A stretch of 64,000 bases of DNA from Octopus sinensis (GCF_006345805.1 NC_043024.1:4836001-4900000); one strand, 5' to 3'. Numbered from the stretch's first letter, positions 1 to 64,000 are shown. Translations and numbers: made by a program. The notes: a model not told the origin generated them from the sequence alone.

Positions 1-51
1 TGTCTAACCCATGCCAGCATGGAAAGTAAACAATAAATGGTGACGTATGTA

Positions 52-215
52 TGAATAATTTCTAATGGGAGATATCTGACTTGTTTCCCTTCCTCTCTAT
101 ATAAAATTTTGTAATTCCTGTTAGCAAATGAAACACATGTAATGATGAATAAATAATACCAAAAACTTTTTTCAATCTCCTCTTGTGTTATATACTTACT
201 CTGCAAAACTATTTT
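52..215 (+). other. 3' tail of a ZNF unit lying before the window (AATAAA-containing block)
   Basis: GTAATTCCTGTTAGCAAATGAAACACATGTAATGATGAATAAATAA matches the block after each ZNF ORF (about 21650, 28430, 38995, 59105; inverted at about 5810 and 6760). Confidence 0.7.
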
Positions 216-259
216 TCCAGTATTTATCAATTCTTAAGACATACCTGACTCAAGTATAA

Positions 260-339
260 CATCTAATGTACAACTTTGGAGTAGTGGAGTCAGCATGTAT
301 ACTTCAAGATGACACAATTTAGATTATAACCTACCTATG

Positions 340-396
<57 letters not shown>

Positions 397-1055
397 AAGT
401 GAGATAGGGGTTATGAGTGTAACTCACTATGGGATATCAGTTATCCAATATAATATTCTTGTGTATGTGTATTTCATTTCATATTTATATTTGCATTTTA
501 TATTTTTATAATTGTACTTTATAATCTCTGATGAGGCCTTGAGATGTATATATATAAGTAACTCATTTTTAACTGCATATTACCTCAATACATCTGACTA
601 ATATAGGCAGAATGAGATACCTTTATCTACAGGCTTAAACAGCTGTAAGATCCATTTTATGTGTATTATTTTGATGGTATTATCTTACTTATTGATGTAT
701 ATTGTTTTATTTTGTTGGATTTGGATGTTCCTATTTATGTAGTTAATAAATAATATGAATTGGTAATATCTGTAAGTCGATGATTGAAATGAATCTGTTC
801 TTCCATTTTCTTATTTGTATTATATATATAAATTTATATATATATATATAATATTGCAATACAAATGTATTACTTTCCAGTAAAATAAAGCCCCACAAGG
901 GTAGAATTATACACATAAAAACAGATGAGTGGTAGAACAAGGCACCAATAAGTAGTGGAAAATAGCAATCGATACAAATACATCTAATGTACAACTTTGG
1001 AGTAGTGGAGTCAGCATATATATACTTCAAGATGACACAATTTAGATTATAAACC
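260..1055 (+). mobile_element. Penelope-like/retrozyme-like remnant bounded by a ~72-bp direct repeat
   Basis: Direct repeat at 260-331 and 981-1055 (period about 721 bp) encloses a hammerhead-like motif. The class assignment is inferred. Confidence 0.45.
524..651 (+). ncRNA. Degenerate minimal type I hammerhead ribozyme motif
   Basis: Stem I AUCU (524-527)/AGAU (648-651); core CUGAUGA (528-534); stem II GGCCU (535-539)/AGGCU (631-635); UAAAC at 636-640 where GAAAC is expected; palindromic AGCU; cleavage triplet GUA (645-647). Confidence 0.55.
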
Positions 1056-1223
1056 TTTCCTATATTTTGTTACAGTTAGACAAAGGAAACAACAAATAGA
1101 ACAGGTTTTTATGATTCAATTATGTATTGAGAAAAATGGCAAAAACTTGCAACAAGGACAGCACAAAGCTGTTATAATGAATTTGAGAGCAAGGTACAGA
1201 GCCATTACGAAAATATTTGAGTT

Positions 1224-1530
1224 CAATCATCATCATCATTGTTCGACCATGGTCGAGACAATGGAATTTACCATGCTACGCCAGACTTCACGGTCCATCA
1301 TGGCATTACGGATGTCCTGTTGCTGGATGCCTGTATCCCTGGAGATTACATCAGGGTAGGAGAGTGTGTGCCCTCTGGTATTGCGAGTAGATGGCTTCCA
1401 GAGGAGAAGAGTAGAAATTGCCTCGTTTTCAGCTCTACCTTTCACAAGAGATGACACAGGTGGTAGTTTCCCATATATTTGCATTTTGGTTGGATGACGC
1501 TTCCACGAGAGATTTTGAGCTCTCATAAGG
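1224..1530 (-). mobile_element. RTE-clade LINE 3' fragment
   Basis: Minus-strand frame reads ...KLPPVSSLVKGR...YPDVISRDTG...AMMDREVWRSMV, resembling an RTE ORF2 C-terminus, followed by a (TGA)n tail. Confidence 0.65.
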
Positions 1531-1800
1531 AGGCGAGTTCAAAGTGCAGAGTTGTTACAAAATGATTGAGTATGTCGGTCCTTGTTGACGGAAAGTCCAA
1601 TGTCAGAGGTCGCAGTCGCAGATTTCCTTTGTTTATTCCAAACTCTCAGCATGCCAATCCAAGCAAACAGGCGAGGTAACACTACTCACCCTCTTGTATG
1701 TTGTACTATGTTATGTTAATCTCTTACCTCAGAGGGAGAGAGAACGGCAGCTAGTTCAGGAGGAAGACTGAACGATGCTTTCCTTAAAGCCTGTCGCTTT

Positions 1801-3371
1801 TTTTTTTTACTTGTTTCAGTCATTTGACTGCGGCCATGCTGGAGCACCGCCTTTAGTCGAGCAAATCGACCCCAGGACTTATTCTTTGTAAGCCTAGTAC
1901 TTATTCTTCCGGTCTCTTTTGCCGAACCGCTAAGTTACGGAGAGGCAATCACACCAGCATCGGTTGTCAAGCGATGTTGGTGGGACAAGCACAGACACAC
2001 AAACATACATATATATATCTATCTATATACATATCTATATATATATATATATATATACACATATCTATATATATCTACATATATACATATCTATATATAT
2101 ATATACGAGGGGCGTTCAATAAGTAATGCCCCTGACCCACTTCCCATAGCAGTAAAGCAACGAAACTTGGCACAGTTATTAGTCTTTTTCTACATAGGAA
2201 CCACCCAGAGTTACGCATTTCTCCCATTGTTTGATGCAGCTCTGGAGACCGTTTTTATAGAAGACCCCAGCTTGGTCCTCCAACCTGAACGCGACTTCAG
2301 AAATCAAGGCTGAATCATCTGGGAAACGCTTTCCTTTCAAAAACAACTTCTTGGCTGGGAAGAGGTGAAAATCAGAGGGTGCAAGGTCAGGAAAGTAGGG
2401 GGATGGGGGAGGAGTTCATAGCCATACGCCTGTGCTCCTGATCTGGCGACAAGCGAGTTGTGGACCGGAGCGTTGTCCTGCAGGAGGAGGATGCCTTTGC
2501 TGATCTTGATAACTTCTCTTAATTTCCTCAAAAGTGAAGCATAATAGGCTCCTGCAATTGTGGTACCCTTTGCCAGGAAATCTGTCATCACTACTCTGTC
2601 CTGGTCCCAGAAGACTGTGAGCATGACCTTGCCAGCGGAGGGCTGCACCCTTGCCTTCTTTGGAGGGGGTGAGTCACGGTGCTTCCACTGCATTGACTGG
2701 GCTTTGGTCTCTGGATCATCGTGATGGACCCAGGTTTCATCCTGTGTAATCAGTCTTTTGAAAAATTTTGACTCATCTTCTTGGCACATCTCCAAATTCA
2801 CCCTCGAGCACTTGACGCGTTCTTGCTTCTGGAAAGGCATGAGCAACCTGGGAATCCATCTGGCAGATACCTTTTGCATATGCAAATGGTCATGAATGAT
2901 AGCTTCCACAGACCTGGTAGTAATCTTGACCTCATGGGCTATTTGGCGAATAGTTATGCGTCGATCTTCCAAAATGGCAGCCTCAACTTGACGGACAGAT
3001 GCCTCATCAATGGCAGAAGGGGGCGACCAGATCTGGGAGCTGTTTCCACAGAGTTCCGACCATGTTTGAATTTACGATGCCAGCGTTTTACAAGGTCATA
3101 TGATGGGGCATCATCACCATAAGTTACTTTCATTTCATCAAAAGTCTCCCGTGGTGTGCGTCCTTTCAAATACAAAAACCGGATCACTGCTCGACACTCA
3201 ACAGGCTCCATTTAACACTTGACTCGGTTCAAACACCTGTAAATCAGAAACCACAATTAATTCAGTGCTGTAATTTGATACTTACTCTATAGAGATATAT
3301 ATGATTGCACATGCAAAATTTCAGCTAGATCAAACAACTGCAAGTGGGTCAGAAGCATTACTTATTGAACG

Positions 3372-3416
<45 letters not shown>

Positions 3417-3581
3417 CATATGTACAACAGGCTTCTTTCAGTTTCCGTATACCAAATCCACTCACAAGGCTTTGGTCGGCCCGGGGCTATAGAAGAAGAC
3501 ACTTGCCCAAAATGCCACGCAGTGGGACTGAACCCAGAAGCACTGGTTGGTAAGCAAGCTACTTACCACACAGCCACTCCT
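1801..3581 (-). mobile_element. tRNA-derived SINE split by a mariner inserted in its central (TA)n tract
   Basis: Head at about 3420-3581 and body at 1801-2020 join to match the uninterrupted paralog at 62057-62438. Confidence 0.8.
2106..3378 (-). mobile_element. Mariner transposon, full length (1273 bp), transposase pseudogene
   Basis: Imperfect TIRs CGAGGGGCGTTCAATAAGTAATGC, TA on both sides. Motifs WIPRLL, ITQDETWVHH, LLQDNAPVH and (after a frameshift) YFPDLAPSDFHLFP...WEKCVTLGGSYVEKD*. Frameshifts near 2960 and 2400. Confidence 0.95.
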
Positions 3582-3933
3582 ACGCCTTTGCTAGAGAAAG
3601 ATGAGCTGGTGAAAGTTGTATGTATCATGGCTGTCTCTGGTCATCTCATTTCACCAACTGGCTTTTGCTTTACGAAATTCTAGTATTTTATAAGTGCAAT
3701 ATAGCGAGAAAGAAAGGCATATTGCCAAGAACAATGGGGAAACTGATGTAGGTAGCTCTTCATTTAATTTTGACTTTTGGTGGTATAGAAGAGGTTAGGG
3801 GTGAAGTAGGAAAACATATAAATTGGCCTGGCAGAGGGTATGTATGGAGTGTCACTGTTGTCAACTACTGTTTTTCTGTGGGAAAATGGAATCCACTATT
3901 TTACTTCCCAAGGAAAAGACTTTCATAACAATA

Positions 3934-3969
<36 letters not shown>

Positions 3970-5490
3970 CCCCTCCTTAATTCTTCTGTTCATCTGCTTC
4001 TACAACTCTCTCTCTTCTCTTTCTCCTCCTTAATTCTTTTGTTCCTCTTTTTCTCTCTCTTCTCTTTCCACGTGACCCATAGGCCAGACTGCTAGCCCTC
4101 TTTTTGCATCTGACCACGGTCAGTGCAACATCGATATTCTTCCCTGTGTTTGTGGAAGTTCTGTATCTCTGTCGTAAGGCTTCATTTCCACACACACCAG
4201 CTGAATTCAATTCGTCCCCAGTCGAAAGACACCTGTTGTTATGTCCTGTTATTATTATTAATATTTTTATTGTATTTTGTATTTATATTTGTGTAACATC
4301 ATCTGTTTTTCCGTCCTTATTTTCGTATACATTCCATGCTTTCTTCCAAGGAATCTAATGCTCTTAGCTTAGTTTTTCCTTGGGGCTGGCCAGATTGGAG
4401 CAATTTCAATATTAATTAGCCGAATTTGCGAGGATGATCTGGTTCTTTACTGGGGATAGAAAGCTTCAAATAACCCGTCCTTGCTTTTCATACTTTGGTG
4501 TGAAATAATTTTTTCCACAGGCTTTTTTGAGTGCATTTAACGATGCTCAGTCCAAACCCGCCACATTCTTCCGGAAAAGACAGGGGGACGGGTGATGGGA
4601 GACCTGGGAGTTTCCCACCAACAGAGTTTTGTTTTGTTTTTTTTTCTGGGTTATTTTACATGCTTTCAATGTATGTGACCTTGAAATCACGCATAAACGG
4701 CTCCTTTCCTCAGAAAAAGAAACATTCGGCTGCTATTTCTTGCATGCCCTGCTACCACGTAACAGCTATTTTGAGTCCTTTATCGTAAATATCTGTTATA
4801 TGGTAACAGGGCATGCTAGAAATAGCAACCAAATCTTTGGAGGTGAGATACATTGAATGCACTTGAAAAAAACCTATGGAAAGAATTTATTTCACAGTGA
4901 GGTTATGAACAGGTCTTTTACGAAATATTTACAGTATTTCTAAAGCCATTTTCACTTTTAAATATTTTTTAAATATGCCAAAACAATTTTCGTAATGGTA
5001 TTCAATTGAAAATAATAAAAAAATAAATAAAATTGTCTGTTTAAAGAAAGCTAAAATATAAATACAAAAAAGCCAAAGTAGAAACATTTCTTGTAAAAAC
5101 AACTTTTTTTGTTGGCAAGTTAGTCATAATGTGTCTAACCGAAAGGCTAGAAATTCTTCCTTTTCAGGGTTAAGTTATTTTTGGTGTATTTTCCCAATAT
5201 GCACTGTTTTGGGTATTTATACCCACCAAAACTTCTAATATCTCAAGAACCAGTTGTCTAATTCACGCGAAACTTGTTTCATTCCGTTTGTATTCACATT
5301 TCAGGAAAGTCTTAATTCTTAGTATTTTCCCCATTATGTGCCATTTTGGCTATGTAACATTGGAAGCAAGATTGAAGTTTATTATTAATGTAATATATGT
5401 GTGTGTGTGTGTGTATAGGTCTGCCTACTTACAACTGCAATACAAGTATTTAATTGTGAATAAACCATTATACTTGGCACTTGTTGGCCA
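3582..5490. repeat. Inverted segmental paralog of 60407-62056
   Basis: Continuous reverse-complement similarity; the same spurious ORFs occur on opposite strands (4104-4358 vs 61432-61665; 4531 vs 61040). Confidence 0.85.
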
Positions 5491-5699
5491 GGAGAAACTC
5501 TGAAAACCACATCAGTGGTAACTTGTAAGCCAAGGTGATGGGTCAGAGAGCCAATACACATTTCAATTTGTAGGTGTTGTAAAAAAACTCAGTTCAAGTA
5601 AAAAAAAAATTACTTTTCACTTTGTATTGACCATCACAACCACCACCATCATCTGTCTCTCTCTACCTTTCTTTAATCTCTCCATCAGAACATTACCCA

Positions 5700-6175
5700 C
5701 CTTCTAAAATTATATTACATGTACATTATTTTTGTGGGAGGTTTGGATAATATTTTTTGCAAGGTAATTACATATCACATAAGGAGACCGGAGAAAAGTT
5801 TGATATTATTTATTCAGCATTACATGTTTCATTTCCTAATAGGAATCAAAAACTTTTACACGTAGAGAAAACATGTAAGATATTTCCTATCAGAAATTCA
5901 TCAGGCATACATATGTGTGTGTGGACCCTTGTCCAGATATTTATGTGATGTTCGAAAAGACCCATCATGACCGTCTACTTGTGCAGTTGTTCATTTCCAG
6001 TCCTCTGCGTAAAATATGTCTCACCAGAGAAAATATTTCCTTGGTGGGAAACAAGGAAGGTATCAATGAATTCAATCCTTTCCATAGAAGAATGTAAAAG
6101 TGAATGTTAAATGATGAGGATCATCATCGTAGTGATATGGTTCCTCTTCTGTTTGAATTCATTTATGTTATAATC
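5700..6175 (-). repeat. Extra orphan copy of the ZNF 3' region without a coding part
   Basis: Parallels 6740-7120 in the same orientation, including the AATAAA block. Confidence 0.75.
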
Positions 6176-6199
6176 AAGCAATACACATGCATACGGAGC

Positions 6200-6239
6200 A
6201 ACAAATTAGGAAGAATTAACTCTGAACAAGGGGAACTAA
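6200..6239 (-). repeat. 40-bp fragment of the promoter block beginning inside the LINE target sequence
   Basis: Reverse complement TTAGTTCCCCTTGTTCAGAGTTAATTCTTCCTAATTTG matches 23336 onward. Confidence 0.7.
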
Positions 6240-7449
6240 GTCTTGTCTTTATACTCTAGCGGTGTCATATGAAATTGTCACCCATAATTATGACCCTAGT
6301 ATCGATCTATTGCATTTCAATCTCTTTTAGGGTTGGGTGGAGGGGTATCTTTTTTTCTTCACAAATGTAAATAAACCCAATCTGTTTCTTAAACGAGGGA
6401 CATATTCATACTGCACAGAATGTTTTTTTTTTCACCTCAATAGACGTCATTGATTGGTTGAAATTGCAGAAAAAACAACAAATATCTTACAAACTATAGA
6501 ATTTTCTCAATAAAACCAAGAGAAAAAGATGTTTTATAAACTCATTCTACCCGTATACAAAGTTTAAAATTTTTTAGTTACCTAGAAATTATGTTAAAAA
6601 AACTGCCGTTCAAACCGAAAAGATCCTATGTGTTAAAAAATCTCATCACGCAATCGAACCAATGACAGAGACCCTGCCTGGGTGGGGTGAGGTGGAAGCC
6701 ATTTTTTTTTACCTGAGAAAAAAATACATAAGGACAATGGAGAAGAGTTTGATATTATTTATTCAGCATTACATGTGTTTCATTTCCTAATAGGAATTAC
6801 AAACTATTAGATGTGTAGAAAACATAAAAAAGATATTTCTTATAAGAAAATCTTCAGACATACATAAGTGTGTGTGTGTGCACCCTTTTCCAGATATTAT
6901 GTGGTGTCCGTAAATGGCCATCATGACCGTCATACTTGTATAGTTGTTCATTTCCAGTCTTCTGTGTAAAATATGTCTCACCAGGGAAAATATTTCCTTG
7001 CTTGGAAACAGGGAAGCTATCAATGAATTCAATTTGATCCATAGAAGAATGTAAAAGTGAATGTTAAATGATGAGGATCATCATCATCGTAGTGATATGG
7101 TTCCTCTTTTATTTGAATTCATTTATGTTATAATTGATCATTAACAGATATCTTAGGGTATGGCTATTCTTCATATTAACAGGACTGTGTATAATTAATT
7201 CACCATTTTGAAAGAATGATTCAGGTTTAACAACACAGTGATATGTTTTCCTTCCTCTGTCAATGCTCTTTTGATTCAATAATGGATGATTTCATGTCAA
7301 AGATTTACCATAGATGTCACATTCATATAGTTTCTATATTCTGTGGATGTCTTTATGAGATACGTCCTTTGTCCTTCTGAGGAAATGTTATACAACAAAT
7401 ATCACTGTGTTATGGACCCACTTCATAAGGAAAGACTTCTGTTTAAATC

Positions 7450-8685
<1,236 letters not shown>

Positions 8686-8992
8686 CTCTTCAAGAAAAAT
8701 ATAATCAATCCTTCAAGTTGTACAGATCAACAACTTTTCAAAAATATTTCTCCTCTCACCAAAATATATGGATATTTTGCTTCTTTTTGCTATTATAGTT
8801 TATTCCAAACAAATATCACTTCTCTTATATTTCTTCTAAATGTGATCAATGCCAATATTTAAAAATGTCGCAAATACTCTTTGGAAATCTATCAAAGAAT
8901 ATTTAAAAGAGAAAATTATCTCTTGCACATTTCAGAAGTAAGGAAATGCTTTCTCGCTCAGAGGAAATATTTTACTGTAATTCAGCAATGTT

Positions 8993-9100
8993 TTATAGAA
9001 GCAGGATTATACGTTTGTAGAATATCTTTGCAGAGTCTTTCAAACATGATACATATTGATGATTCTTTAAAAGTAAAAAATACTTTTTAGCCAATTTCAT
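8993..9100 (-). other. Putative uORF MKLAKKYFLLLKNHQYVSCLKDSAKIFYKRIILLL* just after the ZNF-1 acceptor (AG ending at 9109)
   Basis: The same ATG and frame occur in all five ZNF units, 9 nt after TTCT(A/G)TTCTTTCAG. Confidence 0.5.
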
Positions 9101-9449
9101 GTGATTTTCTGAAAGAACAGAAGAAATAATATAAGACATCAAGTATGTTTAAAAGGCAGATATTCAAAAGCCCAAATTTACGGCATTTCTGTTTTCATAA
9201 ATTGTAGAAGCAATCCTTTATCTGAACAATTAAATTTATCCAATTTCTGCATTACCAAAATGTTTATATCATAGAGTAGACACATCTATTATAATACCAA
9301 CTCCTGGTAAATAAAGTCTGTCATATATACACTTCCACACACACACACACACACACACCAATATACATATTAATGACACTAGATTTCTGATGTTTTCATT
9401 GCAGTCTTGTATCTTTGTTTGCTAAAATAGATATCGCTCTTTCTCTACC

Positions 9450-9760
9450 TTCATCATCATCATTTAACATCTGCCTTCCACGCTGGCATGGGTTGTGAGG
9501 TTTGACTGAGGATTGGCAAGCCATGAGGCTGAACAAGGTTTCAATCTTATCAGGCAAAATTTCTACAGCTGGATGCAGTTTGAGCGTGTAGCAGTTGCCT
9601 TTTATGTGCCACGGAGCCAGTCAGGTAGCATTGACATCGACCATGCTTGAAAGGAGCTCTGTATGTGCCACCGGCATGGATACAAGTCAGGCAGCGCCAG
9701 CATCAATCATGCTCGAATGGTAGTTTTTACATGCTACCTGCATGGGAGCCATATATACAA
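9450..9760 (-). repeat. Old RTE-tail/SINE remnant in the ZNF-1 intron
   Basis: (TCA)n tail plus the RTE-type 3' end; paralog at about 55730-56035. Confidence 0.65.
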
Positions 9761-9779
9761 ATACATATATATATATATA

Positions 9780-12327
9780 GGGCTATTAGACAAAAGAAAC
9801 AGGCTTGGAAGCTATGAGGCAGGTGCATTTAGCCAGAGGGGAAGCAGATAAGAAAAAATTTGCCAATGTTCTGCGCCGTGAGGATGAAAGACTTGAGGTA
9901 TTTCGTGTTGCAAGACAGTGTGTGAGAGAGAATCGTGACATGGCAGGAGAGAAATGTGTTCGCAAGGATGACGGTTCACTTGCGCTAAATGAGGATGCAA
10001 AGAGAGAGGTTTGGAGACGCCACTATGAAAGGTTGCTGAATGAGGAAAATGAATGGGATAAAGAGAGTCTGCCAAATGTCGACCCAACAGAGGGACCAGC
10101 AATCCGAGTTGACAGTTCCTTAGTAGTTAAGGCAATTACAAGCATGAAAACAGGGAAAGCCCCAGGCCCAACAGGAATTACTGCAGAGATGCTCAAAATA
10201 TCTGGTAGTGTCAGCTATAGCCTAGTCACCCGTATAGTTAACCAGGTGATACATGAAGGAGTCATACCCAATGACTGGTGTCGCAGCATAATAGTCAACT
10301 GCTACAAAGGTAAAGGTGACGCCCTAGATACAAATAACTACAGGGGTATCAAGCTGCTGGATCAGGTAATGAAGGTTACGGAGAGGGTTATAGCCCAACT
10401 AATTAGAGAGAGGGTTAGCTTAGATGAGATGCAGTTTGGGTTCGCGCCAGGGAAAAGTACTACTGATGCTATATTCCTGGTAAGACAGCTGCAGGAGAAA
10501 TACCTAGCCAAAGATAAGTCCCTGTACCTGGCTTTTGTTGACATGGAGAAAGCCTTCGACAGGGTCCCCCAATCCCTTATCTGGTGGTCAATGAGGAAAC
10601 TAGGGATAGATGAATGGTTAGTGAGAGCTGTGCGAGCCATGTACAGAGACGCTGCTAGTAAAGTGAGGGTTGGCAATGAGTACAGTGAAGAACTCCGAGT
10701 AGAGGTTGGGGTCCACCAAGGTTCAGTCCTCAGTCCCCTCCTATTTATCATAGTCCTCCAGGCAATAACGGAGGAATTCAAGACAGGATGCCCCTGGGAG
10801 CTCCTCTATGATGATGACCTTGCTCTAATTGCTGAGTCACTATCAGAACTGGAGGAGAAGTTTCAGGTGTGGAAACAAGGTTTAGAATTGAAGGGCCTTA
10901 GAATCACCTAGCCAAAACCAAAGTCCTAATAAGTAGGAAGATAGACCAATCACAAACGCCTTCAGGTAGATGGCCCTGCTCGATCTGTAAAAAAAGGTGT
11001 AGGTAGAAACTCTATAAGGTGCACCAAGTGTAAGCTATGGACACATAAGAGGTGCAGCAATGTCAAAGAAAGGCTAACTAGGAAAATAGTTTTTGTCTGT
11101 GGCAGATGCTCAGGAGCAATAAACACTGAAAATGTGCAGAGACCAACTTCTACCACGTTCCAGGGAGAAAAACTAGAAGTAGTTGATAGCTTCCGCTACC
11201 TAGGTGACCAAGTCAGTAGCGGGGGTGGGTGTGCTAAAAGTGTAACTGCTAGAGTAAGAATAGCCTGGGCAAAGTTTAGAGAGCTCTTACCCCTGCTGGT
11301 GACAAAAGGCCTCTCGCTCAGAGTAAAAGGCAGACTGTATGATGCATGTGTGCGTACAGCCATGCTACATGGTAGTGAAACATGGGCTGTGACTGCTGAG
11401 GATATGTGTAAGCTCACTAGAAATGAAGCCAGTATGCTCCGATGGATGTGTAATGTCAGTGTTCATAATCGACAGAGTGTAAGTACCTTGAGAGAAAAGT
11501 TGGACCAAAGAAGCATCAGTTGTGGTGTGCATGAGACGATTGTGCTGGTATGGTCATGTGACGAGAATGGCTGAAGATAGTTGTGTGCAAAAGTGCCACA
11601 CCCTAGCAGTTGAGGGAACCAGTGGAAGAGGTAGACCCAGGAAAACCTGGGACGAGGTGGTGAAGCACGACCTTCGAACATTAGGTCTCACCAAGGAAAT
11701 AACTAGAGACCGAGACCTATGGAAGTATGCTGTGCGTGAGAAGACCCGGTAAGACTAGTGAGACCATAACACGTGGCCTCTTCCTGGTATGTAGCCAGTC
11801 GACTTTACATACCTTTCCTTCTTGGGACACAAAACTCCACGTGTGAAGACCAGTTGAGGCAAGTGAAAATCAAAATCAAACCAAATCAGATATCAAAAAG
11901 CAGAACCAAAATCGAAGTCGATCAACATCAATGGAAATCGCAGCTGTGATACCGGTGCCGGTGACAAGTAAGCAAACCATCCGATCGTGGCCGTTGCCAC
12001 GTAAAAGCACCATCCCGTTCGTGGCCGTTGCCAGCCTCGCCTGGTCCCCGTGCTGGTGGCACGTAAACCATCCTCTCGTGGCCGTTGCCAGTGGCACGTA
12101 ATAGCTCCATCCGTTCATGGCCGTTGCCAGCCTGGCCTGGCCCCCGTGTCAGTGGCACGTAAAAAGCACCCACTACACTCACGGAGTGGTTGGCGTTAGG
12201 AAGGGCATTCAGCTGTAGAAACACTGCCAGATCAGACTGGGCCTGATGCAGCCTTCTGGCTTCACAGACCCTAGTTGAACCGTCCAACCCATGCTAGCTT
12301 GGAAAGCGGACGCTAAATGATGATGAT
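9780..12327 (+). mobile_element. 5'-truncated RTE-clade LINE inserted in a (TA)n tract
   Basis: RT motifs KAPGPTG, YRGIKLL, FVDMEKAFDRVP, VHQGSVLSPLLF, YDDDL, FRYLGD, with frameshifts; (TGA)n tail. The paralog at about 55700-55730 lacks it. Confidence 0.92.
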
Positions 12328-12457
12328 ATATATACGGTTAGCACAACGTTAATATTTTGTTGAGCATACAAGATGAATAAATGTCAGTAAATAATATTGA
12401 TGTCTCACTAACAGCATCAAAATCCTTAGTGGGGAAATTTTAACGTAGGAAAAATTA

Positions 12458-12685
12458 TTGGTTGATGTGGAGAATGAAAGCCAGATTCCTCCAAAGAGTT
12501 TGGCGTGTCCTGAAGAAGGCAATGTGCTGTTGAAATGGCCGCTACGTTCACCTGAGCTGACACCTTGCCGTTTCTTTCTCAGGGAGGGCCTAGTCTATGT
12601 CTCCCCTCTTCCTGCAAGCCCAGAGGAACTTAAGCAGAGAATTATTACCATACTGGTCGTGAGATGTGCGAAAAATAACAGCTAA
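12458..12685 (+). pseudogene. Tc1/mariner transposase C-terminal remnant (copies at 55353-55580 and 63620-63847, minus strand)
   Basis: WPLRSPELTPCRFFL...VYVSPLPASPEELKQRI resembles the WPPRSPDLTPCDFFLWG motif. Confidence 0.75.
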
Positions 12686-12965
12686 GTAACTCATAAATCG
12701 CAGTTGATTTTTTTCTTTTTTTGGTTGCATGACCGAACGAATTTTCGTACGCAAAAATTTCTGAAAATTCCTCCAAATAAAATTATGTGACGAGGGATTA
12801 TATTTGGTGCTTAAAGCAACACTCCACACACACAAAAATTAAATAAATTAGAAAACCGTATTAATTCTAACTTTTAATGATGCAGAAGAACCGCCAGAAA
12901 TGAAGACTTCCTATGTCTCAAATAAAAGCTGTTCCATTTCCTCTCGATACGATATTTGCTTTTCG

Positions 12966-14895
12966 GGTTAATATAGGGCGTAACAAATATCAGAAAATCA
13001 AAAAAAAAAATGTGTGTAATAGGTGTAAAACAACTTCCTATGAACGAATATGAAAAAAAAATTTCGCGCACGCGAAAGGGGGGTGGGGGAGAGGCCTCGG
13101 AAAATTCACATCGGGAAGTTCCGAAAGCGTCTGAGGAGCTGACCCGGGCACCAAAACAAAAAAAAAATAGTGTAATATGTGTAAAACAACTTGCTCTAAA
13201 CGAATATGACAAAAAAAAAATGCGCTCTCGCGAAAGAGGGGTGGGGGAGAGGCCTCGGAATATTTATATCGGGAATTTCCGAAAGCGTCTGAACCGGGCA
13301 CAAAAACAAAAACAAAAACAGCGTAATAGGTGTAAAACAACTTGCTCTAAACGACTATCATGAAAAAAATGCGCGCTCGCGAAAGGGGGGTGGGGGAGAG
13401 GCTTCGGAAATTTCACATCTTCAGTCCACGGCCTTTAAACTAAGAAAAAATAGTGTAATTGGTGTAAAACTACTTGTTCTAAACGAGTATCAAGAACACA
13501 CACTCACACATGAATCATAAACTCCGTATTTCGCAAAAAAAAATAATAAAGAGAAGAAATTCTGGAAAAAGTGAAGAAATGTTGGATCTCATTCCTTGGT
13601 TAAAGCTATTTTAAACATTAAATTTATGCTTTTCTTTGAAATAGTTCAGATATATGCAATTCTTCTCACTTATTAAGATGCATTTATCAGAAAAAAAGAG
13701 ACAGAAAAAATTATTATTTTGTGTCAATCCTTCCCTAATTATCCTTTATTAATTAGTTTTGGCGTGTATTTTTTTCCAAATTTATTTTTTCACCTTTACA
13801 ACACTGTTTAGTAAAGCAATTAATTATCTTTATAATTTGCATATTTGACTTATTAATCAAAATTCTCTAGATGTAATATATACTAAGTAATGCATCCTTC
13901 ATTTATGTGTTCCGTTCTGTATTATGCATGCGTGACTGTTTGTATGTAAGTGTGTTTAACTGTGCACATGAATGTGAATATTAAAGAACATATTTATTTA
14001 CTATGATTGTTATTTTCAGAACAAATAAATCTTTTGGCTGTTATGTTATTGATGTTATTATTATTGCTAGTTAAAGGGTGGTGACTTGGCTGAATATTTT
14101 GAGTCTTGTAGTATGTAGTTGTGTTAGTCAATATTCTGAGTTCAAATCCAACTCATTTCTTTATCATCATTATCGATGGACCACTCAAAGAGGTATGTAT
14201 ACATTATCATTTTCGTAACATAATTTCTGTAGTATTTCAAGATGTTTCTGACACGTATTTTGATTCACATGGCGGAGATCCAACATTTCTTCACTTTTTC
14301 CAGAATTTCTTCTCTTTATTATTTTTTTTTGCGAAATACGGAGTTTATGATTCATGTGTGAGTGTGTTCTTGATACTCGTTTAGAACAAGTAGTTTTACA
14401 CCAATTACACTATTTTTTCTTAGTTTAAAGGCCGTGGACTGAAGATGTGAAATTTCCGATGCCTCTCCCCCACCCCCCTTTCGCGAGCGCGCATTTTTTT
14501 CATGATAGTCGTTTAGAGCAAGTTGTTTTACACCTATTACGCTGTTTTTGTTTTTGTTTTTGTGCCCGGTTCAGACGCTTTCGGAAATTCCCGATATAAA
14601 TATTCCGAGGCCTCTCCCCCACCCCTCTTTCGCGAGAGCGCATTTTTTTTTGTCATATTCGTTTAGAGCAAGTTGTTTTACACATATTACACTATTTTTT
14701 TTTTGTTTTGGTGCCCGGGTCAGCTCCTCAGACGCTTTCGGAACTTCCCGATGTGAATTTTCCGATGCCTCTCCCCCACCCCCCTTTCGCGTGCGCGAAA
14801 TTTTTTTTCCATATTCGTTCATAGGAAGTTGTTTTACACCTATTACACACATTTTTTTTTTGATTTTCTGATATTTGTTACGCCCTATATTAACC
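12966..14895. mobile_element. Non-autonomous foldback-like DNA transposon (1930 bp) with ~620-bp TIRs and 8-bp TSD GCTTTTCG
   Basis: TIRs at 12966-13590 and 14275-14895 begin GGTTAATATAGGGCGTAAC and contain about three ~150-bp subrepeats. TSD at 12958-12965 and 14896-14903. A single CGAAAAGC occurs at the empty paralogs (about 55072 and 63342). Confidence 0.92.
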
Positions 14896-14903
14896 GCTTT
14901 TCG

Positions 14904-15720
14904 TTTCAGTATTTCAAGTGCACACTCGTATTTTTATACATTCCCCATTTCTTACTAATTACATCGTAATTTTCCCGCATTTAACGAAATCGTCGAATTT
15001 ACACGTTAGAAAGAAAGATAAATGTTATCTAAACAAGGGATTGATCCGACGTTTTTACAAATAATTTTGAAAATAACCAAAAGTGCAATGAAATGTCTAA
15101 AAGAAAACGACAACACAATGAAAGTATTAAAATTACAGCCTTTCGTATAATTTCGTCTTAGTGAGATTTTTTTTCCTTTTAACTTTCTCAACACATCGAA
15201 ACAAATAAATGTACATAATACGACACATATATAATAGAAATGTTTAAATAAATACTTACATAGTAATAGATATGGAGAGAAAGAGTGAAGGAGGAAGATG
15301 TGAGAACTGGAGTCAGAGTGGACAACGACAGCTTCAAGAGAATTTCTAGGTTTCTACAACAAACGTTAATTAATATTTTTCAGGTCCACATAATCGTAAA
15401 TGCTGTATCTGTTTGTTTAGACAGTTAATTACCAATCATTTGTATATATTTGATTGGATTTTCTCTTAAATATCAGTTGTCAAGTGGAAGTGATCAAACA
15501 ATCAAGGTGCGTGAGAAACAAGAACAAGAAATACAATTAATGAGGAAGAGTTTTTACAATGAACAAAGGGAACTAACTCCAGTCTTCAAAGAATTGCGGC
15601 TTTACTTTAATAGATTTTGGATTTTGTGAAAGATTTCTTCAATATTCGGCTTCGTCACTGTTATTGTTATTATCATCAACCCTTTTCCGATCTTTTCCGT
15701 TTTGCGGCTATGTGTGGAAA
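14904..15720 (-). promoter_or_regulatory. ZNF promoter/non-coding exon block for ZNF-1, with empty LINE target
   Basis: CCAAT pair at 15432-15457, donor GTAAGT starting at 15259, target GGAGTTAGTTCCCTTTG at 15564-15580. The intron (6151 nt) minus the two insertions is about 1660 nt, matching 1652 nt in ZNF-5. Confidence 0.65.
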
Positions 15721-15816
15721 TGTTCGAGTGTAGTGAAAATTTCAGTATTTCAGGAATCTTATAATTTTCCAGCTGAATTCCACGAGTTCGCTTTGATGCT
15801 GCTGTGTAAGATTCAG

Positions 15817-15861
15817 TGCACATGCGCAGAATGAGATTACTTCCGGTTGGCCACCGGAAGT
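15817..15861. promoter_or_regulatory. NRF1-like site plus an inverted pair of ETS sites
   Basis: TGCACATGCGCA (15817-15828); ACTTCCGG-TTGGCCA-CCGGAAGT (15839-15861). Confidence 0.4.
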
Positions 15862-15869
15862 CTTCATCT

Positions 15870-18800
15870 GTTTTTTTTTTTTATTACCCACTAGGGGCGA
15901 ACATAAAGGGGACAATACAATCTGATGTGGGGTCAGATACACGAATGGGATTACAAAAAGATGAGGCGATGTTTCGCTTGTCGTAGCACAAGTTTCCGTC
16001 GATTTCCGTAAAAAACTTTTATTTTTTTACATAAGTAATGAGAGCGAAAGAGACTAAGAGGAAGCGATTTTATGACGAGGAAATTTCTCTTTGAAGTCCC
16101 CGTGTGTGTGTTTGATGGGGTGTGGGAGACACAGTATGTTGTGTAAGTGAAGTGCTTCTGTTAGTGTGTGCGAAGAGACAGAGAGAGTAATGTGTGAAAG
16201 AGAGAGATAACTGAAATTTTTTACTCGGTGTATGTGTATATGTATGTCTGCATGTATGTGTGTGTATATGTATCTATGTATGTGTGTGTATGTATGTATG
16301 TATGGCCGATTCAGTGTTTACATTTTTTACGGAAATCGACGGAAACGTGTGCTACGACAAGCGAAACTTCGCCAAAGAGGAATTTAAAAATTTACAAAAA
16401 TGTGAAGAAATCGAATGAAGAACAAACCGGAAGACATTACGGATGGAGTGGGAGCGGATTTAGCTCGGACCCCACGAGCCCCGCCTCCCCACTGATACTT
16501 TGGTTTCGTCTAGTATTACATTTATGTGGTATCATCCACTCGCAACTTTCGTGCTACATCCTTCCATCGTTCTTCATACACTCTCTTAGTCAGGCATTTT
16601 CTCTCCAGCTCTATCTTCCTTTTTAGGTGAAAGATGAAGTAATTCATCAATCCAGGGCCGGAGATGAACTTACCTGACCGTAAACCATTCATCCTAGTCT
16701 TCCAAATTACCTCTTTCGCAATTGCTACTGCAACGAGAAAACAATTCTTACCTTCTTTCGCGAGGAAATCTGGTGGGTCAATTTTTGTAATAGACTCAGT
16801 CGACAGCTGTACTCTTTGTGTGCTTGACAACAGCTGTTCGGCATAAACCCACACCCCTGACACGACCGAACAATGAACAATAGCGTGCGGACGGTTTCCC
16901 TATCCCGCTCGCATCTTGGACATATCGGACTGCCCCGGCCACCGTGCCTTGCGAGTTTATCCCGGTAATTGTCCAGGGTCTTTGGCCCGAATGTACGTTG
17001 GAACAGACTGGCCAGCTGATTATCGTTGAGACCTAGGGCTTCCCCTAAGGTATCTTCACATTCCGCCTCTACCAACCCTCTATAGAAGAATGTGGTGGAA
17101 CCCCCACCGCAGGCGTTGCCCGAACGACGGAATAGCAGGAGAGCCTTGCGACACTCCGTGTTCCCTGTGCCCAGTTTCGATCTACGATTCAGCCAGGTTT
17201 CCCGTCCACCGAAACTAGTGAACTTGGGGAAACATCAGTTTTGCTAGCGAAGACCACACCCGTTCACGATCCAGGTAGAGCCACAGATGTCTTAACCTCA
17301 GCGCATGTCTGCGCATCATCAGCCAAGGCATCCCTAGTCCACCCTTTAACGGTTGTTGACAGCAAGTAGAGCATTTCACAAGTGGTTTCCCGCCCTTCCA
17401 CAAGAAGTAGAAGAGCTGTCTTTCCAACTTGATCAACCACGAATCAGGGCAAGGAACGACGGATAGGCGGTAGGTGATAACCGATGCGATAAACACATTG
17501 GCTACCTCCGCCCTTCCTTTCAGGGATAGCCACCGCCAAGACCAGGTCTTGACTGCCGTAGCCACCCTGCTCGATACCTCGCACCAGTTCTTCTCTATTT
17601 GGAGGTCTGGTCCGAACCAAACCCCTAGCAACTTAATCGGACCCTCTGTCCAACGTCCCACGACGCTGTCAGGCGGCATCGACTTGCCTCTCCAGGTGCC
17701 GAGCTGCAAGCCGACTGACTTTTCACGATTAACCTTTGCTCCTGTCACCGTCTCATAAACCTCTATGGCCTTGCCTACCCTCTGTAGGTGATCCATTTCG
17801 GTTACGATGATGGTGATGTCATCCGCGTAAGCTGACACCGATTTTCCACAACCTGGCTGTCTCGGGATGCCGCTCAGTTTTCGCAGTAGTGGCTCAAGAG
17901 CCACCACGTACAAAAGCGGGGAGAAATTTCTTTATTACAGACACCAGGAAGCGATGGTCGACCCTATCGAATGCTTTAGATTGGTCTAAATGGACCAGTG
18001 CCCCGCCCTTGCCAGAATCACTATTAAACCCCTCTATAGTGTACCGCATAAGATGGAGATTATCCTGAATGGATCTGCCCGGAACGGCACATGTCTGTGC
18101 CCCTCCGATCAGACCATCCGCGACACACGCCAATCTTTTCGATAACACTTTGGCCAAAATCTTCAACTCTGTGTTTAGCAGAGTGATGGGCCTGAAATTA
18201 TCAATGCACTCCCCCTTCTTCGGGTCCTTTCTGACAAGTGTCACTACTCCCCGGCGCACAGATCTGGGTATGAATTCGTTCTGCTGCCAGTTTGCATAGA
18301 CCTCCGTCAGTAGGTGACCGAACAAGTCTGGCATACTCTTATATAACTCATAGGGTAGACCATCCAAACCCGGCGCCTTGCCCACGCCGCAGTCCGCCAT
18401 CGCCTTAAGCACCTCCTCAGGCGTGATTGGCCCCTCACAGCCCTCCGCATCTCGCCCCGATAGGTGCGGCAGCCCGTCGAGGAGGTCCGTAAAGACCCTC
18501 CTGCTATCCAGTCCGCCGCCCCCACCGAAAAGCTGAGCGAAGTGCTCCTGAAAGGCCTCACACATCTCCTCGGGTTCGTTTATCAACTTACCTTGTTGGT
18601 TCGTCAAAGATCGAATTGTGGCATCACTACCACGCTGAGCTTCTACCACTCGGGCCCATCTCACGGCGTTGATTCCTTCACAACCCATTGCGCGGATCCT
18701 AGCCCTGACAATGCAGCCCATGTGTTTGGCCTCGAGGTGCTGGTTTAACACCAGTCTCTTGGCCCTCACCTGATCCGCAGAGCCAGTTTTCAAGGCTTCC

Positions 18801-18879
18801 TCTAATTCCTTAACTAGAGTTAATTCCATCCTAGCCTCTCTAGCCACTAATCCTATGCTATATCTAATAGACTCGAATT
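15870..18879 (-). mobile_element. L1/Tx1-clade LINE family B, 5'-truncated and decayed
   Basis: KAPGLDGLPYELY, FRPITLLNTELKILAKVL, LDQSKAFDRVDH, AYADD and CPRC motifs, homologous to family A ORF2. AATAAA plus an A-tail at about 15870. Confidence 0.9.
15965..16373. mobile_element. MITE (409 bp) in the 3' UTR of LINE family B
   Basis: 51-bp TIRs (15965-16015 and 16323-16373, 2 mismatches), GG..CC termini, flanks AAAGATGA/AAAGAGGA (7 of 8 match). Confidence 0.8.
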
Positions 18880-18883
18880 TGAT

Positions 18884-19183
18884 GATATAAATTTTCCGAG
18901 GCCTCTCCCCCACCCCCCTTTCGTGAGTGCGCGTTTTTTTGTCATATTCGTTTAGAGCAAGTTGTTTTACACATATTACACTATTTTTTTTTTGTTTTGG
19001 TGCCCGGGTCAGCCCCTCAGACGCTTTCGGAAATTCCCGATGTGAGTTTTCCGAGGCTTCTCCCCCACTCCCCATTCGCGTGCGCGCATTTTTTTTTTCA
19101 TATTCGTTCAGAGGAAGTTGTTTTACACCTATTACACACATTTTTTTTTGTTTCTTTCAATGGTGTAACGCTTTAGTTTAACC
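18884..19183. mobile_element. Solo right-TIR fragment of a relative of the foldback element
   Basis: Same ~150-bp subrepeats; ends GTAACGCTTTAGTTTAACC versus GTTACGCCCTATATTAACC. Confidence 0.8.
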
Positions 19184-20291
19184 TTTCAGACGGTATAGAG
19201 TACGATTATATAGAAATTTGTGGGGAAAATCTTTTCCGAGGGGGTGGGGAGAGGACGTCGGATAATTCACAAGATCTGAGTTTTTCCCTCATAACTTTCA
19301 GGAAAATATAATCCTTTTGAAATTACAAATTAGGCTTTTCCTCCGGAATTTCGATGCTAAACATCCCTTTGAAGGGTTCAGGTCTTTACTTCTACCGTGT
19401 TTATATACGAGCTTTGTGCCTTAGAGTAGAAAAGAATGTTGATACTTTACTGACTTTTCTCCATGTTTCATGCTTGACAAAATATTGACATTAAGCTGCC
19501 CGTATCTATGTATTTGTGTATTTAGGAATGTACAGAATGAGGCAGAGGAGGAGTGATGTCTATGTTACCAAACAAAGCTGTGTTAATATGACACATGACT
19601 GAGGTGAAACCATCAGATATCTAGTGTCATTGGCATGTATATTGGTGTGTGTCTAGTACAAACGCAATGTCCAGGAGGTGTTATTACGATAGATATGTCT
19701 GTGATATAAACCTCTTGAAAATAGAGAGATGGGATAATTTTAATACTTCGTATAAAGAATTACTCCTACAATTTATGAAAACAGAAATGTCGTAAATTTG
19801 CACTTTTGAATATCTGCCTTTTAAACATGCTTTATGTCTTATATTATTTTTTCTATTCTTTCAGAAAATCACATGAAATTGGCTAAAAAGTATTTTTTAC
19901 TTTTAAAGAATCATCAATATGTATCATGTTTGAAAGACTCTGCAAAGATATTCTACAAATGTATAATCCTGCTTCTATAAAACATTGCTGAGTTACAGTA
20001 AAATATTTGCTCTGAGAAAGAAAGCATTTCTTTATTTCTGTGTCTGAAATGTGCAAGAGATAATTTTCTCTTTTAAATATACTTTGATAGATTTCCAAAG
20101 AGTACTTGCAACATTTTTAAATATTGGCATTGATCACATTTAGAAGAAATATAAGAGAAGTGATATTTGTTTGGAATAAACTATAAAAGCAAAAAGAAGA
20201 AAAATATCCATATATTTTGGTGAGAGGAGAAATATTTTAGAAAAGTTGTTGATCTGTACAACTGGAAGGATTGATTTTATTTTTCGAAGAG

Positions 20292-20855
20292 ATGTCAGAA
20301 GAATTAGGAAAATCACCATATGACTGTGACATCTGTGAAGAATCATTCTTTGAAGAAAGTAAATTCAATCAACACAAACAAATTCATACAGGGGAACAAC
20401 CATATCCCTGTGATATCCGTGGTAAATCATTCTTAAATGGCAGTCACTTAACTCGGCACAAACGTATTCATACAGGGGAGAAACCATTTCCTTGTGATAT
20501 ATGTGGTAAATCTTTCCCTGAAAACTGTAACTTAACTAAACACAAGCGTATTCATACAGGTGAGAAACCATTTCACTCTGATATCTCTGGTGAATCATTC
20601 TCTCATAGCTTAGCTATTCACAAACAAATCCATACAGGAGACAAAGAATACCACTGTGATATCTGTGGCAAATCATTCAGTCAGGCAGTTTACTTAACCA
20701 GACACAAGCGTATTCATACAGGTGAGCAACCATATCGCTGTGATATCTGTGGTAAATCATTCAGTCAGACAGCTAACTTAACGACACACAAACGTATTCA
20801 TACAGGTGAGCAACCATATCACTGCGATATCTGTGGCAAGTCGTTTTCTAAATAG
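20292..20855 (+). pseudogene. C2H2 ZNF-2, partly decayed (4 intact fingers, 2 degenerate, 1 truncated by TAG)
   Basis: N-terminus nearly identical to ZNF-1; C-to-R and C-to-S losses and an internal deletion. Acceptor at 19864 and uORF at 19873-19980, but no promoter block upstream on this strand. Confidence 0.75.
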
Positions 20856-21802
20856 TACACACATACTTACTCATACTGGGCTAAAACCATATCATTGTGA
20901 TATCTGCAGTAAATCTTTCACACAAAAACCACTTAATTAGACAGAAGTGTATTTGTTATGCAAAGGACCCCATTGTTGTATAACATTCCTTCAGAAGGAC
21001 AAGCTTGTTCCTCAGGAAAATCTCTACACATGATTGAAACCATATTATAAAGACATCCACAGAATATAGAAACTATATGAATGTGACATCTATGGTAAAT
21101 CTTTGACATGAAATCATCCATTATTGAATCAAAATGGATCTAAAACATATCACTGTGATGTTAAACCTGAATCATTCTTTCAAAATGGTGAATTGTTTGT
21201 ACACAGTCCTATTAATATGAAAGATATAACTGTAACCTAAGCTATTCGTGCTAAATCAATCTATGAAAATGATCAATTATTGAAATGTAAATGCATTGAT
21301 ACAGAAGATGAACCACGATGATGATGATCCTCATCATTTAACATTCTCCTATTCATGCTTCTGTGGATGAGATGGAATTCATTGATGGAGATTTTCTACA
21401 TCTGGGTACCTTTGTTGTGACCAATCCTCACCTGTTTCCAATCAAGGAAATATTTTCCCTGGTGAGGCATATTTTACGCAGAGGACTAGAAATGAACAAC
21501 TGCACAAGTATGACGGTCATGATGGCCCTTTACGTACATCACATAATATCTGGACAAGGATACACACACATACAGACACACACACACACATGTATGTTCA
21601 AAGATTTTCTTATAGGAAATCTTTTACATTTTTAAACTAGATCTAAATGTTTGTAATTCCTATTAGGAAATGAAACACATGTAATGCTGAATAAATAATA
21701 TCAAACTCTTCTCCATTGTCCTTATGTGATTTGTAATTACCTTGCAAAAAATATTATCAAAACCTCCCACAAAAATAATACACACACACATACACATATC
21801 TC

Positions 21803-22097
21803 TTTACTCTTTTACTTGTTTCAGTCATTTGATTGTGGTCATGCTGGAGCACTGCCTTTAGTCAAGCAAATCAACCTCAGGACTTTACTTTTAAGCCTAA
21901 TACTTATTCTATCGGTCTCTTTTGCAGAACCGCTAAGTTACGGGGACATAAGCACACCAGCATCAGTTGTCAAGCGATGTTTGGGGGACAATCACAGTCA
22001 CACATACATATATATATGTATATATATATACATATATACAACCCGCTTCGTTTTAGTTTCCATCTACCAAATCCACTCACAAGGCTTTGGTCGGCCT
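21803..22097 (-). mobile_element. SINE, same family as 62057-62438, head truncated
   Basis: Matches the reverse complement of the 62057-62438 body and part of its head. Confidence 0.8.
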
Positions 22098-22140
22098 GAC
22101 ACACAAGCTGGTTATCATATATATATATGTATGTATAGAT

Positions 22141-23250
22141 CAGGCAATGAAGGTTACGGAAACGGTCATAGCCCAACTAATTAGGGAGTCAGTTTACAGG
22201 AGATTCAGTTTGGGTTTGTGCCAGGGAAAAGCACCACTGATGCTATATTTCTGGTAAGACAGCTGCAGGAGAACTACCTAGCAAAAGATGAACCTCTGTA
22301 CCTGGCTTTCATTGACATGGAGAAAGCCTTTGACAGGGTCCCCTGATCCCTTATCTGGTTGTCAATGAGGAAACTAGGGATAGATGAATGGTTAGTGAGA
22401 GCTGTTTAAGCCATGTACAGGGACACTGTCAATAAGGTGAGGGTTGGCAACGAGTACAGTGAAGAATTTCGGGGAGAGGTAGGGGTCCACCAAGGTTCAG
22501 TCTGTATCCCCCTCCTATTTATCAGAGTCTTCCAGGCAAAAACAGAGGAATTCAAGGCAGGATGTCCCTGGGCAAAGTTCAGACTACTCTTACCGCTGCT
22601 GGTGACAAAGGGCCTCTCGCTCAGAGTAAAAGTTAGATGTATGACGTGTACGAACAGCTATGCTACATGGGCCGTGACTGCTGAGGACATGCGTAAGCTC
22701 ACAAGGAATGAAGCCAGTATGATCCGATGGATGTGTAATGTCAGTGTATATACTCGACAGAGTGTAAGTACATTGAGAGAAACGTTGGACCTAAGAAGCA
22801 TCAGATGTAGTGTGCAAGAGTGACAACTGAGCAGGTATGGTCATGTGGCAAGAATGGATGAGGATAGCTGTGTGAAAAAGTGCCACACCCTAGCGGTTGA
22901 GGGAACCTGTGGCAGAGGTAAACCCAGGAAGACCTGGGATGAAGTGGTGAAGCATGACCTTCGAATATTAGGCCTCATCAAGACAATGACTAGTGACCGA
23001 GACTTTTGGAAATATAATGTGCTTGAGAAGACCCGGCAAGCCAAATGAGACCAGAACCTCATGGCCTATGCCAGGGGTGTAACCAGCTCACTTATGCGTA
23101 GCTTTCCTTCGTTGGACACTAAACTCTGCTTGTGAAGACCTGTTGAGGCAGGTGAAATCGAAATCGGTTTTGATGACTGGCATCCGTGCTAGTGGAGCGC
23201 TAAGAGCACCATCCGAGTGTGATCGTTGCCAGAGCAGCCAATCGCTTTCC
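22141..23250 (+). mobile_element. Degraded RTE LINE, same family as 9780-12327, with an internal deletion
   Basis: Collinear with about 10362-11900. About 470 nt are lost at a CCTGGG microhomology near 22567. Confidence 0.85.
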
Positions 23251-23331
23251 ATGACAACATAAAAATTATAATGATGAAGAAGAATAAGGAATATGAGGGG
23301 GGATCTTTTTATTGGCAGTTGCTTTTCAATT

Positions 23332-24150
23332 GGAGTTAGTTCCCCTTGTTCATAGTTAATTCTTCCTAATTTTGTTTCTTCATCCTGTTTCTCACGCACC
23401 TTGATTGTTTGATCAGTTCCACTTTACAACTGATATTTAAGAGAAAATCCAATCAAATATATACAAATGATTGGTAATTAAATGTCTAAAGAAATAGATG
23501 CAGCATTTTTTTATTATGTGGACCAGCAAAATATGAAGTAACGTTCGTTGGAAAAAGGAAGAAATTCTCTTGAAGCTGTCGTTGTCCGCTCTGACTCGTT
23601 GACTCTCTCTTTATATCAATTATTATGTAAGTATTATACAAACATTTCTATTGTATTTAGTATCATATTACGTACATCTGTTTGTTTCCATGTGTTGAAT
23701 AAGTTAAAAGAAAGAATCTCAATAAACAAAGACGAAATTATATGAAAGTAAGGCTGTTCTTTTAATACTTTCATTGTGTTATCCCTTCTCTTTTCGATAT
23801 TTCATCGCACTTGTGTCTACGCCTTCCGGATCGCCGTTATTTCTTAATGTCAGATTAATACCTCGTTTAGATAAAATTCCTCTTTTTGACTTGTAAATTG
23901 GACAATTTAGTTGCGGGAAAATTACGATGTAATTTGTAAGAAAAGATGGGGAATGTATAAAAGTACGATTGTGCACTTGAATTACTGAAACGAAAAGTTA
24001 ATATAGTTTACAGACGAAATGAAAGGTCTTTGAATTGAAACACTAGAAAGTACCTAATTTGACCAAAAATAAATATAAAAATCCGTTTATATAATCTTTT
24101 ACTCGAAAATTAGTAGTGAAGCTATTAAAAAAAAATATCGACACGACATA
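23332..24150 (+). promoter_or_regulatory. ZNF promoter/exon block for ZNF-3, starting exactly at the LINE target
   Basis: Target GGAGTTAGTTCCCCTTG at 23332-23348, CCAAT pair at 23449-23474, donor at 23627, acceptor at 26008. Confidence 0.65.
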
Positions 24151-26416
24151 TAAAATGAAGGCTGATGGCCATTGTTTAAAAACTATCGCCTTGTGAAATT
24201 TTACAAGGTCTCTGGTTGGGGATAAGGAAAAAGTGCGTGATTTAAGGGAGATTTGGCTGTTGTTTCTAGTACGTGCAGGACCACCCTCGTTTTACTTTGA
24301 AATGTCTATTGATGTTTTTCAATATTACGCCCCATTAAAAGTACTTACACTAAAAAGAACAAGAGAAAAATTAAAAGGCGGACCGTCACCATAACCTCAT
24401 TTCGTTTCATTTCGTTTTTTAGCAACCCACATTTTCAGGTAGGGAGATACCGAATGTGTAAAAAAAAATTTGCCTTTCACCTCTCCAAATTCATTTTCAC
24501 TCTTTTCAGAATCTTTTGGGTTTTTTTTTGTAAAATACGTGGAAAAATGCTGAGATTATGTTTCGTTTTGGGATTTGGTTTGCAAGATTCTTTATATGAG
24601 TTCGTGTGTTGAAGCATATTTTAGTGTGTCTGGGGGAGAGTCACTTTCTTTTTGTGCCTTATAATTTAACACACTCACCAGTAAAATTTCCCCTTATTTT
24701 CATTTTCCTAAAATTTTCGTTGCATCTTTTAACTTTTTCATTAGACTTGATTATGATTCTGAAGCAAATTCAATTTTCAAAAATAAAAATAATATCCCCC
24801 TTGCCAAAGCAGGGCATATACAGGGTGTTTTTTAGACCCTTTCCGTTATTACGCATGCGTAGATGTTTTCTATCTGTGCATTAAATCGGCTTTGAAGCAG
24901 CTTCTCCTCATGCTAGAAATAACAGCCAAATCTCCGACAAACACTACATACTTTGTAGGCAATCCTACACAATTGTACCCCATCGACTTCGTGAAATTTG
25001 TGCTCCTTATGAAACTTTATCGCATTAATTATTAAGCATTAATGTTTTGTTTCTCATAAAATGGTGTATTTTTAATTTACATTAAATTATTATTTAAGGC
25101 AAACACAACCCGCAAATTGTTGTCAATTTAATGTTCTTGTATTTAATTTCGATTTGCATATGTTCGTCAATTCGCTACGTTCTCTCTAAAGGAAATAAAA
25201 TCAAAAATTTAAATTGGTGGGGATGAAATTATTTTTATTTTATTATTATTATTTTTTTTATTTTTTTGCATATTCGTAATTTCCGACATCTACAACGTAG
25301 GAATACGCGAAATTTTTTTCGATATAATGCATTTTTCAACGAGTGGTTCCAAAACTGCATTAGCCTCGTTTCAGGATCTAGTTTAGCGCCCCAGTCACCA
25401 AAATGAGTTTTTAAAAAAAAATCTACCTGGAAAAAACACGGAGATTAAGAATATGGGGGAACAAAAACAAATTTTAATTTAAAATGGAAAACTCCAAACT
25501 TCATCACCCTCTCTTCCTCGCCACCCCATCCTTGTTTTGTCCGTTTCTGAAGGCGTAGATTTATAGTGAAACAGCAAAAGGATCACGGAATGTGAAGCCC
25601 TCATCACGAAACTCGATATACATCAGAAATTCCCCAAGAAAGAGTTTGACGGTGCTAATCAGACATCAAGTATTCGTTCTTTACTGAATTTTCTTCATGT
25701 TTAATGTTCCACAAAATATTGACAGTAAACTTCCCATATCCAAACCTGTGTTGATGTGATAGAAGACTGAAATGAAAACATCAGATGTCTAGCATCACTA
25801 ACATGTATATTGTTGTGTGTGTGTGTCTGGGAGTTGTTATTATAATACATGTGTCCACTCTATGATAGAAACTTCTTAAAAATGATGAGATTGGATAAGT
25901 TTAATACTTCTACAATTTAGCAAAATAGAAGTGTTATAAATTTGCACTTTTGAATATCTACCTTTTAAACATGCTTGATGTCTTATATTATTTCTTCTAT
26001 TCTTTCAGAAAATCCCATGAAATTGGCTAAAAAGTATTTTTTACTTTTAAAGAATCATCAATATGTATCATGTTTGAAAGACTCTGCAAAGATATTCTAC
26101 AAACATATAATCCTGCTTCTAGAAAACATTGCTGAATTACAGTAAAATATTTCCTCTGAGAGAGAAAGCATTTCTTTACTTCTGTGTCTGAAATGTGCAA
26201 GAGGTAATTTTCTCTTTTAAATATACTTTGATAGATTTCCAAAGACTATTTGCAACATTTTTAAATATTGGCAATGATCACATTTTGAAGAAATATAAGA
26301 GAAGTGATATTTGTTTGGAATAAAGTATAAAAGCAAAAAGTGATGAGAGGAGAAATATTTTTGAAAGGCTATTGATAGGTAAAACATAAAGGATTGATTT
26401 TATTTTTCCTGAAAAG

Positions 26417-27790
26417 ATGTCGGAAGAAGCCTCAAAGTCATCATATGACTGTGACATCTGTGGTAAATCTTTCTCTGGTACCACAAGATTAACTACACAC
26501 AAACGTATTCATACAGGGGAGAAACCATATCAATGTGATATCTGTGGTAAATCATTCATTGAGGGCAGTAACTTAACTAGACACAAACGCATTCATACAG
26601 GTGAGGAACCGTATCATTGTGATGTGTGTGGTAAATCATTCTCTGCGCGCAGTAACTTAACTACTCACAAGCGTGTTCATACAGGGGAGAAACCATACCC
26701 CTGTGATATCTGTGGTAAATCTTTCTCTGTTGGCAGTAGCTTAAATACACACAAACGTGTTCATACAGGGGAGAAGCCATACCCCTGTGATATCTGTGGT
26801 AAATCATTTTCTGATGGCAGCAGCTTATATAAACACAAACGCATTCATACTGGGGAGAAACCATTTCACTGTGATATCTGTGGTAAATCTTTCTCTCGTA
26901 CTCATAGCTTAGATATTCACAAACATAGCCATACAGGTGACAAGAAATACCACTGTGATATCTGTGGTAAATCATTCTCTGCTGGCAGTAGCCTAAATAC
27001 ACACAAACTCATTCATACAGGGGAGAAACCATATCACTGTGATATCTGTGGCAAATCATTCTCCGTTGGCAGTAACTTGACTGCACACAAACTCATTCAT
27101 ATAGGCGAGAAACCATATCAGTGTGATATTTGTGGTAAATCATTCTCTGATGGCAGTAACTTGACTAAACACAAACGTATTCATACAGGGGAGAAACCAT
27201 ATCACTGTGATATCTGTGGTAAATCTTTCTCTCGTATTTATAGCTTAGATATTCACAAACATAGCCATACAGGAGACAAAAAATACCATTGTAGTATCTG
27301 TGGCAAATCATTTTCTGCTGGCAGTAGATTAACTACACACAAACTAATTCATACAGGTGAGAAACCACATCACTGTGATACCTGTGGTAAATCATTCTCC
27401 ACTGGTAGTAATTTAACTACACACAGACGTATTCATACAGGGAAGAAACCATATCACTGTGATATCTGTGGCAAATCATTCAGTCAGACAGGTAACTTAA
27501 CTACACACAAACGTATTCATACAGGTGAGCAACCATATCACTGTGATATCTGTGGTAAATCTTTCTCTATTAGTAGTAGCTTAACTACACACATTCGTAT
27601 TCATACCGGGGAGAAACCATATCGCTGTGATATCTGTGGTAAATCATTCTCTGAAAGCAGTATCTTAACTACACACAAGCGTATTCATACTGGTGTAAAG
27701 CCATATCATTGTGATATCTGCAGTAAATCATTCTCACAAAAACATCATTTAATTAGACACAAGTGCATTCGTTATGCAAAGGATCCGTAG
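26417..27790 (+). CDS. C2H2 zinc-finger protein ZNF-3 (457 aa; 15 canonical fingers plus an atypical terminal finger)
   Basis: Uninterrupted ORF ending [17 protein letters not shown]; uORF at 26017-26145. Confidence 0.95.
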
Positions 27791-29410
27791 CACAATGACA
27801 TTTCTTGTATAATATTCCCCAAGAAAAACCTTTAGACTTGATTGAAACTATATTATGAATATGATATCTATAGTAAATCTTTCATTTCAAATGACCCATC
27901 ATTGAATCAAAAGAGCATTGACAGAGGAAGGAAAACATATCACTGTGATGTTAAACCTGAATCATTTTTTTCAAGATGGTGAATTGTTTGTACACAGTCC
28001 TGTTAATATGAAAGATATAATCATACCTCAAGATATTTGTGTTGAATCAATCTATGAAAATGATCAATTATTAAAACATAACTGCATTCATACAGAAGAG
28101 GAACCATATCACTACAATGATGATAATCATCATCATTTAACATTCACTTTCCGTGCTTCTGTCCATCAGATGGAATTCTTTGATTGAGATTTTCTGCAGC
28201 TGGATGCCTTTCCTGTCACCAATCTTCACTTGATTTCAAGCAAGGAAATATTTTCACTGGTGAGAAATATTTGAAACAGAAGACTGGAAATGAAGAACTG
28301 TATCTGTATGACTGTCACGATAGCCATTTACGAGCATCACGTGATATCTGGTCAAAGGTACACACACATATGTATGTCTGGAGAATTTCTTATAGGAAAT
28401 CTTTTACATTTTTAATCTACTTCTAAATGTTTGTGATTCCTATTAGGAAACGAAACACATGTAATGCTGAATAAATAATATCAAACTTTTCTCTGGTCTC
28501 CTCATTTAATATGTAATTACTCTGCAAATAATATACAACCCTTCCACAAAAATAATACACACACACAGAGATATATATATAATAAAGAGCTTGTTTGCTC
28601 AGTTGTTACACACTTATCATCATCTGTTTTCCCTGCTGACCAGAATAGTGGGAGAGAGGGAGGTTTGAAGAAATGGGGGGAAGATGTAGAGAAAGGTGAT
28701 CTTATACTAATTCTGCTGGTCATTATGTTACTTAGCCTGTCAGTAACACTGTTGATGTGACTAGAGAAAAACAAGGAGAGAAATGACTGAGAATTAAGCG
28801 TGTACGATGTGTGATGAGGGGAATGTAGTAGTTAATTTATGGTTATAAAAGTCAGTTGAAGGTAGAGGTAGAAAGGAGAGTTAGAAACAATTTTAGCGGA
28901 TTGGTGATGTTGTGATGGTAAGATTAAAGAAAGATGGAGAGAGAGATGATGGTGGTGGTAGTATCACCTACAAATTGAAATTTGTATTGGCTCTGACCCA
29001 TCTCCTTGGCTTATAAGTTACCAATGATGTGGTTTTCAGTGTATGCCATGTTATGTTAAATTTTTACTCACATGAAATTGTGACTCCTATATTTTACTAT
29101 ACAATTTTTGTTTTCTAGAAGAAAAATTTGACCATTTCAATTTCAAAATTTAATTTTATTTCTTTATGGGGAAAATAGAAAAATAAGAGTGAATATTTAT
29201 TTTATGAGAGCTGAGTGTATAAAATTGTGCATAAAATATATGAGCTATATGAAGTACGTTGAGTCATTATTACATTCCAATTTCCTTCACATTTCAATGA
29301 ATAATAGATGGGTGACTATCTTTTGATACAGACACAACACAGGCTACACTTTCGAAGTTTTAGATAAAGTTTTCAGAAATAACCGAATAGGTTTGCTATT
29401 AATTTCATGA

Positions 29411-29850
29411 AATATCCAGGGATAGGAGTGGCTGTATGGATCCCGAGGTGGCTGGAGGGATCTACGGACAAGCCGGGGGAACCCCACCCTGTTGCTGTGA
29501 AGAAGGGGAAAAAAAAAGAAAAACACTGCATCGCCAGCAGTGGCATGCCCCGAGACCCCTTTGTTGGGATGTGTGCCACCAGAGGGGGAGAAGTAGGAAA
29601 CCTCGTTGGTGGGATGTGTGCCACCGAGCGAGGAAGTTGAGGCCTCTCCCGATGAATGAGTGGAAAAATTTGTTCTATTGGAGGGGAGGGGCCATTGATA
29701 ATTATGTGGAAAATGTCCTTGACAGTCGGGGACTAATAGACCCGACTTTCATTGACAGACCAGAGTGGCCTCCTCAGGTGGCTGCTCTGGTACAGGAAAG
29801 AAAGGGCTCTTTTCACATGTCAGTGCCATCTTTATGTAAGTAGTACCCGC
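29411..29850 (+). repeat. GC-rich block of unknown origin preceding LINE copy 1 (shorter copy at 40688-40970)
   Basis: Similarity to the paralog at 39660 stops at about 29411. 29570-29959 and 40693-41080 differ by about 3 substitutions and 1 indel. Confidence 0.7.
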
Positions 29851-30152
29851 AATAATAGTGATTTTTGAGGAAGAATTTTCAAAGAAACGCTTTCAAAAAA
29901 ATATCAAATCTATAAAGTAGAGCCGAAATTCTTAAAAGAATAGAGTTAGTTCCCCTTGAACTTTCATCTGCGTTTTGAGAAATTTGCTGCCTTTTGTTGA
30001 GAGAGTTCGATTTTTTGCTCATCGTTGTTTGTGTTAATTGTTAATTGAACAGTGCCCGTTGTGTAACGGTAATTTTCGCCCTACGGGGCAGAAAATTCTC
30101 TATTTAATATTGTTATTACCTTCGAAGGTAATTTTTGAAACATTTTTGAGAA

Positions 30153-31589
30153 ATGGATTTCGACTTGGCGTCGAAGAATGATTTTCCCGCGATGGGAACA
30201 AGTGAATTAAAGGACACTGAAGTAACAAAACAGTCTTTTTCGGCCGCGGTAGGCGGAACCATGATGGACGTTGAATTCAAGATCGAACAACTGTTCGAAT
30301 TTAGGAACTTGGTGAAAATGGAAGGAAACGAAATCAAACTTGTACCGCCGCAAGCGAAGGTACAAGAAATAAAGGAAAAAACAGTTATATACAAAGTGTA
30401 TAGCTACAAAGAAAAGAAAATTATGGACGTCAGAAACGAAATTGTCGAAAAGTGCTTGTCCCCGGTGTGGGACAAAATTCGCCATGTCGTTCGAGGTGCT
30501 CGCAGCGCTACTGTTGAAGCACATTTTGACTCGGCTGAGGTAGCAAGAGAGGTGTCATCATTGACCCTGAAAAATGATGATATCATGCTGCTACCCTCGT
30601 ATATGGGAAAAAGAACAGCTAAACTGCTGGTAGAGGACATACCGAGAGGGTATGATATAATGTGGGTAGCAGCGGCGGTCCTGCACAATGTAGAGCGGGA
30701 AATTTCGATTCTGCAGATGAGAAGGAAAGAGGAGGTACGCTGGAAGGGACAGACGCTGGAACTCCTCGTTCAGGCAGAAAACAAGATATTGGAGAACCTG
30801 CCCGATAGGATATTTAACGAAGATGCAACGTCCATGAGAGTGTCAGTGGAGGGGCGCAGACCTAGATGTTTTAAATGTGGCGAGAAGGGTCACGTCCGCT
30901 CGAACTGCTTAAAAAAAAAGAAAACCAACGAAGCCCCTCCTCAAAGTGCTTCAAACACTGTAGGGGAGAAGGCGGAAAAAGATAACAAGACGACGACAAG
31001 CAAAGAAACAGAAACGGAGGATTGTATCGTACAAATGGATTACACACAGGTGACACACAAAAGAAAAAAAGACAACACCCTGGACTCCCCTCCCCAAACA
31101 AGGAAAAAATCAGCAAGCACCGCAGACATACACACAAAGCAAATTCCCCAGCCCTACCCCCATGGCACTGTATTCATTGGGAAACAGTTCGCCAAGCCCC
31201 TCCCCATAAAACAAGATGTGAAAAAGTCTTTAAAAAAAAATGATAAGATCATTGCTTTTGATGAAAAAAACCAAAGGGTATATAAATACTATAAATTTTC
31301 AAAATTTAAACTATTTAGCAAGGCTACAGACATAAAAGCAACCACTCGCTTCGCAAAAATAAAGGAAGACGAGTGGAAGGAGGAAATACTACAAGAACAT
31401 CTAAAGAATAGACTGATTAGAGATGTAACAAAAGAAGTACTGGAGGGTAAACTTGTTATAACCCTGGCAACCACACCTACCCAGAGCCCGGTGGCAACGC
31501 CGGTTAAGAGCCCTGCAGCTACGACCACAAGGGAGGAAGAAGGGGAAGCGGGCAGATTTAAACTGTCATGCTCCCTTTCTCAACCGTAA
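30153..31589 (+). CDS. LINE ORF1 protein (478 aa) with a CCHC zinc knuckle
   Basis: CFKCGEKGHVRSNC, basic C-terminal half, directly upstream of ORF2. Confidence 0.9.
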   Translation: MDFDLASKNDFPAMGTSELKDTEVTKQSFSAAVGGTMMDVEFKIEQLFEFRNLVKMEGNEIKLVPPQAKVQEIKEKTVIYKVYSYKEKKIMDVRNEIVEKCLSPVWDKIRHVVRGARSATVEAHFDSAEVAREVSSLTLKNDDIMLLPSYMGKRTAKLLVEDIPRGYDIMWVAAAVLHNVEREISILQMRRKEEVRWKGQTLELLVQAENKILENLPDRIFNEDATSMRVSVEGRRPRCFKCGEKGHVRSNCLKKKKTNEAPPQSASNTVGEKAEKDNKTTTSKETETEDCIVQMDYTQVTHKRKKDNTLDSPPQTRKKSASTADIHTKQIPQPYPHGTVFIGKQFAKPLPIKQDVKKSLKKNDKIIAFDEKNQRVYKYYKFSKFKLFSKATDIKATTRFAKIKEDEWKEEILQEHLKNRLIRDVTKEVLEGKLVITLATTPTQSPVATPVKSPAATTTREEEGEAGRFKLSCSLSQP

Positions 31590-31616
31590 GTTCATTTATT
31601 TTTTCTCTCACCGACA

Positions 31617-34600
31617 ATGGCTAAGCTGGGTTGTGTGAATGTACGTGGAATGGGGACGAAATGGAAACAAATTTGTTTCCTGAACGACCTCACGACACAT
31701 GGAGTAGACATAGCTATTGCAACCGAGTCCAAGATGAACGAGGCCCAAGCGTTCTCGCCTCTTCTAAATGGGTTCGAGAAATTTATTTCTCCTAGCCGAG
31801 GAAGAGGCAGAGGCGTGGCAGTCCTTATCAGGAAGAGCTTGGACTTGCAGGTAAGTACTGTCTTTCTGGACCCAGAAGGCAGGCTGGTTGTTCTGGATGT
31901 GACCCACGTAAGTAAACAGTCCTTCAGGTTGGTAGCTGTCTACGCTCCGAACGAGGGTAGACAGACGGGTTTTTTTCGGAACCTGGAGCCCTTTTTAGCG
32001 ACGTCGAAAACGGTAATCCTAGTAGGGGACTTTAACACTGTCCTTGAAGCGCGGGTCGACAGTGTTGGCTCAACCAATAGGAAGGGGAACCCTAGCCTCA
32101 AGGGTCTACTAGAGAGCTTTGATCTAGTGGACCGTTACCGACTGGATGAGCCGAGCGTTCCACAGTGGACGTGGAGTAACAACGACGGCTCACACAGATC
32201 GTATTTAGATAGGATATTTATTAAGAAAAGAGATAAGGATACGTTTAGTTGTCCACAGTTTCACATTGTGCCTTACACGGATCACAAATTTGTGACGTGT
32301 AGGATGCAAGTAGACAAGTGTCATAGACAGGGACCCGGGTACTGGAAGCTGAACAAGGCTATTTTGAATTGTGAAGACTTCCGTACCCGGATTAAGGTGT
32401 TAGTACAGAGGGCATTGTGTGGCACCATCATTAACAATAGATGGTGGCACTCCCTCAAAAGAGCCATTCGTTCAGAGTCCATTAGATTTAGCAATAAGCT
32501 AAGGTTAGATAGGTCTAGGATAGAGGACGATTTAGTTAAGAATCTAAACGAGGCAATGGAAGCTGGCTCTGCATCCGGAGTGATGGCGGCAAGGACGGTA
32601 TTGTACCGTCACCTTAACTCCAAACACGAAGGTTGCAGAGTCAGAGCTAAGCTACGCGCTGGGAAACGAGAAGGTATTAACGTTGCCGGATGGGCCCGTC
32701 GAGTGGAGAGTCAGAGAGGTAACAAAGCCTCAATCAAGTCTTTAACTGACGAACAGGGACAAAAGATCTATGGACAGGAGGAGATGCAAAAGTTTCTTCA
32801 CCAGCATTTCGCCCGCGTGTTCGGGGGTGGTGTGGCGCCGGAGCGGGGGAGGACCTTAAAGGATTTCCTGGCCGGCGGACCGCGGCTCTCGGGGCGTGAG
32901 GTGGAGTGCTGTGAAGAAGCGATCACTCCCGCGGAGATAGAGGGGATACTGGCCGGATGCGCCGGGGAGAAGTCGCCGGGGTTGGATGGTCTGCCCTACG
33001 AGTTTTACCAAAGTATGCCGGACTTGTTCGGGGGAATATTGGCAGGCGTCTACACGAACTGGCAGCAGAATGGGAGAATTCCCAGTTCTGTAAGCCGGGG
33101 AGTGGTGACGCTAATCCAGAAAGACCCGAGCAAGGGGGATAACATTAGTAACTACAGGCCCATAACTCTACTTAATGTAGAGTTAAAGATTTTGGCCAAG
33201 GTGTTGGCAAAAAGGTTGACGGTTGTCGTGGAGAAACTTGTAGGCAGAGCACAGACATGTGCAATTCCAGGCAGGTCGATCCAGGACAATCTTCACCTTA
33301 TACGCTACACCTTAGATAGGGTGGGTAAATTAACCGGCAAGGGCGGGGTAATGGTCCATTTAGACCAAAGTAAAGCGTTCGATAGGGTAGACCATGAGTA
33401 CCTGGCGACGGTCCTCGAAGCGGCTGGACTGGGCCCTGAATTTCGCGGGTGGATCTCCGCTATGTATAGCGGCATCAAGTCCACCGTCCAGATAAACGGT
33501 TACCTAACGGAACCGTTTTCGATCGAATGTTCAGTTCGTCAAGGGTGCCCCTTGTCACCACTTTTGTACGTGTTGGCTCTTGAGCCATTGCTGCGAAAGT
33601 TGGAGAGGCTGGGAAGTAACTCGGATGAGATCGGAGGTGGGAGGACGGTTACTGCTTATGCGGATGACGTCACCCTCATCGTGTCCAATGAGGCCCAGCT
33701 ACCTTGTGTGGAAGAGGCTATCAGAGGATACGAGGAGGTGGCAGGAGCAAAGGTTAACAAGGACAAGTTGGTTGGCTTGCGCCTCGGCACCTGGAGGAGC
33801 AAGTCGATATCGTCCAGTGTCGTGGGACACTGGACGGATGGCCCTGTTAAGTTGCTAGGAGTTTGGTTTGGGCCAGACTCCCAAACGGAGAGGAACTGGA
33901 GTGAGGTGACGAGCAAGGTGGAGGCCATAGTACGGACCTGGTCCGGAAGGTTTCTGTCCTTGAAAGGAAGGGTGGAGGTGGTACAGATGTTCATTGCATC
34001 TGTAATCACTTACCGCCTGACCGTTGTCCCTTGCCCCGATTCATGGCTTAGCAAGTTGGAGCGAATCCTTTTCCGCTTTTTGTGGAAGGGAGGAAAGCCA
34101 CTTGTGAGGCGCTCCGTTTGCTGCCAGGAACCGTTAAAGGGTGGGTTAGGAATGCCTTGGTTGATGATGCGCAGACATGCGTTGAGGCTGAAGCATCTCT
34201 GGCACCACCAGGAGGGTGATAAGGTGTGGAGTCCACTGGCAGGGGAATTTTTCCCGAGACCAGCCTCCTTAGTGAATTTTAAACCCGGTCGCATCAAAAG
34301 ATGGAAACTGACTTTATGGCAAAAGGAGTGCCGACCGGCACTCACGCTGATCCACAAGGCGGGCAAGGCCGGCTGCGGAAATACCACCTCGGTATTTTAT
34401 AGAAGGCTGGTAGAGGCAAAGAACGACGACGTCCTAGGAGGGGCTCTGGGGTTTGACGAAGACCAGCTTACCAACCTGTTTAAAAAGACTTTCAGGACGG
34501 GGTATTTGGATAATTTCCAAAGATCCCTGGCTTGGCAGTGCTATACCTGTTCGCTTTACCTGTTCGCGAGAAGTTATCGCGGCACGGAATTTCAGTGCCA

Positions 34601-34998
34601 CCGACGTGTCCAAGGTGCGAGTTGGACGATGAAACCGTCCAGCACGCTTTTGTACACTGTCGGAAGTTGTCCGACTTGATAAGTTACGCAGAACACGTGT
34701 TATCGCATCTGGGACGAGTACAGCTGTTGGCTGAGTCTATGATTAAGATGATACCGCCAACTGGACTCTCGAAGGAAGGTGAGGCATGTTTTCACTGCGC
34801 GGTGGCAGTAGTAAAAGAATGCATGTGGCGAACAAGAATGGAAGGAGTCGCGATAGGATCCTTTGTCTCGGGCCCCGGCTTGCTCACTTACTTCAGATAT
34901 CATCTGAAGAGCAAAATGGGGCTGGAAAAGAGGATCTTACCACGGGGTGTGTATGAGAAAAGATGGAAGGAAGTGGAAAAAAAAGGTGGGTGTCAGAA
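31617..34998 (+). pseudogene. LINE ORF2 (APE endonuclease, RT, C-terminal Cys/His), frameshifted near 34545 and 34980
   Basis: NVRG, GDFN, YLDRIF, TDH; KSPGLDG, YRPITLL, QGCPLSP, YADD; CPRC-x7-H-x4-C. Confidence 0.92.
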
Positions 34999-35267
34999 AC
35001 CCAGCTTAACTATGGAGGGAGGAGAGGAAACAAAAGCTGCGGGGCCTTATAAATTGCCGGGGTTTAAAACTTCGGTAAGATCGAAAGTTTATGAAATGTT
35101 ATAATATTCTATTGGTCACGTAAAGGACAATTTACAGACGAATTTTTATAATGAATAATCCAAATGTTATGGAAAATTTTTAATCGAACCTCTTAACTGT
35201 TTTTTGCATGTATGTCCTGTATTTGTCCTTCTATGTAACGATTGTATAATCATAATAAAGAAATATG

Positions 35268-35930
35268 GAGTTAGTTCCCCTTGACAACTCTTCCTAATTT
35301 TCTTTATTTCTTGCTCCTGTTTCTCACGCACCTTGATTGTTTGATCAGCTCCACTTTACGACTGATATTTAAGAGACAATCCAATCAAATATATACAAAT
35401 GATTGGTAATTAACTGTCTAAAGAAACAGATACAGCATTTACGATTATGTGGACGTGAAAAATATGAAGTAACGTTCGTTGGAAATAGGAAGAAATTCTC
35501 TTGAAGCTGTCAGTGTCCGCTCTGATTCGTTGACTCTCTCTTTATATCATTTACTATGTAAGTATTATAAAGACATTTCTATTGTATTAAGTATCATATT
35601 ACGTACATCTGTTTTTTTCCATGTGTTGAATTAAAAGAATCTCACTAAACAAAGACGAAATTATATGAAAGTAAGGCTGTTATTTTAATAATTACGATGT
35701 AATTCGTAAGAAAAGATGGGGAATGTATAAAAGTATGAATGTGCGCTTGAATTACTGAAACGAAAAGATAATATCTTTTACAGACGAAATGAAAGGGCTT
35801 TGAATTGAAACACTAGAAAGTACCTAATTTGACCAAAAATAAATATAATAATCCCTTTATATAATCTTTTACTCCAAAAATTAGTAGAGAAGATATTAAA
35901 AAAAATATCGACACGACATAAAATGAAGGC
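35268..35930 (+). promoter_or_regulatory. ZNF promoter/exon block for ZNF-4
   Basis: CCAAT pair at 35381-35406, donor at 35558, acceptor at 36754. Confidence 0.65.
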
Positions 35931-36404
35931 TGATCGCTGTTGTTTAAAAACTATCGCCTTGTGAAATTTAGTTTACTCGAATCAGTCACCAATAATTTAA
36001 TTTTCCATGCTTGAAGCATTATAAACATTTTTATGTCCATTAAAATATATAGACATTATAATAATAATAATCAAAAAGTCACTGAGAATGGTTTTAAGTG
36101 TGGTTTCACATTTTTATACTTCCCACTCCCTCGGAAAAATTCTTACACATAAATCCCCATATATTCTTAACCTAAACGAGATTTCTTGAAAATGTCATTA
36201 AAAACCATCCATTTACGTGGAAGTTACGAGGCAACAAAGTGAATGGGGTACTGATCTGTAGTTATGCCGTCATTTTATGATAATGGCAAAGTAAAACACG
36301 CCTACTCCATTGCTGGGATATAAGCAAAGGGAAAAAAGATGCTGATTTAAATTTTTACTCGCACACCAACCGAGTGAGGCCGTGTATATTTGGGGGTAGG
36401 GCAA

Positions 36405-36490
36405 AAACATATCACTGTGACATCAGGGGTAAATCATTCTCTGTTAGTAGTTGCCTAACTAGACCCAAGCATACTCAGACACTGGACAAA
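36405..36490 (+). pseudogene. Single relic zinc finger inside the inferred ZNF-4 intron
   Basis: Translates [26 protein letters not shown]. Confidence 0.6.
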
Positions 36491-37180
36491 ACACCCTTCA
36501 GATGAAACCATCTGCTGTCTAGTGTCATTGACATGTATATTGGTATCTGCGTGTGTCTAGGAAAGGCTTAATGTCCAGGAGGTGTTATTATAATACATGT
36601 GTCTACTCCCTCATGCAAACCTCTTGAAAATAGATGGGATAAATATAATAGTTCAGATAAATTTATGAAAACAGAAATGTCGTAAATTTGCACTTTTTAA
36701 TATCTGCCTTTTAAACATACTTTATGACTCATATTATTTTTTCTATTCTTTCAGAAAATCACATGAAGTTGGCTAAAAAGTATTTTTTGCTTTTAAAGAA
36801 TCATCAATATGTATCATGTTTGAAAGACTCTGCAAAGATATTCTACAAATATATAATCCTGCTTCTATAAAACATTCCTGAGTTACAGTAAAATATTTCC
36901 TCTAAGAGAGAAAGCATTTCTTTACTTCTGTGTCTGAAATGTGCAAGAGATATTTTTCTCTTTTAAATATACTTTGATGGATTTCCAAAGAGTATTTGCG
37001 GCATTTTTAAATATTGGCATTGATCACATTTTGAAGAAATATAAGAAAAGTGATATTTGTTTGGAATAAACTATAAAAACAAAAAGAAAAATATCCGTAT
37101 ACTTTGGTGAGAGGAGAAATATTTTTGAAAAGTTGTTGATCTGTACAACTTGAAGGATTAATTTTATTTTTCTTGAAGAG

Positions 37181-38296
37181 ATGTCTGTAGAATTAAGAAA
37201 ATCATCATATGACTGTGACATCTGCAAAGAGTCATTCTTAGAAGAAAGTAGATTCAATCAACACAAACAAATTCATACAGGGGAGAAACCATATCACTGT
37301 ACTGTCTGTGGTAAATCATTGTCTGACAGGAGTAGCTTTGCTCGTCACAAACGTATTCATACGGGGGAGAAACCTTATCACTGTAGTATCTGCGGTAAAT
37401 CATTCTCGAATGACGGTCACTTAGCTCAACACAAACGTACTCATACAGGAGAGAGACCTTATCCTTGTGATATCTGTGGTGAATCCTTCTCTGCTGGCAG
37501 TAGCTTAACTCGTCATAAACGTATTCATACAGGAGAGAAACCATTTCCTTGTGATGTATGTGGTAAATCTTTCCCTGAAAACTGTAGCTTAACTCAACAC
37601 AAACGTATTCATACAGGGGAGAAGCCATATCACTGTAGTATCTGTGGTAAATCATTCACTAATGACAGTCACTTAATACGACACATACGTATCCATACAG
37701 GAGAGAAACCTTATCCCTGCGACATCTGTGGTGAATCGTTCTCTGTTGGCAGTAACTTAACTCGTCATAAACGTATCCATACAGGAGAGAAACCATTTCC
37801 TTGTGATATATGTGGTAAATCTTTCACTGAAAAAAGTGGCTTAACTAAACACAAACGTATTCATACAGGGGAGAAACCATATCCCTGTGATATCTGTGGT
37901 GAATCATTCTCTCGTAGTTATAGCTTAGATATTCACAAACAAATCCATACAGGTGACAAAAGATACCACTGTGATACCTGTGGTAAATCATTTTCTGCTG
38001 GCAGTAGATTAACTACACACAAACTAATTCATTTAGGGGAGAAACCATATCATTGTGATATCTGTGGCAAATCATTCAGTCAGACAGGTAATTTAACCAG
38101 ACACAAACGCATTCATACAGGTGAACAACCATATCGCTGTGATACCTGTGGTAAATCTTTCAGTCAGGCAGGTAACTTAGCTACACACAAACGTATTCAT
38201 ACAGGTGAGCAACCATATGATTGCGATATCTGTGGCAAATCATTCTCTGAAAAGGGTATTTTAACTACACACAAACTTATCCATACTGGTGTATAG
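37181..38296 (+). CDS. C2H2 zinc-finger protein ZNF-4 (371 aa, 13 fingers)
   Basis: TAG where ZNF-3 has AAG removes only the terminal atypical finger (frame continues to 38386). uORF at 36763-36870. Confidence 0.93.
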   Translation: MSVELRKSSYDCDICKESFLEESRFNQHKQIHTGEKPYHCTVCGKSLSDRSSFARHKRIHTGEKPYHCSICGKSFSNDGHLAQHKRTHTGERPYPCDICGESFSAGSSLTRHKRIHTGEKPFPCDVCGKSFPENCSLTQHKRIHTGEKPYHCSICGKSFTNDSHLIRHIRIHTGEKPYPCDICGESFSVGSNLTRHKRIHTGEKPFPCDICGKSFTEKSGLTKHKRIHTGEKPYPCDICGESFSRSYSLDIHKQIHTGDKRYHCDTCGKSFSAGSRLTTHKLIHLGEKPYHCDICGKSFSQTGNLTRHKRIHTGEQPYRCDTCGKSFSQAGNLATHKRIHTGEQPYDCDICGKSFSEKGILTTHKLIHTGV

Positions 38297-40419
38297 CCAT
38301 ATCATTGTGATTTATGCAATAAATCATTCTCACAAAAACATCAATTAATTAAACACAAGTGCACTTGTTATGCAAATGATCCGTAGCGCAATGACATTTC
38401 TTGTATAACATTCCCCGAGGAAAACCTTTAGACATGATTGAAACGATGTTATGAATGTGATATCTCTAGTAAATCTTTCATTTGAAATCATCCATTGACA
38501 GAGGAAGGAAAACACATCACTGTGATGTTAAACCTGAATCATTCTTTCAAAATGGTGAATTGTTTGTACACAGTCCTATTAATATGAAAGATATAACTGT
38601 AACCTAAGCTCTTTGTGCTAAATCAATCTATGAAAATGATCAATTATTGAAATGTAAATGCATTCATACAGAAGAAAAACCACGATGATGATGATCCTCA
38701 TCATTTAAAATTCACTTTTCCATGCTTCTATGGATCAGATGGAATTCATTGATGGAGATTTTCTACATCTGGGTACCTTTCTTGTGACCAATCCTCACCA
38801 GTTTCTAGGCAAGGACATATTTTCCCTGGTGAGACATTTTTGACTCAGAAGACTGGAAATGAACAACTGCACAAGTATGACGGTCATGATGGCCATTTAC
38901 GAGCATAATATACAATCTGGACAAGGGTACACACACACTCACTGACACACTTGTTCAAAGATTTACTTGTTTTCTCTACATGTAAAAGTTTGTGATTCCT
39001 ATTAGGAAATGAAACACATGTAATGCTGAATAAATAATATCAAACTTTTCTCCAGTCTCTTTATGTGATATGTAATTACCTTGCAAAAAATATTATCCAA
39101 ACCTCCCACAAAAATAATACACACACACACACACACACACACACAGATGTGGTGGTGAGTGCATAGTGAAAACGGTTTTGTCTTTTCATTGAAATAAATT
39201 TTTGTATCACCTACAAATTGAAATTTGTATTGGCTCTGATCCATCACCTTGGCTTATAAGTTACCAATGATGTGGTTTTCAGTGTATGCCATGTTCCTTT
39301 AATTTTTTACTCACATGAAATTGTGACTCCTATATTTTACTATACAATTTTTGTTTTCTAGAAGAATAATTTGAGCATTTCAATTTCAAAATGTAATTTT
39401 ATTTGTTATGGTCAAAATGGAAAAATAAGAGTGAATATTTATTTTATGAGTGCTGTGTATTAAGTCTATAAAATTGTGCATAAAATATATAAGCTATATG
39501 AAGTGCATTGAGTCATTATTATATTCCAATTTCCTTCACTTTTCAATGAATAAGAGATGGGTGACTATCTTTTGATTCAGACACAACACAGGCTACACTT
39601 TCGAGGTTTTAGATAAAGTTTTCAGAAATAACCGAATAGGTTTGCTATTAATTCATGAAATGTTCACGGGTCCCACTAGTTCACATTAAGAGAATCATGT
39701 AGTGAACTGAAGGTAGAGGTGAAGAATGAGAGACAAAGTGGAAGGGAGAAGTGTTAATGATATGTGGTGTAGTGAAGAAGGAATACTTATTACTTGGTTA
39801 ACAGGTTAGCTGAAGGGAAAAATGAAGAGAAAGAGATATGTTTAGGATACATTATTTGTGAGAGAGTGAGGTTAAAGAGAAGGAGATAGAAAGAGATGGA
39901 CAGTGGAGGCAGATAGGGTTTGTATTGTTAAAAGTTGATATCATCAAAGACCTGAAATGAAATAAATTTTGTTCCTGAAACTTATAGTGATGATGATGGT
40001 GGTGGTGGTGTGTTGATTGCAAAAAGGATTTTCTTTTTTTTATAAAGACCATCACTCAACACTTGCACTTCTGTGCAATTATTTATCGCCTTCTCACTTA
40101 AGAGATTGATATTTCTTTCTAAGGATTAATTTAGCCTAAACTATGGATTCACAAGAGACACAGTTGCAAGCTGCCTGAGAAAAGATGCACAGATCTAGAG
40201 CATGGAACACTAAGAAGATATAATAAAAAAGAGGAAAAAGATGGCACCGATGGTGTTGTGAGGAATTGGATGTAGACAGATGCCAAGTATATTCAAAGAA
40301 AGCTAAAACTATGAATGCTATAAAAATGCAAATCATCCTCTCTTTCTTAAATAGGTCCTCTTAATTTTTTTCATTCTGTAGAATTTACATGGGTCCCACT
40401 AGTAATTAATAATAAACTA

Positions 40420-40640
40420 AAGTGGCAAACTGGCAGGGTCGTTAGCACGTTGGGGAAAATGCTTAGCTCTGGGTCTTCTGACATGACATTTGCATTTAAA
40501 TTCTGCCAAGGTGGACTTTGTCCTACATCCAGAGATGGGTTTGATGAAAGGAAGCCCCTTTTGAGCACTGGAGTTGAAATAATCAATTCAATGCTTCCTG
40601 TGGAATTTCCGGCCTTGTTCCAAAATCTCAAAACCGTTAA
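40420..40640 (+). mobile_element. Old SINE-like remnant (paralog at about 60065-60295)
   Basis: CTGGCAGGGTCGTTAGCAC...AAATTCTGCCAAGGTGGACTTTG is shared by both copies; the SINE call is from recall of similar repeats. Confidence 0.5.
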
Positions 40641-41080
40641 TTCCAGTCTCTTATATTCACTCTCACCCATGGAAATGCCATGACCATGGGATGTGTGCCA
40701 CCAGAGGGGGAGAAGAAGGAAACCTCGTTGGTGGGATGTGTGCCACCGAGCGAGGAAGCTGAGGCCCCTCCCGATGAATGAGTGGAAAAATTTGTTCTAT
40801 TGGAGGGGAGGGGCCATTGATAATTATGTGGAAAATGTCCTTGACAGTCGGGGACTAATAGACCCGACTTTCATTGACAGACCAGAGTGGCCTCCTCAGG
40901 TGGCTGCTCTGGTACAGGAAAGAAAGGGCTCTTTTCACATGTCAGTGCCATCTTTATGTAAGTAGTACCCGCAATAATAGTGATTTTTGAGGAAGAATTT
41001 TCAAAGAAACGCTTTCAAAAAATATCAAATCTATAAAGTAGAGCCGAAATTCTTAAAAGAATAGAGTTAGTTCCCCTTGA

Positions 41081-44000
41081 ACTTTCATCTGCGTTTTGAG
41101 AAATTTGCTGCCTTTTGTTGAGAGAGTTCGATTTTTTGCTCATCGTTGTTTGTGTTAATTGTTAATTGAACAGTGCCCGTTGTGTAACGGTAATTTTCGC
41201 CCTACGGGGCAGAAAATTCTATGTTTAAAATTGTTATTACCTTCGAGGTAAGTTTTGAAACATTTTTGAGAAATGGATTTCGACTTGGCGTCGAAGAATG
41301 ATTTTCCCGCGATGGGAACAAGTGAATTAAAGGACACTGAAGTAACAAAACAGTCTTTTTCGGCCGCGGTAGGCGGAACCATGATGGACGTTGAATTCAA
41401 GATCGAACAACTGTTCGAATTTAGGAACCTTGTAAAAATGGAAGGAAACGAAATCAAACTTGTACCGCCGCAAGCGAAGGTACAAGAAATAAAGGAAAAA
41501 ACAGTTATATACAAAGTGTATAGCTACAAAGAAAAGAAACTTATGGACGTCAGAAACGAAATGGTCGAAAAGTGCTTGTCCCCGGTGTGGGACAAAATTC
41601 GCCATGTCGTTCGAGGTGCTGGCAGTGCTACTGTTGAAGCACATTTTGACTCGGCTGAGGTAGCAAGAGAGGTGTCATCATTGACCCTGAAAAATGATAT
41701 CATGCTGCTACCCTCGTATATGGGAAAAAGAACAGCTAAACTGCTGGTAGAGGACATACCGAGAGGGTATGATATAATGTGGGTAGCAGCGGCGGTCCTG
41801 CACAATGTAGAGCGGGAAATTTCGATTCTGCAGATGAGAAGGAAAGAGGAGGTACGCTGGAAGGGACAGACGCTGGAACTCCTCGTTCAGGCAGAAAACA
41901 AGATATTGGAGAACCTGCCCGATAGGATATTTAACGAGGATGGAACGTCCATGAGAGTGTCAGTGGAGGGGCGCAGACCTAGGTGTTTTAAATGTGGCGA
42001 GAAGGGTCACGTCCGCTCGAAATGCTTAAAAAAAAAGAAAACCAATGAAGCCCCTCCTCAAAGTGCTTCTAACACTGAAGGGAAGAAGGCGGAAAAAGAA
42101 AACAAGACGACGACAAGCAAAGAAACAGAAACGGAGGATTGTATCGAACAAATGGATTACACACAGGTGACACACAAAAGAAAAAAAGACAACACCCTGG
42201 ACTCCCCTCCCCAAACAAGGAAAAAATCAGCAAGCACCGCAGACATACACACAAAGCAAATTCCCCAGCCCTACCCCCATGGCACTGTATTCATTGGAAA
42301 ACAGTTCGCCAAGCCCCTCCCCATAAAACAAGATGTGAAAAAGTCTTTAAAAAAAAATGATAAGATCATTGCTTTTGATGAAAAAAACGAAAGGGTATAT
42401 AAATACTATAAACTTTCAAAATTTAAACTATTTAGCAAGGCTACAGACATAAAAGCAACCACTCGCTTCGCAAAAATAAAGGAAGACGAGTGGAAGGAGG
42501 AAATACTACAAGAACATCTAAAGAATAGACTGATTAGAGATGTAACAAAAGAAGTACTGGAGGGTAAACTTGTTATAACCCCGGCAACCACACCTACCCA
42601 GAGCCCGGTGGCAACGCCGGTTAAGAGCCCTGCAGCTACGACCACAAGGGAGGAAGAAGGGGAAGGGGGCAGATTTAAACTGTCATGCTCCCTTTCTCAA
42701 CCGTAAGTTCATTTATTTTTTCTCTCACCGACAATGGCTAAGCTGGGTTGTGTGAATGTACGTGGAATGGGGACGAAATGGAAACAAATTTGTTTCCTGA
42801 ACGACCTCACGACACATGGAGTAGACATAGCTATTGCAACCGAGTCCAAGATGAACGAAGCCCAAGCGTTCTCGCCTCTTCTAATGGGTTCGAGAAATGG
42901 GTTCGAGAAATTTATTTCTCCTAGCCGAGGAAGAGGCAGAGGCGTGGCAGTCCTTATCAGGAAGAGCTTGGACTTGCAGGTAAGTACTGTCTTTCTGGAC
43001 CCAGAAGGCAGGCTGGTTGTTCTGGATGTGACCCACGTAAGTAAACAGTCCTTCAGGTTGGTAGCTGTCTACGCTCCGAACGAGGGTAGACAGACGGGTT
43101 TTTTTCGGAACCTGGAGCCCTTTTTAGCGACGTCGAAAACGGTAATCCTAGTAGGGGACTTTAACACTGTCCTTGAAGCGCGGGTCGACAGTGTTGGCTC
43201 AACCAATAGGAAGGGGAACCCTAGCCTCAAGGGTCTACTAGAGAGCTTTGATCTAGTGGACCGTTACCGACTGGATGAGCCGAGCGTTCCACAGTGGACG
43301 TGGAGTAACAACGACGGCTCACACAGATCGTATTTAGATAGGATATTTATTAAGAAAAGAGATAAGGATACGTTTAGTTGTCCACAGTTTCACATTGTAC
43401 CTTACACGGATCACAAATTTGTGACGTGTAGGATGCAATTAGACAAGTGTCATAGACAGGGACCCGGGTACTGGAAGCTGAACAAGGCTATTTTGAATTG
43501 TGAAGACTTCCGTACCCGGATTAAGATGTTAGTACAGAGGGCATATGGTGGCACTCCCTCAAAAGAGCCATTCGTTCAGAGTCCATTAGATTTAGCAATC
43601 AGCTAAGGTTAGATAGGTCTAGGATAGAGGACGATTTAGTTAAGAATCTAAACGAGGCAATGGAAGCTGGCTCTGCATCCGGAGTGATGGCGGCAAGGAC
43701 GGTATTGTACCGTCACCTTAACTCCAAACACGAAGGTTGCAGAGTCAGAGCTAAGCTACGCGCTGGGAAACGAGAAGGTATTAACGTTGTCGAGTGGAGA
43801 GTCAGAGAGGTAACAAAGCCTCAATCAAGTCTTTAACTGACGAACAGGGACAAAAGATCTATGGACAGGAGGAGATGCAAAAGTTTCTTCACCAGCATTT
43901 CGCCCGCGTGTTCGGGGGTGGTGTGGCGCCGGAGCGGGGGAGGACCTTAAAGGACTTCCTGGCCGGCGGACCGCGGCTCTCGGGGCGTGAGGTGGAGTGC

Positions 44001-46354
44001 TGTGAAGAAACGATCACTCCCGCGGAGATAGAGGGGATACTGGCCGGATGCGCCGGGGAGAAGTCGCCGGGGTTGGATGGTCTGCCCTACGAGTTTTACC
44101 AAAGTATGCCGGACTTGTTCGGGAGAATATTGGCAGGCGTCTACACGAACTGGCAGCAGAATGGGAGAATTCCCAGTTCTGTAAGCCGGGGAGTGGTGAC
44201 GCTAATCCAGAAAGACCCGAGCAAGGGGGATAACATTAGTAACTACAGGCCCATAACTCTACTTAATGTAGAGTTAAAGATTTTGGCCAAGGTGTTGGCA
44301 AAAAGGTTGACGGTTGTCGTGGAGAAACTTGTAGGGAGAGCACAGACATGTGCAATTCCAGGCGGGTCGATCCAGGACAATCTTCACCTTATACGCTACA
44401 CCTTAGATAGGGTGGGTAAATTAACCGGCAAGGGCGGGGTAATGGTCCATTTAGACCAAAGTAAAGCGTTCGATAGGGTAGACCATGAGTACCTGGCGAC
44501 GGTCCTCGAAGCGGCTGGACTGGGCCTGAATTTCGCGGGTGGATCTCCGCTATGTATAGCGGCATCAAGTCCACCGTCCAGATAAACGGTTACCTAACGG
44601 AACCGTTTTCGATCGAATGTTCAGTTCGTCAAGGGTGCCCCTTGTCACCACTTTTGTACGTGTTGGCTCTTGAGCCATTGCTGCGAAAGTTGGAGAGGCT
44701 GGGAAGTAACTCGGATGAGATCGGAGGTGGGAGGACGGTTACTGCTTATGCGGATGACGTCACCCTCATCGTGTCCAATGAGGCCCAGCTACCTTGTGTG
44801 GAAGAGGCTATCAGAGGATACGAGGCGGTGGCAGGAGCAAAGGTTAACAAGGACAAGTCGGTTGGCTTGCGCCTCGGCACCTGGAGGAGCAGGTAGATAT
44901 CGTCCAGTGTCGTGGGACACTGCACGGATGGCCCTGTTAAGTTGCTAGGAGTTTGGTTTGGGCCAGACTCCCAAACGGAGAGGAACTGGAGTGAGGTGAC
45001 GAGCAAGGTGGAGGCCATAGTACGGACCTGGTCCGGAAGGTTTCTGTCCTTGAAAGGAAGGGTGGAGGTGGTACAGATGTTCATTGCATCTGTAATCACT
45101 TACCGCCTGACCGTTGTCCCTTGCCCCGATTCATGGCTTAGCAAGTTGGAGCGAATCCTTTTCCGCTTTTTGTGGAAGGGAGGAAAGCCACTTGTGAGGC
45201 GCTCCGTTTGCTGCCAGGAACCGTTAAAGGGTGGGTTAGGAATGCCTTGGTTGATGATGCGCAGACATGCGTTGAGGCTGAAGCATCTCTGGCACCACCT
45301 GGAGGGTGATAAGGTGTGGAGTCCGCTGGCAGGGGAATTTTTCCCGAGACCGGCCTCCTTAGTGAATTTTAAACCCGGTCGCATCAAAAGATGGAAACTG
45401 ACTTTATGGCAAAAGGAGTGCAGACAGGCACTCACGCTGATCCACAAGGCGGGCAAGGCCGGCTGCGGAAATACCACCTCGGTATTTTATAGAAGGCTGG
45501 TAGAGGCAAAGAACGACGACGTCCTAGGAGGGGCTCTGGGGTTTGACGAAGACCAGCTTACCAACCTGTTTAAAAAGACTTTCAGGACGGGGTATTTGGA
45601 TAATTTCCAAAGATTCCTGGCCTGGCAGTGCTATAGGAATGCTTTACCTGTTCGCGAGAAGTTATCGCGGCACGGAATTTCAGTGCCACCGACGTGTCCA
45701 AGGTGCGAGTTGGACGATGAAACCGTCCAGCACGCTTTTGTACACTGTCGGAAGTTGTCCGACTTGATAAGTTACGCAGAACATGTGTTATCGCATCTGG
45801 GACGCGTACAGCTGTCGGCTGAGTCTATGATTAAGATGATACCGCCAACTGGACTCTCGAAGGAAGGTGAGGCATGTTTTCACTGCACGGTTGCAGTAGT
45901 AAAAGAATGCATGTGGCGAACAAGAATGGAAGGAGTCGCGATAGGATCCTTTGTCTCGGGCCCCGGCTTGCTCACTTACTTCAGATATCATCTGAAGAGC
46001 AAAATGGGGCTGGAAAAGAGGATCTTACCACGGGGTGTGTATGAGAAAAGATGGAAGGAAGTGGAAAAAAAGGTGGGAGTCAGAAACCCAGCTTAACTAT
46101 GGAGGGAGGAGAGGAAACAAAAGCTGCGGGGCCTTATAAATTGCCGGGGTTTAAAACTTCGGTAAGATCGAAAGTCTATGTAATGTTATAATATTCTATT
46201 GGTCATGTAAAGGACAATTTACAGACGAATTTTTATAATGAATAATCCAAATGTTATGAAAAATTTTTAATCGAACCTCTTAACTGTTTTTTGCATGTAT
46301 GTCCTGTATTTGTCCTTCTATGTAACGATTGTATAATCATAATAAAGAAATATG
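41081..46354 (+). mobile_element. LINE family A, copy 2, full length; ORF1 intact (41273-42706), ORF2 broken
   Basis: TSD at 41064-41080 and 46355-46371. ORF2 has a 12-nt insertion (about 42890), deletions (about 43546 and 43790), a 1-nt loss (about 44527) and a stop at 44896. Confidence 0.95.
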
Positions 46355-47070
46355 GAGTTAGTTCCCCTTGACAACTCTTCCTAATTTTCTTTATTTCTTG
46401 CTCCTGTTTCTCAAGCACCTTGATTGTTTGATCAGTTCCACTTGACAACTGATATTTAAGAGAAAATCCAATCAAATATATACAAATGATTGGTAATTAA
46501 CTGTCTAAAGAAGCATTTACGATTCTGTGGAGCTGAAAAATATGAAGTAACGTTCGTTGGAAAAAGGAAGAAATTCTCTTGAAGCTGTCTGTCCGCTCTG
46601 ACTCGTTGACTCTCTCTTTATATCAATTACTATGTAACTATTATAAAGACATTTCTATTGTATTAAGTATCATATTACGTACATCTGTTTGTTTCCATGT
46701 ATTGAATAAGTTAAAAGAAAGTATCTCACCAAACAAAGAAGAAATTATATGAAAGTAAGGCTGTTATTTTAATAATTACGATGTAATTTGTAAGAAAAGA
46801 TGGGGAATGTATAAAAGTACGATTGTGCACTTGAATTACTGAAACGAAAAGGCAATATCGTATACAGACGAAATGAAAGGGCTTTGAATTGAAACACTAG
46901 AAAGTACCTAATTTGACCAAGAATAAATATAAAAACCCGTTTATATAATCTTTTGCTCAAAAATTTGTTGTGAAGATATAAAAGAAATATCGACACAATA
47001 TATATATAGACATAATAATCAAAAAGTCACTGAGAATGGTTTTAAGTGTGGTTTCACATTTTTATACTTA
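46355..47070 (+). promoter_or_regulatory. Orphan ZNF promoter block, donor mutated to GTAACT (46634)
   Basis: CCAAT pair at 46468-46493; no ZNF exon before the gap. Confidence 0.55.
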
Positions 47071-47189
47071 CGAAATACAAAACCGAATTAAGAGGAAGCA
47101 TTATCTTAATTGAGTCATTATGTCGTAAAAAAGAACATAATAAATGCTAAGAATCAGAGAAAAGATCAACAAAAGTAAAAGATTATTAT

Positions 47190-47235
<46 letters not shown>

Positions 47236-47671
47236 AGATACATCTTTAATTAAACTATTGACCGCCTTAAAACAGGTTTCAACAGACAAATATTACTATA
47301 ATGGATAATATAAGCATATAACTACTTATACACACATACAATAAATACAGACACACACATTAGTCAGACATATAGCCACATATACACACACTGCAAGAAT
47401 ATATTTATTATAAAGTTTAAACAGAACATGGAATGAAATGTATTTATTTATAAACTTTAAACTGAACTTCTATTGTTTTATAAGCCTAACGGCGAACCTG
47501 ACGCAAATACACGAAGTTGACGACTTTCACTTCTGACAGCTAAAAGCATGACAGTATGCAAATCTTCTTTTGCCCAATGATTTGTTCACACTTCAATTTT
47601 GCCCAATAATTTGTTGACACTTCAATTTACTATTTTCTAGAAATGTTTTTTTCTAAATTATTGATATGTTA

Positions 47672-48105
47672 TTTTTTTTTCCTTGTGAAAATTCCGGGGG
47701 AGGGGGTTACCCCGCCTTTCCGGAGCAATTCCGGACCAAAATATGGGATTTGCAGCATATTAGGAGGTCAGGGTACTTGATTCCACGCAAAAAATCTGAT
47801 TTTTTTTTCTTGTGAAAATTCCGGGGGGGGGGGTTACCCCCCCTTTCCGGAGCAATTCCGGACCAAAATATGGTATTTGCAGCATATTAGGAGGTCAGGG
47901 TACTTGATTCCACGCTAGAAATCTGATTTTTTTTTTTTTTTCCTTGTGAAAATTCCGGGGGTGGGGTAATACCCCCCCCCCCCCTTTCCGGAGGAATTCC
48001 GGACCAAAATATGGGATTTGCAGCATATTAGGAGGTCAGGGTATTTGATTCCACGCAAAAAATCCGAGTTTTTTTTTTTTCTTAGTGAAAATCGTGGGGG
48101 TGATA
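47672..48105. repeat. Minisatellite, three units of about 127-138 bp plus a partial unit
   Basis: Unit CTTGTGAAAATTCCGGGGG...CCGGACCAAAATATGG...GATTCCACGC at 47682, 47809, 47943 and (partial) 48081. Confidence 0.9.
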
Positions 48106-48125
48106 ATCTGTAATTTTACCTACAC

Positions 48126-48344
48126 ATGTACATAAAAGCATACCTACATATATCTACCTACACACATACCTATACATACATGCACGTATATACACATACG
48201 TACACGTACCTACCAATTCATATCTACACGCATACACATACATACATCTACACACACACAGAAGACAAGTCCATATATATACACAAATATATATATACAT
48301 ATTATATATATACATATACATATATAACATATACATATATATAC

Positions 48345-48419
<75 letters not shown>

Positions 48420-48675
48420 CACGCACGCACCTACCTACATATACATACACATATATAGTTACACCAGTCATATACATACCTACATACACATACATCCATA
48501 TATCTATACATATACATACACATATATATACACATGCACATACTAATACATACGCATATCTATGCACACACATCTATCTACATATATAAAAAAAAGAAAC
48601 CCAACAAGTCATACTATAACACACATACACATACATACATACATATACACATATATACCCATACATATATACACA

Positions 48676-48724
<49 letters not shown>

Positions 48725-49124
48725 GGGCTTAGTAAAATAAATTACTTTGCCGCATACTGAACTCATTAGAAATAGCAGCTAAAAAACTTTTTTAAGGCTA
48801 TTTCTAATAGCCTTAAAAAAGTTTTTTAGCTGCTATTTCTAATGAGTTCAGTATGCGGCAAAGTAATTTATTTTACTAAGCCCTTTTATATAATGTAATA
48901 ATTGAATTCGCCTTGAATGGTCCCTTTGCATACTGAACACTTGTGGTGAAATTGATTAATAATTAATTAATTTTGCCCTCAATTGTTGAAATTATATATA
49001 TATATATATATAACACATACATATACATACACACACGTCTACATACACATACATATACATCCGTAAGCACACCCATATCCATATACATCCACAGAGGTAT
49101 ACAGGCATATCCACACATATATAT

Positions 49125-49159
<35 letters not shown>

Positions 49160-49171
49160 ATATACATATAT

Positions 49172-49213
<42 letters not shown>

Positions 49214-49217
49214 TCAT

Positions 49218-49253
<36 letters not shown>

Positions 49254-49296
49254 TAACATAGATAATATATACATAATATATATATAGATATATATA

Positions 49297-49333
<37 letters not shown>

Positions 49334-49441
49334 ACACATATAGATATATATATAGATATATATATATATAATAGTATATACATATATATATATAGATGTA
49401 TGTATATATAATATATGTGTATATATATATATATATATATG

Positions 49442-49474
<33 letters not shown>

Positions 49475-49695
49475 CTATATATAGGTATATATATATATAT
49501 ATATTATGTATATATATATATGTATATATAGCATATATGATATATGTAGATATATATAGATATGTATATATATATGTAGATATATATATATATGATATAT
49601 GTATATATATATTATATATATATGTATATATATATATATATATAGATGTATATATATATGTATATGTATATATATATATGTATATATATATATAG

Positions 49696-49749
<54 letters not shown>

Positions 49750-50179
49750 TATATATATATATATATATGTATATATATAGATATATGTATAGATATATAT
49801 ATGGTATATATATATATATATAGATTATGTATATATATATATAATATATATATATATATATGTATATATGTATATATATACAGAATATATATATATTATG
49901 TATATAGTATATATATAGTATATGTATATAGATATATGTATATATATATGTAATGTATATTATATTATATATATGTATCTATATATATGTATATATATAA
50001 TATGTATGATGTATATATATATATATCTATCATATAGAGATAGTATATGGATATATATATATAGGGAGTATATAGATATATATATATATATATATTATCT
50101 ATATGGATATGTATAGATATATATATGTAGGATATATATATATATATAGGTGTAGATATAATATATATATATGTATATG

Positions 50180-50240
<61 letters not shown>

Positions 50241-50412
50241 TATGTATAGTATATATATATATATATATATGTATATGTATATATATATAGATATATGTAT
50301 ATATATATATATATATGTATATGTATATTATATTATATGTTATGTATATATATATGTATATATATATATATATAGTATATGTATATATATATATATATGT
50401 GTATATGTATAT

Positions 50413-50446
<34 letters not shown>

Positions 50447-50455
50447 GTGTATATG

Positions 50456-50489
<34 letters not shown>

Positions 50490-50510
50490 TATGTATATGT
50501 ATATATGTAT

Positions 50511-50558
<48 letters not shown>

Positions 50559-50640
50559 GTATACTATATAATATGTATATATATATATGTATACATATAT
50601 ATATATATGTATATGCATATATATATATATATGTATCTGC
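48126..50640. repeat. Long (TA)n/(CA)n/(TATG)n low-complexity tract
   Basis: Direct inspection. Confidence 0.97.
48720..48888. repeat. Perfect inverted repeat with 83-bp arms and a 3-nt loop
   Basis: 48720-48802 is the exact reverse complement of 48806-48888. Confidence 0.95.
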
Positions 50641-51400
50641 CTCCCTTTGGGAGTTATACAAATCTACAATATAGGATTTCTTCAATTACAATTTACCTAG
50701 CAATTTTAAGAGTACAATGCATCGCGTCATGCCAGGTCCAGGTTTTAAAATTTAAACTCCAATTAAGCAAAATTTACAGAGAAAACTCACATTCTGGTGT
50801 GTGTGTCAAATGCTTTCTTAGTCTGGTTACAGCACACGCAAACGCACACACACACTGTTGTAACGAATAAAATGAAACTAGATGTAATATTTGTTTAATG
50901 TCCATGAACGCTGATAGATACATGAGTAAAATGTATGGGAAGCTAACAAATAAGAGTGAGTGAAAATGTTCTTGGAAGAGAGTAAATTGAAGCTTGAGAA
51001 CAATCAGATACATTTGCAACACATCTGTTGAAAATATTATTATTCACACACACATACATATACAATATACATACAGACAGACAGACAGATAGACCACCAC
51101 ACACACACACAATGATCCAGCATGGCCACAACCTCAAGGCTGAAACATATAAAGAATAACAGAATATAAATGTGTGCATGTGTGTGAGAGAGAGAGAGTG
51201 TGTGTGTTATATGTATGTACGTATGTGTATATATATAATAATGCGGTTTTTTCAACAGCTTGAACTAAAAGTCAGAGGGGAATGGGATAAACTACTTATA
51301 TAACTTGCTATAAAAGCAGGTAGTAATTTTATCTTGTCCTTATTCATAGTGCAAGTTCTGAAGAGTGCATTTCGATTTTAACAGCTATTTTTTTCAAGCT

Positions 51401-51545
51401 ATGTTGGAAGTAACAAAGGAGCATATTTGGCATATTTTGCTTTATGAGTTCAATAAAGACAACAACGCAACGGAAAGTACACAAGAAATATTAATGCAGG
51501 ATATGGGGATTGGACAATAAGCGTAAGGCAGTGTCAATGGTGGTT
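51401..51545 (+). pseudogene. Mariner transposase N-terminal fragment cut by the assembly gap
   Basis: MLEVTKEHIWHILLYEFNKDNNATEST/RNINAGYGDWTISVRQCQWW resembles the mariner N-terminal HTH region. Confidence 0.7.
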
Positions 51546-51645
51546 NNNNNNNNNNNNNNNNNNNNNNNNNNNNNNNNNNNNNNNNNNNNNNNNNNNNNNN
51601 NNNNNNNNNNNNNNNNNNNNNNNNNNNNNNNNNNNNNNNNNNNNN
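51546..51645. other. Assembly gap (100 N)
   Basis: Run of N. Confidence 1.
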
Positions 51646-54405
51646 CAGCTAAGGTTAGATAGGTCTAGGATAGAGGACGATTTAGTTAAGAATTTAAACG
51701 AGGCAATGGAAGCTGGCTCTGCATCCGGAGTGATGGCGGCAAGGACGGTATTGTACCGTCACCTTAACTCCAAACACGAAGGTTGCAGAGTCAGAGCTAA
51801 GCTACGCGCTGGGAAACGAGAAGGTATTAACGTTGCCGGATGGGCCCGTCGAGTGGAGAGTCAGAGAGGTAACAAAGCCTCAATCAAGTCTTTAACTGAC
51901 GAACAGGGACAAAAGATCTATGGACAGGAGGAGATGCAAAAGTTTCTTCACCAGCATTTCGCCCGCGTGTTCGGGGGTGGTGTGGCGCCGGAGCGGGGGA
52001 GGACCTTAAAGGACTTCCTGGCCGGCGGACCGCGGCTCTCGGGGCGTGAGGTGGAGTGCTGTGAAGAAGCGATCACTCCCGCGGAGATAGAGGGGATACT
52101 GGCCGGATGCGCCGGGGAGAAGTCGCCGGGGTTGGATGGTCTGCCCTACGAGTTTTACCAAAGTATGCCGGACTTGTTCGGGGGAATATTGGCAGGCGTC
52201 TACACGAACTGGCAGCAGAATGGGAGAATTCCCAGTTCTGTAAGCCGGGGAGTGGTGACGCTAATCCAGAAAGACCCGAGCAAGGGGGATAACATTAGTA
52301 ACTACAGGCCCATAACTCTACTTAATGTAGAGTTAAAGATTTTGGCCAAGGTGTTGGCAAAAAGGTTGACGGTTGTCGTGGAGAAACTTATAGGGAGAGC
52401 ACAGACATGTGCAATTCCAGGCAGGTCGATCCAGGACAATCTTCACCTTATACGCTACACCTTAGATAGGGTGGGTAAATTAACCGGCAAGGCCGGGGTA
52501 ATGGTCCATTTAGACCGAAGTAAAGCGTTCGATAGGGTAGACCATGAGTACCTGGCGACGGTCCTCGAAGCGGCTGGACTGGGCCCTGGATTTCGCGGGT
52601 GGATCTCCGCTATGTATAGCGGCATCAAGTCCACCGTCCAGATAAACGGTTACCTAACGGAACCGTTTTCGATCGAATGTTCAGTTCGTCAAGGGTGCCC
52701 CTTGTCACCACTTTTGTACGTGTTGGCTCTTGAGCCATTGCTGCGAAAGTTGGAGAGGCTGGGACGTAACTCGGATGACATCGGAGGTGGGAGAACGGTT
52801 ACTGCTTATGCGGATGACGTCACCCTCATCGTGTCCAATGAGGCCCAGCTACCTTGTGTGGAAGAGGCTATCAGAGGATACGAGGCGGTGGCAGGAGCAA
52901 AGGTTAACAAGGACAAGTCGGTTGGCTTGCGCCTCGGCACCTGGAGGAGCAAGTCGATATCGTCCAGTGTCGTGGGACACTGGACGGATGGCCCTGTTAA
53001 GTTGCTAGGAGTTTGGTTTGGGCCAGACTCCCAAACGGAGAGGAACTGGAGTGAGGTGACGAGCAAGGTGGAGGCCATAGTACGGACCTGGTCCGGAAGG
53101 TTTCTGTCCTTGAAAGGAAGGGCGGAGGTGGTACAGATGTTCATTGCATCTGTAATCACTTACCGCCTGACCGTTGTCCCTTGCCCCGATTCATGGCTTA
53201 GCAAGTTGGAGCGAATCCTTTTCCGCTTTTTGTGGAAGGGAGGAAAGCCACTTGTGAGGCGCTCCGTTTGCTGCCAGGAACCGTTAAAGGGTGGGTTAGG
53301 AATGCCTTGGTTGATGATGCGCAGACATGCGTTGAAGCTGAAGCATCTCTGGCACCACCTGGAGGGTGATAAGGTGTGGAGTCCGCTGGCAGGGGAATTT
53401 TTCCCGAGACCGGCCTCCTTTGTGAATTTTAAACCCGGTCGCATCAAAAGATGGAAACTGATTTTATGGCAAAAGGAGTGCCGACAGGCACTCACGCTGA
53501 TCCACAAGGCGGGCAAGGCCGGCTGCGGAAATACCACCTCGGTATTTTATAGAAGGCTGGTAGAGGCAAAGAACGACGACGTCCTAGGAGGGGCTCTGGG
53601 GTTTGACGAAGACCAGCTTACCAACCTGTTTAAAAAGACTTTCAGGACGGGGTATTTGGATAATTTCCAAAGATCCCTGGCCTGGCAGTGCTATAGGAAT
53701 GCTTTACCTGTTCGCGAGAAGTTATCGCGGCACGGAATTTCAGTGCCACCGACGTGTCCAAGGTGCGAGTTGGACGATGAAACCGTCCAGCACGCTTTTG
53801 TACACTGTCGGAAGTTGTCCGACTTGATAAGTTACGCAGAACATGTGTTATCGCATCTGGGACGCGTACAGCTGTCGGCTGAGTCTATGATTAAGATGAT
53901 ACCGCCAACTGGACTCTCGAAGGAAGGTGAGGCATGTTTTCACTGCACGGTTGCAGTAGTAAAAGAATGCATGTGGCGTACAAGAATGGAAGGAGTCGCG
54001 ATAGGATCCTTTGTCTCGGGCCCCGGCTTGCTCACTTACTTCAGATATCATCTGAAGAGCAAAATGGGGCTGGAAAAGAGGATCTTACCACGGGGTGTGT
54101 ATGAGAAAAGATGGAAGTAAGTGGAAAAAAAGGTGGGTGTCAGAAACCCAGCTTAACTATGGAGGGAGGAGAGGAAACAAAAGCTGCGGGGCCTTATAAA
54201 TTGCCGGGGTTTAAAAGATCGAAAGTTTATGTAATGTTATAATATTCTATTGGTCATGTAAAGGACAATTTACAGACGAATTTTTATAATGAATAATCCA
54301 AATGTTATGGAAAATTTTAAATCGAACCTCTTAACTGTTTTTTGCATGTATGTCCTGTATTTGTCCTTCTATGTAACGATTGTATAATCATAATAAAGAA
54401 ATATG
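51646..54405 (+). mobile_element. LINE family A, copy 3 (5' part lost in the gap); RT frame open 51706-54120
   Basis: About 98% similar to copies 1 and 2. The stop is only about 11 codons short of the consensus end. The 3' junction is at GAGTTAGTTCCCCTTG (54406-54421). Confidence 0.95.
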
Positions 54406-55300
54406 GAGTTAGTTCCCCTTGTTGAGTCTTCCTAATTAAGTGTATTTCTTGTTCTTGTTTCTCACGCACTTTGATTGTTTGATCAGTTCCACTTGACAAC
54501 TGATATTTAAGAGAAAACCCAATCAAATATATACAAATGATTGGTAATTAACTGTCTAAAGAAACAGATACAGCATTTACGATTATGTGGACGTGAAAAA
54601 TATTAATTAACGTTTGTTGTAGAAACCTAGAAATTCTCTTGAAGCTGTCGTTGTCCACTCTGACTCCAGTTCTCACATCTTCCTCCTTCACTCTTTCTCT
54701 CCATACCTATTACTATGTAAGTATTTATTTAAACATTTCTATTATATATGTGTCGTATTATGTACATTTATTTGTTTCGATGTGTTGAGATAGTTAAAAG
54801 AAAAGAAAATCTCACTAAGACGAAATTATACGAAAGGCTGTAATTTTAATACTTTCATTGTGTTGTCGTTTTCTTTTAGACATTTCATTGCACTTTTGGT
54901 TATTTTCTAAATTATTTGTAAAAACGTCGGATCAATCCCTTGTTTAGATAACATTTATCTTTCTTTCTAACGTGTAAATTCGACAATTTCGTTAAATGCG
55001 GGAAAATTACGATGCAATTAGTAAGAAATGGGGAATGTATAAAACTACGAGTGTGCACTTGAAATACTGAAACGAAAAGCAAATATCGTATCGAGAGGAA
55101 ATGGATCGGCTTTTATTCAAGAGATAGGAAGTCTTTATTTCCGGTGGTTTTTCTACATCATTAAAAGTTAGAATTAATATGTTTTTCTAATTTATTTAAT
55201 TTTTGTGTGTGTGGAGTGCTGCTTTAAGCACCTAATATAATCCCTCGTCACATATTTTTATTTGGGGGAATTTTCAGAAATTTTTGCGTACGAGAATTCG
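54406..55300 (+). promoter_or_regulatory. ZNF promoter/exon block for ZNF-5
   Basis: CCAAT pair at 54519-54544, donor at 54717, acceptor at 56368. Confidence 0.65.
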
Positions 55301-56813
55301 TTCGGTCATGCAACCAAAAAAAGAAAACAATCAACTGTGATTTATGAGCTATTTAGCTGTTATTTTTCGCACATCTCACGACCAGTATGGTAATAATTCT
55401 CTGCTTAAGTTCCTCTGGGCTTGCAGGAAGAGGGGAGACATAGACTAGGCCCTCCCTGAGAAAGAAATGGCAAGGTGTCAGTTCAGGTGAACGTGGCGGC
55501 CATTTCAACAGCACATTGCCTTCTTCAGGACGCGCCAAACTCTTTGGAGGAATCTGGCTTTCATTCTCCACATCAACCAATAATTTTTCCTACATTAAAA
55601 TTACCCCACTAAGGATTTTGATGCTGTTAGTGAGACATCAATATTATTTACTGACATTTATTCATCTTTTATGCTCAACAAAATATTAACGTTGAGCTAA
55701 CCGTATATATATATATATATGCATTTGTGTATATGGCTCCCATGCAGGTGGCATGTAAAAAGTACCATTCGAGCATGATTGATGCTAGTGATGCCTGACT
55801 TGCACCCATGCCGGTGGCACATACAAAGCACCATTCAAGCATGGTCGATGCCAATGCTACCTGACTGGCTTCGTGGCACATAAAAGGCAACCACTACACG
55901 CTCAAACAGCATCCAGCTGTAGAAATCTTGCCTGATAAGATTGAACCTTGTTCAGCCTCATGGCTTGCCAGTCCTCAGTCAAACCTCACAACCCATGCCA
56001 GTGTGGAAAGCAGATGTTAAACGATGATGATGAAGGTAGAGAAAGAGCGATGTCTGTTTTAGCAAACAAAGATACAAGACTGCAATGAAAACATCAGAAA
56101 TCTAGTGTCATTTATATGTATATTGGTGTGTGTGTGTGTGTTGAAGTGTGTCTATGACAGACTTTATATTCCAGGAGTTGGTATTATTATAGATGTGTCT
56201 ACTCTATGATATAAACATTTTGGTAATGCAGAAATTGGATGAATTTAATACTTCAGATAAAGAATTACTTCTACAATTTATGAAAACAGAAATGTCGTAA
56301 ATTTGCACTTTTGAATATCTGCCTTTTAAACATACTTGATGTCTATATTATTTTTTCTATTCTTTCAGAAAATCACATGAAATTGGCTAAAAATTTTTTT
56401 ACTTTTAAGAATCATCAATATGTATCATGTTTGAAAGACTCTGCAAAGATATTCTACAAACGTATAATCCTGCTTCTATACAACATTGCTGAGTTACAGT
56501 AAAATATTTCCTCTGAGAGAGAAAGCATTTCTTTACTTCTGTGTCTGAAATGTGCAAGAGATAATTTTCTCTTTTAAATATACTTTGATGGATTGCCAAA
56601 GAGTATTTGCAACATTTTTAGATATTGGCATTGATCACATTTAGAACAAATATAAAAGAAGTGATATTTGTTTGGAATAAACTATAAAAGCAAAAAGATG
56701 CAAAATATCCATATATTTTGGTGAGAGAAGAAATATTATTGAAAAGTTGTTGATCTGTACAACTTGAAGGATTGATTTTATTTGTTCTTGAAGAGGTGTC
56801 TGAAGAATTTTGA

Positions 56814-58421
<1,608 letters not shown>

Positions 58422-61400
58422 CACAGTGACATTGGTTGTATAACATTCCTTCAGAAGGACAAGTTTGTATCTCGTAAAACCCTCTACACAAGAAAGAAAC
58501 TATATCAATGTGATATCAATGGTAAGCCTTTCATTTGAAATGATCTATTAACGAATCAAAAGAGCATTGACAGAGGAAGGAAAACATATCACTGTGATAG
58601 CAGTGCTTAATCATTCTATCAAAATGGAGAATTCTACACAGTCATATTAATATGAAAGATAAAACCATACCCTAAGACATTTGTGCTAAGTCAATCTATG
58701 AAAATGATCAATTATTAAAACATAACTGCATTCATACAGAAGAGGAACCATATCACTACAATGATGATAATCATCATCATTTAAAATTCGCTTTTCCATG
58801 CTTCAATGGATCAGATGGAATTCATTGATGGAGATTTTCCTGAGCTGGGTACCCTTTCTTGTTACCAATCCTCACCTGTTTCCAAGCAAGGAAATATTTT
58901 CCCTGGTGAGACATAATTTACGCAGAGGACTGGAAATGAAGAACTGCACAAGTATGATGGTCATGATGGCCATTTACGGACATCACATAATATCTGGACA
59001 AGGGTACACTCACTTATGCATACACACTCACACACGTGTGTATATGTATGTATGAAGAATTTCTTATAGGAGATATTTTACATGTTTTCTCTTTGTCTAA
59101 AAGTTTGTAATTCCTATTAGGTAATGAAACATATGTAATGCTGAATAAATACTATCAAACTGTTTTCCAGTCTCCTTATGTGATATGTAATTACTCTGCA
59201 AAAAATATTATCCAAACCTCAGACAAAAATGATATTTATGTATATATATAAGAACCAGCTTGTTTGTACAGCTGTTATGCTTTCATTAGATTAGTGGAAT
59301 AAATGAGGGGTGGGGACAGAAGTGGAGAAATAGAGTAAGGTGATCTTATAATAATTCTGCTTCTCATTCTGTTACTTAGCTCGTCAGTAACACTTTCATG
59401 TTATTAGAGAAAAGGGGGTAGAGAGAGAAGAGATTATAAGACAAAGAGAGAGGCAAATAGAGAAAGAAAGAAAAGGGAGAGACAAAAGACTAAGAAAGAA
59501 GCAAGTATGACATGTGATAGGGGGAATGTAATAGTTATTTTATGGTTAAAAAAGCTAGCTGAAGGTTGTGATATAGAAAAGAGTTAGAAATATAATCTTA
59601 GCAGAGGGGTGATGTTCTGATGGTGAGATTAAAGAAAGGCAGAGAGAGAGAGATGATGGTGGTGGTGTGTTGATAGTGAAAAGGAATTTCTTTTTTTTAT
59701 AGAGACCATCACTCAACACTTGCACTTCTGTGCAATTATTTATCGTCTTCTCACTTAAGAGATTGATATTTGTTTCTAAGGATTAATTTAGCCTAAACTA
59801 TGGATTCACAAGAGACACAGTTGCAAGCTGCCTGAGAAAAGATGCACAGATCTAGAGCATGGAACACTAAGAAGATATAATAAAAAAGATGGCACCGATG
59901 GTGTTGTGAGGAATTGGATGTAGACAGATGCCAAGTATATTCAAAGAAAGCTAAAACTATGAATGCTATAAAAATGCAAATCATCCTCTCTTTCTTAAAT
60001 AGGTCCTCTTAATTTTTTTCATTCTGTAGAATTTACATGGGTCCCACTAGTAATTAATAATAAACTAAGGTGGCGAACTGGCAGGGTCGTTAGCACATTG
60101 GGGAAAATGCTTAGCTGTGGTTCTTCTGACATGACATTTGCATTTAAATTCTGCCAAGGTGGACTTTGTCTTTTGTCCTTTTGGGGGTTGGTGGAAATAA
60201 GCAATGGTTGAGCACTGGAATCGACATATTCAACTTAACACACACCCATGGAATTGCTGGCCTTGTGCCAAAATTTGAAAACAGTACGAACTTTGATGTC
60301 GACTTCTTGCTCTTGACTGTGATAATGCCAGAAGCACTTTGGCTTGCTTCAGTAGGTTCTGTTGAACTTTGGTGTGTGGCCAACTGAGGAATTCTATCAA
60401 AGACTTTGTCCAGGCCAACAAGTGCCAAGTATAATGGTTTATTCACAACTAAATACTTGTATTGCAGTTGTAAGTAGGCAGACCTATACACACACACACA
60501 TATATTACATTAAAAATGAACTTCAATCTTGCTTCCAATGTTACATAGCCAAAATGGCACATAATGGGGAAAATACTAAGAATTAAGACTTTCCTGAAAT
60601 GTGAATACAAACGGAATAAAACAAGTTTCGCATGAATTGGACAACTGGTTCTTGAGATATTAGGAGTTTTGGTGGGTATAAATACCCAAAACAGTGCATA
60701 TTGAGAAAATACACCAAAAATAACTTAACCCTGAAAAGGAAAAATTTCTAGCCTTTCGGTTAGACACATTATGACTAACTTGCCAACAAAAAAAGTTGTT
60801 TTTACAGGAAATGTTTCTATTTTTACTTTTTTGTATTTATATTTTAGCTTTCTTTAAACAGACAATTTTATTTATTTTTTTATTATATTCAATTGAATAC
60901 CATTACGAATATTGTTTTGGCATATTTAAAAAATATTTTAAAGTGAAGATGGCTTTACAAATACTGTAAATATTTCGTAAAAGACCTGTTCATAACCTCA
61001 CTGAAATAAATTCTTTCCATAGGTTTTATTCAAGTGCATTCAATGTATCTCATCTCCAAAGATTCGGTTGCTATATCTAGCATGCCCTGTTACCATACAA
61101 CAGCTATTTACGATAAAGGACTCAAAATAGCTATTTAAATTCTGTTGGTGGGGAAACTCCAAGGTCCCCCACCACCCCTCCCCCTTTCTTTTCTGGAAGA
61201 ATGTGGCGGCTGGTGGGTTTGGACTGAGCATCGTTGAATGCACTAAAAAAAACGTGTGGAAAAAATTATTTCACACCAAAGTACAAACGGGTCCTTTATG
61301 AAAAAGAAAGGACGGGTCATTCGAAGCTTTCTGTCTCCTGTAAAGAACCAGGTCGTCCTCGCAATTTCGGCTGATTAATCTTGAGATTGCTCCAATCTGG

Positions 61401-62056
61401 CCAGCCCCAAGGAAAAAGTAAGCTAAGAGCATCAGATTCCTTGGAAGAAAGCATGGAATGTATACGAAAATAAAGACGGAAAAACAGACGATGTTACACA
61501 AATATAAATACAAAATACAATAAAAATATTAATAATAATAACAGGACATAACAACAGGTGTCTTTCGACTGGGGACGAATTGAATTCAGCTGGTGTGTGT
61601 GGAAATGAAGCCTTACGGCAGAGATACAGAACTTTCACAAACACGGAAGAATATCGATGTTGCACTGACTGTGGTCAGACGCAAAAAGAGGGTTAGCTGT
61701 CTGGCCTATCGGTCACGTGGGAAGAGAAGAGAGAGAAAAAGAGGAACAAAAGAATTAAGGAGGCGAAAGAGAAGAGAGAGAGTTGTAGAAGCAGATGAAC
61801 AGAAGAATTAAGGAGGGGCATATATATATATATATACACACATATTGTTATGAAAGTCTTTTCCTTGGGAAGTAAAATAGTGGATTCCCCATCAGTTTCC
61901 CCATTGTTCTCGGCAATATGCCTCTCTTTCTCGCTATTTTGCACTTATAAAATACTAGAATTTCGTAAAGCAAAAGCTAGTTGGTGAAATGAGATGACCA
62001 GAGACAGCCATGATACATACAACTTTCACCAGCTTATCTTTCTCTAGCAAAGGCAC

Positions 62057-62438
62057 AGGAGTGGCTGTGTGGTAAGTAGCTTGCTTACTAACCACATGGT
62101 TTCTGGGTTCAGTCCCACTGCGTGGAATCTTGGGCAAGCGTCTTCTTCTATAGCCCCGTGCCGACCAAAGCCTTGTGAGTGGATTTGGTAGACGGAAACA
62201 GAAGGAAGCCTGTCGTATATATGAATATATATATATATATATATATGTGTGTGTTTGTCCCGCTAGCATTGCATGCTGGTGTGTTTACGTCCCTGGCACT
62301 TAGCGGTTCGGCAAAAGAGACCGATAGAATAAGTACTGGGCTTACAAAGAATAAGTCCCGGAGTCGATTTGCTCGACTAAAGGCGGTGCTCCAGCATGGC
62401 CGCAGTCAAATGACTGAAACAAGTAAAAGAATAAAAGA
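62057..62438 (+). mobile_element. tRNA-derived SINE, uninterrupted
   Basis: AGGAGTGGCTGTGTGGTAAG A-box-like and GGTTCAGTCCC B-box-like head, central (TA)n, A-rich tail. Confidence 0.85.
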
Positions 62439-62524
62439 GTATATATATATAAATATAATATATATATATATATAGATATATAAATATATATATAATTATA
62501 ATATATATATATGTGAATTATTAA

Positions 62525-63600
62525 AAATTTCCATATGTGCAGCCAAACAGAAAAGATTCGGCAGGATTGGTAATAATGACAATAATAATAATTTATGAGA
62601 CAGAATTATCAAAGAAACATCTTTCACAAAATCCAAAATCTACCAAAGTAGAGCCGAAATTCTTTAAAGAGTGGAGTTAGCTCCCGTTGTTCATTGTAAA
62701 AACTTCTCATTAAGTGTATTTCTTGTTTCTCACGCACCTTTATTGTTTGATCAGTTCCACTTGACAACTGATATTTAAGAGGAGAACCCAATCAAATATA
62801 TACAAATGATTGGTAATTAACTGTCTAAACAAACAGATACAGCCTTTACGATTATGTGGACCTGAAAAATATTAATTAACGTTTGTTGTAGAAATCTAGA
62901 AATTCTCTTGAAGCTGTCGTTGTCCACTCAGACTCCAGTTCTCACATCTTCCTCCTTCACTCTTTCTCTCCATATCTATTACTATGTAAGTATTTATTTA
63001 AACATTTCTATTATATATGTGTCGTATTATGTACATTTATTTGTTTCGATGTGCTGAGAAAGTTAAAAGGAAAAAAAATCTCACTAAGACGAAATTATAC
63101 GAAAGGCTGTAATTTTAATACTTTCATTGTGTTGTCGTTTTCTTTTAGACATTTCATTGCACTTTTGGTTATTTTCTAAATTATTTGTAAAAACGTCGGA
63201 TCAATCCCTTGTTTAGATAACATTTATCTTTCTTTCTAACGTGTAAATTCGACGATTTCGTTAAATGCGGGAGAATTACGATGCAATTAGTGAGAAATGG
63301 GGAACGTGTAAAAGTACGAGTGTGCACTTGAAATACTGAAACGAAAAGCAAATATCGTATCGAGAGGAAATGGAACGGCTTTTATTTGAAACATAGGAAG
63401 TCTTTATTTCTGGTGGTTTTTCTACATCATTAAAAGTTAGAATTAATCTGTTTTTCTAATTTATTTAATTTTTGTGTGTGTGGAGTGTTGCTTTAAGCAC
63501 CTAATATAATCCCTCGTCACATTTTTATTTGGGGGAATTTTCAGAAATTTTTGCGTACGAGAATTCGTTCGGTCATGCAACCAAAAAAAGAAAACAATCA
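62525..63600 (+). promoter_or_regulatory. ZNF promoter/exon block of a further unit running off the window, with empty LINE target
   Basis: Target variant GGAGTTAGCTCCCGTTG at 62673-62689, CCAAT pair at 62788-62813, donor at 62986; continues collinear with 54420-55710. Confidence 0.7.
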
Positions 63601-64000
63601 ACTGTGATTTATGAGCTATTTAGCTGTTATTTTTCGCACATCTCACGACCAGTATGGTAATAATTCTCTGCTTAAGTTCCTCTGGGCTTGCAGGAAGAGG
63701 GGAGACATAGACTAGGCCCTCCCTGAGAAAGAAATGGCAAGGTGTCAGCTCAGGTGAACGTAGCGGCCATTTCAACATCACGTGGCCTTCTTCAGGACGC
63801 GCCAAACTCTTTGGAGGAATCTGGCTTTCATTCTCCACATCAACCAATTATTTTTCCTACATTAAAATTTCCCCACTAAGGATTTTGATGCTGTAAGTGA
63901 GACATCAATATTATTTACTGACATTTATTCATCTTTTATTCTCAACAAAATATTAACGTTGAGCTAACCGTATATATATGTATATATATATATATATGTA

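Follow-up and report, generated by a model that had tools for sequence, protein, structure and literature searches.

Among site-specific elements, those of the R1 clade occupy 28S rDNA (R1) or telomeric repeats (TRAS/SART). Dictyostelium TRE and yeast Ty3 insert near tRNA genes, where they find Pol III complexes through protein contacts and use no defined DNA sequence. In the Tx1 clade, the described targets include the Tx1D piggyBac element for Tx1L, U2 snRNA genes for Keno, microsatellites for Kibi and Koshi, and Mariner-N4_AMi for Tx1-Mar (PMC4494074, PMC4640811). The upstream block of zinc-finger (ZNF) genes was not found as a LINE target in the literature searched on target-specific LINEs.

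Here, we describe LINE A, a LINE family of Octopus sinensis (2.7-Gb genome) inserted upstream of a tandemly amplified C2H2-ZNF family in a window of 64,000 nucleotides (NC_043024.1:4836001-4900000, GCF_006345805.1). LINE A is very probably a young, target-specific APE-type non-LTR retrotransposon that occupies one nucleotide upstream of the ZNF genes, with later conversion or duplication multiplying some of its copies.

LINE A copies and target sites in the window

The features of the window are listed in Table 1. An earlier note on this DNA had claimed that three LINE copies end at one nucleotide, and exact junction searches confirmed it (35267, 46354 and 54405): all three 3′ ends read ...AATAAAGAAATAT|GGAGTTAGTTCCCCTTG, and the 25-mer AATAAAGAAATATGGAGTTAGTTCC has three exact matches in the window (35254, 46341 and 54392). 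The target-site duplication (TSD) it had assigned to copies 1 and 2 was borne out as well, with a 16/17-bp target duplicate at the 5′ end of each and 16 of 17 positions alike between the 5′ and 3′ copies. The 5′ flank of copy 1 (29565-29941) is 99.2% identical to 40687-41062 and is shared with other units only in its last ~110 bp. The alignment of copy 3 begins at the first base past the N run, at LINE position ~2540, and an unrelated mariner-type HTH_48 fragment adjoins the gap on the left.

With up to two mismatches, the 17-mer target occurs nine times in the window, versus zero expected. Three of these sites had been considered empty, a description that holds for two of them. At 62673-89 (+) and 15564-80 (-), the LINE 5′-flank sequence (..AAAGTAGAGCCGAAATTCTTxAAAGAxT) continues without a break into one copy of the target, followed by the downstream block; these are therefore true empty sites, and as such they define the target-site duplication. 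The site at 23332 was rejected as a clean empty site, since homology to all other units ends exactly at 23331|23332. Confirmed by the empty sites, the duplication has a fixed length of 16-17 bp on target, where the 5′ junctions are those of window copies 1 and 2 only. A fourth, degenerate target remnant, beyond those listed earlier, was observed at 6227-43 (-).

Table 1. Features of the 64,000-nt window, in window positions
Feature	Position	Strand	Remark
5′ flank of LINE copy 1	29565..29941	+	Downstream end of the preceding ZNF unit
5′ TSD copy, LINE copy 1 (AGAGTTAGTTCCCCTTG)	29942..29958	+	
LINE A copy 1	29959..35266	+	Full length, 5,308 bp
5′UTR, LINE A copy 1	29959-30152	+	
ORF1, LINE A copy 1	30153-31589	+	478 aa, CCHC knuckle
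ORF2, LINE A copy 1	from 31617	+	APE + RT, frameshift near aa 976
3′ TSD copy, LINE copy 1 (GGAGTTAGTTCCCCTTG)	35267..35283	+	
Conserved upstream block, flank type A	35284..35914	+	Putative promoter and non-coding exon 1
CCAAT; ATTGG; GTAAGT donor	35381; 35402; 35568	+	
C2H2 zinc-finger exon downstream of copy 1	36500..39135	+	ORF 37181-38296 begins just before the fingers
5′ TSD copy, LINE copy 2 (AGAGTTAGTTCCCCTTG)	41063..41079	+	
LINE A copy 2	41080..46353	+	ORF1 open, ORF2 in at least 4 pieces
3′ TSD copy, LINE copy 2	46354..46370	+	Then type-A block to ~46996
Assembly gap (N run)	51546..51645	.	
LINE A copy 3	51646..54404	+	3′ 2.76 kb only; ORF2 C-terminus with zf-RVT open
Target copy at 3′ junction of copy 3	54405..54421	+	Then type-B block
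ZNF exon downstream of copy 3	55706-59248	+	
Empty target (GGAGTTAGCTCCCGTTG)	62673..62689	+	Type-B unit
Empty target (GGAGTTAGTTCCCTTTG)	15564..15580	-	Type-B unit
Perfect target, type-A block on 3′ side	23332..23348	+	5′ homology lost exactly at the nick position
Degenerate target remnant (AGACTTAGTTCCCCTTG)	6227..6243	-	Block homology stops after ~45 bp

Junctions across the genome

A whole-genome search returned at least 290 candidates, from which the 40 best-scoring 3′ ends were taken and 30 junctions were read; selection by score in this way favours the youngest copies. Within this sample, 22 of the 30 3′ junctions share one nucleotide position and one orientation, so that the majority of copies do not sit at unrelated sites. 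The on-target junctions are distributed over the chromosome-scale contigs C28 and C2 and small contigs, and C28 holds 18 matches over ~1.04 Mb, about a 1-Mb ZNF cluster. The junctions differ among themselves by a base or two, and six variants were observed (ATAT|GGAG, ATAC|GGAG, ATT|GGAG, ATAT|AGAG, ATAA|AGAG and a target deletion), and one on-target copy (L016) is truncated to 371 bp.

The specificity is not absolute, as the remaining eight of the 30 junctions fall in seven places off target. Two of these copies are flanked by 15-16-bp duplications of their own sites, AGACTT.. (L014) and GGAGTT.. (L027), and thus represent real retrotransposition. Off-target sites share the first 4-6 target bases at L009 (GGAG), L026 (GGAGT), L027 (GGAGTT, within the duplication) and L014 (AGACTT); L003/L030, L004 and L018 have little or no homology to the target start.

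A second LINE family, LINE C, was identified in the same target as LINE A. At L019 and L025, 13 bp of target separate the LINE A end from the 5′ end of LINE C; the ORF1 sequences of the two families are 32% identical (E = 2e-40). We read the presence of both families in one target as lineage fidelity.

Divergence of LINE copies and flanks

In pairwise comparisons, LINE tails show a median difference of 1.3% and the adjoining 3′ flanks one of 14.8%. The flank tree is divided into two clades, A and B, with 100% support and 0.16 substitutions per site between them; each contains filled and empty sites, the empty ones nested among the filled. The LINE tree has the shape of a star in which off-target and on-target copies do not separate, and both groups are equally close to the LINE consensus (0.36-1.7% and 0.13-2.3%, respectively). 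Built separately, as the earlier note had advised, the two trees are not congruent with equal divergence, the LINE tree being star-like and the flank tree deeply split, with divergences about tenfold apart. The 19 on-target copies compared have at least 13 distinct flank haplotypes near the junction, and only three groups share one. Between L010 and L011-13, the flanks differ by 0.1-0.6% and the LINEs by 0.9-1.0%. In the AU test, monophyly of the LINEs with type-A flanks was not rejected (p = 0.32), because the LINE tree has almost no signal; the argument for independence therefore rests on divergence depth, not on tree topology.

The hand counts of the earlier note for the window copies agree with the measured values. 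Copies 1 and 2, put at about 2% apart in ORF1, differ by 1.6% over 5′UTR+ORF1 and by 1.17% over the LINE, and their 3′ flanks, put at 7-8%, by 5.55% (631 bp) or 9.5% (700 aligned bp). Copy 3, described as sitting in a different flank subtype, has a 3′ flank of the other clade, 15-16% away from those of copies 1 and 2.

The insertions are thus independent, except for three groups in which duplication or gene conversion has added copies, a process that is real but secondary. L011, L012 and L013, located 12-28 kb apart on C2, differ by 0.1% in the LINE and 0.1-0.4% in the flank, while L006 and L023 have 71 bp of near-junction flank in common and differ by 15% further out. In window copies 1 and 2, the LINE together with 377 bp on its 5′ side and ~58 bp on its 3′ side makes up a young common tract of ~5.8 kb, embedded in older flanks; these two copies therefore represent one insertion event, not two. 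The suggestion that one insertion was spread between paralogs by conversion consequently stands locally, for this tract, and fails as the main cause in view of the difference between LINEs and flanks; equal LINE and flank divergence with congruent trees was found only locally, in L011-13.

The upstream block of the ZNF units

A conserved block of ~400 bp, in which the target is found ~110 bp from the 5′ edge, lies 1.9-2.4 kb upstream of the finger exon, colinear and co-oriented with it, in every unit. At many loci, colinearity of type-B flanks with the unit extends over 1.3-1.5 kb. Between types A and B, identity is 89% over the ~260 bp directly downstream of the target, the best-conserved non-coding part, versus 77-82% or unalignable sequence further on. 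The CCAAT/ATTGG pair and the GTAAGT donor are kept in 22 sequences, and the block also contains TATA-like AT stretches. Measured from the junction, CCAAT is at +114, ATTGG at +135 and the donor at +301, in line with the distances of about 110 bp (CCAAT) and 290-310 bp (donor) given previously. The interval from the block to the finger ORF contains no coding exon, as would be expected if the first exon is non-coding, and no known RNA gene was found in the target block. Judging from these sequence features, the block is a putative promoter and first exon. Some ZNF ORFs in the window are interrupted, with an in-frame stop in unit B and an early end of the ORF in unit A.

Structure and affinity of LINE A

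LINE A ORF2 encodes an N-terminal APE-type endonuclease and a reverse transcriptase. The domains identified in the element are Exo_endo_phos (5.4e-13), RVT_1 (1.5e-32), zf-RVT, which is the C-terminal domain of ORF2, and zf-CCHC, and the catalytic motifs GDFN, YAPN, LDRI and TDH align to L1-EN. The usual ORF2 stop of the family corresponds to position 35006 in copy 1, where the 3′UTR ends in ...AATAAAGAAATAT without poly(A); an AATAAA signal is found 7 nt ahead of the LINE A end. The closest solved structure is human L1 ORF2p over APE+RT (1.7e-70), and the endonuclease matches L1-EN at ~1e-9, which fits L1 or Tx1 without separating them. R2 proteins match LINE A on the RT only in the PDB search. 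Endonuclease structures of R1Bm and TRAS1 are present in the PDB, and neither appeared among the matches at E <= 0.01. These similarities suggest an L1-like affinity. The poly(A) tail and degenerate TT|AAAA-like, AT-rich target of canonical L1 were not observed: none of the 31 junctions (30 loci and window copy 3) has an A-run, the ends being ...AAAGAA(A)T(AT), and the target is GGAGTTAGTTCCC.

Proposed mechanism and alternative explanations

In the proposed mechanism, modelled on known APE-type LINEs, the LINE A machinery would nick the bottom strand at ...AAAGAAT|GGAGTTAGTTCCC..., and the nicked end would prime reverse transcription right at the fixed 3′ end ...AATAAAGAAATAT, without poly(A). 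A top-strand cut 16-17 bp downstream would then produce the target-site duplication. As AATAAA lies 7 nt before the element end, LINE A transcripts probably extend some bases into the target copy, and site choice may depend on the endonuclease, on base pairing between the nicked DNA and such read-through RNA, or on a combination of the two.

The possibility raised by the earlier note, that the ZNF family serves the LINE as its multicopy target, is supported by the 22 of 30 junctions at one nucleotide, the LINE divergence of 1.3% against ~15% in the flanks, the two flank clades with both states, the junction variants and LINE C. The locally multiplied copies (L011-L013, alike in LINE and flank, L006/L023 with their 71 bp of common near-junction flank, and the young tract of window copies 1 and 2) are what would be expected if LINE A had no site specificity and one or a few chance insertions had been multiplied by tandem or segmental duplication and gene conversion. 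As a general account this is highly improbable and largely refuted, since LINE tails are ~10 times less diverged than flanks across two deep clades, and most pairs are unlike from the first bases after the duplication, so that no conversion tract carried the LINE between them. The junction variants, the truncated copy, the target-deletion copy, the empty sites nested among filled ones, the off-target copies of the same age with their own duplications on other chromosomes, and the second LINE family in the same target also argue against it. Alternatively, LINE A may be site-specific and the block a piece of another repeat, such as an old transposon or a pseudogene array, travelling with the ZNF exons. 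Tx1L in Tx1D and the crocodilian Tx1-Mar in Mariner-N4_AMi offer parallels, as Tx1-clade targets include transposons (PMC4494074), and several window ZNF ORFs are interrupted. We nevertheless consider such an origin unlikely, given that the block is colinear and co-oriented with the finger exon in every unit, is best conserved in the first ~260 bp after the target (89%), contains the CCAAT/ATTGG pair, TATA-like stretches and a conserved GTAAGT donor, and has no coding exon between it and the finger ORF.

If the apparent specificity came mainly from RNA-DNA pairing and not from a sequence-specific endonuclease, transcripts of on-target copies running past AATAAA into GGAGTTAG... would pair with the 3′ end of the nick and prime precisely, and the family would return to where its source copies sit. 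The position of AATAAA 7 nt before the end, the lack of poly(A) at the junctions and the off-target sites beginning with the first 4-6 target bases all point in this direction, and read-through-assisted priming has reportedly been described for R1Bm. However, 4-6 paired bases alone cannot explain why 22 of 30 insertions chose a single site in a 2.7-Gb genome, L003/L030, L004 and L018 have little or no such homology, and the constant nick spacing of 15-17 bp with exact positioning points to a site-recognising protein; a predominant role of pairing is therefore possible but rather doubtful.

Comparison with known systems

LINE A apparently targets the front of a family of protein-coding genes, while site-specific elements are known in RNA genes, microsatellites and transposons. 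Insertion at a fixed distance upstream of genes, with the coding sequence left intact, is shared with TRE and Ty3; LINE A differs in that it hits, to the exact nucleotide, a defined sequence in front of genes presumed to be transcribed by Pol II. With canonical L1, it shares the two-ORF layout and the L1-EN catalytic motifs, and it is distinguished by the lack of poly(A), a GC-containing target of 13-17 bp in place of a degenerate TT|AAAA, and a CCHC-type ORF1. The R1 clade resembles LINE A in its APE-type endonuclease, exact insertion point, fixed-length duplication, independence of a poly(A) tail and several lineages in one multicopy target, whereas the LINE A endonuclease and ORF2 match human L1, its C-terminal domain is zf-RVT, and its target is neither an RNA gene nor a telomere. 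Like LINE A, Tx1-clade LINEs combine an APE-type endonuclease and RT in ORF2 with a CCHC-type ORF1, have most copies at one multicopy sequence in one orientation, and include related families that share or shift targets (PMC4494074, PMC4640811). In this comparison of element features, LINE A differs from the described Tx1-clade LINEs in its target, the upstream block of tandem C2H2-ZNF genes that are presumably transcribed by Pol II.

Target block in the zinc-finger array

The window is a tandem array of C2H2 zinc-finger (ZNF) units (C28:4,836,001-4,900,000; assembly of 2.72 Gb), whose homologue search matched generic vertebrate ZNFs only. In each unit a conserved block, co-oriented with the finger ORF and 1.9-2.4 kb upstream of it, contains the 17-mer GGAGTTAGTTCCCCTTG, the target of LINE A, an APE-type L1-like LINE. 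The 17-mer occurs nine times in the window at up to two mismatches, where none would be expected; a CCAAT/ATTGG pair follows ~114-135 bp past its start, and a GTAAGT donor at ~+301. Homology between units reaches only ~110 bp upstream of the target, so the insertion point lies inside the block, near its 5' edge. Judged by its position, its orientation, its conservation above the surroundings and the absence of a coding exon before the finger ORF, the block is a putative promoter. A small RNA gene as the target was ruled out, since neither a tRNA nor an Rfam match (gathering score or E <= 1) was returned by searches of the block.

Additional rearrangements were observed in the array. The upstream block and finger exon of the minus-strand ZNF unit are separated by a 625-bp inverted duplication (98.9% identity), which disrupts the unit, and a 127-bp tandem repeat (3.2 copies) together with a 1.5-kb (AT)n tract occupies the expected finger-exon position in the unit downstream of LINE copy 2. 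The C-variant of the target, GGAGTTAGCTCC, has short inverted arms, GGAG....CTCC.

Positions of features in the window
Feature	Position	Strand
Finger exon	7019-9779	-
Element B	9790-12300	+
Inverted duplication	12966-13590 and 14275-14895	
Empty target	15580	-
Older LINE A relative	~15873-19156	-
Hairpin-like insert in the 3'UTR of that relative	15975-16360	
Finger exon	19602-21780	+
Element B, partial second copy	22138-23250	+
Unique sequence upstream of target	23170-23331	
Target lacking 5' homology	23332	
Finger exon	25824-28567	+
LINE A copy 1	29959-35266	
Finger exon	36500-39135	+
LINE A copy 2	41080-46353	
127-bp tandem repeat	47672-48092	
(AT)n tract	49139-50636	
Mariner transposase fragment	51362-51520	
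Assembly gap (N run)	51546-51645	
LINE A copy 3	51646-54404	
Finger exon	55706-59248	+
Empty target	62673	+

LINE A copies and empty sites

The earlier note had described three LINE copies sharing one exact end, ...AATAAAGAAATAT|GGAGTTAG..., and this was confirmed in the window, as was the 5' target-site duplication of copies 1 and 2, with AGAGTTAGTTCCCCTTG present at both 5' ends. In copy 1, which is full length, ORF1 is 478 aa long and includes a CCHC knuckle. Exo_endo_phos and RVT_1 domains are present in its ORF2, but the zf-RVT end, retained in copy 3, has been lost to a late frameshift. In copy 2 ORF2 is broken. The first base of copy 3 is the first base after an N run. Directly left of this gap lies the N-terminus of a mariner (Mos1-type) transposase (HTH_48, 2.6e-07), unrelated to the LINE, and the gap therefore joins unrelated sequence to copy 3. 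The last bases of LINE A, TAAAGAAATAT, resemble TAAAAGAAT, which immediately precedes the nick in the empty target (35250-35283, 29925-29958).

Among the three empty sites proposed earlier, two were recovered as such. At 62673 and 15580, the LINE 5'-flank bases ..AAAGTAGAGCCGAAATTCTTxAAAGAxT join one target copy and then the block, which is the expected pre-insertion state for a 16-17 bp duplication. The third, at 23332, lacks the 5' homology: the target is perfect and its 3' side normal, homology to other units stops exactly at the nick position (23331|23332), and the ~160 bp before it match nothing else in the window or among the loci of the genome search. This site may be what an aborted or deleted insertion left behind. 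The idea that some other element ends precisely at 23331 is unsupported: homology to element B, another non-LTR element, gives out ~80-160 bp before that point, and the bases in between are unique. Element B itself has an RVT_1 domain and a weak PHD-like match; one copy is inserted in antisense orientation into the intron of the ZNF unit on the minus strand, and the 23332 site is closely preceded by a second, partial copy with 81-87% identity. An older minus-strand LINE, related to LINE A (RT region ~75% identical at the nucleotide level), was ruled out as a target occupant, since its poly(A) end lies ~290 bp upstream of the 15580 site; its 3'UTR contains a ~390-bp hairpin-like insert around a CA/TA-rich core.

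Junctions across the genome

Searching the whole genome for the 3'-terminal 200 bp of copy 1 yielded at least 290 candidates. The best 40 were scored, giving 30 loci with 1.5 kb on each side of the match; 18 of these 40 matches are distributed across ~1.04 Mb of C28 and 4 fall in a 40-kb stretch of C2. In this sample from the best 40 of at least 290, 22 of the 30 junctions lie at the same nucleotide of the same target. Ordinary ZNF-block flanks are present in 19 of the 22, and many on-target loci have flanks that follow the window units colinearly for up to 1.3-1.5 kb. In L028 the target is deleted within the same block, and in L019 and L025 the 5' end of a different LINE comes after 13 bp of target. 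The 19 include L020, a copy redundant with L005: no substitution was found across the LINE tail and the 200 bp of available flank (C28:5,497,095 versus the start of the small contig C9084), and L020 is probably a redundant haplotig in the assembly.

The possibility, raised in the earlier note, that most copies lie at unrelated sites did not hold for these 30 loci, where 8 junctions (7 places) are at unrelated sequences. Two of these off-target loci, 9 kb apart on C11 (76,040,284 and 76,049,411), have a common 3' flank and an internal ~95-bp duplication, and are a local duplication of one off-target insertion.

Independent insertion and secondary copying

Repeated occupation of one nucleotide could reflect either a ZNF family serving as the multicopy target of a LINE or a single insertion copied between paralogues. 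The main weight of the argument for independence is on the tenfold difference in depth between LINE and flank. Median divergence is 1.3% (0.1-3.4%) over the last 1.5 kb of the LINE copies and 14.8% over the 700 bp that follow the duplication, in disagreement with the equal divergence that copying of one insertion predicts. The flank tree contains two fully supported clades, types A and B, 0.16 substitutions per site apart, and both hold filled and empty sites, with the empty ones nested among the filled. In contrast, the LINE tree is star-shaped, with no internal branch longer than 0.002 except for L011-13, and off-target copies are intermingled with on-target ones (distance to the LINE consensus 0.36-1.7% and 0.13-2.3%, respectively). 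A clade of LINEs in type-A flanks was compatible with the data in an AU test (p = 0.32), which could not reject it because this star tree carries almost no signal. Furthermore, the flanks of most pairs differ from the very first bases after the duplication, forming at least 13 near-junction haplotypes, which is hard to reconcile with conversion tracts moving the LINE between paralogues. The junction is also variable (ATAT|GGAG, ATAC|GGAG, ATT|GGAG, ATAT|AGAG, ATAA|AGAG). Further separate events are L016, a 371-bp truncated copy with a ~240 bp deletion in its 5' flank; L028, with its lost target; and L010, which differs from L011-13 by 0.1-0.6% in the flank and 0.9-1.0% in the LINE. The off-target loci L014 and L027 possess their own 15-16-bp duplications, AAGACTTCTCAGTGCT and GGAGTTCACCTTGCTT, respectively, indicating that the family has recently transposed with strand cuts at constant spacing. 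Divergence, trees, haplotypes, junction variants and off-target duplications together reject duplication of one insertion as a general explanation, and the earlier proposal of a ZNF family as the multicopy target is supported.

Spread of one insertion by conversion, the alternative offered with that proposal, fails as a general account but applies locally, to copies 1 and 2 and to L006 and L023. The latter have 71 identical bases after the duplication and differ by 15% further out; L011-13 are plain segmental duplicates. Copies 1 and 2 have in common a young tract of ~5.8 kb with older sequence on both sides. They differ by 3 substitutions in 377 bp (0.8%) of 5' flank (29565-29941) and ~7% further upstream, by 62 in 5,308 bp (1.17%) within the LINE, and by 5.55% in the 3' flank beyond its first ~58 bp, which are identical and include a variant unique to the pair. 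The best reading of this tract is that one insertion was carried into the neighbouring unit by conversion or unequal exchange, and the window thus documents two insertion events, not three. Since the three copies are about equidistant over the last 2.7 kb (private differences 23, 11 and 22), the copying is about as old as the burst itself. The common 5' flank was also considered as a 5' transduction, which was rejected because neither 29565 nor 40687 is preceded by a target or a duplication. The L016 version of this flank is only 90-95% identical, identifying it as ZNF-unit DNA, not LINE sequence.

A second LINE family at the target

In L019 and L025 (positions 1-1500, reverse strand), the LINE A 3' flank consists of GGAGTTAGYTCCC followed by the 5' UTR and ORF1 of LINE C, which starts 13 bp into the target, directly after the LINE A copy. 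The ORF1 proteins of LINE C and LINE A share 32% identity over 300 residues (E = 2e-40) and the same CCHC motif, and the two LINE C copies are 96.9% identical. In the simplest reading, LINE C would have entered the site first, leaving a 13-bp duplication, and LINE A would have inserted later, into the target copy thus regenerated. Site-specific elements typically stack in tandem, and here such stacking suggests long-term use of the target by the LINE lineage. It also suggests that recognition needs at most 13 bp downstream of the nick. LINE A accepts target variants at positions 1, 9, 14 and 16.

Possible insertion mechanism

The 3' junction of LINE A is exact and without poly(A), the nick spacing is 15-17 bp, and the element encodes an APE domain with catalytic motifs. 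The off-target sites include ones that start with GGAG, GGAGT, GGAGTT or AGACTT. Insertion would begin with a bottom-strand nick at T|GG, followed by target-primed reverse transcription. An AATAAA lies 7 nt before the LINE end, so on-target transcripts should extend some bases into GGAGTTAG... before cleavage, and base pairing between this read-through RNA and the nicked DNA end could determine where reverse transcription starts. Either the endonuclease or such RNA pairing could be the main source of specificity; pairing of 4-6 bases alone is insufficient to explain 22 of 30 matches in 2.7 Gb.

Significance and comparison with known elements

A site-specific LINE with an unusual target class and secondary spread by conversion and duplication is real and well supported. 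A broader reading, which we consider possible though on balance somewhat doubtful, is that a site-specific L1/Tx1-like lineage of at least two families has specialised on the promoter-proximal block of an expanding C2H2-ZNF family. It would be the first non-LTR element with the 5' end of a Pol II protein-coding gene family as its niche, and its 5.3-kb co-oriented copies would both rewire upstream regulation of the ZNF genes and supply homology for unequal exchange and conversion reshuffling the cluster. If so, the mosaic pairs would be traces of this reshuffling.

Target-specific LINEs are thought to survive by using harmless multicopy sites, such as rDNA, snRNA and tRNA genes, microsatellites, telomeres and transposons. 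A LINE whose insertion point precedes the CCAAT boxes by ~110 bp in dozens of zinc-finger genes would extend this strategy to a protein-coding family. In other animals this gene class evolves to repress transposons, and here a transposon is placed beside it. The findings are of interest to transposon biologists. The element and its 13-17-bp site form a compact pair for the study or engineering of APE-type site recognition, and the filled and empty paralogues are a natural series for measuring the effect of a 5.3-kb upstream insertion on expression and cluster recombination.

A literature search of limited coverage returned no report of the upstream region of a protein-coding gene family as a LINE target. 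The targets described for Tx1-clade and other target-specific LINEs are rRNA, snRNA and tRNA genes, microsatellites, telomeric repeats and transposons (PMC4494074, PMC4640811). The best match of ORF2 in the homologue search has 57% identity (assembly GCA_024449705.1). By its solved relatives LINE A is L1-like, but it lacks both the poly(A) tail and the AT-rich target of L1.
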